63,184 nucleotides of DNA, filler included, from Stramenopiles sp. TOSAG23-3 (GCA_900128585.1; 12 parts of 12 records of this genome joined end to end with filler, not necessarily neighbours in it), one strand, 5' to 3'. Shown: positions 1-63,184, numbered from the whole stretch's first letter. Made by a program: numbers and translations. Notes: a model not told the origin generated them from the sequence alone.

Positions 1-135
1 TCTTCTTCTTTCTTCTTCTTCTTTCTTCTTTCTTCTTTCTTCTTTCTTCTTTCTTCTTTCTTCTTTCTTCTTTCTTCTTCTTTCTTCTTTATTTTTTCTT
101 CTTCTTTCTTCTTTCTTCTTTATTTTTTCTTCTCC
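1..135. repeat. CTT/CTTT microsatellite at contig end
   Basis: Direct reading of a pyrimidine-only simple repeat. Confidence 0.95.
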
Positions 136-1245
136 TCCGTCGTATCCTTTTTCATAAATTAGAAAGAAGAAGATAAACAAAATATAGTTATAACTTCCTT
201 AATACTATTCTTATGTTATTCTTTTTCTATATGGATTCCATCGCATTCATTCATTCCCTTTTCCTTCTTTTTCTCTCTCTCTCTTCGATAGGAAGATATA
301 ATCTAATAGAATATGATCTATTCATTATAAGTATACATTCATTCTACTTTTCTTCCTTTTTTCTCCCAGGGAAGGAAAGGAAGGAATCAAATCAATTTGA
401 AGAATCCGAACTACAATTGATAGGAAACATTACTATAATACACTACTATATTTCATTATAAGTATACAACGAAAAGTTTCTCTCTTTTGGCTTTTGGAAC
501 GAATCAAAAAATAAAATACCATTTGATAGGATAACAATACCATATTGTTAGTTGTTTATAAGTACACTAAAGAAGAGAGGAAGGGTTACAATTTACAATT
601 ATATTCTGGTGGAAATCGAAACTATACTTATAATAATCAATACGTATACTAATACACTATTAATCCTATTCAAAAGGTTTCTTCCTTTACTTAGGGTTAG
701 GATATTAGGGTTCTGTCGTATTTCTGTGGTAGATCATTTTCCTTTTTAAGTATAGTTATTTATATAAATAAAGATAGAATGTATTTAATGAATGCTATTG
801 TATGTGTCTATAAGGAATATGATGTTATCATTTTTTCAATATAGCATATAATTCCTTATTGTATTAGAATTGGAGACACGACGATCTTTTTTTTGAATCT
901 TTTTGTTTGTTTTTTTCGGAGGAAAAAAAAGAAACAAAAGTGTATTATTTCTAGATTTTAACATATAGAAAGAAAGAAAGTGTATTTATTTTATTACGTT
1001 TTGTGTGCGGGTTGGTGTTCACGTTGAATAAAGAAAGACGGTTTGTTTTTTTAGGAGTGAGAGAAAGTGAGTCGGTGTTCGTGTTGTTCTTTCTTCTTTG
1101 TGTTGAGTGTGAGAGAGTGTGTGTGGTGTGAGTGAGTGAGTGAGCGTTGTGTCCTTGCCTGTGCCTGCCCTGCCCCGCCCTGCTTCATACGTATTTCCTT
1201 CCTTCCTTCCTCCGTGCCTGCCTCCGCGCTGACCTACTGTTGAAG

Positions 1246-3753
1246 ATGATTTCGGGTAGTTCGGGGAGTCGCGGGTCCACCATATCGGAGCGGAACGTCG
1301 ACACGGAAATTCTTGGAAAGAAGATTAAACTTCGGCGCCGAAAGAACCACCGGTTCACCCTGACGGGCCTTACCATAAGGGACGTGGAATTGTACAGCTA
1401 CGGCGAAAAGGGGTGCAACAAGTACTTCAACAAGGCCCTTGTCTTTTTGGGCGGGACCACCACGCACAAGGAAAGGGGGTGGATCATGTACGACATCGCG
1501 GACTCGCCCGTGTCGTTCGCATCGAACATCATCTTCCCCATGCTGATCGCCGACTTTGCCGGCCGGACGACCTGGCTCACGACGACCGACATCAGCCTGT
1601 TAGCAATAAATAGTATTATCAAGACCGTGCTCACGTTTTTCTTGTACCTCACCATTTCCAGCAGTGCGGAGTATGGGAGGCTCAAGACAAAGTTCCTCTT
1701 TGTGTCCGCCCACCTGGGCTCGTTGATGCTCATCCTTAGCCTTTTCGCGGTGGACGCGAGCACGTGGGGTATTGTTTTGGTGCTGATCCTGGACATCATG
1801 TCCAAAGTCTTTTACCGGGTGTGCAGCGTCGCCTACGACGCCCTGCTGTTCCAAGTGACCGAGGGGAACCCGGACCGGCAGCACATGGTCAACTCCCTCG
1901 CCGTCCTCGTCGGGTACTTGGCGATGGGGGTGGTCGGGATATTCATTGGCGGGGCCACCTTCGGGGTCAGCCTCCTGTTCTGGGAGCAGAACGACGACCC
2001 GGCCAAGGTCAGCGAAGAGTCGTTCCTGTCGATGACCTTTGTCCGGTACCGGCTCTTCATGGCCCTGTTGGGGGTCTGGTGGATATTTTTTACGCGAGAA
2101 GCCTTTCTCCTGTTCGGGTCGCTTCCCTACGGCATGCCTTACCCGCCGGGACTAACGGTCGACTTTTCTATGCCAAGGATCGACAACGACATGTCAAAGT
2201 CCATGGCGAGCATGAACCGGGACCGGAGCCTTACCAATACCATACCGGGCTTTGAGCTTCCCCCCTCCGCGTTCGCCCCAACCCCATCGGCCACGACGAC
2301 GACGATGAGCGGCAGCAGCGACGGTATTGAATTAACTGAAATAACAGTCAAAGATAATGAAGAAAAAATAGAAACAGACGAGGCTGGGAAAGTACCCGAC
2401 CATGGCGAGGGCGCGGTGGCGGGCACAAAGCACGGGAACTGCCAGGACGACGCGACGAGCGAAGGGAAAGGGGCCGAGGAGGAGGAGGCGGAGGAGGAGG
2501 GCGACCTGGTGCCCGAGTCGAAGGACGGGGAGGAGGCCAACATAGAAGTTGGCGAANNNNNNNNNNNNNNNNNNNNNNNNNTGGTGCCCGAGTCGAAGGA
2601 CGGGGAGGAGGCCAACATAGAAGTTGGCGAAGAAGATCCTGGGGCGGCCCTGGAGGAGGAGGAAGAGGGAAATGAGGAGGGGGACGGCGAGGGCGAGGAA
2701 GAGACGGGGGCAGGGGCGAAGGGCCCAGCAGGGGAAGGGGAGGACGGCAAGGAGCGCACGAGCGAAGGGAGCGGCCGGTCGTCATCTCCGACCATGTTGG
2801 CCTCTGCCCAGTCCCTGTACAACATGGTGGCGGGCACTAACTTTGTCGGGCAGGAGGATGAGGTGTTGAAAGACCACAGCTGTTTGGCCATCGGAAAGTT
2901 CGCGTTCGTGCAAGGGTTTGTCGAGGTGGCGAGGACTTTTTTCATCATATTCCACAAAGGGATGAAGGACCTGGCAGGGTTCATGATTGCCCTGATGATG
3001 ATCACGGACGGGATGTCGTCGGTCACCTCCAACATCGTGCTCGTGGCCACGAAGAAGTGGAAGCTACAGACGATGTGGCTCGCGATTTCTGTCGTGTGCG
3101 CGGGGCTGAGCGCCGTCGCGGGCATCTTTTGCTTTCGAAAGGCGATAAAACGGAAAATGATCCGGACCTTCAACGTCCTCAAGCTGAACGTAATCATGAT
3201 GGTCGTGGCGATCCTGTGGATGTCGTTCCTCGAATTCCCCGTCCTCGAGGGGGAAACCGTCGCCGTGCCCAACAGCACGGCGACCAAGACGTTGGAGCCG
3301 GAAAAGGTCAAGTGGACCGAAGACCGGGTGGGCCACCACTTGCTTCTGATATTTCTAGGGTCGGTGTTCATGTTCAACTACGTCAGCTTCAATGCGTTCA
3401 TGAAGTCGAGCATATGCTCGCTTACCCCAGAGCACATGCAGTCCAGCGTGTTTGCCATTTGCGAGCTGACCCAGAAGGGCGCGTCGGTGTTCGGCCCCTT
3501 GCTGATATTGTTCTTGAGCGATAACGTGGAGAACGAGAACCAGTGGAAGGTTGTGCTGTGGGTGTCCTGCGGTCTGTTGGTGTGCGGAACCCCATTTTTG
3601 TTCATAGTAGACGAGAAACGGGGCCATAACCTCGCAGAAAAAATCGACCACAAACGGTTAGCTTTGTTGAAAGCCAACGCACGGGAGAGGATCGCAAGCG
3701 ACATGGACGACGACCTCGACGACCTGATCGACAAAAATGTCGCAACGCCGTAA
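1246..3753 (+). CDS. MFS transporter, Atg22/UMF1-like, with a long acidic central loop (contains an N gap)
   Basis: The motif RGWIMYDIADSP resembles the Atg22/UMF1 W-x-x-Y-D-x-A-N-S motif. There are two blocks of hydrophobic TM segments and a C-terminal KGASVFGPLL. First ATG is at 1246. Confidence 0.75.
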   Translation: MISGSSGSRGSTISERNVDTEILGKKIKLRRRKNHRFTLTGLTIRDVELYSYGEKGCNKYFNKALVFLGGTTTHKERGWIMYDIADSPVSFASNIIFPMLIADFAGRTTWLTTTDISLLAINSIIKTVLTFFLYLTISSSAEYGRLKTKFLFVSAHLGSLMLILSLFAVDASTWGIVLVLILDIMSKVFYRVCSVAYDALLFQVTEGNPDRQHMVNSLAVLVGYLAMGVVGIFIGGATFGVSLLFWEQNDDPAKVSEESFLSMTFVRYRLFMALLGVWWIFFTREAFLLFGSLPYGMPYPPGLTVDFSMPRIDNDMSKSMASMNRDRSLTNTIPGFELPPSAFAPTPSATTTTMSGSSDGIELTEITVKDNEEKIETDEAGKVPDHGEGAVAGTKHGNCQDDATSEGKGAEEEEAEEEGDLVPESKDGEEANIEVGEXXXXXXXXXVPESKDGEEANIEVGEEDPGAALEEEEEGNEEGDGEGEEETGAGAKGPAGEGEDGKERTSEGSGRSSSPTMLASAQSLYNMVAGTNFVGQEDEVLKDHSCLAIGKFAFVQGFVEVARTFFIIFHKGMKDLAGFMIALMMITDGMSSVTSNIVLVATKKWKLQTMWLAISVVCAGLSAVAGIFCFRKAIKRKMIRTFNVLKLNVIMMVVAILWMSFLEFPVLEGETVAVPNSTATKTLEPEKVKWTEDRVGHHLLLIFLGSVFMFNYVSFNAFMKSSICSLTPEHMQSSVFAICELTQKGASVFGPLLILFLSDNVENENQWKVVLWVSCGLLVCGTPFLFIVDEKRGHNLAEKIDHKRLALLKANARERIASDMDDDLDDLIDKNVATP

Positions 3754-3780
3754 TGAAATGTTATCATAACATTATATCAT

Positions 3781-3810
3781 AAAAACAAGAAAAATTGGCT
3801 GTTATTTTAA
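3781..3810 (+). repeat. 3'-intergenic repeat module A
   Basis: AAAAACAAGAAAAATTGGCTGTTATTTTAA, 28 bp after the MFS stop. It matches copies on other contigs. Confidence 0.85.
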
Positions 3811-3839
3811 TAGTAATTAAAATTAAAGAAAAAAGAAGT

Positions 3840-3886
3840 GTGTCAGTTCAAGAACAATATCTCCTCCTATTGCAGATCCTCCCCAA
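3840..3886 (+). repeat. 47-bp dispersed repeat (module E)
   Basis: Exact reverse complement of 34197-34243, which is on another contig. Confidence 0.9.
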
Positions 3887-4135
3887 GTTCTGGTCAAGAT
3901 TCCAATTTATTGGTCTTAGGTACTGCTCAATGAAATAATGATCGGTATTGCGTTTGATCGTTTCGTATCAAAAAAAAAAACAAATTATATATTGAGAATT
4001 AGTTCTTTTATTTACTTCGGTTCTTTAAAAAAAAAGAAGAGAGAGGGAGGAAATTATGTTTTTAATCAATATGCATATAATATATGTTTTATTTTAATTT
4101 CTTTGATATGGCATATTGGCTATTTGTGCTTTTCT

Positions 4136-5287
4136 CTAGTCCGCGGTCAACAGTCTCAGAAGGACGTTCGCAGGGCTCCTCTGCCGGGGCAAGACCTGCT
4201 CTTGCTGGGCGTCGCGCAACGGCGTCTTGGCAGTCCTGTGTTCGTTCGGTTTTCCGGCAGGGGGTACGGGCCTTGCGGTTGTTCCGGCCTCCTGGTTCTC
4301 GTCCATACCCGTCGCCAGCTGCGCGATGCTATTGCCTTTACTAATGCCCCCCGCCCCCATTCGTCCCCCTCTGACAAACGTGCTGCTGCTGTGGCCGTTC
4401 GACGTGAACGCGCGGATGAAGGCGGCGGATTGCCCCTTGGTCTGCGTGAGCCCCCGGACCTGCTCGCTCGAGGACCCGGCCTGGTAGTGCGAAGTCTCAT
4501 GGAGCACTTTGCTGAGCGCCCGGCGTTGCTTCTCCAAACTTTCCCCGTTCTTGCGGCTTCTATCCAGCGCTTCGTATATTTGATCTACCTGTACGACCAG
4601 CTTTTTGATCGAGTCCGTCATCGTCTTGCGAAGTTCGACCTGTTCCTCTACCACTATCGGGGCCTCCTCCTCCTCCAACGTCGATGCGTTCGGCCCCGAC
4701 TCGCCGTCCTCCTCCTCCCCCGCGGCCGCCCTCGCGTACGGCCTGGCCTCCTCGTCCGCTTTTCGCCACGACACTTTCTCCCTTTCGAACTTTTCGATCA
4801 GGGAGCCCAGGACGGCCTCTCGGGCGCGCAAGTGCTCGTTCGCGGGCAAGGACTTCAAGGCCGGGGCGTTCATTTTTCGGCGCGTTTCCATCTGCTGTGC
4901 GGACGCGACCAGGACGCTCCGCGCGCGTGCGGAGAACTCCCCGCAGGCAGTGGACGCCAGGGCGTTGAAAAAGCCGAACGGACCATCGGCCGCGTAGGTC
5001 TTGTTCACAGTGTTTCCTTCATCGCGGACAACGTTTTGAAACAGACGAATCAGGCGCTCGGCGTCTTGCTCGTACGACGTCGGCCCGCCCGGGTGGTTCC
5101 CACGCACCGAGGGGTTGCAAATGGTCCCTGGGTACGCCGGCAAGTCCGGCGACATGGTCTGCCTCGAGATTTTCTTCTTCTGCGGGGGCACGGAATGCGA
5201 AGCGTCGTCGTCATTGTTGCTGCTGCTGGTGGTGCTCGGTTTCTTTCGTTTTTTAAACACAAAGCCATTGACGTTGAAAGTCGCCAT
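4136..5287 (-). CDS. Putative kinetochore DSN1/Mis13-like coiled-coil protein
   Basis: The N-terminal NGFVFKKRKK resembles the DGF-x-F/Y-KR motif of Dsn1 homologs. LPANEHLRAREAVLGSLIEKFEREKVSW resembles the Dsn1 PNPxN...ExxxW coiled coil. Similarity judged by eye. Confidence 0.45.
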   Translation of the reverse strand: MATFNVNGFVFKKRKKPSTTSSSNNDDDASHSVPPQKKKISRQTMSPDLPAYPGTICNPSVRGNHPGGPTSYEQDAERLIRLFQNVVRDEGNTVNKTYAADGPFGFFNALASTACGEFSARARSVLVASAQQMETRRKMNAPALKSLPANEHLRAREAVLGSLIEKFEREKVSWRKADEEARPYARAAAGEEEDGESGPNASTLEEEEAPIVVEEQVELRKTMTDSIKKLVVQVDQIYEALDRSRKNGESLEKQRRALSKVLHETSHYQAGSSSEQVRGLTQTKGQSAAFIRAFTSNGHSSSTFVRGGRMGAGGISKGNSIAQLATGMDENQEAGTTARPVPPAGKPNEHRTAKTPLRDAQQEQVLPRQRSPANVLLRLLTAD

Positions 5288-5739
5288 GGTTCAGTTCAGT
5301 CCAAATTCAAACAAAACTCTGGGGAGGAGGAACAGACAAGAAACACGCGTGGTGGGTGAGAGGGATAAATTCGTGGATGATTGATCAAACACCAAATATA
5401 ATTTTTTCTCTCTCTCTCTCTGCCTCTTTCTCTCTCTCCATAGTAGCGAACGAATAAATGAATTGAATCGATGTTTATTTACTATACCTCCTCTTTTCAA
5501 TTTATCAATATGTAAGCGGCTATAATTATTTCAATTTCAATTTCAATTTTTTTTAATTTCAATTTTTTATTTATTTATAATTATTCCTCCTCTTCTTCTT
5601 CTTCTTCTTTTTTTTTTAAAATTATTATTATTTAATGTTATAATAGGAAGAAGAACAATTGAATACTACAAAACTAACATACAAATAATAAGAAGAGAGA
5701 GTCAAGTCTAAATGGAGTATTTTGTAATCTATAAGCATT

Positions 5740-5907
5740 GAAAGAAAAGAAAAGAAGAAGAAAGAAAAGAAGAAGAATGGAAAAGAAAAGAAAAGAAGAA
5801 GAAAGAAAAGAAGAAGAATGGAAAAGAAAGAAAGAGTCGAAAGAAAGAAAAGAAGAAGAATGGAAAAGAAAGAAAGAGTCGAAAGAAAGAAAAGAAGAAG
5901 AATGGAA

Positions 5908-5939
<32 letters not shown>

Positions 5940-5972
5940 GTCGAAAGAAAGAAAGAAAGAAAGAAAGAAAGT

Positions 5973-6020
<48 letters not shown>

Positions 6021-6021
6021 A
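5740..6021. repeat. Compound (AAAG)n/(GAA)n microsatellite with higher-order GAATGG/GAGTCG interruptions
   Basis: Direct reading. The same GAGTCGAAAG-interrupted repeat occurs in reverse at 36677-36755. Confidence 0.9.
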
Positions 6022-6121
6022 NNNNNNNNNNNNNNNNNNNNNNNNNNNNNNNNNNNNNNNNNNNNTTAATTAATTAANNNNNNNNNNNNNNNNNNNNNNN
6101 NNNNNNNNNNNNNNNNNNNNN
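6022..6121. other. Artificial contig linker N44-TTAATTAATTAA-N44 (first of 11)
   Basis: The same 100-nt spacer, with stops in all six frames, also occurs at 12138-12237, 18250-18349, 24361-24460, 30471-30570, 36577-36676, 42675-42774, 48773-48872, 54870-54969, 60965-61064 and 62075-62174. The contigs between them decrease in length. Confidence 0.98.
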
Positions 6122-6123
6122 CA

Positions 6124-6837
6124 AGGAATGCGAAACTGGGTACTATGCAGTACTATATGTCTGTCATGGGCGGGAAGGAAGGGATGAGCAAGCACATGAA
6201 AGGAGAAAAGATAGGCTTGCGGACTTGGCTCATGCCGGACCAAGTGGAAGAAATAGCGCAGACCCCCAAATGCAAAGTTGGAAAGGAGTTTCGAATGATG
6301 ATGGAGTGTGCCCTGGAAGAGTGCTTTTCTCCAGCCGCGGAAATTCTGAAACGGAACATGAACGACCTCCCGGTGCCATCAAGGGAGGATTTTATCGCGA
6401 TGTTTCCTGTGTACAAAAACGAAGCGCAGCTGCGGAAGAAACCGATAGTAGAGTTCATTGCGTGGACGTACGAAATGAACAAAATCGTGTCTCGGGAGTG
6501 GAGCCAGGGTGAATTTTCGCGCGTTCATGGGTCGATAGATTTTCCGATCATCCTGAACAAATATTTGATCATGATGCTGGACAAAGTGAAAGAAGAAATC
6601 ACAATGCTTACCTCCAGCGAGTTCAGTTTCAACCTTATTTCTACCTCCGAAGAGTACACCAAGATCCAAAAAATGGTAACCCAACAACTGGAAGAGAATT
6701 CACCGAAGCAAGGCAGCACTTCGCCAGCGAAGGGGGAACCAAAGAGCGAAAAGAAGAATGGCAAAAAGTACATTGCCGGTGCGGCGGCAGGCGCAATGGG
6801 TACAGCTGTATTGGCCTCGGTTGTCTCGGAACGGTAA
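6124..6837 (+). CDS. Hypothetical protein, probably 5'-partial, with a C-terminal hydrophobic tail
   Basis: The frame is open from the contig start and has coding-like composition, followed by an AT-rich 3' region. No family recognised. Confidence 0.6.
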   Translation, partial: RNAKLGTMQYYMSVMGGKEGMSKHMKGEKIGLRTWLMPDQVEEIAQTPKCKVGKEFRMMMECALEECFSPAAEILKRNMNDLPVPSREDFIAMFPVYKNEAQLRKKPIVEFIAWTYEMNKIVSREWSQGEFSRVHGSIDFPIILNKYLIMMLDKVKEEITMLTSSEFSFNLISTSEEYTKIQKMVTQQLEENSPKQGSTSPAKGEPKSEKKNGKKYIAGAAAGAMGTAVLASVVSER

Positions 6838-7509
6838 ACCGTAGATCTAATTCTTTATTGCTTTAATAGACTCTAACTTATCCCTTTAAGCGTACTAATG
6901 ACCAATTAGTCTACTATTTGACGTATAAATTTATATCTTCACCCATAAGCTTCCCAGGTACGGGTACCGTATTATTTCAATGTAAATAGTCGTTCTAGCA
7001 ATTCGATTTATGTACAATGTACAATCCAAACTCTAAATGAAATTTTCATTTTTTACATTTTAACATAAACACACCATTGATATTAAATATATATAATGTA
7101 CATGTAACGAATCGAACATATTTATTATATGAAACTATTGATTAACAACATAGCATAGCAATAGAACTGACTCCTCAATATAAATATTTATTGAATGGAC
7201 GAACGGACGGACGGAGGACATGGAAGAAGAGGAGATGTGAGATCAATGGTATTATTGTTGTATTATTATTATTATTATATAATTATTATATATAGTGTGT
7301 ATAAAATATCTATTTTGTTTTGTCTTAGTATTATTATTCGATTTTTTATATACTTTTTATTATAATAAAATCATGTCATGGGTAGAGAAGGAATGGAATG
7401 AAAATGGGAAAGTTTGGAGAATGTGGAATTTATGACCAGCTTACCACGATCTAACGGGAAAGTGTGAACGCATTGGACGAATATATATTCTCTATACATT
7501 GCTTTCCCC

Positions 7510-10500
7510 ATGGCAGCTAAGCATAGTAGAAAACACATCTGGTGGTGGGCGGTGGCATTGGCAACCCTGGGCTTTCTTGCCGGGCCCGCTTCTGCCGAGT
7601 GCAAATCGGGGGAATCCCCTTTCGAAGCGTCCCAACTTAAGTTGCTCTCGCCGGACTTTCAACCGCTGCCTTCCTGCACTAGCTACTGCACGGGGGACAT
7701 AAAGCCATCGTGCGTAAACCGAACGCTGCAGATCAGCACCCTTCCACCGTGCGCCGCGACGGTCACGAAGCTCTGCCAAGGAGAAAGGAAAAACGCGTCC
7801 TTTCAGCTCGGGGCGGACCTGTACTCCTGCGACCAGATCGATTCTAACGGGGCCGACTTGGTGACCCGATTGTGCAGGGAAACTGAGGATGACAAAGAGC
7901 AGAAGGACATTGTCCGGCAGCTCGAGTATGGCATTCTTACCACCTTTGCCGCCGTGTCCATGGGCCTTGCGCTCTTGCTATGCTTCATCACGTACCTCCC
8001 CTGGAAACGGTACGCTGCCAGCGCCCAGGGCAACACCGGCGGCGCTAAAAAGGATGCTGAAGTGGGTGGCAACTACGACAAGAGCACCTTTTTTTCGTTG
8101 GAAAAACCCGAGCTTCACTACCAATACCACGATTTCAACCCCATCACGTATGGCCTCCAATTGCCCATGGTAATACGACTGCACGAAGTCCTAGTCGACA
8201 TGTTTAAGGACGTCGGAGGCGAGGCCCAGCCCTGGAACCGGAAAGGCTGGACCAAGGAGAAGCAGAAAGGAGCAAAGAATGATTTTGACAAAGAATGGGG
8301 CCTCGAAGAAATTTGGGCCACGATCACCAACCAAGGCCAAAACGACAAGATCCTCTTTTGGTCGCGGTCTCCTTACCAAACTAAGAAGCATTCCATAAGG
8401 CAAATGAAAGAGACGTTCTTGGAGGCCATTTCGATGGTGAGCGAAGAGCTTCGGCAGGAACCTTTCATCGAGAGTAATTTAGATAAACTTTTCGATGATG
8501 GATGCATTGACAGCGACAGCAAATTTAGAATGATGAACACGCAGAAGAATAAAGAGAACGGCAAAAAAGGCATTGATGAGATCGACTTTATCGCGATGAT
8601 GAACACGAAGAAAAATAAAGAGAACGGCAAAAACGGCATTGACGAGATCGACTTTATTGCCTGGTACCTCTCGCAATACCGGAAAATGCACGAAACTGCC
8701 GTGCGCAAAAAATGGGCTGGGTGCGTTGTCAATGTGCGAGGGCTGGGGTTATGCGCTTGTTGGGTTTTCATCATCATGTTTATACTGATTGCAATTATTT
8801 CCATTGAATTGCTAGAAGACGAAGCCACCGACGAGTTGAGGAAATCCATACATGTCATGGGGGAAGATTCGAACTATTCGTACATTATGCCTACGGTGAC
8901 CCCCTTGGACTATTCATTTTCTGGCAACACGGCCTGCGGGACTGTCGAGACACTGTTCTACAAGATCGGGGCGTTCGCTTGCATCCCGTTGGCAATTATG
9001 GTCCATTTCTTAGTCGACTTTTTTGCCGGCCTGAACAAAGTGTCGCACCACCGCAGGCCCATCGAATGTTGCCGAGGGTTGCTGAGGATGCTTGGATGCA
9101 GGAAGCAAGTCCAGGGCGAAGAGAATCACGTAAACGAGTTGCACTGGCTTTTCTGTGAAGCGGATCTGACGTACTTTCTGTTCGAAGGTGGCCTATTTCA
9201 CTTGCGCGAGACAACGTGTGTGACCTAATGTTGGAGCGCTTGAAAGGGGACGAGGTGCTCTTGAAAAAATTGTCGAACGAAACAAAATTTTGGGAAGGGT
9301 TAAAAAAAGATGTGGTCGATGTCGTTTGGACACTGACCAACCGGGATAGTATTGGTATCAACTATGTCGACGGCGTGGTGGCGGCCAAACACGAGATCCT
9401 ACCCATAGATCGCAGCATCGACGGTCCCAACACAATTACGTACTACCTGCTGCTACTATCTGTAATGTCCGACACTTACGATTTGAGCGCTTTCAGTTTT
9501 CGCCCGCAAATCCCGTGGTCTGGCCCAGAAGTTTTGAAAGCGCAGCTGAGCCTTCCCGACTTTCTTACTTGGGCTCCTCGACAAATACACAAACTAAAAG
9601 AACTGTTTAAGCCGCTGCTGTTTTGGTACAGCATGAACATATTCCACATCTCGTTTATCATGTGCACGTTGTTGCTGTGCTCTCACACGCTGCTGATTTT
9701 TTTGAGACAGCAGGACTTCTCTGAGAAGCTCAAGGCCCTATCCGAGCGGCTAATACCAGACCAAAAGCTGAATGCAGCGACCTTCTTCATCCGAAATACC
9801 GCAGCAATGATGATTTTTCCGAAAATTATGAGTGCCTGGGAATGCACGTACGACGGGTACGCCATTAGTTTTGATGCCGTCCAAGGGCAACGTTGCTGGA
9901 CCGACCCAAACCACCTTACCTATGCTGCCCTTGCGATGTTCATGATGGCCCCGTATTACTTTACAATGCTGCTGGAGCGTTTTGATAGCAACGATCGGCA
10001 AAGTGTTATTATTTTAAACGAAGATTGGAGCATGGTAGATGTGCAGCTGAAAGTGTTGATGGCAACTTTCTCGACAATGATGAAAGACAGGTTTCCGTTT
10101 CTTTTGCCAATTGTGCTCCTACTGTCAAATTCTCTGATGTTGTACTACCGACAGTCTGTGATCTGCGTGAACATATCCAAGCTGCACTTCTACCGGACAT
10201 TTGGATTGGTATGGAGTTGGTGGACTTCCTTTATTGCCACGTTTACTGCGTTTATGAAAGTTTACGCTGTCTCACCGGTCACTCGAGCGTGGCTTCCGTT
10301 TTTGGCCCTGTTCGTTGGGTACATAGTAATTGCTGTTAGCGGGTTTCGAAAGTACCGGGCAAATTTTGAGAGATCGAAAGTCATAAAAGAGGAAACAAGG
10401 TTTGCTGCGTCGAAGAATGGGTCCAAATGGCTCACTCTGGAGTCGATCTTGTTGCGCAGTTTGAACTACAACAACGTAGCCAGACTGTGTGCACATGTTC

Positions 10501-12137
10501 GGCGGTTAAAGCTCGTTGATTTTCTAGGCAGTGTGGAAGACCAGGAAGGGAGGAAGAAATTGTTCAATACAGCGGATGCAGACAAAGGGGGCTCTGTGGA
10601 TAGAGTGGAAATGGCAAATGCAATCGTGGACATATTTGACCCAAGAACGTTTCAAAATTTGGACGCAAAACGCAACAGCATTGAACGGCAGCCATATATA
10701 CGGCCGGAAAACGACGATTATGGCAGACGGGTTGCGCCATACGCACGTTCTGCCAATGACGATTACTTCAAGGTGATTGCCAATTTTTTTTGTCCGGCTA
10801 AGGCAAAGACACACCCGTTCAACGACCAAGACGACCGGAACCGAAGAGTTAAGTTTAAAACCGAGGGAAAGATTGGGTATGGGTATATTACGAAAGTGAA
10901 CGAGAAAGATCAGAAAGTTTCGGTATGCGCAGATGGAATATCTGGGGCGAGCAATGATTTCATATATAAACTAAAAGGAAATATTGGAAGCGCGCCGGAC
11001 TTGCTGCTGAAAGAAGTTATAACCGTGGCATTCGGCCTGACTGGAATCCCATTCGGGCCTGTTCGATTGTTTCGTGGTTTGTTCCGCAACCTTAAAAAGC
11101 GGCAATACAAAACAACAATATATAAACTTAAACCTGGACAGCACAGTGGAAAGATCTGGTTGCAGAGAACAGCCAAGACCGCAGAATGTACCCTGGTGCG
11201 ACAAGAGACACAAGAGAAAGGGGGAAAGGTGATTGTTGAACTTTTGGACGATGATGCAATCAAAGACGTTAACGAGGCAATGATAGTGCCTAACGTGGAG
11301 GGCAACTTCGTCCGCATGGAGCCAAGGTTGGTCATGATAGACCCGGAAGAAATTGAGGAGCAAGAGAAAAAAATGAAAAAGAAGCGAAAAGGATCCGCGG
11401 CAAGTAAAGATAGTACTAAACCGAAAAAGAATTGTGAGAACAATATTGGAAATTCTCAGCAGCATGACTTTTTACCCTTTATTCATATTCCCGTTCGATA
11501 CGAGAAAGTAAAGGACGAACGCAGCGAAAAAGACAAATATATTGCTCGATATGACGCGGGGCCACGTATTTGGGTCGAAAATTTGAACGAAAACGATTTT
11601 GAGGATCGCATAAAGGACTTTGTGAACACGTATAGCACTGAAGTTGCTCGGTATAAAGATCTGAAGAACATTACTTTCTCACGTTCCCCACGGCACGAAT
11701 TGTGGCAAGAAGATACATTGGACTATGTCTGCAACACCCTGAAGCAGACGGACAAAGTTATGACGGTGCAACCGACGCACTCGATTCCGAGCTGAGCACA
11801 AACATTTTGACAATACTGGCCTCCTTCCAAGCCTCGAACGACTTACGCGACAAAAATGAAAATCAAAAGCTTTGCATGAAGGCAAGCGGCCTGGAAACCG
11901 TAAAATGTCACACAGATGGATGGGGCGTGGACAGCTACAATGAAATTACGAAGTTATGCATGCTTATAGATGGCGTTCGCTTCATTTGCTCGCAATCAAG
12001 CATGGCAGGGCTGAGAGAACTTGAGGTGCTGTGCAATGTTGTGGACCCCGACAAAAACATGGAAGAAGAAGAAGAAGAAGAAGAAGAAGAAGAAGAAGAA
12101 GAAGAAGAAGAAGAAGAAGAAGAAGAAGAAGAAGAAG
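7510..12137 (+). pseudogene. Large signal-peptide, multi-TM protein with EF-hand-like motifs, split by two -1 frameshifts (ORFs 7510-9228, 9216-11795, 11702-12137)
   Basis: Three overlapping same-strand ORFs with continuous coding-like composition. Features include a signal peptide (WWWAVALATLGFLAGPASA), a Cys-rich ectodomain, TM blocks and an EF-hand LFNTADADKGGSVDRVEM. It ends in (GAA)n at the contig end. Confidence 0.55.
8530..8661 (+). repeat. In-frame tandem duplication, 2 x 66 bp
   Basis: MMNTQKNKENGKKGIDEIDFIA followed by MMNTKKNKENGKNGIDEIDFIA. Confidence 0.9.
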
Positions 12138-12237
12138 NNNNNNNNNNNNNNNNNNNNNNNNNNNNNNNNNNNNNNNNNNNNTTAATTAATTAANNNNNNN
12201 NNNNNNNNNNNNNNNNNNNNNNNNNNNNNNNNNNNNN

Positions 12238-12355
12238 GGAATCGGTGCAGGGCTTCGTTAGATAAAGGATCCGTTTCGGTAGTTTCAAGCGTCGGCACAG
12301 ACCGTGGCAAGGGTCCATTCGCCTTCACAAACGTGAAGGCTCCGGTTGGGACCTG
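12238..12355 (-). repeat. 118-bp inverted duplicate of 15174-15291
   Basis: 3 mismatches in 118 bp. Both copies encode QVP[TA]GAFTFVKA[NI]GPLPRSVPTLETTETDPLSNEALHRF. Confidence 0.93.
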
Positions 12356-13150
12356 ATTCTTCGGCTTACGAACGTTTCTCCCGGCAGCGCTTTGCAAGCC
12401 CCCCCCTGTCACGTTTCCGGACCTTCGGCCCGTGTTGGCATTCACTCGGCCGCCCGCGGGGGCCCTCCGCGACGTCCCTGCGCCCTCGGACGTCAGCATA
12501 GAGAATGCCCCCCTTGAATTTTCATCCCCAGGCTCACTTTCTGATGGCGCATGACTCTGCACCGCGTCTTCCCCATCGGAGCGCTTGAGCCAGTGGCGAG
12601 ACATCCGGCGCTTGAACTGGTTGTGCCGCACTTCAAGGTCCTTCTCCGGTTCAGCTTTCAGGGCAATCCCTCGGCAGTAGATCTTGTCTGCCAAACTATA
12701 ACGATTCTTTTCTTCTTCCACGAGGGCCCACGCCACGTAGAAGAAGCTCAAATCTTGCCCAATTTTATTCGAGTACAAAAAGCGGAAAACTTCCGTGCTG
12801 TCGTCCAGTTCGTCCGCGAATTTCAGCCAAACCGAAAGGTATTTCAAATTGTTCCTATACTTTTCCACCTTGAACAGTGCCCTCATGCAGCGTTCGTACA
12901 GCGGCATGGCCTTTGCGCTTGAGTTTGGAAATTCCGTCTCTGCCCACTTGATGTACTTCAGCCACGTTCGTATGGGGTCCGTTCCCTCGTAATTGGCGAT
13001 GGCATTCTCGAACGCTTGCTTTTGCTCCTCCAGCCTCAGCTTTCGGGGATCTGCTGCGCCGCCAGCAGACAGGCTGGACTCGCCGTAGGCATTCAACTTT
13101 CGAACGTCCCGGCCTTTCGCCTGGGGGACGCGAGATTTAAATTTCGACAT
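12238..13150 (-). CDS. BUB1: BUB1/BUBR1/Mad3 N-terminal TPR-domain fragment (mosaic, 3'-partial)
   Basis: YEGTDPIRTWLKYIKW...YERC...KYRNNLKYLSVWLKFAD...FLYSNKIG...FYVAWA...RGI...AEP is the Mad3_BUB1_I signature. The N-terminal KEN box is absent. Confidence 0.8.
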
Positions 13151-13203
13151 GTCCAACCTATCAATTACTTGTTCACAAGCTTTTTTGACTTTAGCGTTGG
13201 TTT

Positions 13204-14175
13204 TCACGCATCCTCGATCGAATTCTCTTCTTCTTCCATCGAACTTTCTTCATCGTTCGCTTTGGCGCCTTCGGAAACCCCAGCATCCGCCTCATCGACA
13301 TGTGCAACAGGCTGACTTCCTCCACTGAGCTGTGGAAGTGTGACCACAGAACCTGCACTAGAGCCTTCCTCGTCTTTTTCAAGAACCATACCAAGACGGC
13401 CTTCTTCGTTTACATTTTCACCAAAAATTGTCGTACGATCTCGATTTATATAGTGCCCATGACATCTTCTTGTTTGAAAGTCTTCCCCCATAACATGTTT
13501 AATTTTATAACAAAATTTTTTTCCCTTTAATTTATCGATCATTTCTTCCAATCCTTTTGGCACTGTCTGTACCTCTAGTAGTAACAGATCACACACGGAC
13601 TCCAAATGGTCCTGCACAACATCTAAGTATGTAAGCTCCGTTGTTAATGTCACCTCTAGCAAGTAATCATTTAAGTCCTTTTTTTTATTGTAATATTGTA
13701 ACTTCACAAAACCTCTTTTGACATCGGATAGAATCAAATACAATCCAAGTTTATTTTCCCTTTGGTCGTTGTCAGGTCTTTTACGTTTACGATCTTGTTT
13801 CTGTTTGAATTTATGAAACTGGCGGTGTTCTCCACTCTCTTCAACCCAAATGTGTTTAATTGGAACGTCCCTCCGGCATACCAACCGAAAATCCCCCGGG
13901 CGGGGTTTGCATTTTAGTTTATTTCTTTGACCCGTCTTAAGTTTTAGTTCTTCAGACAGGGCTGTTCCATCATTTGTAGTCCACTTGTAGTCACCTCCTT
14001 CGTTTGTTTCAACCTCGATTTCCCAATGTCCACGATAAGGAATAATCGCTACTGTTTCTTCCCGACTCTCTTTGCTCAATTTGAATTCAGGGCTCAATTT
14101 ACTTTCTGACCTTCTGTTAGGGGCTTTGAGAGAGCTTTCGAAGTATCGAACTGTAACTTCCATATCTGAAGACAT
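13204..14175 (-). CDS. Hypothetical protein, AT-richer than its neighbours
   Basis: Long ORF with first ATG at 14175. Its TGA overlaps the GTG-initiated frame that leads into the BUB1 fragment. Confidence 0.5.
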   Translation of the reverse strand: MSSDMEVTVRYFESSLKAPNRRSESKLSPEFKLSKESREETVAIIPYRGHWEIEVETNEGGDYKWTTNDGTALSEELKLKTGQRNKLKCKPRPGDFRLVCRRDVPIKHIWVEESGEHRQFHKFKQKQDRKRKRPDNDQRENKLGLYLILSDVKRGFVKLQYYNKKKDLNDYLLEVTLTTELTYLDVVQDHLESVCDLLLLEVQTVPKGLEEMIDKLKGKKFCYKIKHVMGEDFQTRRCHGHYINRDRTTIFGENVNEEGRLGMVLEKDEEGSSAGSVVTLPQLSGGSQPVAHVDEADAGVSEGAKANDEESSMEEEENSIEDA

Positions 14176-14829
14176 CCTTACAAAACCTGGGAAAATGCGG
14201 TGCCCTTTGTGGCATGACAAGGCGCACAACTGAAAATATTAAGAATAAAACGAAATAAAAATGGAACGCTTGCATAGTTGTGCTTAGCTAGTGTAGCTTG
14301 CTAATTTCTCCCTTTCGCAATCCAACTTTTTTAGATTAGATTCTCGTTCTCTAATTTATTACCAAGTATAATAATAAAAAAATACCACATCATCATATTA
14401 TTAGAATATAAAAATAATAAATAATAGTCTACTGTAATAAAAAAAAAAAAGAAAAAAAAAAAATAATCATCATCAGTATCACATAACACCACGCACACGA
14501 AAAGGGAACAACAGAAACATCAAGAAAAAAAGAGGAAGAAGAAAGAAAAAAGAGAAGAGGTAGATTAAAATAAAAGAGAGGGGGGGGGCTTAGTCTATTC
14601 AAAACAAACACGCACAAAAAACACTCTTTTTGTTTTACCAGTTTGAACAAATTGAGACTTGCTCACAAATGTCACAATTGCTCAAATCTACTCATCTACC
14701 ATATGTGAACACTATTTTTACCCAATTTTGGAGTTTTTGAGCATGCTCAAACCCCAAATATAAGGTTCTTTGAGCATTGTTCAAATATATTATAATATTC
14801 TCTTTTTATAACATGAACACAGTATTGGT

Positions 14830-14862
<33 letters not shown>

Positions 14863-15002
14863 TTTTCCGTAGTAAGTTTTGTTTCTTTTTCGTTCTTAAT
14901 ATCAAGAAGTAACACCACAAATAAAAAAACAAGAAGCTAATCTATCTACTAACACAAGTTATATCCAACAAACAAAAACAAATTCACTTACATCGTTCTA
15001 GT

Positions 15003-18000
15003 ATGTTAAAGTATACACATTATTCATTACCAACTTTGCTGATCTTGGTGATCATCGCTGTGGAGGCAAACGGCCACCAGTCTGTACCGACCCTTGAAAC
15101 TTTACCTAATGAAGTAGTTCACCGATTCCTCCGTGGCGTTCCAGAGGGCCCAAGAAAGGCGCGCGGCGCCCCCCAGGTCCCAGCCGGAGCCTTCACGTTT
15201 GTGAAGGCGATAGGACCCTTGCCACGGTCTGTGCCGACGCTTGAAACTACCGAAACGGATCCTTTATCTAACGAAGCCCTGCACCGATTCCCTTATGTCG
15301 CCGCCGAAACAAGCCACGAGCACGACGCAAAAAGGGAAACCAAAATACAACACCGTATCACAGGAAAAGATCGGTGATGTAGGCTACATTGCCAAACAAG
15401 AGGCGCTCCCGATATTGATAAAACAGGTGCAGGCACAAATCGAGACGGGGTTCCAAAAGCAATTTGAAGAGATTCAATTTGCAGACCTCAATGAACAAAC
15501 GAATGGAGCAAACCCGTGTGCTGACTACTTCGATAGCCACGCCTACAAGACTGAAAAAACTACCGCTTCAAACGGTAAATTTGTGAAGACAAGGACCATT
15601 AAGGTCGACCACATAAATGCAACAATAGTTGAGCCGACACAGAATGCACACTCAATTGGTTCAATCCGCGTGGACGCAAAGGCCAGTGTGTCTGCACAAG
15701 GGCACATACTTCTTCGCTGTACGCTGTGGGACAGGACCATCACAAAAAAGGTGTGTGATAGTGATGTCACGTACAACGGTGGCATTGATTTAGTAGCCGA
15801 CGTTGATGTCCAAAACATCAATGGTGTCTTCAGAATCAGCGTCAACCCAACAGCAAAGGTAAAGATGAAAGCATCGACTACGTGCCAAAAAATCGACTTT
15901 TTACATGGTTTAATTTCATATGAAATTGGAAATGCCGTCGCAGACGGCATTACACCAGTAGCAAACGCGTATGTGAAAGAAGCAATCGAAACTTGGTCCC
16001 TTCGACTCAACATGGACCAAGCATACGCAGTGCACAAAGGTCTGGTAGTGTTTTACAGAACAGCCAATATCACGTTTATTCCAAAGCGGCGTATATTGGT
16101 GTCATCATTGCTTTTGATCAATGTGACGAAGGTGAACGAAACTAAAACATTTTCCAGCGCCTTGACACATTCACGACTTCCACCCGACTGGGGAAGAGAA
16201 CGTAGCAATGATACATTGGTCACCCTGGTCATGTCAAATGCTGCGTTAGAAACCCTCTCTGCAGCCGCGAGGTATTCGTACTCGTCTGTGTTTACACACG
16301 AGAGCAATGTTGGGGGGGCGGCAATCGTTACCAGCATCGAGCTGGGGAAAACGACAATACCAGCAAAGCAGCCCAGTCTCAATTTTATATCTATGTTGCA
16401 AAACCAAGTTGGTGTAACATTGCAGTGTAGAACCGTTGGCAACGCTACCAGGCGCATGGACATTCTTCGAGCACAGTTGAACAATGTCAAAGAAGAGATC
16501 ATGCCATTCTTCGTCAACCAGTCAATTCGCCTCAGTTTGTCTAACTTGAGTGTCAAACAAGCTGTCGTTCGTACGAAGCTTGATAAAGTAATTCTGTCGA
16601 AAAGGCAGATAAAGAATTCACTCTCCACCACGTTAAGTGAAACGCGGCAGTCGATTGACAGGCAGTTAAGATCGTCTGCAATTGCGCCGATATCAAAACG
16701 TCTATTACCGAACGGCACTAGACCGGTTCTTACGGTGGGCAAGAGGTTTATTCAGGTCGAGTTAAGCAACAACAAAAACGTTCCCAACGATAAACCGACA
16801 AGGACAATTTTCAGCCCGAAAAACCCGGTCAAGCCGAACGATCCCTCGCGGATACAGTTCGGTGCTGAAATTGCTATTGGTATAGCTAATTTCGCAATGC
16901 TCGTATTTCTTGCGTGGCTGCTTTGGTGTGGTTACAGACACACTGAGCACAAACGAGAGCATAACAACCGGGTGTGGCTACTTGTCTTCTCTGGCATCAC
17001 CTTAGCGTATGTGATAGTGGTATTGGCATTAAATCTAAAACAAAGATGGGCCTTGCCCTTCCTTATACCCTGTTTCGGACTGCTCCTTGTTCAGTTGTTT
17101 GAAATAAAGTTTACGACCGATACTTTCCACGATCATGTGGCCAAAGTTGTTCCATGGTTACTGATCATCCTCATCATTGGGGCGGGTTTGTGCGGTTCAC
17201 AATCGACTCCTGCCAATTCAGTTACTAGTTTTGGTGACTCCAATCCTGAAGTTCAAAAATACCCCGAAAAGGTTCGGGATTTGATCAGCGCATCCAGCTA
17301 CATGTTTATCGTTTTATTTATGCTCCCGGTTGTTTTAACGATACCAAAAATATTAGATGGTTCACAGAATGTCAACGGCCAAGAAAAAAGCAAAAATGCT
17401 TTCTTGAACGAAATGGTGGTTACATTAATGATGAGTGTGCCTGTGATTTTGAGCTTCGGGCTTTTGAAATACCAAGATCAGCAGGGTGGAAAATTCATTT
17501 TCCCATTCGCAGTGATGTCATTTATGTACGTCGTGTTTCTTTTCATATATCGCAAATGTACCGGTGCTTGTGTTAAGTATTCAGCATGTGCTTTGATCGT
17601 CGCGACCGTTGCATGTTTTTCATGGTCATGTCTTGAAAGTCAAGCAGGCGTCGTGGAAATAACGGGAGCTGCAATCGTGGCGTTTGTGTGCCTTTTCATG
17701 CAACAACTGGGCCCAAGCGAAAATTTGACATCTGTTCGTCCAAATACCGTGCCCACAGATGAGAGACGACCACGAGGGGAATTGTCTCCGACTGTGTGCG
17801 AGATGAATCTGTGGCAAAACATACAGGTTTGCTTCCGCAACATTCACGCATGGGCCTTGGAGAAGGATGGGGACGATCCACAAATTCGAAAAATTTTGTG
17901 TAGAAGAATCACATCTTGCTTAAGTGTGGTTCTTTACCTAGTTTTTGACGAGACCTTTCGTATAGTCTCCTCGTTTTATAACCATTCGATATCATGCGAC

Positions 18001-18015
18001 CACCGATCAGTTTAG
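15003..18015 (+). pseudogene. Signal peptide, BPI/LBP (TULIP)-like ectodomain and multi-TM C-terminus, with a +1 frameshift near 15370
   Basis: ORF 15003-15377 carries the signal peptide and ends RITGKDR*. ORF 15241-18015 continues VGYIAKQEALPILIKQV. Together they resemble the BPI/LBP start RITxKGLDYxxQxxLPIL. Beta-rich domains and roughly ten TM segments follow. Confidence 0.5.
15174..15291 (+). repeat. 118-bp inverted duplicate of 12238-12355
   Basis: Direct alignment, 3 mismatches. Confidence 0.93.
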
Positions 18016-18350
18016 TTTTGGTAGCCCGTGGACTATTTTCTTTCTCCATCTCCCACAGGAGTGAAGGGGTTCGCGGATGCGTTCCCGTCGCTGATGCGGA
18101 TCAGCGAACTGACTAAAGCAAACAAAAGAAAAAAAACGCGGCTGGCTTAGAACTATTCCGACTGTTTATCTAAAGAATAAGTAGAACGGTAGCTTCACAG
18201 TTATAACAAGTTAAGAGTAGTTTACATAAGTTAGGCTCCAGCTTTTAGCNNNNNNNNNNNNNNNNNNNNNNNNNNNNNNNNNNNNNNNNNNNNTTAATTA
18301 ATTAANNNNNNNNNNNNNNNNNNNNNNNNNNNNNNNNNNNNNNNNNNNNT

Positions 18351-19265
18351 GTACAAGTCGTGTACAAGGACTATACAGAAAAGCCAACCTGCTGGGCAAT
18401 AACGCCAGACAGATTGGCTTTAAAATGTGAATTGTGTTGCAAAGACGGTTACGACAAGTCGGGCACAAAAATGCGCTCTGCCTGCGTACAATGTGCTGTC
18501 GACAACTGCACTAAGGCCTTTCATGTGACATGCGCACATGATAGCGTTGACTATCATATGGAAATGGATTTCAAAAGTTTAAAATTTGATTTTCTGTGTG
18601 CAGTACACACTCGAGCTGCTCGGCGAAAAACATTTGGAAGGAGGAAAAAAAGAAAACGGGAGGAAAAAACTGTGTCGCCTCTTCACTGTTCAGCAGGATC
18701 TTCGTCTGCTCAATCAGTGTCCATGCCCGAGCAAGGCAGAGCCAAAGCAGAAAGCCTTACGCGATTGTTTGGAGAAAACAATGTTGGTGAAAATATTTTT
18801 CACAAAGACGATATGGCCCAGCTGGTCAAGCACCTTCCCTTCCTGGCGCCGCGTGACATTGCCCTCAAGACGAGGATCTTGAAGGCCTTGGTGAAGTCCC
18901 CCCTTGCATGCATTGTCTTTTGCGCATGGCTAGTAGAAATAAAATGCACTGCCCAGGTCGAGCAGAAATTGTTTTTTAAATCTTTTTTAAATTTTGTGGG
19001 GTTGATGAATATTGGGTTAGGCCAGATAATTTGTTTTAAAATTGGGCACGTTGATGCTAATGGAAAGGTGCTGTACTTGCACCACTTGGTGAAGGATTTT
19101 GTAGATGGGGGAACGGAAGACTCTGTTCTGTATTATACTGCAAATGACCTTGTCTCAAGATGGACAAAAGAATTGCAATGTTTTGCATCGAGCAAAATTG
19201 TAAAGAGGCTCCTACGTGAGAGAAAAAAAGAGAGGAGTGGGGGCAGCAGCGAAGCCTTGCAGTAA
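18351..19265 (+). CDS. Extended PHD (zf-HC5HC2H) chromatin protein with a possible TFIIS-N-like C-terminal domain, 5'-partial
   Basis: CELC...ACVQC...C..AFHVTCA...FLCAVH, a basic NLS, and a C-terminal ANDLVSRW. Confidence 0.75.
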   Translation, partial: VQVVYKDYTEKPTCWAITPDRLALKCELCCKDGYDKSGTKMRSACVQCAVDNCTKAFHVTCAHDSVDYHMEMDFKSLKFDFLCAVHTRAARRKTFGRRKKRKREEKTVSPLHCSAGSSSAQSVSMPEQGRAKAESLTRLFGENNVGENIFHKDDMAQLVKHLPFLAPRDIALKTRILKALVKSPLACIVFCAWLVEIKCTAQVEQKLFFKSFLNFVGLMNIGLGQIICFKIGHVDANGKVLYLHHLVKDFVDGGTEDSVLYYTANDLVSRWTKELQCFASSKIVKRLLRERKKERSGGSSEALQ

Positions 19266-19483
19266 ATAATCTAAATAATAATAANNNNNNNNNNNNNNNN
19301 NNNNNNNNNNNNNNNNNNNNNNNNNNNNNNNNNNNNNNNNNNNNNNNNNNNNNNNNNNNNNNNNNNNNAAGTAGTAGTTGTATGGAACGCACTATCTTTA
19401 AGAAATCAAAGGTTTGACGAAAATACAGCATTTGCAGTCGATTCATTGAAAACAGAGCGGAGGGGCACCAGTGTAAATGTGGC

Positions 19484-20920
19484 ATGAGCCTTTTTCACCC
19501 AAGCACCACACTACTGCTCTGCCTGCTGCTACCCATCGTTTTTGGGCAGCCGTCAGCATCAAATGAACCGCCCCTCAGGGCAACGAGAAAATCCTTCGCG
19601 TTTGAATGGTGCGACTGCGAGACAGGGGCGAACAATGTAACCGTTTGGCCAATAATGCAGGACGGGAACAAAGATGTGGCCAACAAGATCATAATTGGGG
19701 CCGGGAAAGCTCCATTGTACATAGAGTGGAAAAACAAGGTAAAAGCAATTGGATGGGTCTGTAGTAATATGAAAAAAGAACATCGTTCGACGGTACTGGG
19801 AGGGTCTAAAGTTTGGAGCGTCCAGTTAAAAAATATTAAAAAGCCATTTCCGTGTAGCAAAGCGTCCGGCCGACTCCACGTAGTAACGTACGATTCAGTT
19901 TCCTACAACACGTCGATTGTGTTTTCGAGTGGAGAAGGCGGATACGAATGCATCAAAATTCCAGTTCTTCTCCGCACCCTAGAAAATAGTCTTCTGGCGT
20001 TTGCAGAGGCAAGAAAACACTCTTGCTCCGACTTTGCTTGGACCGATCTAGTCGTTAAGAGATCAGTCGATAACGGGTTGACTTGGTCGCCTTTGCTGGT
20101 GGTGCGATCGGAAAGCGGTCCAGGGCTACCACATACAGTCATCGGCAACGCGGCCCCGGTCCAATTGAAGGCGAGTCGGAAAATCCTGGTGCCGCATACA
20201 AGCAACAACAGCATTGCATGGTGCACCGCCAGCACGGACGATGGTCAAACGTGGTCCAAAGCAGCAAGTCTTGAAAATGTTACCAAGCCGGAATGGAAGT
20301 GGATAGGTACAGGTCCACCGGGCTCAGTTGAACTGGAGAACGGACGTATCCTCGTCCCCTCGTACCACTCAAAATATAGAGGCAACTTAATAAACAACAT
20401 TGTCCACGGGCACGTGATCGTAAGCGATGATGAAGGAGAATCTTGGCGCTTGGGTGCTACTCAATTTGGAGAGGGGGACAAGTGCAGCAACGAGTGCCAA
20501 GCCGTTCAGCTCAACAATGGAAGTGTTCTGATAAATGCAAGATCGTTTGCTACTTTAACAAAACAGAAAAGGATACAAACGCTGTCGAACGACGGTGGTC
20601 TGACGTTCGGGCCCACCAGGTGGGTGGACGATTTGCCGCAACCTTTTGATGGGTGTGAAGGTTCAATGATCCGTTTGCCCCAGAATGGTTCACTGTATTT
20701 CTCTGGCCCGGACAGCTATTTGAAACGGGACCATTTGACCGTTTGGAAAAGTGAAAATGAAGGGCTTTCGTGGGAAACGTATGTTTTAGTCGATCCCGGG
20801 GCGAGTGGCTACAGCTCATTACAAACTCACGAGAATGTTTTGGAACTATTATACGAACAGAGCGACGAGGACGATTTAATCATGGCCCCCGACAGGTTCG
20901 TTTACCGTGTGGTTGTTTAA
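19484..20920 (+). CDS. Secreted sialidase/neuraminidase (GH33, BNR/Asp-box repeats)
   Basis: Signal peptide, IKIP (FRIP-like), AFAEAR, Asp boxes SVDNGLTW, STDDGQTW, SDDEGESW, SNDGGLTF and SENEGLSW, and C-terminal GYSSL...LLYE. Confidence 0.9.
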   Translation: MSLFHPSTTLLLCLLLPIVFGQPSASNEPPLRATRKSFAFEWCDCETGANNVTVWPIMQDGNKDVANKIIIGAGKAPLYIEWKNKVKAIGWVCSNMKKEHRSTVLGGSKVWSVQLKNIKKPFPCSKASGRLHVVTYDSVSYNTSIVFSSGEGGYECIKIPVLLRTLENSLLAFAEARKHSCSDFAWTDLVVKRSVDNGLTWSPLLVVRSESGPGLPHTVIGNAAPVQLKASRKILVPHTSNNSIAWCTASTDDGQTWSKAASLENVTKPEWKWIGTGPPGSVELENGRILVPSYHSKYRGNLINNIVHGHVIVSDDEGESWRLGATQFGEGDKCSNECQAVQLNNGSVLINARSFATLTKQKRIQTLSNDGGLTFGPTRWVDDLPQPFDGCEGSMIRLPQNGSLYFSGPDSYLKRDHLTVWKSENEGLSWETYVLVDPGASGYSSLQTHENVLELLYEQSDEDDLIMAPDRFVYRVVV

Positions 20921-20993
20921 TCATTTTGAGAAATGCGATGATGGGGGTGATCACACACATAAAAGTGAGTTGTGTTTTATTTTTTAATTAAAC

Positions 20994-21045
20994 TATGATA
21001 TCATATGATATGATAAAAGCATCTCAGTTCAGCTATTAAAAGTTA
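20994..21045. repeat. 3'-intergenic palindromic module C (TATCATATGATA) with diverged tail
   Basis: Lies between the convergent sialidase and SCO1 stops. Similar to 38511-38556 and 55601-55612. Confidence 0.65.
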
Positions 21046-21153
21046 GTGTTCTTATGCGCATAATTATGTCCACCATAGCAAATTATTTTTAATTCTCGTG
21101 AAAAAATTACTGGTGCAGAAGATCGAATAGATTAGTTCCAGCACGCGCCTCAT

Positions 21154-21936
21154 TCACTCCGGCCCATCGTACTCGGAAAGGAAGGTGCTGACGCGCTGTA
21201 CTATTGTTTTCGTCTCCACACTTTGGGTGAACAAATCGACGAATTTCCCCCGGGGGTCCATCAAATACAGCACGATTGTATGGTCAACGCTGTAATCTTC
21301 TTCATCATCGTCATCGACTACTTCGTCCACTTTGCTCCAATATACCCGGTAGGCTTTGGCAGCGCGCTTTACCTGGTCGGGCGTCCCAGTAAAGTAGTTT
21401 ATTTTGGGGTGAAAATCATGCTGGTACTGGTTCATCTGACCAACCGTGTCGCGCCGAGGGTCAATGGAAATAAACACTGGTTCGACCAATCCTTTGGTCT
21501 TCTCGTCCCCTTCTAATGCGTCCATGATGTTTCCAATTTTCACCAATTCGTTCGGGCATATGTCTGGGCAATGAGTAAATCCGAAATAAACTAGCTGAAA
21601 TTTTCCAAAAAAATTTTTGTCGGTGGTCACGTTTCCGTTCACGTCGACCAGTGTCCACGGGCCGCCAATGGCTGCGTCGCCGACAGTGGTCACTTTCGTG
21701 CTCTTCACTTGCGTCAAACGTCGCTCCTTTTCGTACTGGTAATACCCGACCACACTAGCGCCAACCCCCATGGCGATCAGCATACCCCCCCACGATACGG
21801 GTGCCTTTACCCCACCCCCCGCAGAGAAGGGCATCTGTCCGTAAACACGCGGCCACCTGGGCAACGGTTTGTGACCAGTTGTCCGTCCGACGGTGGACAA
21901 AATTGCCTTGTTTGCCAAGAACCGTCTCATCATCAT
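21154..21936 (-). CDS. SCO1: Mitochondrial copper chaperone SCO1/SenC
   Basis: Transit peptide, TM, IGGPWTL, YFGFTHCPDICP and YSVDH. Confidence 0.95.
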   Translation of the reverse strand: MMMRRFLANKAILSTVGRTTGHKPLPRWPRVYGQMPFSAGGGVKAPVSWGGMLIAMGVGASVVGYYQYEKERRLTQVKSTKVTTVGDAAIGGPWTLVDVNGNVTTDKNFFGKFQLVYFGFTHCPDICPNELVKIGNIMDALEGDEKTKGLVEPVFISIDPRRDTVGQMNQYQHDFHPKINYFTGTPDQVKRAAKAYRVYWSKVDEVVDDDDEEDYSVDHTIVLYLMDPRGKFVDLFTQSVETKTIVQRVSTFLSEYDGPE

Positions 21937-22613
21937 TGCAGGAATAAAGTAAGAAAAACTGAGCTCTCCGTTGGGTTATAATCTACGATGCAAATCTCCG
22001 TGTGCACTGCGTCAATTTTGCACGTAAGTACACTGTTTATAACTTCAGTTCTGGGTGCTTCTCAACATGAACATCTCTTTCGATTATCATCTCTTCTTAT
22101 AATATATTTATATAAGTGGTGAAAATGAAAAAATACCTAATACCACCAAGGTAAAAAAAGCGTCGTCTCTTCTCTTCGTTCCGTGTGTTGTNNNNNNNNN
22201 NNNNNNNNNNNNNNNNNNNNNNNNNNNNNNNAATGCTGTGTTGTTGTTATAGCTAAATACGAGGAGTATTATTATTTAATAATAATTATTGAATCGATCT
22301 GATCAACACACAGCACACAGCACACAGCACACAGCACAATAATAGTACTAATATGAAAAAATAAATAATAATAATAAAGAAAAAAAGCGAAAAATAGAAA
22401 AGCAGCTATACGGAGCAGTATAAAATATAAAAAAATATATGTATATTATTATTATTATAGATATAGACGAATAACTGAATTTTAATACTACCAGTAATAG
22501 AAGAAAATTGCTAACGACTGTATTAGACGACCATGGTATTGGTCTAAATCTAAATGTGGATGCAGCAATTCATATAAGAGAGTGTTTCAACTTGTGGTGT
22601 ATCATAATTCAGT

Positions 22614-23873
22614 CTACAATTTCTCATTACCACATGCGTCTTTGTTCACTTTGGCCCAACCAATCCGATCGCGATCGCGATCGAAGACAAGGTAGTAATT
22701 GCGCATCAAACTATCGCCAAAAATAAAATAGCCACCTTCCCCCGTTGCACGAACGGCCAGGCAGGTCAGCGATTTGTTTCCCTTCGCTCGAACGTCTCCT
22801 TTCAGCAAATAATCAAAATTGTTCATGGCAAGTTGATACCCGTTTTCCAGCGTGATGTAAAACGAGGGGAAATCGGATACATCTGCATCCGATAGTTCAA
22901 AGCATTCCCCATCAAAAAGGGTTTTTTTCTCGTCCCCCGCATCGCAGATTCCTTTCAGCTTTGCGCCTTCTTTGCACAGTCCCAGAAACTGAGACTTCAT
23001 TGACGCATACGCTTCATCGGGCAACAATAATATGTTCGTCCCAGTGTCCAAAATAGCATTCGGGGGCAATCCTGTCAGCGAAGATTTGCTGTTTCCAATA
23101 GAAAACCCTTCAACTGCGATGGAATAAAACGGAGTTTTCCTTTGGACATAATTCATATCTCCTAAATACAAGGTTGTATCGACACCACCAATGGTAAGCG
23201 TTCCGTTCGATTCCGCGCCTTCATTATTAATGCAAAGTGCAAAAACGTTGTCCACCACCTTGTTGTCAACCAGCTGGGAGAACACATTCCGCTTTCCATC
23301 GCCAATGAATCCCATGACGCCACAAAGCGCTTTGAATTGGTCGAAGTTTTCTGTGATTTTGTTGATCGATCCAAACTGCACCGGCACTGGGCCGACGACG
23401 CCGCCAATAGAAACTTGATCCTCGTACACGTTTCCCGAGACAGTACACCGTGCAGTCATGTTGTCCAGGTCGCACGTGAGATAAGAATTGGAAAACGTCG
23501 GTGGGTCAGCTCGTTTTGACGTGCTTGACTTGAGTGGATCATACTGGCTGTTTGGTTTGTTTTTGTTGCAGCCTTGGCAGTTAATTCCTTCGATATCCAA
23601 GTTGGAACTCCCGCTATCAATGCAAACGGGAAACGACTTTGGCGGAGTACCGACGTCGATAAACGTCCAATAAATTGCTGTCGGCCAGATTGCACCACCG
23701 GCTGGGAAACTATGATTGCCGTCTTTGTACAGCCCTAGCTCTTTCACAATAGTCGAGTGCAGAATCGTTGGTTTCCCATGATGCAAATGCACCGGCACGC
23801 TATGGAATTTTGCGCCTGCGCATATGGCCAAAAAAGAAGCCAGCGCAACCAGAATTGCCCCACCCTCCTTCAT
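22614..23873 (-). CDS. Secreted pepsin-like aspartic protease (A1)
   Basis: Signal peptide, VGTPP, catalytic IDSGSS and ILDTGT, and IFGD...YYLVFDR...RIGWA. Confidence 0.92.
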   Translation of the reverse strand: MKEGGAILVALASFLAICAGAKFHSVPVHLHHGKPTILHSTIVKELGLYKDGNHSFPAGGAIWPTAIYWTFIDVGTPPKSFPVCIDSGSSNLDIEGINCQGCNKNKPNSQYDPLKSSTSKRADPPTFSNSYLTCDLDNMTARCTVSGNVYEDQVSIGGVVGPVPVQFGSINKITENFDQFKALCGVMGFIGDGKRNVFSQLVDNKVVDNVFALCINNEGAESNGTLTIGGVDTTLYLGDMNYVQRKTPFYSIAVEGFSIGNSKSSLTGLPPNAILDTGTNILLLPDEAYASMKSQFLGLCKEGAKLKGICDAGDEKKTLFDGECFELSDADVSDFPSFYITLENGYQLAMNNFDYLLKGDVRAKGNKSLTCLAVRATGEGGYFIFGDSLMRNYYLVFDRDRDRIGWAKVNKDACGNEKL

Positions 23874-24460
23874 TATGAAACGACTTTTAGAATACTTACA
23901 ATTAAATGCTTTATAATAGTGACTTCTTGGCTTCGTTTACAAAACTGTTGTAAAACCACGCTTTTCAAGATCGGCTTTAGCTTTGACTCCTTTAATCCTT
24001 TGTTAAGTCCGTCCGATCTCGAATACAATCATCAATTCAACAAAATCAATTGTTGTCATATTATTATTATACCTCTTCTTCATCGTCATCACAAAATAAA
24101 ATCATCATAAAAATTATTTTTTTTATTGTAGTGTAGTTAGGGTTAGGATTATGGTTAATATATTAAACGTAAAAAATAGGAATTTTCAGTACATCAACAC
24201 ACCATTAGGATGATTTTTAACTAATACATAGAAATAGCACAGAAGTGTTTTTTTATTTCACAAAAAATGCACATCATTACAATTTGGGTTTCCCTTATAA
24301 TGCTATGTAGATGTAGCGTTTTTCACAGCCAGAAATAAAGTTGAAATATTATTGTATAATNNNNNNNNNNNNNNNNNNNNNNNNNNNNNNNNNNNNNNNN
24401 NNNNTTAATTAATTAANNNNNNNNNNNNNNNNNNNNNNNNNNNNNNNNNNNNNNNNNNNN

Positions 24461-24539
24461 CTCCCCACCACCTTTTCTTTTATTTTTATTAATTATTTTT
24501 TTGTTCTCCTCGTAGCTACTACTTGGTATTACTCTAATA
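24461..24539 (+). repeat. 79-bp inverted repeat, left contig terminus
   Basis: Exact reverse complement of 30392-30470. Confidence 0.93.
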
Positions 24540-24856
24540 TCCTCGTACGGTACGGGTGGTACTTTCGTAGTTACCCGTACCAACAAGGAATAAGAAGAAG
24601 AAGATTATTTATTATTATTATTTAATTATCTATCATCATCATTTTTGTGAACCTCTCTACATTTAAACGGGGACGTTGTCGTGGACAGTTCAAATGAGAA
24701 GCTCATTGGTTGCGCTTTCGGACAGCTGTATCTCTAACGACAACGGTCATGTGTCCTAGCGAGTCACAAGTAGAGTAAATGAATAAACTTTCGCAATTAA
24801 CTCACTCTGTGCATTGTTTGAAACCTAACACACAATACTTCCTAGGAACATTAGTC

Positions 24857-25714
24857 ATGGGTAAGTCGAACGGTACCACGAAGGGGCGCTCGAAAAGCGT
24901 AACTCGTGGAGGCAAAGGAGTGCAGAAGCGTGTCCTCAAATTGCAGGAGAAGAAGGGTCCTGCGTCTCATTATTATGTAATTTTTACAATGCCAAACTTT
25001 TTCAAAACATTTATATCAAGCTTAGTGGTTCAGCTTTTAGCTATCCAAATTATACTGAGGGTGCCACTGCTCAGAGAACCTGTAGTTGGAGCCTACGATT
25101 TTGTGATGGTGACAATCATGACTACGGCACATCGACTGGCCCTATGGTCTGTCATATCACTCCTTTCCAGCAGCTGCTGTGCATTTCAGCTAATATTGAA
25201 CATGTTCAGTGTAGGATGTGCAGGTTTAAACTCCACAATGGGGCCTCTTCGACCGTTTTTTATAGCAGTTACAACTATCAGCCAACTGTGGCAGTGGATT
25301 TCTATACAGAAGGTGGAACAGTACCCCCAGGCGTTCGCGTCCTTGGTGTTGACAACTTGGTTGACGTTTCTGCCCGAAATTTTATACATTTATGTTCACT
25401 TCTACGGGGCCAAGAACGGGGCCTTTTGTCCCGGCGCCGAATCAAATACGGACAATTTTTCTGCAAAATACAGCATAAAAGTTTCTGGCATGAATTGTAT
25501 TGCCTGTGTCCAAACTATTAAAAGAGCAATTGAATCTACCGAAGGTGTGAAAGCAGTGGATGTTCAACTCGAACAAGGAGAGGCGCACGTTCTTCTTGCC
25601 GGCCCGTCGAACAAAGAACGAAATCAAAAAGTTATTGAACTTATTTGTGAAAACGTCATGAACACTGGGTTTGAGGCAGACCCAAAACAAGCGTGCCGTA
25701 TCTCCCAATTTTGA
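24857..25714 (+). CDS. MerT-like membrane segment fused to a C-terminal HMA domain
   Basis: TM with SSSCCAFQL...GPLRPFFIA (MerT-like CC pair and xPxRP) and HMA VSGMNCIACV. The start at 24857 is inferred; an upstream ATG exists at 24779. Confidence 0.7.
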   Translation: MGKSNGTTKGRSKSVTRGGKGVQKRVLKLQEKKGPASHYYVIFTMPNFFKTFISSLVVQLLAIQIILRVPLLREPVVGAYDFVMVTIMTTAHRLALWSVISLLSSSCCAFQLILNMFSVGCAGLNSTMGPLRPFFIAVTTISQLWQWISIQKVEQYPQAFASLVLTTWLTFLPEILYIYVHFYGAKNGAFCPGAESNTDNFSAKYSIKVSGMNCIACVQTIKRAIESTEGVKAVDVQLEQGEAHVLLAGPSNKERNQKVIELICENVMNTGFEADPKQACRISQF

Positions 25715-25810
25715 GTCGCAGAAATCGACCGCACCTTCAAGAGTAAAAAAACAAAATTGTTTCTTAATAGGTCTAATAAAATGTTTTTTCAATATATTTG
25801 GTGTCACCAA

Positions 25811-26716
25811 TCACTTGTTGGTTTGCCCACTGCCGTCCCGAAACCAGTCGTTTTGTAATTTGTCGGATTCATCAGTACGATTATAAAGCAACTCTGTCCT
25901 TATCATTATTTTTGCCCCATTTCCAACGAGCTCCCCAGCATGCCTAGCGTGTAACGGATGGCCCCCGTGAGGAAAACACAGCGCCGCCCCTTTTGGTGTT
26001 CGGACACAGACTTCCAAACTGTCGGTGTCTGCTTTAACATCCACCACATCCTTAAAACCTTTATTATGAAATACTGGATTTTGAGTAATACTTGAGCTAC
26101 AATCAGGATAAAATATAGTTCTGCCACCTTCATAACCATCGCTCAGAAGCAATAAAAAAGTCAGTTGGCTCCATCGCTTACCTGGCCATAAATCCCAGAC
26201 GAGCTCTTTCCTGTCCGGGGAGACTCCCGAGCCCGGCCAGCTTCCATCTACGTGAGGTTTGAAATAGTCGCCACCTTGGTACCGGTAACACCTGAACCTT
26301 GCGTTTAATCCTACAGCATCTGCGCCAGGGCAAATAGAGCTGGCGCTTGCAGGGAGAGCACGATTGGCCCGTTTCCAAATATTGTCTACTATTGTTTCGT
26401 GAGCGACCCAATTAACATTTTCCATGTGCCTGAACGAATGGGGCAAAGACACCGGAGCGTCTTCATCCCATCCCATATCAGTTACATGACGAACAATTTG
26501 TTCGCACTCATCGGATGACAACACATTAAGCAATTGAAATGCCCCTGGTACAAAATCTGAAAGATCGCGACATATTGTGTTTGGCTCGTGCTGATCAAAA
26601 TTTACATTTCCAGCAGAAGAACACGTCCACGTTGGTAACGGCCGGCCCGAGTGTCCAAACTCCTTAGCAACAACGTGAAAGTTGCTAACGAATCGTACCA
26701 GCCTGGGTTTCAACAT
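25811..26716 (-). CDS. 2OG-Fe(II) oxygenase, prolyl-4-hydroxylase-like
   Basis: NVLSSDEC, GLNARFRCYRY...FKPHVDG, YEGGRT, H...HAG and KIMIRTEL. Confidence 0.85.
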   Translation of the reverse strand: MLKPRLVRFVSNFHVVAKEFGHSGRPLPTWTCSSAGNVNFDQHEPNTICRDLSDFVPGAFQLLNVLSSDECEQIVRHVTDMGWDEDAPVSLPHSFRHMENVNWVAHETIVDNIWKRANRALPASASSICPGADAVGLNARFRCYRYQGGDYFKPHVDGSWPGSGVSPDRKELVWDLWPGKRWSQLTFLLLLSDGYEGGRTIFYPDCSSSITQNPVFHNKGFKDVVDVKADTDSLEVCVRTPKGAALCFPHGGHPLHARHAGELVGNGAKIMIRTELLYNRTDESDKLQNDWFRDGSGQTNK

Positions 26717-27415
26717 GATACGGCAGTACGAGTACAACTTTCCCTGCCTTCTTTCGGGTTTGTTGCATCCAAATCTTCTCAAATTTCGTATGTTTCTCTC
26801 GTTGTATCAATAATCACTATAATATAGCTCTGAAAAAACAAGAGGTGGGTTGGGTTTCATTTGTAGATGATAATTCGAATTGTTATTGAATGATTGAATG
26901 TGATTATTTGTTGTGGTGGTGTGATTTTTTTTTTTTCTCATCATCATCATCATCTCAGAAGGGAGAAGGGAGAAGAACAACAAGAAGTACGAACACTGCT
27001 GTATATGTTGTACCCTAATATCAACATGATGTTATAAAACTCCTCCTGTTTTACTTGTCTTTGATTCTACTTTTTACTTATGTCTATATATTATACTCAT
27101 CTGATGATTATTAAAACATCGTTACACGCAGCACGTTAAACGGATACAAAATTGTTGAGAGGAGAAGAAGAAGAGGATTTTCTTATGATTAATTATAGTT
27201 GAGATCATCGCGCATTTGTTTCATTTATTTTTCATTATCTCAGAAGGTATGGTTCCTTTCTACATGATAAACCCATTTATACCGCCAAATTAGTTTTTAA
27301 TAGAACATTTCTGTTGTATCGTTGTAAAATTCTTATTGCAAAGTTTGACACGGCGATATATAAAACTAAGCCATTCGGCAGACGCATTATTGTTTCCTGG
27401 GATTAAATAGCTGTC

Positions 27416-27832
27416 ATGGCGCATTTCTACATTGCTGGAAATGCAGCGAGTATTGAGTTTGCGGCCGGTGAAAGATTGGTTGATATCTTGCAATATAGAT
27501 TGCCAGATTGCCGCTTCTCAAAATTAGTAACTTCAACGCAAAAATGGGGAAATCTCAGATCAGAATTGCAGCAAAAATGGGGGTTTAAAACAAAAGAGTA
27601 CCAGTGCGTCGTTTGGACGTCCGCTGGACTGCTGATAGGCAACGAGAAAGATTTTTCTACGTATGTTCAAGAAACGTACGGTGTCAAAACGGATGTGACC
27701 AAAGTGCAAATGGTTAAGATCGCTAGTGAAAACGCTGCAAGCGTTATGTCAATTCTTAACGATAGAGACCTAACGGATGGCCACAACTCTGAATATGTGG
27801 AAGTGAATAGTTGGGAGAGTTCCGAGTATTGA
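27416..27832 (+). CDS. Stand-alone MDH1B/PPIL6 N-terminal-like domain protein
   Basis: MAHFYIAG...ERLVDILQYRLPD...W...VVW...GLLIG...F...YGV parallels the MDH1B N-terminus (MAKFVIAG...LQKNLPDF...GLLLGG). Similarity judged by eye. Confidence 0.6.
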   Translation: MAHFYIAGNAASIEFAAGERLVDILQYRLPDCRFSKLVTSTQKWGNLRSELQQKWGFKTKEYQCVVWTSAGLLIGNEKDFSTYVQETYGVKTDVTKVQMVKIASENAASVMSILNDRDLTDGHNSEYVEVNSWESSEY

Positions 27833-28069
27833 GATTTTGTGTCAACTACCTCGGGCGTATAAAAAATAGTTCTTTAGTCCCCTTTTCCCTCATTTGTGAA
27901 GAGATACTGCCCCTGTGCATTATTGTGCTTCTGGCGGTCCATTTCCGCCGCAGGCAAAAAAAGCGGGGATTTAGAAAATGCGTTATTAATCATCTTAAGA
28001 AAATCTTAAATGTACACGAGATTTAATTTTAATCTCTCATATTGGTACACCTCATTACACATTAAATAA

Positions 28070-28534
28070 TTAAAAAGCAAGAAAATTGGCTATTATTTAA
28101 GTATGATAATTAAAATTAATGTTCTTGCGTGTGCACTGAACTCTAAAATTAAAAACAAAAATTGGCTGTTAAATGTGAGAGTCTTGAAGCATGAAAAAAC
28201 AAATTATATAGTATGTTTTAAGACTCTCAAAAAAGAAAAGAAAAAAGAAGGTAAAACCGTTCAAGAACCCAANNNNNNNNNNNNNNNNNNNNNNNNNNNN
28301 NNNNNNNNNNNNNNNNNNNNNNNNNNNNNNNNNNNAAGATCCAAGTCTACTAAGAGTATCATGGATTTTCCACTTCAGGGCGTATTCGTATTCATCATTC
28401 AAACTATCGTAAAAGCATGAATACTCTATATAATTTATTTTTAAATATGGTAAAAAATATATATTTTAAAATTTAGCTTTCTCGGTGTACCGCGAGAAAA
28501 ATAAATTAAAAACAAAAAATTGGCTGTTATTTAA
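28070..28534. repeat. Cluster of 3'-intergenic modules: A x3 (28070-28100, 28149-28172, 28506-28534) and B hairpin (28176-28229)
   Basis: Direct reading. Located between convergent stops at 27832 and 28567. Confidence 0.88.
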
Positions 28535-28566
28535 TTAAATAATTAAATTTTGTTTTGGTTCTCTTC

Positions 28567-30171
28567 CTACAAATTTGGCAACGAGACGCTCTTCTTGATA
28601 GCGGCGCTTCCTTGAGATTTCTCCAGCTGCTTTTGTTGAATAAGTCGCGATACCTTTTCTCTCCACAATTTCTGTCGGCGCTGCTCTGCGAACAGTTTCT
28701 CCCCTTCTGTTTTTCGTAACAAATATTTGACTCCATATGTTAAGCGCTTGGCTCTCCGAGCAGCCTCGCCTTGGCGTTTTTTCAAAAGATAGTCTTTTGC
28801 AACACGGTCAGAAGACTTAAAACGTATGTTGGCACGCTCTTTGATTACTTTCTTGGCCTGTCTCGTTATTATTTGCAGTGCATCTTCCTTTGAGAACGAC
28901 AACAATTCCACCGGGGTTTTCGCGACCACTGTGCACTCTCTCTGCCCGTAGCCCATCAGCCCTTCTTCGCAACAGTAATCGCCTTTGTAGGACACATCAA
29001 GCTGTACACTGTGTTTAATATCTTTCATCACGGTTTCGTAAGAACGCTTCGAAGTCGGCCATTTGTTCCCCCGTGAATATGATATTTCTCGCTTGACTGT
29101 CACAGTGCCACTCTTAATAAAATACATTTTTCCCGCAGGGTCGCCTTGCTTTGATATTGTAGCCCCTTCTGGAAATCGTTCCAACTCTAGCATTGCCGCG
29201 AGTTGCAACAGTCGCTGCCAACTCCACCCCTTTACTAACGGCACACTGCCTTCTAAAAAGTCGCGGTTATTATTAGTCCGTTGACTCTCAAAATTTTTCA
29301 TGCTTTCACGGTACGTGTACCCTCGTAACATGGCCAAGCAAGTGCGTTTTTCTAATGCTGTACAGGTCGATTGGCGCACTGTGCTTTCGTTGCTTAATGT
29401 CAGCGCCTCTTCCCCAAAAGTGGCCCCTGCCTTGAAAGTTTGGAACGGTGCAAGCTCGCCACGCTTTTGAAAAGCAACTGAGCCGGAAACTATCATGTAG
29501 TACTTGTTTTCCGTGTCGCCCTGCTTGAAGAGACTTTCCCCTTTGTTCAGATCAACGTGCTTTATTTTACCGCACACAATACGCAGTCGATCCTCGTTTA
29601 AGTGCTGCAAGTGTTCGAACTGCGAAACCCACTCCATTATAACATTTACGTCGTCTGCGGTTCGTTCCTCCGTGTGTTTTCTAATTGGAATTCGGACACG
29701 GACATTTATGTCTGCTACTTTCTCGTTAAAGCGGCGGAAAACAGTCTGGAAGTCTCTCCTGTTCTTTACCCACGTGGGGAATATATCATCTTTTTGACGG
29801 GCGACTATGGCGCGTTGTTGAACTTCTGAGTTGTCGTAAACAGGGGTAACTTTTGCCCAATCCGGTACCTCCAGTTCTCTCTGTATTTTTTTTTTCAGGT
29901 TCCGAATCAACTTGTTCACGCGCTTCCCATGAGGAGTTTGTGGGGTCTGGCGCCCTATGTAGTATTCTATTAAAGGTTCTAAGTTTTTTATACGCGGCAC
30001 CAGACCGGTAGGGTCTTCCGGAAGCTCAGCGTCCGTCCCGAACGCCGCAGCCCCAAGGACAGGGGCAGATTCTGATGCTCGCATAGGGGAAATTATATGT
30101 GATAGACAATCCTCAAGAGGAAGCGCAACAGTGATCCGCCTTTCTCGATCCTTTCTCAGCGGCTGGTACAT
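28567..30171 (-). CDS. Tandem cyclic-nucleotide-binding domain protein
   Basis: GESLFKQGD...YMIVSGSV...GATFGEEAL...RQSTC and GATISKQGD...MYFIKSG...RECTVVA. Confidence 0.85.
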   Translation of the reverse strand: MYQPLRKDRERRITVALPLEDCLSHIISPMRASESAPVLGAAAFGTDAELPEDPTGLVPRIKNLEPLIEYYIGRQTPQTPHGKRVNKLIRNLKKKIQRELEVPDWAKVTPVYDNSEVQQRAIVARQKDDIFPTWVKNRRDFQTVFRRFNEKVADINVRVRIPIRKHTEERTADDVNVIMEWVSQFEHLQHLNEDRLRIVCGKIKHVDLNKGESLFKQGDTENKYYMIVSGSVAFQKRGELAPFQTFKAGATFGEEALTLSNESTVRQSTCTALEKRTCLAMLRGYTYRESMKNFESQRTNNNRDFLEGSVPLVKGWSWQRLLQLAAMLELERFPEGATISKQGDPAGKMYFIKSGTVTVKREISYSRGNKWPTSKRSYETVMKDIKHSVQLDVSYKGDYCCEEGLMGYGQRECTVVAKTPVELLSFSKEDALQIITRQAKKVIKERANIRFKSSDRVAKDYLLKKRQGEAARRAKRLTYGVKYLLRKTEGEKLFAEQRRQKLWREKVSRLIQQKQLEKSQGSAAIKKSVSLPNL

Positions 30172-30391
30172 TGGCAATTGTTTTTCCTGCTCGGTGCGTT
30201 GGAGATTCGCGCGAATTATGCAGTATAGTGAGCAATGAAGTAAAGATGATGAGTGTTGCGCTGCTGCTGCTGTTGCTGCTGTTGCCGCAGCTAAAAAGAA
30301 AGTCTGCGCGTATATACATCGGAATAGCAGAGAATCGTTTGTTTATTTTTTATGCCGTTGAGAAAAAATAAAAACCTGTTGTAGAAGAGGT

Positions 30392-30470
30392 TATTAGAGT
30401 AATACCAAGTAGTAGCTACGAGGAGAACAAAAAAATAATTAATAAAAATAAAAGAAAAGGTGGTGGGGAG
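30392..30470 (-). repeat. 79-bp inverted repeat, right contig terminus
   Basis: Exact reverse complement of 24461-24539. Confidence 0.93.
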
Positions 30471-30772
30471 NNNNNNNNNNNNNNNNNNNNNNNNNNNNNN
30501 NNNNNNNNNNNNNNTTAATTAATTAANNNNNNNNNNNNNNNNNNNNNNNNNNNNNNNNNNNNNNNNNNNNAAGAAGAAAAAAGAGAAGAAGGCCGCCCCC
30601 AGTCCTTACATTTTCAAATCTAAAATATTTCTGAATACGAAAAGTATACTGGTACATCTTCTTTCGAAAAGAATAATGAAAGAAAGTTCATGGCGACAAA
30701 ACAATATATTTGTTCAACTGCTTCTATCGGAAACGATTTGTTAAGAATCAGTACGGAAGGATTACTATATAT

Positions 30773-32236
30773 ATGAGTGACACTCAAAGCGCCGTTCCGA
30801 GAAGGGACAAGTATGAAAACCCCCTGGTCTCCCGGTACGCAAGCAAGGAAATGAGCTACGTGTGGTCTCCAGAAAAGAAATTTACAACTTGGCGGTCGCT
30901 TTGGATCCATTTGGCGGAAGGCCAGCGGGAGTTGGGGCTGGATATTTCGGAAGAGCAAATTGCGGAGCTCCGCCGGTATAGGACCAACATCAACTACGAG
31001 GTGGCAAAGGAGCGTGAGAAGCAAGTTCGACACGACGTAATGTCCCACGTGCACGCGTATGGGGTACAGTGCCCGAGTGCCAGCGGCATCATCCACCTAG
31101 GGGCCACAAGCTGCTTTATTGCAGACAACACTGAGCTTGTGCAGATTCGAGACGGTATGCGGTTGATCTACAAGAAGTTAGCCCACGTTATGAAGCACCT
31201 ACGGGCATTTTCGGAACAATACAAGGCTCTCCCGACCCTGGGCTTCACCCACTACCAACCAGCGCAGCTCGTCACGGTTGGCAAGCGTTCCTCTCTGTGG
31301 TTGCAGGACTTTTTGTTCGATTTTCAACAGTTGGAGTTTTTGCTTGAAAAGCTTCCACTTCGTGGGATCAAAGGTACCACCGGGACGCAAGCAAGTTTTT
31401 TGGAATTGTTCGAAGGAGACCATGAAAAGGTTGTAGCGCTGGACCGTTTAGTATCGGAAAAGCTTGGTTTCGCGCGCACGATCCCAGTATCGGGCCAGAC
31501 CTATTCCCGGAAACTGGACTACCAAGTAATTGCGTGCTTATCGGCAATATGCCAATCTGCGTACAAGATGGGAGGGGACATTAGGCTCCTGGCAAATCTA
31601 AAAGAGATCGAAGAACCATTTGGAAAGTCCCAAATTGGCTCCAGCGCGATGGCATACAAACGCAATCCGATGCGATCTGAGCGCATGTGCTCCTTGGCCC
31701 GATTCGTCATGTCCCTCGCGTCCAGCGCCGCGAATACGGCATCGAACCAGTGGTTGGAACGAACCCTAGATGACTCAGCTAACCGTCGATTGACTCTTCC
31801 CGAAGCGTTTCTAGGGACGGATGTGGTTCTGAACTTGGCAATCAACATCATCGATGGCTTGCAAGTATGGCCCAATGTAATTAAATCCCGCGTCATGTCC
31901 GAGCTGCCGTTCATGACAACGGAGGTCATTCTAATGGCAGCCGTCAAAGCGGGGGGGAATCGTCAGGAGTTGCACGAGGCCATTCGTGAGCACTCCATGG
32001 CGGCAGGGAGACGGGTAAAGACAGAAGGCGCTGCAAATGACCTTCTCGATCGAATCAAGGCTGATGCGCTCTTTGCAGCGGTCCACCATGATTTGGAGAG
32101 ACTGGTCGATCCCAGTCTATTCATTGGACGGTGTGTTGAACAGGTCGAAGGTTTTCTGAAGGACCACGTTGACCCCGTTCTCGTGTCCAAAGCCCATCTG
32201 CTAGCTAACGAGTTGGAGGACGAAATCAGCGTGTAA
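30773..32236 (+). CDS. ADSL: Adenylosuccinate lyase
   Basis: YENPLVSRYAS, RHDVMSH, IIHLGATS, GFTHYQPAQ and the signature GSSAMAYKRNP. Confidence 0.97.
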   Translation: MSDTQSAVPRRDKYENPLVSRYASKEMSYVWSPEKKFTTWRSLWIHLAEGQRELGLDISEEQIAELRRYRTNINYEVAKEREKQVRHDVMSHVHAYGVQCPSASGIIHLGATSCFIADNTELVQIRDGMRLIYKKLAHVMKHLRAFSEQYKALPTLGFTHYQPAQLVTVGKRSSLWLQDFLFDFQQLEFLLEKLPLRGIKGTTGTQASFLELFEGDHEKVVALDRLVSEKLGFARTIPVSGQTYSRKLDYQVIACLSAICQSAYKMGGDIRLLANLKEIEEPFGKSQIGSSAMAYKRNPMRSERMCSLARFVMSLASSAANTASNQWLERTLDDSANRRLTLPEAFLGTDVVLNLAINIIDGLQVWPNVIKSRVMSELPFMTTEVILMAAVKAGGNRQELHEAIREHSMAAGRRVKTEGAANDLLDRIKADALFAAVHHDLERLVDPSLFIGRCVEQVEGFLKDHVDPVLVSKAHLLANELEDEISV

Positions 32237-32320
32237 AAAAACGGGGGAAGAGGATCGATTCCGAAAAGTTGCAGGGTCAGGGCGTCTTCAAGTCAGGCAA
32301 AATTGAGGGTTCCAACCAAA

Positions 32321-32414
32321 TAGGAAGTAAGAGTATTCTTTTCAAAATAAAAAGATTTGCAACACACCTCAAAGAAAGACGAATTGTCAAACATTTAAGA
32401 TATCTGAGAGTATA
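32321..32414 (+). repeat. 94-bp direct repeat, copy 1
   Basis: Matches 34078-34171 with 3 mismatches. Confidence 0.92.
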
Positions 32415-32452
32415 TACGCGCGTGAACTATCTCCGAAGAATTATTCTTTAAC

Positions 32453-32596
32453 AAAAAACCAAAATACATAGTATGTTTTAAGACTCATATATTCTTTAAC
32501 ATATATATTAACTTTAAATAACAGCCAATTTTCTTGTTTTTTTTTTTTTTTTAATATATTGAGAGTCTTAAAACATACTATATATTTTGGTTTTTT
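32453..32596. repeat. Nested unit: 34-bp inverted repeat (module B) enclosing module A
   Basis: 32453-32486 versus 32563-32596, 1 mismatch. Module A lies in reverse at about 32514-32554. Confidence 0.9.
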
Positions 32597-32700
32597 TATT
32601 AACTTAAGATTGAATCATATTCTTCAATTTATCGCATAGATTTGAAGAACACAAACAAAGGTATGAGGGGTTGCGGAGCAATCTGGCCCCAGCAACCCTC

Positions 32701-34056
32701 TCAAGCAATGCACGTCCGTAGCCTATCAAGTTTCTCCCTATCGGCTTCACTTATGACTCTGGAACCAGCACTATTTTCGCCTCCGCCTTTTCCACAATAT
32801 CTTTCGGCAAACAATAGCGCCGCTTGCACGTTCTTCGTGTAATTAATCGCCCAGCTTCCGTATGAAGATGTTGAAACAATCCCACCCTGTTCTATAAAAT
32901 CTGCGTGTCTCAAAATGCGAATGAATACCGTTTTAGCAATCAGTTTTGGAAGCACTTTCTCGTTCCAGCAACACTTTTTGAACCAGACTCTATTTTCGAA
33001 TACAAACGGAACACTACCCATCGGGTTCCATTCGAACAGGTCTACCATAACGAAAGGAACAAGCATGCCCACGAGGCTGTCCTGCGCGTAAGTATCGACG
33101 AAGTCTTTTTCGTACTTTTTTTGCCATTCTGTAAACAAGCCTATTACATAGTCCATGGTCGGAAAATCGGTCGGTTCATCGTCCGCTAATATTAACTTGG
33201 AAGCGCCACTCAATGCCTTCTTCCGGTTCTCTATGGAGCTGGTGTCTTGCACTGTGTCCTGAGATGCTAAAGCTGCTTCGGCTTCTTCCTTCCACATACT
33301 TTCTCGGACCTGGTAAATATCTTCGATCATCTTCAATTTTCGACCCAGCCGCATCGTTATGTTCTGGAAATATTCCCTCATTTTGAAGTAAAAATTGGCC
33401 TTATTGTCCCACGTCAAAATTAACTCTTTCGCGGCCTTCAGCTTCTCCGGTGCTGCGGCTATCTCTGCATCCTGTGTTACAATCTCCAATTTCTTTACCC
33501 GTATCATGTGTTCGATTGCCGCCGTATCTCGCGCTATGCTTGTAAACAGCCAATCCTCCTCCGTCGTCAGCCCGTCGGATAAACCACTTTCATCCCTTTC
33601 TGGGTACAGTTCCTCGTCGTCACTGGCCATTTCCGGGTCCCAAGCGGTGCTGCCGAATTGTTCCCGCCCCTGGCTTTGGAGTACGCTGCTGCCTTGCACT
33701 CCTAGCTTCATTGCGAAATCTCCATCCGGCTTCGCTTCCTCTACATCGTTCGCCCGCGTAAAACTTACAGCAGACTTCAACGCCAGCGACTTCACCGCTT
33801 CGCTGGAAGTCTGAAGACGCTGCTTTGCGGTTGTCGTAGACAGCAACCCTTGCTTTCGCCGCTTTTTTCGCCGGCTCAATATATCGGATACAATGCCAGA
33901 GTCCATTTCGCGTTCTTCAACATTCACAACACCCTCTATTTTACCCGCCGAAGTAGAATCGTCAACTTGCCGCGCAGAGTGCCGGATTCTACCGGATACC
34001 CCGGCACTGCCACTAGCGACCCCCCCCCTTTTCTTTTTCCGTTTTCTGAATGACAT
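32701..34056 (-). CDS. GCFC-domain protein (PAXBP1/GCFC2/ILP1-like spliceosome-associated factor)
   Basis: FYFKMREY...L..K...IE, F..W..KY...F..TY...L..PFV..DL..WNP, and VLPKLI. Confidence 0.75.
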   Translation of the reverse strand: MSFRKRKKKRGGVASGSAGVSGRIRHSARQVDDSTSAGKIEGVVNVEEREMDSGIVSDILSRRKKRRKQGLLSTTTAKQRLQTSSEAVKSLALKSAVSFTRANDVEEAKPDGDFAMKLGVQGSSVLQSQGREQFGSTAWDPEMASDDEELYPERDESGLSDGLTTEEDWLFTSIARDTAAIEHMIRVKKLEIVTQDAEIAAAPEKLKAAKELILTWDNKANFYFKMREYFQNITMRLGRKLKMIEDIYQVRESMWKEEAEAALASQDTVQDTSSIENRKKALSGASKLILADDEPTDFPTMDYVIGLFTEWQKKYEKDFVDTYAQDSLVGMLVPFVMVDLFEWNPMGSVPFVFENRVWFKKCCWNEKVLPKLIAKTVFIRILRHADFIEQGGIVSTSSYGSWAINYTKNVQAALLFAERYCGKGGGENSAGSRVISEADREKLDRLRTCIA

Positions 34057-34077
34057 TCTCTAACCGCTAAGTACAGT

Positions 34078-34171
34078 TAGGAAGTAAGAGTATTCTTTTC
34101 AAAATAAAAAGATTTGCAACACACCTCAAAGGAAGACGAAGTGTCAATCATTTAAGATATCTGAGAGTATA
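34078..34171 (+). repeat. 94-bp direct repeat, copy 2
   Basis: Matches 32321-32414. It begins 22 bp upstream of the GCFC ATG. Confidence 0.92.
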
Positions 34172-34196
34172 CGCGTTGATTAATTAACATATATTA

Positions 34197-34243
34197 TTGG
34201 GGAGGATCTGCAATAGGAGGAGATATTGTTCTTGAACTGACAC
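34197..34243 (-). repeat. 47-bp dispersed repeat (module E)
   Basis: Exact reverse complement of 3840-3886. Confidence 0.9.
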
Positions 34244-34802
34244 CTTCTTTTTTTTTCTTTTTATTTATTATTTACTTTTTTTTTATATTGTGNNNNNNNN
34301 NNNNNNNNNNNNNNNNNNNNNNNNNNNNNNNNNNNNNNNNNNNNNNNNNNNNNNNNNNNNNNNNNNNNNNNNNNNNNNNNNNNNNNNNNNNNNNNNNNNN
34401 NNNNNNNNNNNNNNNNNNNNNNNNNNNNNNNNNNNNNNNNNNNNNNNNNNTAATACCAAGGTATTAATTATGGAACGCTTTTTGGATGATCTTCCTTCTT
34501 CTCTTTTTTCTTCTTCTTTCCTCTTTCCTCTTCTTTTTTTCTTCTTCTTCTTTTTTTTTTTTTATAAATATTATATATTTTGTTTTTTGTTCTCACATGT
34601 GAAATAATATGTATAAATTCACTCATCCGCAAGTTCGTTCTAGTTATTTTTCCATAAACAGCATTAAATTTATTTACTACAGAAAACGAATCATCACAGC
34701 GCATTTATTTTTAAATGCGTGGTATATATAAACGATTGCAACATCAAAAGAGTTGCATTGAGCGGGGAAATCGTTTTGGTTTCGTTTGGTTTGATTTTTT
34801 GA

Positions 34803-36173
34803 ATGATACCTCCTTTGCCCAACAAAAATCACCCTTCGGGTCGCAAAGGGCTTCGGTCTCGCAACCTAAACTTGATCGGGTTCTCGTCTATTTTTCTTTG
34901 TTTGCTTGCCACAAATAGTTACCGAAAAGGTGGTTGGAATACTATATCTGTGTTCCAAAATTTATGGCGCCGTTCAAGTACAAACCCTTACAATGACACG
35001 GAAATATTTCAAGAGTTTGAAACGTTGGAGGAATCTCCGACTCCAAACCGGACACAATCGTTTTCAAATGGTGATGCTACCAGTAAAGTGAAAAATGGGG
35101 GTGGTCCGTGCGTTGTTTTTTGTCACATAGGGACGTCTATAAAATATGGGAAGCATATGGTGTATGCAGTGCGCCAGGCGCGAGCGTTTAATCCAGATTC
35201 AAGGATATTTTTGATTTCTCAGCCCAAGATATTTTTTGAAAATGCCGACAGCAGAAAAATATTGGAAACGTTGCAAAAACTCAGGGTAACCATAGTACCA
35301 TTGAAGCGATTGGAAAAGGATGCAAGTCTGGCTGCGTTTAGAAAGTTCTTTATACTAAGCGGAAACATGGCAGTCGGTAAAAATAGTGGGAACAAACAGT
35401 TCAACAAAGTCACAATAGAAAGATTTTTCTACGTGCATGCACTTATGAAGCTATACAACTTGAAGGACGTTTTCCACCTCGAGAATGACAACCTTATTTA
35501 CATTGATATTGGCCTATATGCGAGGAATGCGCGTGAATGCAGCATGTCTCTCGGGGTCCAAGCAAGAGAACTGCTGGATCCGAAGCGACCTAAACGGCAG
35601 TTTTTGATTGCTGGAACGGTCTACATTAAGGATACGGACGCGTTGCGTATGTTGCTCAAGTACATTATTTCCACCCTGCAAAAGGGTGTCAAGTACCTCC
35701 ATTCTCGACTCGGCCATCACCAAATTAATGACATGTCTCTCATGGCGTTGTATTACCTGGAGAAGGGAAAACATGAAAATAGAATTTCGATCCTTCCAGA
35801 AAATCCCGACGTGAACGCCCCCAACCAATACAATTGGAATGGTAGAGATAAGGTGCAGAAATGTCTTCTGGAGCGTCGAAAGCTTGTGTTTGATAATGCC
35901 GCAATATCGATTTGGAATTCTGGCACTTTTCAAAGCAAAAAACCTTTCGTAGCGAAAACGATGAAATCGGCATGGTTCGCCTACACTCGAGTCGATGCTC
36001 GAAAGTACAAATTGATATGGACGCAAAAATGTTACACGAAACAGGCATGCAACTGCCCTGCCATCATTGGGATAAAAGGCACAGAGTTTGAAGGTAAATC
36101 GGCTTTAGTGGCTTCTCTTCACATGCACTCCAAAATATTAGAACCGTATTTGAGTAAATGTTCTCATCCTTGA
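34803..36173 (+). CDS. Type II membrane protein, putative GT-A-like glycosyltransferase
   Basis: N-terminal anchor and stem, then ERFF...VFHLENDNLIY (DxD-like), INDM and a terminal LHMHSK. Confidence 0.55.
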   Translation: MIPPLPNKNHPSGRKGLRSRNLNLIGFSSIFLCLLATNSYRKGGWNTISVFQNLWRRSSTNPYNDTEIFQEFETLEESPTPNRTQSFSNGDATSKVKNGGGPCVVFCHIGTSIKYGKHMVYAVRQARAFNPDSRIFLISQPKIFFENADSRKILETLQKLRVTIVPLKRLEKDASLAAFRKFFILSGNMAVGKNSGNKQFNKVTIERFFYVHALMKLYNLKDVFHLENDNLIYIDIGLYARNARECSMSLGVQARELLDPKRPKRQFLIAGTVYIKDTDALRMLLKYIISTLQKGVKYLHSRLGHHQINDMSLMALYYLEKGKHENRISILPENPDVNAPNQYNWNGRDKVQKCLLERRKLVFDNAAISIWNSGTFQSKKPFVAKTMKSAWFAYTRVDARKYKLIWTQKCYTKQACNCPAIIGIKGTEFEGKSALVASLHMHSKILEPYLSKCSHP

Positions 36174-36365
36174 TCATTGGTTCGTTTTTTGTTTTTATGT
36201 TATCGTTATAAGAAATTTATATGAAAAGGTAATATTCCGTCACAAAAAAATGATATTCCCCACAAAGGCAGAAAATCATTAAGTGAATTATTCTGGGACA
36301 ATCCAGTTCATTTTTTTGTGAATTTTATTTTTCTCTTTTGTTAGCTCCGGCCGATCGACCTTACC

Positions 36366-36508
36366 TTAGCGATCTTTAGCATCTCTTTCAGCTTCAACTT
36401 TTTCTTTCCCCGCCAATGCCGCTGGAGCCACTTCAGTTGTATTATCCTTTCCCTCCTGAATTTTTCCTACGCCTTCTTTGGCAGAATTCAGGCAGATTCG
36501 AATCCGTC
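36366..36508 (-). CDS. Possible terminal exon of a gene cut by the contig end
   Basis: A GC-richer island on the minus strand, preceded by CCAG and ending in TAA. Confidence 0.25.
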
Positions 36509-37151
36509 CTGGCAATTTTTTTGTTATTAATTTAATTTTATGATGATAGTACACGAAGGAACGTAAACAATTTAGANNNNNNNNNNNNNNNNNNNNNNNN
36601 NNNNNNNNNNNNNNNNNNNNTTAATTAATTAANNNNNNNNNNNNNNNNNNNNNNNNNNNNNNNNNNNNNNNNNNNNTCTTTCTTTCTTTCTTTCTTTCTT
36701 TCTTTCGACTCTTTCTTTCTTTCTTTCGACTCTTTCTTTCTTTCTTTCTTTCTTTTTGTTGTTGTTGTTGTTTTTGCTCATCTCTCACCTCTCCTCACTC
36801 TACTACTTTTTCTTCTTCACTCCTCTTCACTTCTTCAATTTTCTTTTCATCATAAATATTATAATAAATTTCAAAAGTAGTAGTAGAATTTTCAATTCAT
36901 TACACTTTCCCGTCTATATATAGTGACATCTGTCCTCTTTATAGCGCGTTCAGTACTAAACATTGTTTGTTTTCTTTTTTTTGTGCGAAACGGACCCGAA
37001 AAAAAGGCACTTCGAAGGGGAACTCCAGAGCGTCGGTTTGAACTTTATCTATTGTACTTTCAGCTGCATCTGAGCTCTGCCGTACAGTCCACGGGGGCGG
37101 GGGGATTTTTCCGTTGCAAAAGGTTACGTATACATATATAGCGAATACTAG

Positions 37152-38453
37152 ATGAGAAGCGTGCGAACAGGAATGTGGGACGGAAAGCGTGGGCATGAAA
37201 ATGTTACAGGCTCTTCAAAGGGTGGCAGGGACCTTCGGCGACGGCTGTCGCCGGGCACGTCTTCGTCCCACTCTTCAGAGAGGAATATATATGCACTGTC
37301 GTCCGTGCGGTCCGAAAAAGCTCAGGAGGAGGCGAGGAGGGATCCAGCAGCAGTATCGTCCCAGGACCTCTCCGACACGAAGACCCAAATTTATATCGGA
37401 AACTTTTGCATGGACGCTTGGTTCTCATCGCCGATCCCTGGGGAGCAATACAGGAACGCCAAGCGTTTGTTCTTCAACGAAGTCACCATGCGATACTATC
37501 GCACCAAGCGGGCGTACGCGGAGAGTTTGTCGCCTGCCGTTGGGGTAGACCGAAGGTGCCCCCCAGGGTCGAAAGTGTACGAGGACGAGGAAGACAAGCT
37601 GTGCCTCTTCAAAATCGATGGGGCGAAAGAAAAGCTGTTTTGCCAAGGCCTGTGCCTTCTGTCAAAAATGTTTTTGGATCACAAAACTATCTACTTCGAC
37701 GTTTCCCCGTTTTTTTTCTACGTCTTGTGCGAGCGTACGGACGTGCCTGGCGCGGGTGGGAGTAAGGTTGCAAGATATCACCCGGTGGGGTACTTCTCGA
37801 AAGAAAAGAATAGCGCGAACAATTACAACTTGGCTTGCATTTGCGTTTTGCCACCGTTTCAAAGGAAGGGCTACGGCAAGCTGCTGATCTCCTTCAGTTA
37901 TACGTTCAGCATATATTACGATAAGGAGCCCGGGTCCCCGGAAAAGCCCCTTTCGGATTTAGGACGAGTAAGCTACCGTAGTTTCTGGAAGTGGTGGCTG
38001 CTCCGTGCATTTGACAAAATTGCCGGGGAAAGGCGAGTGCCGATGGTCGAAGGGCGTTTGGTCCATGTAGAATTGCACGAGCTAGTCGCGCGCACGGGGA
38101 TGACCCTGGAGGATATTATGGACGCTAGTAAACTGCTAGGCATTCATTTTGAAGAGACAAAGGCGTCTGCGGGGGCAACAACTGACCCGATGGGCACTGG
38201 GCCCGACGTGGACCGCTCCCAAGAACAGGAAACGGGGGACGACGACCTTGGAGATCGCGCAGGATCGAACCCAGGAATGGAAAGGCATTTTTCAGACAAC
38301 GAGACGGCGTTGACGTTCTCTTTCACCGCAAAACAGTTGGCGAAACTGGTCAGAGTCTACATCGAGAAAAAGAACAACAAGTGCTGCAAGATGGAGTGCT
38401 TCTTGGACCGAACGTACGAATCCCGACCAGATGCGACCGGAAGCCCAGCGTAA
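37152..38453 (+). CDS. MYST-family histone acetyltransferase
   Basis: WFSSP, LCLLSKMFLDHKTIYFDV, VGYFSKEK, YNLACI, PPFQRKGYG and GSPEKPLSDLG. Confidence 0.93.
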   Translation: MRSVRTGMWDGKRGHENVTGSSKGGRDLRRRLSPGTSSSHSSERNIYALSSVRSEKAQEEARRDPAAVSSQDLSDTKTQIYIGNFCMDAWFSSPIPGEQYRNAKRLFFNEVTMRYYRTKRAYAESLSPAVGVDRRCPPGSKVYEDEEDKLCLFKIDGAKEKLFCQGLCLLSKMFLDHKTIYFDVSPFFFYVLCERTDVPGAGGSKVARYHPVGYFSKEKNSANNYNLACICVLPPFQRKGYGKLLISFSYTFSIYYDKEPGSPEKPLSDLGRVSYRSFWKWWLLRAFDKIAGERRVPMVEGRLVHVELHELVARTGMTLEDIMDASKLLGIHFEETKASAGATTDPMGTGPDVDRSQEQETGDDDLGDRAGSNPGMERHFSDNETALTFSFTAKQLAKLVRVYIEKKNNKCCKMECFLDRTYESRPDATGSPA

Positions 38454-38482
38454 TTTATTAAGATATTTAATTACTTAAATAA

Positions 38483-38578
38483 TAACAGCCAATTTTCTTG
38501 TTTTTTTAAGATATGATATCATATGATAACGCACTTAATTCAGTTTATCAAAATTAAAAGCAAGAAAATTGGCTGTTA
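38483..38578. mobile_element. MITE-like unit: 18-bp perfect terminal inverted repeats (module A core) enclosing palindrome C
   Basis: TAACAGCCAATTTTCTTG at 38483-38500 and CAAGAAAATTGGCTGTTA at 38561-38578. Mobility is inferred, not shown. Confidence 0.45.
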
Positions 38579-38664
38579 AAAGAACAAAAAGATGTGAGGG
38601 AATGTATTTCACAATTCTTTAATTAGCTAATGTTACTTAAAACGTTCTTATGTACACTTCGTCG

Positions 38665-39931
38665 TCACCCACGAACAGATGGCTGCCTCCTTTCGTTAGA
38701 ATCGTTGATTTCCGAAGCAGCGCGCTTCACGCCCACCACTTGCTTGTTATTTTCGGACAACACCCGTTTCACACCGCGAATCCCACGGGGGGTTACCGCG
38801 TAAGCCACAGTGTTGAGCTTCTGAGATGGAGACTTAACTAGTCGTGCTTGCCGTATCCCCCGACTCCAAAACAACTCGACCCGATTTGTCGCCGCATGCG
38901 ACCAACTTTCTCCTAAGGCAGGAACAAGAACAGCGGATTTTGACTTACCGCCGGCCACGTTCGGTTTGTTAAATACAAACTTGGTGGTCACCTGATTGAC
39001 AACGACGATGGCTAATTTAAAATCTGATGCCATCTTGTTTAAATCCTGCGACATCTTGCTCAGCATTCGACTTCGGTTGGCCATGTCGTCAAACCCGTGC
39101 CGAAAATGAAATGCCACGCTATCAACAACTATCAGCTTTACGTCTCTATGCAAGGAAAGGAACGAGGGGAGGTTCTGGACGGCGGCCAACTGCTCGGCAT
39201 AATCATGGACTCGGAAGACATGTATGTTTTTCAAATACGACTCCACAGAAAAAACGCGCGGATCTAGCGGCTTGGCTGGTGCTTTCGTTGCGGTAATTTG
39301 GGCGTCTAACCTCCTGAGGTGTTCGATTGCCGACGCTGCTAATTCCTCCAACCTCTCTACCATCAAGCTTCCTTCCGTATCTATGTACACACATGACCCC
39401 CCGACGCCTCCCAACCGTTGGGGAACCTGCACATCAACGGCTAGTTGCATGGCCATCTGGGTTTTTCCTACTCCCGGCACCCCACAAAACTCTGTCATCT
39501 GACCAACCGGTACGCCCCCACCGCCAAACAAGGTCTTGTCGATCTCTTCGCAAAACGTAAACACCGATTCTTTTCGAACATTTAACAGGTCCAAAGCGCT
39601 TTTGCCTAATTTATTTAACCCACCGTTCTTGGAACGGGTGGTGGCGGAGTTGTTTTCTTCCTTTTCGGTGTTCATAATCACGTCCAGCGCTTTCTGATGC
39701 GAAATTCCCAAGTCTTCGCTAACTTGAACAGGTGTGGAACTAAGAATGTCGTGGGTTGTTCGGTACCCCGCTGAATTTAGTTTTTCTGTTAAAGGACGAA
39801 CGGAAAGAGTTAGCAAACACACACTCGAGTTTTTAGGGAAGAGATGGGCGTAGAAATGAAAGGTGAAAGGCGCGCTACTTACGCAGGAGGGAGTGCTCGA
39901 AAGGCAGAGTCCCGACGGCGCGGGAAGACAT
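38665..39931 (-). CDS. RAD51C: RAD51 paralog C, two exons (39931-39883, 39785-38665)
   Basis: The spliced N-terminus MSSRAVGTLPFEHSLLQKLNSAGYRT matches RAD51C. Also Walker A GVPGVGKT, YIDTEGS, LIVVDSVAFHFRH and LVPALGESWSH. Confidence 0.92.
39786..39882 (-). other. Spliceosomal intron, 97 nt
   Basis: GTAAGT donor, GCTAAC branch point, pyrimidine tract and ACAG acceptor. Removal restores the frame and supplies an ATG. Confidence 0.88.
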
Positions 39932-40749
39932 CACCCAAAAAAAGAAGTCGTCTAAAAAAACCCCGCAGCGTGAACGACTTCAAGAGTAGAAATGTCGCAA
40001 AAAAAAGAAAACAGATTATAGCGAGCGTATGTCTTTATTTTCGTGCGTGTAGAAAACCATGAAATGCTTTCATAAATTATTTAATCATACAGATTATATA
40101 TTTAATATATACCAAAGTAAACTCGCACTTCATCATGGTTGTTCGGTCATGTGGTTGTTCTTCTCTTTTTCTTTCTCTTTTTTTTTCTTTCTTTTCATTA
40201 TATTATTATTTTTTCTCTTTATTATTATTATTATTTTTTAGTAGCTTCTTCTTTTCTTCTTCTTCTTTTTAATAAAATTAAATATTATAGGAGGAGAGAA
40301 TTAGAAGAAGAAAGATAGAAGATAGATAGTAGAGTTGTGATCGATTTTCATATCGTACTTGTAATATTTACCTATATAAATGCGTATAGTATATAGAGAG
40401 TGAAAATAAACTAAAAAACTATTTTTTTTGAAATAAAAAAACACTTCAATGCTATTCTATGTATTAGTTAACAATCACCATTATGGTGTGTTCCTTCCTA
40501 AAAAAGAAAGAAAGAACAATATAATAAAAAAATTCCATATTTTATTATTATTATATTACTTACACCGTAATATTATATATGTATAATAGATATAATAAAT
40601 AACGGCAATTTTTTTTATACAAAAGCAATGAAAAAAATGTGCAAACATGAAGAGGGTTTGGATTAGAAATCTCGGTCATATAATTCAATTCGTTTAATTT
40701 GATAGAGGTGCAAGGAATTGTTATAGTGTATTTTTGCAGAGAAGAAAAC

Positions 40750-41344
40750 ATGGAAGTGCAAGAATTTTCAGGAAGCGATTCGGAAGAGAAAGAAGTTTTA
40801 CGTGGGTGTGGGTATTTTGTGTTTGATGACGCTCCAAATGCCCACTACGACGGCGAATACTACATAGACAATTCGACCGGGGCAAAGATTAAAGATGGCA
40901 ATGGGATTTTCTACAACGAAAGCGAAACATACGAAGGCAGTTTTGTGAATGGAAAGCGGGAAGGTCTTGGTCATCAGCAGTTTTCTACCGGAAATTCCTA
41001 TGAAGGCAGTTTTGTGAATGGAAAATTTCATGGCCTTGGGACGTACAGATGGGAAAGGGAAGGAAGAAAGTACGAGGGCGAATGGGTAAGTAATAATTAA
41101 TTTCAAATCTTCTTTAAAACTTCCACTGACCATTTTTGTTGTACAGTTTGATGGGTTGATGCATGGCAAAGGTTCCTTCACCGACGAGCACGACGTAAAT
41201 TGGACTGGGAATTTCATAAGGGGGAAATACACCAGTCCTGCGCACCTTGATTTTGCAGAGATCAAGAGAAAGGAAATCTTAATGTCTCGCGGGCAGACAA
41301 AATCACGAAATACCACACTTGCCACTGAAATCAAATCTCTTTAA
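40750..41344 (+). CDS. MORN-repeat protein, two exons (40750-41085, 41147-41344)
   Basis: Repeated YEGSFVNGK..GLG motifs. Splicing gives YEGEW|FDGLMHGKG. Confidence 0.88.
41086..41146 (+). other. Spliceosomal intron, 61 nt
   Basis: GTAAGT...ACTGAC...TACAG. Removal joins two ORFs into an intact MORN repeat. Confidence 0.9.
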
Positions 41345-41350
41345 TCAACG

Positions 41351-42674
41351 TTGAAGTATACGAACATTCATCGAGAGGGAATCCAGAAGAAATCTGAAAA
41401 TCTTGTTTTTCACCGAGGCAGCGCGATCCCGACGTTGACAATTGGAGACTCTGACAAATTTATAGGCAAACAACGGGCAAAACTCGAGACGCGCGGCTAT
41501 CCTTTAGGCACAGAATACCAGCAAGTGACTGCGGGCGGACTGTCGGGTCTCAAACACGCGAAGGAGCAGGTCTACATTGTGACAGACGCGCCAATAAACC
41601 CGGGGAATTCCGGCGGACCTTCGTTGGAGAAAGTAGGCAACACTGTCATTGGGATGAATACGATGAAGGTTAAAGACGCCGATTTGATAAGCATGCTGAT
41701 CCCATCGAATCGAGTAAAACAGGTGCTGCCCTACCTGCTGGACAACTCTGAAAACGAAAAGCAGATTCAGATGTGGCAGCAGTTGGCACAGCAAGCGTAT
41801 GCTAGAAACAACAACGGCGGTCCCGCGTCCATGGAACAGATAAATGAACTGGTGGGGCACTTAAGTGGCGTTGAAATCGATGCGAAGACTGTCGCCAGCG
41901 CATGGACAAAACACTCACCGGCTGGGCATAAACGGGCGAAGAATAACATTGAACAAGTCTCTTTTAGCGACTGGTACAACAAACACATTAAGAACGTCCA
42001 CGGGTCCCATGAGATACTGGAGAAGGTTCTGACGCATCTCCAAAACGGCGAAATTGACGAAATTCACACATTGCGCGCACAGGGGTTTCAACAATCCTCA
42101 TGCCAGAATTGCTCTGCGGGGCACTGTCCAGCTCCAGGGATAAAACTGATGGAAGGTCAAATCCCGCCCAGAGTCGTCCACTACCCCCGTCTTGCCTTTC
42201 GCACGTGCAATTCCACGGGCGAAGCAACGCTAAAGGCGTACGGGTCGCCTGAAAACGTTGTATCTGGTGTCATTGCGAGCGACGTGGTGAAGGGGGGATT
42301 GATGGACCGATCTGGTTTGCAAAAGTACGACTTTATTTACAAGGTGGAGACGCCAGAAGGACTTTTCCAGGTGGATAACTACGGAGAGTCATGGAGGGAA
42401 GATCTACAGGTCAGTATGAAGATAGCCGACCTAATTCATCGTACTAATTTTGGAGAGCAGGTCATCCTTCACGTCTGTGGACACTGTGGAAAGAAAAAGA
42501 AGGTAGTCATGGACTACAACTTCTTAGAGCACGCGAACAAGCCCCATATCCGACCACTAGAGGATTTGCAAGACATGCCGCTGTCTCGACAAGTGGTAAA
42601 GATGGCTGGAATCACGATGACGCCGTTGCGAATGAACCACGTGATGATGTACCGTATGGGCGAATACATGGACC
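41351..42674 (+). CDS. HtrA/DegP-like serine protease fragment with PDZ-like domain, truncated at both ends
   Basis: [25 protein letters not shown], and PDZ-like [24 protein letters not shown]. There is no ATG before the catalytic Ser, and the His/Asp half is missing. Confidence 0.75.
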
Positions 42675-42774
42675 NNNNNNNNNNNNNNNNNNNNNNNNNN
42701 NNNNNNNNNNNNNNNNNNTTAATTAATTAANNNNNNNNNNNNNNNNNNNNNNNNNNNNNNNNNNNNNNNNNNNN

Positions 42775-42849
<75 letters not shown>

Positions 42850-42850
42850 G
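42775..42850. repeat. (AAAG)n microsatellite at contig end
   Basis: Direct reading. Similar tracts occur at 48736-48772 and 36677-36755. Confidence 0.95.
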
Positions 42851-43334
42851 AAGTATTTTGTATTAATCCATTAAATCTAGCTGTGTATTACATACTATAC
42901 TATGTTATATTATAGAAGTAGAAGAAGAAGAAAGAAGAAGAAGAGAAGGAAAAAAAAAAGTAAAAAAATAATAAAATAAAAAAAAGAAATAAAAGTACAG
43001 TGTATAATATTAGAAGGAATAATAAATAATAATAAATAAAAATAATAATTGCAACCTTTTTACCTTTCCTAACCCTTTCCCCTTTCTTTCAATTAGTAAA
43101 CATTACCTATCGTTTCATTACAATTTATGTTCTATTGATTACGGACATTAATATTACACAAATTGAAAGAGCCAGAAAAGAAAAAAGGAACTTTTTACCC
43201 CCAAGACGAGCGATAGTTCAACGACGACCACACCACACCTTGTACGGGAACGGGATAGTTGTTGCAAAAGGTATTGGGGAGAGCAGTCAGTAGAAGTATA
43301 GTGTAACCGAACGAGCCGGGTAGTTAAAATTATC

Positions 43335-46028
43335 ATGAAGAAATGTTTAGCAGTGGCGATTTTTGCTATTGTGGCAGCGACGAAAGCCTCCGCGGTTGGA
43401 ACTGCGTCGCGGGTGCACCTGAATGCCCTGGTGGAAGAGAACGCTAGGCTGAAGGCCTTGAACGAGCGTTTGAGGACGCAAGTGTTGAAGAAAGTAGGCG
43501 GCAGTGCAGAACGGCTTCACAAAATCGCACACGCCAGTAGCAGTTCATTTTTAGAAACGGCCGCCTCACCAGAGGCCGATGGCAAGGGCAAGAAGAAAGA
43601 GACGAAGCCGTGCCTCAAAGTAGACGACGCCCCAGGGGTCGAAGGCGCCATGAACAACTTTTGCTTGGCCCCCGAGGTGTGCAAGGAGCGCCTCCAGACG
43701 TGCAAGCGCGGCTGCGTGAACAAGTGCTGGTCCGATAAATACGCCAAGAACGGGGCCCCTCCGGGCGAAGGCGACATCGATGCCGCGAGGATGCAGACCA
43801 TCAACACGCGAGTGAAGCAAATGCTGAAACAGGTGAACATCGACACCGACTGCCGGCCGTGCGCGTCCAACGTTCAAAACAGCGTGGTCGTCTCCCGGCC
43901 CAGGCCAGCGAGCGCCAAGCGCCCGGCCGTGCAGCGCCTGCCCCCTCCCCCCAAAGGAGGGGACGCCGAGGGTGTGGCCAAGCTCGGCCTGATCGAGGTT
44001 GCAAAGTCCTCCTGAAATGCACTGCTTCAGCTAGCATCTCGGTACTCTAGTTTAGGGGTGTCTTACCCCGGGGAGCTGGTCCCCACCATCACCGAACACG
44101 GGATCGACACCCTGACCCCTATCGGTGACCGATTCGTAGACCCGGACGTCAACCGAATCGCACCAGACCCCCCTCCTTCTCCGAAACAACCGGTCGAGGA
44201 GGTCAAAAAGAAGGTGGCAGCCAGCCCTGTTGGAACGATCACGGACGCCATCGACAAAGGTGACCCCGCAGAGTTACAGGCCGCGCTGGGAAAATTAAAG
44301 GAATCCCCCCCAAGCGTAAAGGAACATTTGAAGAAAATGTTGGACGAGATCAAGTCCGTCCAGGAGGAGGAGGAGGAAAAAATAACTAGAGAAGACAAGA
44401 AAACCGAACCATCACCGGAGGAAAAGAAGAAAGACTCAAAAAAGCAAAAGGAGCCTAAAACACTGGAGGAGAAAAAGATCAAACGACCTGGGGCCAAAAG
44501 CCCACAGAAATCTTCTCCCCCCGAGGATGGTGCTAGCCGGAGCAATAAGAAAAAGAGCCCCGAAGCAGCAAAAAAGAAAAGCACAAGCGTCGATGCACCA
44601 AAACCGTTGTCGCCCGAAGCCAGGAAGGAGGCAGACGCGCAAGCAGACGCGCAGGCGGCCGAGGTGGAACCCGAGGAGGAAATGGTGACTGTTGACAACA
44701 CCTTGACGTCTGATGGCTTCAAGAAGCCAACCCCGCACTGCCCGGCGGGGTCCAACCTCCCAAAGAAGAAATCGTGGGGGGACGAGATTGCCCTGGCGAT
44801 TAGCGGCACATGCTCTGTCGTGTTTCAGCTGGACCTGCCACCGTACGAGCGCGCACCCTTCAACATGCACTTCAGTCTTTTGACCCGCGACCCGAAGGGA
44901 ACGAAGTGTGGCGGGCTGGTCATGCGCCTGCGAAAGCACTGCGGCGACTTTGGAAAGGACCCACAGGCGTGCAGGTTGCCCTTCACGGGCTTCACGCCCC
45001 CGTACATCGGGACGCACCGGGTGCGTGAAGTGAAAATGGACAGCAACCGGGCGGCGTTGGATGCCTATGGCGTCCGGAAACGGTTGGAATGGTTCGAAGA
45101 AAATTCCTACACGCGCGATGTGAAGGGAAATTCGGCGCTCATCTACAACGAGTGCGGGTGCCAGGATGGGCCAGAGTATTGGGGGACGCGCTCCAACCGG
45201 GAGGAGGCCTGGTACGTTGAAATCGTGAACGAGAACCGGAACCCGCACCAGTTTTGCGAAGTGAGCTTCGTGCCCATGGCCGTCGACATTTGCAACGGCC
45301 ATGGGCTGTGGCGAAATGGGGACGGCTGCTATTGCGACCATGGCTACGACGGGCAGTACGAAGGGCCGGCAGAAGTACCCGAGGATAGGTACGAGGCAAA
45401 CGACAACGACTTTGTGGGCGCGGATGGCCAGAACGAGGTGGGAAGCCACACGCTGAAGGACATCAAGACACACTTGAGCAAGCGCACGGGAAATTTCCCC
45501 ATCGAGGCAGCGCCCGGGCAGGTCAGCGGCGAAGCCGGGTCGCAGAATAGCCACAACCTGGGTTGTAGAATAGTTACCCCACTCGTGGACGAATTTGTAG
45601 ACCATAGGCAGTCCCTTGCCGCAGCGCGCGCGGGAGTCGATCGGCCGTCTTCCCCGGCGGTTGGCCGGAACGTCTCTGATGTCACGGACGACTGCTCTGG
45701 GGTTGTGACAAAAAACACTCTGTTGAAAATGACGAACGAGCAAGTTATTGCATGCACCGGTCGCTCTCGCTCGGAGATGATATCAGGCCTCACTGTCTCG
45801 ACGGAGGAAACGAACAAGGCCGCCGACGCTGCTCGGAAGAAGCGCAGCGCGTACTTGCTGTCACAGCGCCCACGCGACGGGTGGGGCGTTGTCCATTCCC
45901 CCCGCGAGTACGTTGGTAACTCCGCGGTGCAGTCAATAAAAAATGACGAGGACAGAGAACGGAACTCTGAGCACGAAGAGGAAGAAGAGAAAGAGCGTGC
46001 AAGAAAGCAAATTAGCTTGCCAAAGTAG
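43335..46028 (+). CDS. Secreted Cys-rich/EGF-like protein; single reading frame interrupted by one in-frame TGA (44013-44015)
   Basis: ORFs 43335-44015 and 44058-46028 are in the same frame with no other stop (AKSS*NALLQLASRYSSLGVSYPG). Signal peptide present, plus EGF-like CNGHG...CYCDHGYDG. Confidence 0.65.
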
Positions 46029-46562
46029 TGTGTAAATGTATAAAATGTAAGAAAAGCCACAATCGAAATTGTAATATAAAAAACTTTAAAATTGCTAAAA
46101 AACTTGAGTTAGTAAAATAATATTTATGTCGTTGTTGAAAATCAAACACATCAAAGTTAGACTATACACTTGTATATAGTTATATCAATTAGATGTTTCC
46201 TATTTAATTATTTTTAATGAACGGTGAGGGGAAGAGGCAACAAAAGAAGGCAAATTATTATTAAAAAAAAGAAGAAAAAAAGAAGAAAAAAANNNNNNNN
46301 NNNNNNNNNNNNNNNNNNNNNNNNNNNNNNNNNNNNNNNNNNNNNNNNNNNNNNNNNNNNNNNNNNNNNNNNAAAAATAATGGATTTTTTTGTATGAATA
46401 TAGTATATATTGAATTTTGTTAGATGTAACAAAAGAAGGAAGGAATGGAAAAGATAACATGCTGTTAGCTTTTTTATTTTTGAACGAACAGTTTCGATTG
46501 CTTGCTCTCTCCCCCCCTTTCCCCATATTGTTAAACGCATTACACTTAAAACATACAGAAGA

Positions 46563-46934
46563 ATGTCGGTGGATCAAATCGCACAACAATTCGTCCAACA
46601 CTACTACCAGACGTTCAGTACGAACCGTCAAGGGTTGGTCAGTTTGTACCAACAGGATTCGATTTTGACGTTTGAAGGAGAGCAGCATGTAGGCGCGCAA
46701 GCCATTGCCTTGAAGCTGCAGCAACTTCCCTTCCAGACAGTACAGCACACGCCAATGACAATGGACGTTCAGCCAAGTATCAACCAGAGTTGCATACTTA
46801 TCTTCGTCAACGGAACGTTGAAAGTTGACAACGAAGCCAACCAACTTAAATTTAGCCAGGTATTTCAACTCGTCAGTTCCGGGGGATCAAACTTTTACGT
46901 TAAGAACGACATGTTTAGAATTAACGTCGGCTAA
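46563..46934 (+). CDS. NTF2: Nuclear transport factor 2
   Basis: IAQQFVQHYYQTF...LTFEG...DVQP...FSQVFQL...VKNDMFR. Confidence 0.95.
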   Translation: MSVDQIAQQFVQHYYQTFSTNRQGLVSLYQQDSILTFEGEQHVGAQAIALKLQQLPFQTVQHTPMTMDVQPSINQSCILIFVNGTLKVDNEANQLKFSQVFQLVSSGGSNFYVKNDMFRINVG

Positions 46935-47284
46935 GCGAACGCCAGGAAGCGCCCGTAAAGTTGCCTATCGTCCCTTTTCGTGGGCGCCGCCACGTTCCTT
47001 TGCCAGGTTGCCCCCGGAGGCGTATATATAGTTATGAATATTCCTACTATCAAACTAATGATATGAGGTACACCAGCAGTACTAAATTCTAAAAATCTAC
47101 TACGAAACACAAAAAATAGTGGTAAAAACTACAAAGTATAACCATCCTCCCATTGATTTGTGGCTTGAATTGGGGGGGGGGAAGATGATAGCAACTTAAA
47201 AAATGGTGGTACGCGTTACTTTTTTGTACTTATAAACTATTGCGCTACAGTCGATAACTCCAGATCACTTCTCAAATATATTTT

Positions 47285-48223
47285 TTACGATTTCTTGGGG
47301 GAACTCTTCTTCTTGGTGTCGTCCTTGGTCTCCTCTTTGGTTTCTTCCTTCTTTTTCTTCGACTCTCCGTCGATCTCATCGATATCTTTATACTTGATCT
47401 TGTTGTTAACAAGGTCGTGGAGTGAGATGACACTGCGCACCAAAGAGGAGAGGTAAATGATAAGGTGGGTATCGTTCGATTTAGACAAAAATGCTTGCGC
47501 AAGCTCCGTGTTGGTCAAATTCGGGATCAGGTTGAAAATATCTTGTATCTTTTTCAAAATTTGGTTGTTCTTGGGCATCGTCCCCGCTAACACTGCTTTC
47601 AAGTACGTCTGCATCTCTTCCAGCTTGCCTTTCAACACTTTCAGCCCGCTCATTTTATGTTTGATCCGGTTGGCCAGGGAGCTGGCGGAAGGGTCGTTGA
47701 TGTCCCGCAACAAATGTTCTACGCCAATGTCTTCCGGCCCGTCCGCGCCCATTTCGATAGGGACGTGCTTGAATTCCAACACGGTCTCGCGCCCTTCCAC
47801 AACTTCCTCGTGGGTGGTGTAGGCCTTGAAGGGCACCCCTTCGAAGTCCGGGCGAACGTCGATGACAATAAATACAGGGTTCGGCACATACTTCCGGAAC
47901 AGGGTCTCGATCTGCAAGTCATTCTTGCGAAGTTGGGGCCCAGTGCTATAGAAGCCGACAATCTTCTCGTTCGTGTTCACCTTGCGGAACATTCTCTCCA
48001 TATCCTCCAAGTAGTTGTGGTCCAAGTACCAAACGTCAGGGTCCTTCCGGTCCTCCTCGAACGGGACCGCGAAACTGTTGAAGCAGTCCACGGTCCCCTT
48101 ATACCGCTTACCGAGCAAGACACCGACGACGCGCTTGGAGGTGTCCCGGGCGACCCGGTTGTAGTGGTCTACACAGTTCAACAGAACGAGGGGATGAATA
48201 ATGCAGTCTTGTGGAGGAGCCAT
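47285..48223 (-). CDS. RPN8: 26S proteasome lid subunit RPN8/PSMD7
   Basis: HPLVLL..VDHYNR...RVVGVLLG...NSFAVPFEED...WYLDHNY...IGVEHLLRDI. Confidence 0.96.
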   Translation of the reverse strand: MAPPQDCIIHPLVLLNCVDHYNRVARDTSKRVVGVLLGKRYKGTVDCFNSFAVPFEEDRKDPDVWYLDHNYLEDMERMFRKVNTNEKIVGFYSTGPQLRKNDLQIETLFRKYVPNPVFIVIDVRPDFEGVPFKAYTTHEEVVEGRETVLEFKHVPIEMGADGPEDIGVEHLLRDINDPSASSLANRIKHKMSGLKVLKGKLEEMQTYLKAVLAGTMPKNNQILKKIQDIFNLIPNLTNTELAQAFLSKSNDTHLIIYLSSLVRSVISLHDLVNNKIKYKDIDEIDGESKKKKEETKEETKDDTKKKSSPKKS

Positions 48224-48735
48224 ATTCGTTTGAAAGAGAGGGGACTAGAAGTAGTAGCAGTAGAATCAAAATAAAATTCGAAGCGATCAAATCGTATTCG
48301 AATAACAAAAATTCTGAAAAGAGCAAATGGTAATGAGTCAGTGTTCCTTGATGTAGAAATTTTCTTCAATTAATAATTTTATAATGTGTTTAGTTTCCAA
48401 GCAAGTGTATCAACCGAACCGGACTATTTTTCACTAATTCTTCTATTTTTTATTATTATTATTGTGTAATAAAGAAGAAGAAAAGAAGAAGAAGATAGAT
48501 AGGAGGGCCAGCCGTGCGTGCGTGTTAGTTTTATAATAGATACTATTGTGCTGTTGTATTAATAATTATTATTTTAAAAATATTCAAGAAGCTTCATAGT
48601 AATAATATATCAATACAGTACAATAGTATAGAATCAACTTGGAATAAATAATATTTGATTGATTGATTTTTTTCATTTATATTACATTACACAGCATTGA
48701 TTGAAAATTCAAAATCTGATGAAAATAGAGTCACA

Positions 48736-48771
<36 letters not shown>

Positions 48772-48873
48772 ANNNNNNNNNNNNNNNNNNNNNNNNNNNN
48801 NNNNNNNNNNNNNNNNTTAATTAATTAANNNNNNNNNNNNNNNNNNNNNNNNNNNNNNNNNNNNNNNNNNNNA

Positions 48874-51282
48874 ACAGTTTACGGTCGTGCACAATTGCGA
48901 CCATTTTTGAATTCATCGTTTGCACAAACTAATAACTTGGAAGGCACAGTTGAATTCTTTAACTCTGACTCTGGCAGTACCCCGGGCACCACGGAAGAGC
49001 TGTCTATGCATGTCTCCATCTTCAACCTGCCGGACGGCCACAAAGCCCATTATGGGCTGGGTGTCCTTGCGCATGGAGACCCCCGTGTTGCGGATCACCG
49101 AAATGTGCAGCAGGATGAGGGGAAAGTCGACCATGGGGATGCAGTGAGGTTTAACCCGTTCGGAACAATGGTCCACGGCCGTCCCCCAAATCATCGAGCT
49201 GTTGGGGACTTAGGAAACTTGCAGCCAAATACGATCGACAAGTCCATTAACATTCATGGGACTGTGAAGCAATTGATATCTTTTCGAGCAACCTCAGACG
49301 CGAGCATATCGTTAAAAGACACTAGACGATCGATAATTGGGCGCATGTTCGTTGTTTACGAGTCTCCAGACGATGGGACACAACCCAACGGCAATGTTGG
49401 CAAACCAATGCTGTGGGGCGTCATCGGTATTGGCATGCCAGCTAGCGTCAGACCCACGGCGCAAATGGTTAACTCCGCTGTAGGAGCATCATCGTCCCCA
49501 ACGGAGACTTACAATCGATTAGTCTGTAAATTGATTTCCTCTAACGCACGAGCGTATGTCACTGGTAGGGTGGAGATAAGCCTGTTGTCTGGAGTTTCAA
49601 ATAGAAACTTGGAAATTAATGCGACGTTGCAGCACCTCAAGCCAATGGTGCCGTACCAGTTGCTGCTGTTTACTAATGGCGATGATCGTGGAGGAATGGA
49701 ACATCTAGGAAAACCACTTGTAGACGACAGCTTGTACGAAGGACAAGTCCCAGCTTGCGACGATGAAAGTCGATATTTTTACCAAGAAGCTGTTCGTAGC
49801 AAACAATTGAACGAAGAGGCAAAAGCGGTGGGCGACTTCGGCGTTTTTCAGTCTACTTCCACTGACTTGTTTTTTTCTTTGCGGCAGACGGCTGCATACA
49901 CAGGCCTCAGCAATTTCGCTGGGAAGGCTTGTGCTGTTATCGAACTAAATCCATACCCTGCATCTAACCCAGACCCTAAAATTGCTGGGTCCGGGGTGCT
50001 AGGGTACGCTAGTCAAAAGTATCGTGCTACGCCCACAGCTTCGGTATGGCAGGAGCGGCATGGAGTAAACCTGTATGATCGGCGATGTAACTTTTCAGCA
50101 AACGAGACCGGAAACGTTCCTGTGCGTATGAAAACAATTGTGGAGCGACGAGTTCTGCCTGCAGAGGATGCCGTATTTATTGCCATCGGAGTAACCCTGT
50201 TCGTCATTGCATTGGCAACTGGTATCCCCGGGTACGTGTATGTCCTTCGGAAAAAGAGACAGTTGGAGGTTGAAGGACCCAGTGGTGCCGTTACGATCGA
50301 AAAGGGACCACCGCCACCACCAGTGCCGGTGCCGCATGGACACGGCAATGGGAGCAATTATTTTGAAAACGACGGAGGGAGTGTGCATATGGTGAACCCC
50401 TTGTTCTCCGCAAAACAAAGAACTGATGGCCAAGACAAGGTCGTGGAGCTCGTTAATCTTCGAGCGGGGATGCGGCGGCGGAACGGAGATCCCCGGCCCT
50501 TGCCGAGGCACCCATCCCAAAAACACTTTGGCGCTGGTTTTAACAGCACCAAATCATTTTACAATCCTAAACGACTCGATAAGCATCGTTCGCAACGCGC
50601 TGTGAACATAAAGGCAATCCAATCGGTCAGGACAATGAAATCAATGAGGGGAAACATGGAGAAAGACCATATGGGTCGATCGTTTCTTACTCTGCCTGAT
50701 AGAAATGGTCGATTAAGGCATGTTGCGATCGGTGCACCGGTTAGACGCCGCAGGATTTTACCACCCCACCCATCGCGGAAGAATGTCCTAAGTACCCAGC
50801 CAAGCAAACCGTCGATACCCGCACCTCACCAACGAACACAAGCAAACCGAAAAAGGGCTTCAACCATAGTACAAGAAAAGAGGAAACGTATGAGCAAAGC
50901 CGAAGCCATGGTTGGATGGGATCAATTAAAGATTGGCGTTCGCTCAAGCATGACTGGGGCTTTTGTTGATTCAGACGGAGAGGAATTTCAATTTGAAGAC
51001 AGTGATTATGAATACCAGGATGACGACGATAGCGATGAAGGCAAGAATGCTTCCGGTGGCATGCAATCGACGAAAAGCTTTACGGGGGCAGCGAAAACTC
51101 TCTCTCGGATGAGCAAAGGGGCACCATCGTTGAAAGCTATCACGCGGAGACCCTCATATAAAAACAAAAGCGAGAATGCTCTTTCGGATGACAACGAACC
51201 CCTTCCAGAATTACCCGCCTGGGATAGTCACGGCACAGATAATGGGCAAAATGTTGAATTTCCTAAGCGAGTCCAGATATAG
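48874..51282 (+). CDS. Type I membrane protein with two Cu/Zn-SOD-like domains and a long basic cytoplasmic tail, 5'-partial
   Basis: FNPF...HGRP...VGDLGNL...SIIGRMFVVYESPDDG.QPNGNVG...GVIG, a second AVGDFG...GKACAV...GVLG, and TM VFIAIGVTLFVIALATGIPGYVYVL. Confidence 0.8.
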   Translation, partial: TVYGRAQLRPFLNSSFAQTNNLEGTVEFFNSDSGSTPGTTEELSMHVSIFNLPDGHKAHYGLGVLAHGDPRVADHRNVQQDEGKVDHGDAVRFNPFGTMVHGRPPNHRAVGDLGNLQPNTIDKSINIHGTVKQLISFRATSDASISLKDTRRSIIGRMFVVYESPDDGTQPNGNVGKPMLWGVIGIGMPASVRPTAQMVNSAVGASSSPTETYNRLVCKLISSNARAYVTGRVEISLLSGVSNRNLEINATLQHLKPMVPYQLLLFTNGDDRGGMEHLGKPLVDDSLYEGQVPACDDESRYFYQEAVRSKQLNEEAKAVGDFGVFQSTSTDLFFSLRQTAAYTGLSNFAGKACAVIELNPYPASNPDPKIAGSGVLGYASQKYRATPTASVWQERHGVNLYDRRCNFSANETGNVPVRMKTIVERRVLPAEDAVFIAIGVTLFVIALATGIPGYVYVLRKKRQLEVEGPSGAVTIEKGPPPPPVPVPHGHGNGSNYFENDGGSVHMVNPLFSAKQRTDGQDKVVELVNLRAGMRRRNGDPRPLPRHPSQKHFGAGFNSTKSFYNPKRLDKHRSQRAVNIKAIQSVRTMKSMRGNMEKDHMGRSFLTLPDRNGRLRHVAIGAPVRRRRILPPHPSRKNVLSTQPSKPSIPAPHQRTQANRKRASTIVQEKRKRMSKAEAMVGWDQLKIGVRSSMTGAFVDSDGEEFQFEDSDYEYQDDDDSDEGKNASGGMQSTKSFTGAAKTLSRMSKGAPSLKAITRRPSYKNKSENALSDDNEPLPELPAWDSHGTDNGQNVEFPKRVQI

Positions 51283-52610
51283 AGACCTCCAAACACCCAC
51301 TTGTGCGGTAGTGATAGCAGAGCTTTTTGTCTATGTTAAAAACAAAATAATGGCTCTTAATTTGTCCAGTGTTATCAACAACAAAATTTAAGAAGAAGCG
51401 CACAAACGAAATACAGACACTGTGGATCTTATATTTAAAAAATTGCATTAAAAAGCAAAAAAAAAGCTGGAGCTACAATGTAGTTTTTAGCCTTTCTATC
51501 TTACTCATATGAATTTAATTAATTTTCTATTTTATCAGTTACTATAGTCGCCTAATGTTATAATGTACGTTATTATATATAATAAGGTTTTTTTTTATTA
51601 TAGAAAAAGACGACACGACCTCTTTTTTATTATTATTATATATATTTATACTAGTAAACTATTATATACTGCTGTATTTTTAATAATAATTCGAGCGCTT
51701 CGTTGCCTCGCTCGTTGTATTATAGATTATAGAATGGCAATAAAATAATAAAATAATTTTCCTTGGGTATTTACTACAGTATTTACTATACAGTATTTAA
51801 TATTAAACTGTAAAAATAATACAGTAATAGAGTGTAGCAAAAAAACGTGAGAAAACCATTATATAGGAAATAGGTATTTGTATTATCTCTTAGAGATAAA
51901 GGAAAGCAACATCAAAAACTTGTTTTTCTTCTTACAATTGTAGTGTATAGTATTTTACAAGCACGAAAATAAGCATATTAGATAGGAAACTCTGTTCGAA
52001 AATAAAATCTCAACAAACTAACAGGTAATAGCATTCACAATAAGAAAATAATACTGTAAGAAGACTTTTTTTCTTCTTACTGCTGTCTGCTGTCGGATTT
52101 AAATGACTTCAATAATAATAATACAGTACGGTACTGTATAATAATAAATAAAAAAATAATAATATACAGTAATAATTTTTATTTATTTATTAGACGACTA
52201 CTCCAATACCTTGGTACCATAAAGACAATTATAACAACAGATTATTGTATCAACTACTACTAGCAAATAAAAACAACAAGACGACAAACAACTACGGTAC
52301 CAACAAAAGAAGCAACAAGAAACGAAAAAAACACTGGAAAAAAAAATGTCGCCTCTTTTTTTTCTCTCCTCCTCCTCCTCCTACTCCTCCTTCCTATCTC
52401 CGGTACGTACCGGTACGTACTATACGATTATCAAATTTTATTATTATATAATAATAATCCCAACCACAGCCCACATAAATCGGTAAAACGGTACACACTC
52501 AGAGTAGACACAGTACTGATGTAGAGGCAAATGCAAACGCAACCCACCGGATTAATAATATTAAGATTGTTGGAGGACAGCACGAACGAGTGGTGAAGCA
52601 GTTTTTAACG

Positions 52611-54203
52611 ATGATGTTGTCCCCGCACTCCTCCTCACCTCGTAGCCGTGGCCGTCCTGCGGACAGGAAAAAGAAGAGCGGTGGGAAGGTGATAGTAAAG
52701 TGCGTTGGTTGTTTGTTCGCGTGCATTCCCATCATGGTATTTGCGTTCATCTTATCATATGGCCCCCATTACTTGGAAAGCAGTTTGAAGACGGATCGAA
52801 GTGATGGCAATTTCGCCCAGCCTCCAGCGAGCCACCCACGTGGGCTGTTTAGAAGTATGATGGGCGACTTCAACAGAAAGTTTAAAGGCGCGTTCGGCCG
52901 AAGTGCCCCCCCTGCAGTAGCTAAGTCTTGGTCGTCTTTAATAGCTTCTGAGAGGAGCCAGTTTCTTATTTATGTGTACGATCTGCCAGAAAAATTTAAC
53001 AGGCAAGTCCTACGAGAAAGTTGGCGATGTGGCCATCACATGTTTGCCGCGGAAGTTGCATTTCACAAGTATCTTTTGAAAAGCAACGTACGTACGAAGG
53101 ACCCCTCCAAAGCCACTATGTTTTACATCCCCACGTATACTACGTGCAAGACTACAACGTTTGCAGGAAATGGCCCGGATCCTTGGTTTGGGCGTAACCT
53201 TATGGTGGAGGCAATATCTTGGGTGTCTTCGACGTTTCCTTACTGGAATCGAAGGCAAGGACGAGACCACATTGTTTCGGCGACGCACGACTACGGTGCA
53301 TGTTACGATTATTTGCGCAATTCGGCCCATCGGGCTGGAATCGTGAGTGAGCTGAAAAAATCAATCATACTATCAACTTTTGGAGACACTAAATCCAAAT
53401 GTTTCAATGCCGACCATCATATTACGATTCCTACTTACTTGGCTGTGCCCAGCCTCGGCATTAACTCGAAACGTATGCGAGCAGATTGGAGCAAGGCTGT
53501 TGGGCTCCAGTTACCTTTGGCAGTCGACGACCCAAGCACATTTGATGATACAAAACGAACTCAGGCATGCTTTTTTTGGGGGGCGCTGGAGTGGACCGAT
53601 GCCAACGGCCGCATTGATGAATCGTACAGTCATGGAGTACGCCAAACATTGCGGAAGTTGTATGCAGATGATCCATGGTTTGTCCTTAAGCACGTCACTA
53701 GAGATGGGGATGGAAAGATAGGACTTGATCAGTACGCAGAACATCTGAAAAGATCCGTTTTTTGTTTGGCTCCTGCTGGCTTTGCCCCATGGTCCGCCCG
53801 GATTTACGAAGCAATCCATTACGGCTGCATCCCTGTTATTATCGCCGACACAATAATTCTTCCGTTTGATGACCAACTTCCATGGAGAGAGTTTTCTGTC
53901 AAAATATCAGAAGCCGACTTGAAAGTACCAGGAAAAATGAAAGACATTCTGAAATCAATAACAGCTGTGGAAATCAAGAAAAAACAAAATATTCTGGTTA
54001 ATATAGCTCGCGTGGCTTTAATGTATCAATTTCCCAGCTACAGTGAAAATTCGGAACTTGCCCCGTTTGGCCGTGCAGAAATCGGTGGGAGTGCCTTTGA
54101 CTACATAATTCGAGGTCTAGAAATTAAAGCCGGCAAACGAAGGGTTACGAAAGAAAGTGCCAAGATTCGACAAAAGTCTAGGGTTTCTGGTGGGTGGCAG
54201 TAA
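52611..54203 (+). CDS. Exostosin-family glycosyltransferase (GT47)
   Basis: TM anchor, IYVYDLP..FN, RTKDP, PYWNR..GRDH, THDYG and SVFCLAPAG..PWS.RIYEA..YGCIPVII. Confidence 0.93.
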   Translation: MMLSPHSSSPRSRGRPADRKKKSGGKVIVKCVGCLFACIPIMVFAFILSYGPHYLESSLKTDRSDGNFAQPPASHPRGLFRSMMGDFNRKFKGAFGRSAPPAVAKSWSSLIASERSQFLIYVYDLPEKFNRQVLRESWRCGHHMFAAEVAFHKYLLKSNVRTKDPSKATMFYIPTYTTCKTTTFAGNGPDPWFGRNLMVEAISWVSSTFPYWNRRQGRDHIVSATHDYGACYDYLRNSAHRAGIVSELKKSIILSTFGDTKSKCFNADHHITIPTYLAVPSLGINSKRMRADWSKAVGLQLPLAVDDPSTFDDTKRTQACFFWGALEWTDANGRIDESYSHGVRQTLRKLYADDPWFVLKHVTRDGDGKIGLDQYAEHLKRSVFCLAPAGFAPWSARIYEAIHYGCIPVIIADTIILPFDDQLPWREFSVKISEADLKVPGKMKDILKSITAVEIKKKQNILVNIARVALMYQFPSYSENSELAPFGRAEIGGSAFDYIIRGLEIKAGKRRVTKESAKIRQKSRVSGGWQ

Positions 54204-54343
54204 ACATTTTTGTGTAAAGATTGTGAAGGGGAATGGCTCGCTCGTTTGGAGACACAATGTTGAAGGAAAATTAAAGGATAAGGACCGCTCTAAAGATTTT
54301 AAAACAGAGAGAAAAACCAAATAATAAATGCACATTTTCATTT

Positions 54344-54411
54344 TTAAAAACAAGAAAATTGGCTGTTATTTAATAAGATACTTAAATAACAGCCAATTTT
54401 CTTGTTTTTAA
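54344..54411. repeat. Perfect 30-bp inverted repeat (module A) with 8-nt loop
   Basis: TTAAAAACAAGAAAATTGGCTGTTATTTAA-TAAGATAC-TTAAATAACAGCCAATTTTCTTGTTTTTAA. Followed by B-like copies (54462-54550) and module D (54576-54589). Confidence 0.95.
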
Positions 54412-54791
54412 TAAAAATATGGCATGTTGTATATTATATTTAATCTTAACGCATAATAAAATGAGAGTCTTAAAAGCATACTATTATATATTTATTTATT
54501 TTTAATCTCTTAAAAGCATATACTAACTACTATATAATTTGTTTTTTTTTAATTTTTAGTAAAATCTCGGGAGCAGAGATAAGTTCGCAGTATATGAAGA
54601 CGATAAATTTCATAAATAGACAAACTGAAAATTGGTTTTTTTTCTTCTTCTTCTTTTAAAACAAAAAACTGGTGTTATTGTATCCCAATTCACAAATGAC
54701 AATCTCTTGACCGATTTACAAGGCAGACAACGAGCACCTCTAAAACATTTACGCCGCTGCTTTGAAAATCACACAAGGAATGAGTCATCTA

Positions 54792-54869
54792 TGAGTGAGA
54801 CACCGGACGAGGAAGTTGATTATGGGTCATTTGGAAGCATTGCTAATCCATCTACCGATTCAGATCATG
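54792..54869 (+). CDS. Possible 5' end of a gene cut by the contig end
   Basis: An ATG-initiated MSETPDEEVDYGSFG... frame is open to the contig end. Confidence 0.3.
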
Positions 54870-55132
54870 NNNNNNNNNNNNNNNNNNNNNNNNNNNNNNN
54901 NNNNNNNNNNNNNTTAATTAATTAANNNNNNNNNNNNNNNNNNNNNNNNNNNNNNNNNNNNNNNNNNNNCATGTAAAATATAATAAAAGATTGATATAGT
55001 TCTGAATTAGCGTTTATTATTTATTTTATATAGAACGCTCACTTCAGATTAAGATTTCATAGTTAGTTCACTACAGTCAATGTCCTTGAAAAAATTTGGA
55101 GGATCCTTCTTGCTTCTTCTGGAACATCAATA

Positions 55133-55459
55133 ATGGCCAAACCCATTCGAAAAGCCTTTGTTATGTCTTTGAACGAGGGGCAGGTTGAAGAATACACGAA
55201 ACGACACAATCCAATCTGGCCCGAACTGGAACAGGTACTGAAAGACCATGGAGTTTTGAACTATTCTATTTTCTTTCTTTGTTCTACTCACCAATTGTTC
55301 GCCTATGCTGAAATTGAGGACGAGGAGAAATGGGGTTCGATTGCGAAAACAGAAGTGTGCCAAAAATGGTGGCAATATATGGGTGACATAATGCCTTCGA
55401 ATGAGGATAATAGCCCAGTTGCAGAGAATTTATCGGAAGTATTTCACATGGAAAAGTAA
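55133..55459 (+). CDS. rhaM: L-rhamnose mutarotase, bacterial type
   Basis: IRKAFVM...EEY..RHNPIWPELE.VLK.HG..NY.IF...VCQKWW.YM.D.MPSN.DNSPV...L.EVF, colinear with enterobacterial RhaM. Confidence 0.92.
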   Translation: MAKPIRKAFVMSLNEGQVEEYTKRHNPIWPELEQVLKDHGVLNYSIFFLCSTHQLFAYAEIEDEEKWGSIAKTEVCQKWWQYMGDIMPSNEDNSPVAENLSEVFHMEK

Positions 55460-55711
55460 TAGTGGGCTTCAAAAGAAGAAAATTTTGTCCCATGCGAAAA
55501 TCGCATTAGTGTGTGCTAAGATTGAAGATTGTCCCGTAAACAAACCTAATTTGAGATGTATTTATTGTACCTCGCCGGTTTGAAATTATAAATGATTTCA
55601 TATCATATGATAAAGGATCATCCAAAGCGTACTTTACTATCATATACATAATATTTTTTTTCAAACGATCATGTACGGGGGAGTATCTTCTTTAAATTGT
55701 GCTTTTGCCCC

Positions 55712-56968
55712 TCACTGGTGGTTCACTTTAACGTGGGCACGGTGCGCAAACAGTTTAAGGTTCAACAAACCGTCCATGTGCACGTTTGTGATTGCCTCGT
55801 CCTTTTCTTTCTGGCTCACCGTCAACTTTTCGTACGCAGGAGCTGCCCTGGCGCCTTCGTTAGTTTCACAAAGCCAAGCAAACGCCAATGCCTCGTCCGC
55901 CGTTGGCCTCGTTAACGGGTCCACCCGTAGGAGTCCCTGTACGCACTCTTTCAAGGTCCTGTTTTCTTCAAAAATCGGCAAATTGTAGTTCACCTTCCCG
56001 ACCGCAATGGTGTCGAACAAATCCATGATCGATTTCGCACCTGCAAACGGCGGCTGGCCGGCGACCATCATATACAAAGTTATGCCGGCCGCCCAAATGT
56101 CATGCTTCTTGGCGTGAAACTTTTCGGTGCCGGTGCACATTTCCGGGGACATGAAATGGGGAGTCCCAGCGGTGTTGGAGACGAAATCATCCTGGGAGTT
56201 GTTCCGTCCGCCATCGAACAGTTGGGACACTCCAAAGTCGGTCAGCTTCATAATCCCTTCCCGATCGACCAGCATGTTCCCCGGTTTCACATCACGGTGC
56301 GCGATGCCCTGGAAATGCAGGTAGGACAAGGCCTTCAACAGCTGTCTCGTGTACGATTTTGCTTGGGGTAAGGCGAGCGGTTTTACCTTTTCAACGGAGT
56401 CCTCGATGACTGTGCCGCCGGGCATAAGCTCTGCAACCAAGTAGCAATGGTCGTGCTCGCTGTCGTCTATAATTTCTACCAAGTTGACCAAGTTCGGGTG
56501 TACCAACTTCTTCCATATGGCCATTTCGCCTTGAAGAAGCTTCAGGGCGTTGGAAAAACGCCCCAGTCTCTTGCGTGCCAGCCGCTTTTTGTTCAAGACT
56601 TTGATGGCGTACTTTAACGTCTTGTCGCCCAGGAGGGATTGCGAGGGTATGTGACAGCTGTAGACTATTGCAAACCCACCCTTTCCGAGGACTTCGTCGA
56701 TCACGTACTGGTTTACTTTCTTCAGTCTGTTCGACTTTGGAGAGTGGGACTCTTTGACTGCGTTGGTGGTAATTGTATTTTGCTTCACGTAAATTGACGG
56801 CGGGGGCGTCCTCGGCTTTTTTCCAGACTCCAAATAGTCTATTAGGAACGAGATGACATCATCTGGCCGGTGAAGTACTACCTCCCGCATAAGATCTTGC
56901 AATGTTTGCTTGACGTTGTGCTCCTCGTAATAAGCCCCGAGCCTTGAGTCGCTGTTCTTGCCCGACAT
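55712..56968 (-). CDS. CAMKK-like Ser/Thr kinase with N-terminal RIIa/Dpy-30-type dimerization-docking domain
   Basis: YYEEHNV...LQDLMREVVLHRPDDVISFLIDYL, KKVNQY, GKGGFA, HRDVKPGN, DFGVS and AGTPHFMSPE. Confidence 0.88.
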   Translation of the reverse strand: MSGKNSDSRLGAYYEEHNVKQTLQDLMREVVLHRPDDVISFLIDYLESGKKPRTPPPSIYVKQNTITTNAVKESHSPKSNRLKKVNQYVIDEVLGKGGFAIVYSCHIPSQSLLGDKTLKYAIKVLNKKRLARKRLGRFSNALKLLQGEMAIWKKLVHPNLVNLVEIIDDSEHDHCYLVAELMPGGTVIEDSVEKVKPLALPQAKSYTRQLLKALSYLHFQGIAHRDVKPGNMLVDREGIMKLTDFGVSQLFDGGRNNSQDDFVSNTAGTPHFMSPEMCTGTEKFHAKKHDIWAAGITLYMMVAGQPPFAGAKSIMDLFDTIAVGKVNYNLPIFEENRTLKECVQGLLRVDPLTRPTADEALAFAWLCETNEGARAAPAYEKLTVSQKEKDEAITNVHMDGLLNLKLFAHRAHVKVNHQ

Positions 56969-57917
56969 TTCAAAACCACGAAAAGGGGCGTGGCTCTTGG
57001 ACGGGCCCGTGCGGTGAACGGAAACGTTACCTCAAAAGGAGTGAACCCCACTGCCGAGAATAAAGGAAAGAAGCTGTGATTCAAGGAAATATCCAAGTAA
57101 TCAAGAAAATGTCTAATGGTTCTGTCCTACAATGTTCATCGTTTGTTAATGATCAATTATTAATAACAAACGACAAACAAACTGAAGAGAGGAGAAATAT
57201 TTTATTTATACGAGGCCTCCTTCTCCTCGTCCGTCTAGTGGTCCAGTGGATTATAATACCTTGGTGGTACCGTCCAACTTCTTTTGAAACGAAGTATTAT
57301 TATTCTTCTAGGTACTACTACTACGACGTCCAGTATTAAATACCAGTACAACTATTGGAACTACCAACGACGTAAATAAAAAAACTTGGGTAGATTAATA
57401 AAATAATTTGATTGAAGAAATTAATATTTATTTAATAATTTAAATAATATAAATAATATTTTTTCTTTCTCGCTCCTCCCTCCTCCTCCTTCCTTCCTTC
57501 CTTCCTTCTTCTCTTCTTCTTCTCCTTCCTTCCTTCCTTCTTCTCTTCTTCTTCTCTCTGCTGGTGTTTAAATTAGGACTAATATTAAATTTTTTTGTGT
57601 TGTGGTGTTTTTTTTGTTGAAAGAAGAAGATAGAATGTCTCTCGCTGTGTCTATTATATTAGAAAATGTTGACAATAATTTTTTCAGCAACAACAAAAAG
57701 GCAGCAGTGCTTCTTCTTTCCTTTCAGAAGAAGAAGAAGAAAAAAAGAAGAGAAGAAGAAGGAAAAAAAGAAGAAGAAGAGAAAAGAGAAGGAAGAAAAA
57801 AAAAAGAAGAAGATGAAATTCAGTCTCTCTTCTTCTCTCTTACCGGTTGACAGGGATATTAATACATTTTTAGAGAAGTTTCCTGTGGAATGAACATATT
57901 AGAGATATGCTGTGGGA

Positions 57918-59303
57918 ATGAGCGCGGTCCCAAAGAATCGTTGTGCGTCCGCGGCAAACGGTGGTGAACTTGGGGGGGGAGGTTCGGTGTGCGCCCAGAA
58001 CCAGGCGGTCGGTGAGATAGATGCGTCTGTGCAATCGTCAGAATGGTACTTGGAAGGAATTGTTGCTGCAAAAAGATGGCGTGGCAAGAAGCTGTGCTTT
58101 GCAAACGTTTTGCTATTAGATGAAAGCAGCATGCCCTCTAACGTACTGAACGATATTTCCTACGTTGAGGCCGGCCCATCGTACATAAACAAGGTTCTGC
58201 CGTTTGTATCTGACGGCAAAAATTACTCGAGTGGCGTGCCCCCAATACGCAGTAAGATCATGGCCAACAAGGTGGTCGAACTGATATTACAAAAGGAACT
58301 GATAGAAAATGGGCAAGAATGTATGCCTTCGAAAGCAGACTTGAGGCTTGGCAACCACGTTGTTTTTCGTTGCAGTGCCTGTTTCGACCTGTCTGATTCG
58401 CCAAACCAGCCCCATCAAGGAGAGCCAAAGCGGATCGGTATTGTTCTCGGGTGCGCGGTCAAAGGCCGCTTTCAGTCGCTGGGCTGGCCGCCACGGACTT
58501 CCATCAACCTTGGAAGCAAAAAAGACCTGCCGCAGCCAGACGAGAATGCTCCTCTGTGCGTTAGATGGGTGCTGCAGCAGTGCACTGCACGCCGCTGCCC
58601 CTTTCGACATTACATTATTCAGGACAAAGACGAAGGAATGCAAGAAAAGTTGCTGGCTCACCGGGCCAATTCTCACGACCGTGAGGCAATGTGGGCGGCC
58701 AAGCTTGCCGCGCCGCTTTCGGTTATTGGTGCCATCCCGCTGGTCCAGAGTGCTGTGCTTCAGCCCCACGCTGCTCGGGCAGGCGTGTTTGTTAACTTTT
58801 TGTTGAGTACGTTTGGAAAAGATGTCCTCTCAAGTGGCAGTGGGGTTGTGGATGTAGCGGGCGGCAGTGGGGACGTTGCTCATTATCTCTGGGTGCGAAA
58901 TGGTGTTCCAACGACCACAGTCGACCCAGTGCCACGTCGCAACACGAGCAAACGACGAAAAAAGGAGATGCAAAGGATGGGAAGGGCCCCAAGTGCATAC
59001 ATTGCAGAATATTTCAACACCAACTTCAACCCAAGCTTGCTGGAATCTGCGTCTGCGTTTGTAGGCATGCACCCGGACGAAGCCACGGAAGATATTGTGG
59101 ACGCTGCGCTAAAGTTCAACAAACCATTCGCCGTCATACCATGTTGCGTCTTTTCAGAGCTAAAGCCAGGGAGGAAACTTCATGGAAATATTGACGTTTC
59201 GCGTACGGACCAGTTTTGTCTATATTTGGCGCAAAAGGATGCTCGGATAAAGGCCAAGTACTTGCCCTTCGAAGGAAGGAACATTGTGGTTTATTTAAAA
59301 TAA
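57918..59303 (+). CDS. CCCH zinc finger plus SAM-dependent methyltransferase-like protein
   Basis: LCVRW...C...CPFRH, VVDVAGGSG and VGMHPDEATE..VD.AL...KPFAVIPCCVF. Confidence 0.75.
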   Translation: MSAVPKNRCASAANGGELGGGGSVCAQNQAVGEIDASVQSSEWYLEGIVAAKRWRGKKLCFANVLLLDESSMPSNVLNDISYVEAGPSYINKVLPFVSDGKNYSSGVPPIRSKIMANKVVELILQKELIENGQECMPSKADLRLGNHVVFRCSACFDLSDSPNQPHQGEPKRIGIVLGCAVKGRFQSLGWPPRTSINLGSKKDLPQPDENAPLCVRWVLQQCTARRCPFRHYIIQDKDEGMQEKLLAHRANSHDREAMWAAKLAAPLSVIGAIPLVQSAVLQPHAARAGVFVNFLLSTFGKDVLSSGSGVVDVAGGSGDVAHYLWVRNGVPTTTVDPVPRRNTSKRRKKEMQRMGRAPSAYIAEYFNTNFNPSLLESASAFVGMHPDEATEDIVDAALKFNKPFAVIPCCVFSELKPGRKLHGNIDVSRTDQFCLYLAQKDARIKAKYLPFEGRNIVVYLK

Positions 59304-60128
59304 GCTGCGTCGTCGTCTCGTGCATGTTGAATGACGAAAATTATTATGAAATATATTTTTAATAAATTTATCAAAAACAAATTAAATTTATATATTATTG
59401 TATTAGTCTTCTATCACAACTTACTCGGATTATGAGATAAGTTCGCAATATTAATACCAATATAATTTAACTAGTCGTCGAGTTAATTTTATTAAAATAA
59501 ACATATAATACTGGTTGGGTTAAGGACTGCGGATTAGTTGTTGGGAAACTTTTAACATAATATTAATAATATAAAAAAAACACAATTTTCTTGTTTTTTA
59601 ATATCATATTAATAAATACTGTAACTCAGTGCGCCAATGAGGATTTGATTGAATGAGAGGACTACTATTCTACTTACTATTTTTAATTATTTAAAAATAT
59701 TTTATAATAGTAGGCCGACTAATATAATATAATAATAGTGGGGAGAATTATTAGACGACTAATAATATTTTATTACACGCACCACCGCTTCTTCTTTTTT
59801 TTTCTTCTATTCATTCTTCCTCCTATTTCCATATAATACTACTATTAATAATACTGTCTGAAATCTTGTTTTGTTGATGAAGAAGAAGAAGAAGGAGGAC
59901 GACACACTTTTTTTTTCCTCTTCTTCATTCATTTTTTGCATTTTGGATATCCTACTATAATTTTTAAATGTAGATGACTAAATTATAGAAAGATAAAATA
60001 CATGTGCACGTACCGAATATTCTACATCAACACAAAAACGTCAGTAGAAGAAGAAGAGCAAATAGAGAGAGGTGACTTTTCTTATTTCGTGGAGACCATA
60101 GTTTTGTTTCCCTTTGTTCTTTTGCGTT

Positions 60129-60848
60129 ATGGTGGATCCTATTATAACTATTTTGGTGCTGGTGGGGGTTAGTGCCTGCGGAGTCTTCTTTTATAAAGCG
60201 TACCTTGAAAGCCAAGCCACAGCTTTTGAAAATGCTGCAGAGTTGGAGGAGATACTGTTAGAGCAGGACAATGGCTCGAACGAGTACTCCCCGCCGATAT
60301 TGCAGGAGGAGGGTGCCGCCGGTGAATTGCAGACGATGACGAGCCGGAGCCGCGGGCGCACGCAGAGCTCTGTGTGGAAAAAGGAGAAAGAAGACAACGA
60401 GGCTGCGTTGAAGCGCGTGAGGGACGAGGAACAGAAGTTTCGGGAGTCCATGCAACAGGTCGAGGAGGACCATATTGTGCTGGAGGAAAATGAAGAAGAA
60501 CTGATAAACAACCGAGTTCGTGCCCTTACAAAAGAGCACGGCCTTGAAGGTTTTGATTCCCCGGATAGGCCCAGTTATAGCGAGGGTACCCCGGTGGCGG
60601 GGGGCAGCGACACCCCATTGTCTACGGCGACGACCACTCCGGGCGGCGAGACCCCGAACAGTAAATTGAGCAATTTGTACGAAGAGGGCGGGTTGTCGCT
60701 GGGATTGGATGCGGGGACCCCCGCGGCGTCCACCCCGGCAACGGGGGGTGGGAAGAAGAAGAAAAAGAAGAAAAAGAAGAAGAAGAAGAATACAAATGCA
60801 CAGACTCCAACAGAAATGTTGGATAATTTGTATGCAGGGCACGATTAG
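60129..60848 (+). CDS. N-terminally anchored coiled-coil protein with poly-Lys tail
   Basis: Single N-terminal hydrophobic helix and a GC-rich coding island. No family recognised. Confidence 0.65.
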   Translation: MVDPIITILVLVGVSACGVFFYKAYLESQATAFENAAELEEILLEQDNGSNEYSPPILQEEGAAGELQTMTSRSRGRTQSSVWKKEKEDNEAALKRVRDEEQKFRESMQQVEEDHIVLEENEEELINNRVRALTKEHGLEGFDSPDRPSYSEGTPVAGGSDTPLSTATTTPGGETPNSKLSNLYEEGGLSLGLDAGTPAASTPATGGGKKKKKKKKKKKKNTNAQTPTEMLDNLYAGHD

Positions 60849-61064
60849 CTAGTCGTCTATTTTTTAATAATAATATCTATATCTATCATTGGAATCATCA
60901 TCTCTTCTGGACTCTCTGGACTGACTTCATAAAAAAAAATAATCTATTTTTACATAGGTAAATANNNNNNNNNNNNNNNNNNNNNNNNNNNNNNNNNNNN
61001 NNNNNNNNTTAATTAATTAANNNNNNNNNNNNNNNNNNNNNNNNNNNNNNNNNNNNNNNNNNNN

Positions 61065-62074
61065 TTTTCGAAATGTGGGGATGGCATCGTCACCTGGGGG
61101 GAGCAATGCGACCCGGGGGAGGGCGCGGACCCGACCTTTGACGGGTGCCAACGCTGCGAACACCTCAAGGAAGGGTTTGCGTGCGCGGAGCCTGGTATCC
61201 CTTGCGGTCGGTGCGATCTTGACACCAAAATCCTACGCCAGATGGCTGGGGCGGACGAAGCCTGCCCTTTCTGCCTCAACAACAAGATGAAAGGGACATC
61301 GAGGGACTTGCTGTCCTCCCCATGCGAGTACGCCAAATGCAAAGACATTAAAACACGGGACGATGCGGTGGAGTGCGATGACTTCGTTCGTCGGTACTGC
61401 GACAACCTGGAATTTCTGGGGATGAGCGACCCCGGGTGCGTTGGATACACGAAGCAAGTGCTGAAATTCGCAGTGCCCCGTGTGTCAAGCAAATGTACCT
61501 ACAAAATACACGATATCGACTTAAAGAGTGAATACATCGAAGATGGCGACGGCAGAGGCGGCGGTTTGCTGCAAGAGCGGGTTGCGATCATCGACTGTGA
61601 GATGGTCGACGAAACGGGGACCAACACGGACAACACCCCCGTCTTCTGGCACATGAGTTTGCTACGTCCACCAAACCAGAACATGTTTAGTGCCCCGACG
61701 GATGCTGGCGTAGTCAGCCTTCTCGAGGAGCTCGAACAAACGTATGGTAAGGGTGGGATGGTCTCCCTGACCGACTTGAAATTCGAACACTTCTACGAAT
61801 TCCAGAACGCAAACTTGCATGAGAACAATCAACCGCTACGCCAATTCTACGAACGAGCAGCACCGTGGTGGGCCATGCTTGCGATCAACTCCGACACCAA
61901 CAACAACCATAATTGGAACAAGGACGAACCCGAGTCGGACAGGCATTATGACTGGAATGAACGACAAAAAATGAAACAGGCGTGCAGGATGAGCCAGAAC
62001 GACGGCGACGTCTACAGCCCGTTTGGGCACGGGAACGCGCATGGGTTGAGAGTAAAGCCCCTGCCGCCTTGTGA
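61065..62074 (+). CDS. Internal fragment of a Cys-rich extracellular protein with a Myxococcus-type cysteine-rich (DUF4215-like) repeat
   Basis: The frame is open across the whole contig and includes CGDGIVTWGEQCDPG...DGC..C...GFAC. Confidence 0.7.
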
Positions 62075-62174
62075 NNNNNNNNNNNNNNNNNNNNNNNNNN
62101 NNNNNNNNNNNNNNNNNNTTAATTAATTAANNNNNNNNNNNNNNNNNNNNNNNNNNNNNNNNNNNNNNNNNNNN

Positions 62175-63184
62175 AAAGACGCCCTGGATTGCAATCGGGC
62201 ATCTGTTTTTATTTTGGACGAGGAAAAGGACCAGCTTTATGCTGAAGTTGAACGTGGGCTTGTGATAAGGATTCCGAAGCACGCCGGCATTGCTGGGTCT
62301 AGTTTGAAAAACGATGAAGTCATTGTTGTCAACGACACGTACGCGGACGAGCGCTTCAATAAAAAGGCAGACAAGAAGACTGGCTACACCACAAACTCAT
62401 TGCTCACAGTCCCGGCCCATGATGCAACCGGGAAAGTTGTTGGGGTTGTCCAAGCAGTGAACAAGAACCACATGAAAGACTTCTCGCTGATGGATGAGGT
62501 TCTGCTCGAAATGCTCTCCGACGCAATTGGGCTCATGATTGGTCACAGCACAACGACCGAATACCACAAGTCCAAATACGACAGTCAGAAACGGCTGCTT
62601 AACTCCCTTCCAAGAGTGTGGTCAACCTTCTTACGAGACTCCCCGCTGGATTTACTTGAGCGTCTCGAAAAGATGATTTGTCAGTTGACAAATGCTGCGC
62701 GATGTGTGCTATTTGTCAAGGACAACAAGAAGAAACAGCTATGGTGCTCAAGCACCCACCACTACATTGTCGATCACGTGGGGTGGCGGAGACGCAAAGT
62801 CGACCAGCAACAGAAGCACTCAAGTAATAGAAAAAAGAGGAACAAATTGGTGTTTCCTTACTCCCGTGCCTCCGACAGCATTGTCTACAAAGTTGCCTCA
62901 ACCGGGCTGCCGATGGAATGCCCCTCGGCTTACAATAGCGAATATTTTAATATGAACGTGGACCTTGATACAAAGCTTCCCTTGATATGCGCCCCAGTTA
63001 TTTCCAAAGCTCGACGGGGCAAGGAAGAAATCGTTGGAGTGATATACTTGGTAATGCCAAGTTTGCCGTTGCAGAAACAAACAAGAAAACTTCTGGAGAA
63101 CATTAGTCAACAAATACCGACCATCCTAAAAGGAGCAGAAGCCTTGGGAACGATGAATGGCTTGTCGCTGGAACTCCAGGCAAA
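62175..63184 (+). CDS. Internal fragment of a tandem GAF-domain protein (PDE/cyclase-type); absent from the ORF track
   Basis: Hand translation is open throughout: LDCNRASVFILD...GIAG...VNDTYADERFNKKADKKTGYTTNSLLTVP...VVGVVQAVNK, followed by a second GAF (AYNSEYFNMNVD...LICAPV). Confidence 0.9.

Follow-up and report, generated by a model that had tools for sequence, protein, structure and literature searches.

Short, high-copy extragenic repeats, tens of bases in length, that lie behind genes or between convergent ones, alternate in clusters and form hairpins are known from bacteria, as REP/BIME and as the Correia and BOX elements. The original prediction for the DNA analysed here (the window: the whole stretch of 63,184 nucleotides, filler included) was that it holds a eukaryotic REP/BIME-like system of palindromic modules, A to D, at gene 3' ends. 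Our results support this comparison in part. The modules are extragenic, sit behind or between convergent genes, and occur with hairpins in clusters of alternating orientation. However, they are found in a eukaryotic nuclear genome, the single A unit is not a palindrome, and no HUH (RAYT) or other transposase was seen among the 44 ORFs scanned in these 63 kb, the ORF linked to the modules having RT-like and not HUH motifs; the REP/BIME label is therefore an analogy.

The SIDER elements of Leishmania are about 0.5 kb long and clearly retroposon-derived. One study describes them as degenerate retroposons that populate 3' UTRs (PMC2323293). The modules resemble them as a large family of short, non-autonomous units, related to or associated with a retroelement, that lie behind genes and may influence mRNA fate, but differ in measuring 25-45 nt, in their discrete edges and in showing no sequence continuity with the ORF element. 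With MITEs and foldback elements the modules share near-identical, AT-rich multiple copies and TTAA-bounded hairpin composites of 68-150 bp, although they lack a consistent TIR geometry or a demonstrable target-site duplication, and also occur singly. A SINE or a truncated LINE tail was considered and rejected: there is no Pol III head, and the two left edges are discrete, not the spread that random 5' truncation leaves and that simple dead-on-arrival LINE tails would show.

Gene-end signals offer another parallel. In yeast, according to two studies, poly(A) sites show an excess of inverted repeats (PMC6420913) and bidirectional termination zones are centred on UAUAUA (bioRxiv 10.1101/2022.11.02.514956). 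Yeast and the window have in common palindromic AT-rich elements between convergent genes, one of which could serve both strands, and module C and the palindrome excess reported below fit this picture. As described there, however, the yeast elements are short degenerate motifs of nearly all genes, whereas A and B are long, near-identical and present at a minority of genes. In Blastocystis, one study reports that ~96% of 2,419 genes have a GU-rich downstream element, TGTTTGTT, precisely four nucleotides beyond their poly(A) site (PMC4159000). Here too the organism is a stramenopile with a strongly conserved gene-end sequence, and both A (in reverse) and B finish in TTG(G)TTTTT; by comparison with what that source reports, this tail is absent behind most genes of the window and is as frequent in antisense as in sense (13 of each downstream of stops). 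A general cleavage/polyadenylation signal of the Blastocystis type is disfavoured by this balance and by the presence of modules at only ~10 of ~27 gene ends.

Modules A, B and C in the window

The window comprises 12 unlinked contigs joined by N44-TTAATTAATTAA-N44 spacers, in agreement with the proposal that the copies lie on unlinked contigs. The host is a compact, intron-poor eukaryote, and the ADSL of the window is nearest to stramenopile sequences. All counts come from these 63 kb, with 5-6 independent module loci, and gene positions are those of our own gene models, whose 44 ORFs were scanned with Pfam. The features are as follows.

3780..3808, plus: module A, 27 nt past the stop of an ATG22-like gene (1246-3753), in convergent spacer 3754-4135; E=1.9e-6
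3975..3991, minus: partial B, reduced to its tail; 17-20 nt match other B copies exactly, the 20-mer also at 54531-54550; E=12 alone
20994..21011, unstranded: palindrome C, convergent spacer 20921-21153
28071..28100, plus: module A, variant AAAAGCAAG, GGCTATTA; E=6.4e-7
28149..28175, plus: module A, short form, B hairpin directly after
28176..28229, unstranded: B hairpin, partial B head and full inverted B (28195-28229, minus); 18 pairs, of which 2 are G-U, -22.7 kcal/mol, z -7.4
28506..28533, plus: module A, ~34 nt from the stop of a minus-strand cNMP-binding gene (28567-30171)
32453..32596, unstranded: composite of inverted B, A (32515-32542, minus), T16 and B (32560-32595, plus); inverted arms of 33-34 bp, z -9.95; convergent spacer 32237-32700
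38480..38579, unstranded: A (38480-38507, minus), C (38511-38528) and short-form A (38553-38579, plus); arms of 22-23 bp, z -8.25; convergent spacer 38454-38664
54344..54412, unstranded: two A units in perfect inversion over 30 bp, loop of 8 nt; -37.8 kcal/mol, z -12.8
54462..54547, plus: two tandem B-like units, 54462-54499 and 54506-54547; E=1.6e-6 and 4.5e-4
54576..54589, plus: module D copy 1, chance level
54658..54679, plus: degenerate A-like stretch, immediately upstream of the ORF fragment; E=2.2, not significant alone
54682..54869, plus: 5'-truncated C-terminal end of the ORF family, ending at the contig end; matches P0123 at 82.5% across 63 aa, E=5e-26
55601..55612, unstranded: palindrome C, convergent spacer 55460-55711 (rhaM-like gene / kinase gene)
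59434..59447, plus: module D copy 2, chance level
59583..59600, minus: partial A, 18 nt, 280 nt past the stop of 57918-59303, followed by C-like ATATCATAT; E=0.04

A profile built from its own copies recovered module A at all ten predicted positions, nine as strong copies (E<1e-4) and the one at 59583 as a partial match (E=0.04). Moreover, the A 30-mer had 4 matches with at most 3 mismatches in the window and none in any of 100 shuffles, and its 14-mer core, AAAATTGGCTGTTA, occurs exactly 8 times and forms the window's most repeated non-low-complexity 12-mer set. Module B, a unit of ~37 nt, gave five profile matches with E<1e-3 (28195 and 32454, minus; 32560, 54462 and 54506, plus). No B hit arose in any of 100 shuffles; with the partial copies at 28176 and 3975, all six proposed places were located. 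Palindrome C was present exactly at its three expected places, a number that 0/100 shuffles attained, the copies at 20994 and 38512 having a 17-mer in common. Module D, by contrast with these three, did not survive as a family: there are only two exact 14-mers, 6 matches with at most 3 mismatches were found against 5.4 expected, no copy lies near 32423 within 3 mismatches, and Markov-shuffled windows contain ~20 repeated 14-mers by chance. D is thus not above chance and was dropped.

The copies were compared across 15 spacers, every one with a 3' side. On five different contigs, copies are 93-100% identical over 24-44 nt, and the similarity ends sharply at the edges. A is a discrete unit of ~45 nt with an invariant core of 23 nt; five full copies have a common left edge, two short copies have another, and the right edge is common to all. 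Half of the A copies stand alone. As many as 3 A and 2-3 B units share one spacer, variously ordered and oriented, bearing out the shuffling of modules that had been described. Partial or decayed copies occur at 59583, 3975, 28176, 54658 and 51338. Reading the edges of six full A units by eye revealed no target-site duplication, and terminal inverted repeats of fixed geometry are absent, since A pairs lie head-to-head (54344) or tail-to-tail (38480), and B pairs likewise.

Searches of the window for tRNA or Rfam membership gave none for the modules and nothing at or above the gathering score. No HUH or DDE transposase, which the original prediction had suggested looking for, was found among the 44 ORFs scanned with Pfam in these 63 kb. 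String searches found no description of the module sequences in print, in line with the view that this is not a described family, but the kind of element is known. Note that the genome also spreads other short exact units, as indicated by a separate 46-nt exact repeat, unrelated to the modules (3841-3886 / 34197-34242). As regards the assembly, two sets of inverted contig ends look like artefacts (24461-24544 / 30387-30470 and 12238-12355 / 15174-15291).

Position behind genes and hairpin formation

In our gene models, all A, B and C copies lie in spacers downstream of a stop codon. Module A was found in 4/8 convergent, 1/11 tandem and 0/5 divergent spacers, and in 0/10 contig-end 5' flanks, so the absence from divergent promoters that had been noted holds throughout the window. 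The proposed enrichment test, applied to the window, gave 4/8 convergent spacers against 0/15 5'-only spacers for A (Fisher p=0.008), and 6/8 against 0/15 for any of A, B and C (p=0.0003). The distance from the stop to the start of A is 27-34 nt for the copies at 3780, 28506 and 38480, and 86 nt for that at 38553; in spacer 38454-38664 each gene has one A copy, in the same sense to each. Orientation relative to the nearest gene is mixed (by our reading, in about three cases the nearer gene is the one that would be served, in three the other gene is nearer, and the rest are equal). Modules were seen behind only ~10 of the ~27 gene ends with visible downstream sequence, which fits poorly with a general signal.

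The modules had been called palindromic. This is true of C and of the inverted A or B pairs, but not of single A units, which do not fold (z -0.56 and -0.84). Module hairpins come only from such pairs, which form hairpins of 18-34 bp at four loci. Inverted repeats of at least 20 bp are restricted to 3/35 spacers, those holding module pairs, so hairpins are no general feature of gene ends here. Perfect palindromes of at least 12 nt, however, are denser in spacers with a 3' side than in 5'-only spacers (2.0 vs 0.65/kb, p=0.009). Composites 54344-54412 and 32453-32596 both have TTAA at their bounds, a palindromic tetramer that is common in these spacers.

A multi-copy ORF family beside the modules

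The public contig L003 carries an A unit that shares all 32 nt of 54379-54410 (100% identity); a long ORF has its stop 74-81 nt ahead of this unit. The unit has the same edges as in host spacers, its left edge being intact 74 nt past the ORF end; in this one element 3' end, it is thus not seen to belong to the 3' UTR of the ORF. A comparison of L003 with the window shows an A core that is 100% identical beside ORF DNA that is only 79% identical, a contrast that selection on a functional site would also explain.

The ORF family, whose longest members reach 1689 aa, exists in many copies: clusters at 90% identity count 116, 83 and 11 members, most of them on contigs 0.6-5.5 kb long, compared with 5 for the window's ADSL cluster. 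It adjoins modules in two independent places, L003 and window position 54682. The truncated copy at 54682..54869 adjoins a module cluster and begins 3 nt past a degenerate A-like stretch that is broken off inside the unit; it has no in-frame start ahead of the homologous part, its sole in-frame Met lies inside, and stops occur just upstream. The family also includes one fusion, to the end of a host DUF229-like protein.

The family matched nothing in Pfam, NCBIfam, PADLOC or PDB, and the Atlas gave a weak lead, zf-RVT, assigned to 17% of one cluster with a score of 0.84. From its sequence we read it as a putative retroelement. In P0193 the motifs follow the order RPIAIGE / D.KNAFN / QGDP / FADD / LGIPI, which we take to be that of an RT, and the conserved C-terminal block, a Cys/His cluster followed by HN..ED, KRPR, GNQADG and WDVHF, presumably resembles the zinc knuckle and restriction-like endonuclease of site-specific non-LTR elements. 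The structure model (pLDDT 39) was too poor to test these readings.

Origin of the modules

We tentatively propose, at somewhat under even likelihood, that A and B, and probably C, belong to a family of interspersed repeats, spread by copy and paste, which is confined to 3' spacers and linked to the ORF element. Of the two options that had been put forward, a 3'-end code or an element family restricted to 3' ends, the 3' restriction stands and the element family is favoured, while a general 3'-end code is not. The near-identical, sharp-edged copies, their recurrence within single spacers and the decayed copies favour the repeat family over such a code, as do the presence of modules at about a third of gene ends and of the ORF family beside them at two places. 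The N gap (28273-28335) and the contig end located within module clusters, the separate 46-nt repeat and the fusion to the DUF229-like protein were also counted in its favour. Against it count the lack of a visible target-site duplication and of a fixed TIR geometry, units far shorter than usual MITEs or SINEs, the absence of a tRNA-like or other Pol III head, the discrete unit edges, which the L003 copy keeps as well, an ORF family with no database match, the A core conserved beside diverged ORF DNA, and the small sample.

A host cis-acting 3'-end element is possible but doubtful. A, B and C would then be bidirectional termination or cleavage-polyadenylation signals, or roadblock-factor sites, of a subset of genes, inverted in pairs because each convergent gene needs a signal on its own strand. 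The strict confinement to 3' spacers, the four copies that begin 27-34 or 86 nt past a stop, the same-sense copy for each gene of spacer 38454-38664, the A core conserved beside diverged ORF DNA, the palindrome density and the yeast parallel all suit it. However, about two thirds of the window's gene ends have no module, the TTG(G)TTTTT tail is balanced between strands and missing behind most genes, orientation is mixed with several copies per spacer, long inverted repeats are confined to few spacers, and near-perfect identity over 30-45 nt far exceeds what a protein site or poly(A) signal usually needs. The strong hairpins at four loci could instead suggest miRNA- or siRNA-like precursors between convergent genes. 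Indeed, the 68-nt perfect hairpin 54344-54411 matched many miRNA precursor models, but all below threshold (best 37.6 bits vs a 56-bit gathering score), from at least 10 unrelated families and on both strands, as expected of a generic hairpin shape; with half of the A copies single and unfolded, small-RNA loci are very improbable. AT-rich spacers, inverted contig ends and the chance-level D could point to chance, to low complexity or to an artefact of assembly or amplification. This is refuted for A, B and C by the shuffles and by the independent copy on L003; moreover, the copies lie inside contigs with unique flanks.

Another explanation, which we regard as improbable, is that the long-ORF element inserts into the A unit, wherever that unit itself comes from, much as site-specific retroelements exploit conserved sequences present in many copies. 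Both junctions, the L003 ORF end ahead of an intact left edge and the truncated window copy just past a broken A-like stretch, would suit an insertion separating the two arms of an inverted A pair like that at 54344-54412, and the C-terminal block recalls the appropriate endonuclease type. Yet there are two junctions only, one on a non-significant match (E=2.2), the endonuclease and RT readings are resemblances that no database match supports, and A units and the ORF element could merely both tolerate 3' spacers.

Under the preferred repeat-family reading, the units would have been multiplied by a copy-and-paste or conversion process. Their presence solely in AT-rich spacers behind genes would mean that this process aims there, or that insertions elsewhere are lost from a compact genome. 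If the same spacers were hit repeatedly, in either orientation, the shuffled clusters would result, and two units facing each other would give an 18-34 bp hairpin or cruciform. The ORF family, which would also land behind genes, may be the source of this mobility or may use the A unit as a landing site, and transcript ends may be affected.

In summary, the modules resemble self-spreading repeats more closely than they do a signal found at every gene end. It is also conceivable, if rather unlikely, that A and B are mobile gene-end cassettes, which spread themselves, provide bidirectional termination or 3'-end processing to the convergent gene pairs of a streamlined protist and serve as the landing pad of a site-specific retroelement. 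If so, they would be a eukaryotic counterpart of the bacterial REP/Correia-type elements, in which host function and mobility are combined.

Contigs, gene models and recurrence of the modules

The window consists of 12 separate contigs sorted by descending size, 10 of 5,995-6,021 nt and two of 1,010 nt, joined by N44-TTAATTAATTAA-N44 (6022-6121, 12138-12237, and so on). Six further N gaps are internal (2557-2581, 19285-19368, 22192-22231, 28273-28335, 34293-34450 and 46293-46372); that at 28273-28335 falls within a cluster of modules, as does one contig end. The ORFs are long, uninterrupted and, according to Pfam, code for ordinary eukaryotic proteins (MYST acetyltransferase, Rad51-like, NTF2, Mad3/BUB1, SCO1, exostosin, protein kinase and adenylosuccinate lyase). 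Among named sequences, the adenylosuccinate lyase is closest to those of stramenopiles (oomycetes and diatoms, ~62-65% identity), and unnamed sequences reach 74-79%.

Genes were modelled from a codon-usage log-likelihood, trained on Pfam-supported ORFs, together with the Pfam hits. Under these models the long ORF at 3938-5359 (+) is spurious and the true gene is 4136-5287 (-), so that spacer 3754-4135 is convergent, with the 3' side of both genes. The models at 27416-27832 and 25811-26782 are weak. Without a gene at 27416-27832, spacer 27833-28566 would count as the 3' portion of a tandem spacer, and even then its modules remain downstream of the stop at 28567.

Several other features of the contigs were seen. 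The ends of contig 5 are mutually reverse-complementary over ~84 nt (24461-24544 and 30387-30470), and contig 3 begins with 118 nt (12238-12355) that recur inverted 2.9 kb further in (15174-15291); both resemble chimeras of amplification or assembly. At most contig ends the sequence passes into (GAAA)n, (GAA)n or (CTT)n microsatellites (5723-6021, 12053-12137, 36677-36760, 42775-42857, 48736-48772 and 1-130), some of them interspersed with the unit GAGTCGAAAG (5827-5950, 36697-36730). A direct repeat of ~32 nt lies on both sides of the N gap 2557-2581, within an ATG22-like coding region, and this gap probably reflects a tandem repeat that collapsed during assembly. A GC-containing, 18-nt perfect palindrome, GTACGTACCGGTACGTAC (52400-52420), lies ~190 nt upstream of the start of the exostosin gene.

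The original prediction was that four short modules, A to D, recur downstream of genes. Three of them proved to be real. A 30-mer of module A, at up to 3 mismatches, gave 4 hits in the window versus 0 in 100 shuffles. Its core, AAAATTGGCTGTTA, occurs 8 times exactly, and the 12-mers overlapping it are the most repeated words of the window outside low-complexity sequence. A profile search of the window found 9 copies of A at E<1e-4 and, with E=0.04, the partial copy at 59583; the profile was trained on these same copies and so is not an independent test. The A-like candidates at 54658, 40596 and 51338 were not significant in it. Module B gave 5 profile hits across three contigs, plus partial copies, and the palindromic module C has 3 exact copies, two of which have a 17-mer in common. 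Module D was not borne out: just two exact 14-mers were found, none near 32423, and shuffled windows hold ~20 repeated 14-mers by chance. At up to 3 mismatches, module D had 6 hits versus 5.4 expected.

Placement of the modules on the 3' side of genes

The non-coding DNA of the window amounts to 17,625 nt, divided by the orientation of the flanking genes as follows.

Non-coding DNA of the window by spacer class
Convergent spacers (3' side of both genes): 2,659 nt
Tandem spacers (3' side of one gene): 4,954 nt
Divergent spacers (5' sides only): 4,216 nt
Contig-end 5' flanks: 5,036 nt
Contig-end 3' flanks: 760 nt

Exact-core A is present in 4 of the 8 convergent spacers and in 1 of the 11 tandem spacers. 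Note that the 'downstream gene' of this tandem spacer (54204-54682) is an ORF fragment, the truncated end of a multi-copy long ORF described below. The partial copy of A lies 280 nt beyond the stop, in another of the tandem spacers. The 5 divergent spacers have no copy of A, and neither do the real contig-end flanks, 10 on a 5' side and 3 on a 3' side. Measured in base pairs, the probability of at least 4 of 5 A loci falling in convergent spacers is 0.0023; by spacers, A is in 4/8 convergent ones versus 0/15 5'-only ones (p=0.008) and any of A, B or C in 6/8 versus 0/15 (p=0.0003), values that depend on few loci and on our own gene models. The claim that A, B and C are restricted to 3' sides is thus supported by the spacer counts in this window, rather than established genome-wide.

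Perfect palindromes of at least 12 nt were also denser in spacers with a gene 3' side than in 5'-only ones (2.0/kb versus 0.65/kb; 17 versus 6, p=0.009). Composition differs among the spacer classes, and since the promoter sides are filled with purine runs, this excess may be partly compositional.

The structure of the units and their inverted pairs

When 15 spacers, every one with a 3' side, were compared all against all, the similarity consisted of short blocks with abrupt ends. We then aligned the copies of A to one present in L003, a public contig that carries an A unit behind a long ORF. Five copies have a common left edge and two short copies have another, while the right edge is identical in all. 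Thus, A is a discrete unit of ~45 nt with a short form of ~24 nt, and the edge alignment rules out a randomly 5'-truncated tail. The variation of A is mostly in the A-run on one side; its 14-nt core is unaltered in 8 of 9 copies. Module B, ~37 nt long, has two fairly constant edges.

The order and orientation of the modules differ among loci, with A followed by B seen three times, and pairs of A and pairs of B occur both head-to-head and tail-to-tail. Inverted pairs form hairpins at four loci; single A units have no fold.

Hairpins formed by inverted module pairs
28176-28229: stem of 18 bp, z -7.4
32453-32596: stem of 33-34 bp, z -9.95
38483-38578: stem of 22-23 bp, z -8.25
54344-54411: stem of 30 bp, z -12.8

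Inverted repeats of at least 20 bp were found in 3 of the 35 spacers tested, exactly those with module pairs, so long inverted repeats are not generally enriched in convergent spacers. We also dropped the idea that A (in reverse) and B are related as a shared bipartite signal, for which the evidence was unconvincing, the alignment score of 27 being reached by 17/500 shuffles; in opposite orientation, the score was equalled by 30/500. A universal TTG(G)TTTTT downstream element was discarded as well, the T-rich tail motif being present 13 times in sense and 13 in antisense. Rfam at the gathering threshold gave no hits in the whole window, and permissive scans of 27800-38700 and 54200-54700 gave sub-threshold matches to generic hairpins and one to ALIL (E=0.16). 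A tRNA scan of the window found no genes.

The window also holds an exact inverted repeat of 46 nt, sharp-edged and with no kinship to A, B or C (3841-3886 and 34197-34242), both copies having an A/GAAG-rich run just before them. The copy at 3841-3886 is in a convergent spacer, 30 nt after module A, and that at 34197-34242 in a divergent spacer, beside an N gap; a 14-nt piece is present at 3504, inside a coding region.

A long-ORF family beside module A

Module A was sought elsewhere with one 19-mer scan of a bacterial and archaeal genome collection, which matched five loci. Four of them (L001, L002, L004 and L005) are chance matches in bacterial coding-like sequence without the extended unit. 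L003 alone has it: this 4.1-kb contig is labelled as part of a bacterial MAG and is eukaryote-like, and its A unit is 100% identical to window 54379-54410 over 32 nt. The unit lies 74-81 nt downstream of the stop of P0121, a long open-ended ORF at L003 1-1909. L003 also has a terminal foldback at 2063-2432, with arms of 153 nt, 92% complementary; a sequence related to one arm (~72-78% identical) stands at window 40340-40450, in a divergent spacer where the partner arm is absent.

Window 54682-54869 (+) encodes the last 61-63 residues of the family to which P0121 belongs, with 54% identity to P0121, 82.5% to its relative P0123 (E=5e-26) and 79% to L003 at the DNA level. Stop codons lie immediately upstream of it, and no in-frame start precedes the homologous part; it is a truncated copy. 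The richest module cluster ends in a degenerate A-like stretch, and the copy starts 3 nt past it. Just before it, at 54623-54679, A-like half sites (ACTGAAAATTGG and AAAACAAAAAACTGGTGTTATT) stand on either side of a T8(CTT)4T run. They could be an A unit split or duplicated around a tail-only insertion, neither half being significant alone.

The family, which includes P0121-P0129, P0193, P0207 and P0217, forms 90%-identity clusters of 116, 83 and 11 members, most of them from contigs 0.6-5.5 kb long. A DUF229-like host protein has one member fused to its end, and another member is named by its source as a protein of a MAST-4 stramenopile. Several come from contigs assigned to bacterial MAGs; bacterial labels are borne by the contigs that carry P0193 and P0217, as by L003. 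P0193, the longest member listed (1,689 aa), has the motifs RPIAIGE, D.KNAFN, QGDP, FADD and LGIPI in this order, then, in the C-terminal part, a cluster of conserved Cys and His residues with the blocks HN..ED, KRPR, GNQADG and WDVHF. We tentatively interpret these as a putative diverged reverse transcriptase with a zinc knuckle and endonuclease behind it, as in site-specific non-LTR retroelements. The family had no match in Pfam, NCBIfam, PADLOC or PDB, by sequence or profile; the Atlas gave a weak lead to zf-RVT. A search for longer forms returned already known members only, and the AlphaFold model of the member P0126, from a 7-row alignment, was too poor to use (pLDDT 39.2, pTM 0.28).

Origin of the modules and implications

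We tentatively favour that the modules are an interspersed repeat family, spread by copying and surviving or landing only behind genes. In support of this, dispersed copies are near-identical with sharp edges, several units share a spacer alongside decayed copies, the unrelated 46-nt exact repeat is present, the assembly breaks at module clusters and the multi-copy ORF adjoins modules in two independent places. Neither target duplications nor fixed terminal repeats nor a Pol III head were found, which counts against a classical transposon. A host 3'-end element, or units exapted for a functional role, is possible and has a lower probability; it would fit the strict confinement to 3' spacers, the copies that lie 27-34 nt away from a stop codon, the symmetric layout of spacer 38454-38664 and the perfect conservation of the A core beside diverged DNA. 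That such an element serves as a signal for gene ends in general is unlikely: roughly two in three gene ends of the window are without any module, the T-rich tail motif is as common in antisense as in sense, the modules vary in orientation and in their distance from the nearest gene, and near-identity over 30-45 nt exceeds what such signals need. Rather improbable is that the A unit is a landing pad, which would be compatible with either the repeat family or the host element, and small-RNA hairpins and artefact share the little probability that is left.

In Blastocystis, an 8-nt element stands at a fixed offset in ~96% of 2,419 genes (PMC4159000), near-universal in contrast to the modules. The features that would fit a host element resemble two findings in yeast, bidirectional termination zones (bioRxiv 10.1101/2022.11.02.514956) and inverted repeats at poly(A) sites (PMC6420913). 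Module strings in the searched literature gave unrelated primer or sequence matches only, and searches for comparable eukaryotic elements returned analogies and no description of these modules; the available part of a single-cell genomics preprint (10.64898/2026.04.17.719054) makes no mention of motifs, palindromes, transposons or terminators.

The kind of element is already known, short extragenic repeats behind genes, possibly linked to a retroelement, as with REP/BIME and SIDER. What is new is the combination of very short discrete units, their shuffling as inverted pairs in spacers of convergent eukaryotic genes, and the link to an unclassified long-ORF element. In practice, assemblies are broken by the units and the linked ORF family, and contigs bearing them are mis-binned into bacterial MAGs. 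If the density of the window, 9 strong A copies in 63 kb, is typical, the genome would hold thousands of units, and a large proportion of the gene ends of this abundant, uncultured lineage of marine protists would be marked by them. They would then give a handle on how streamlined eukaryotic genomes halt convergent transcription, on whether short mobile repeats become terminators outside bacteria, and on how a retroelement locates safe sites where ~70% of the genome is coding.
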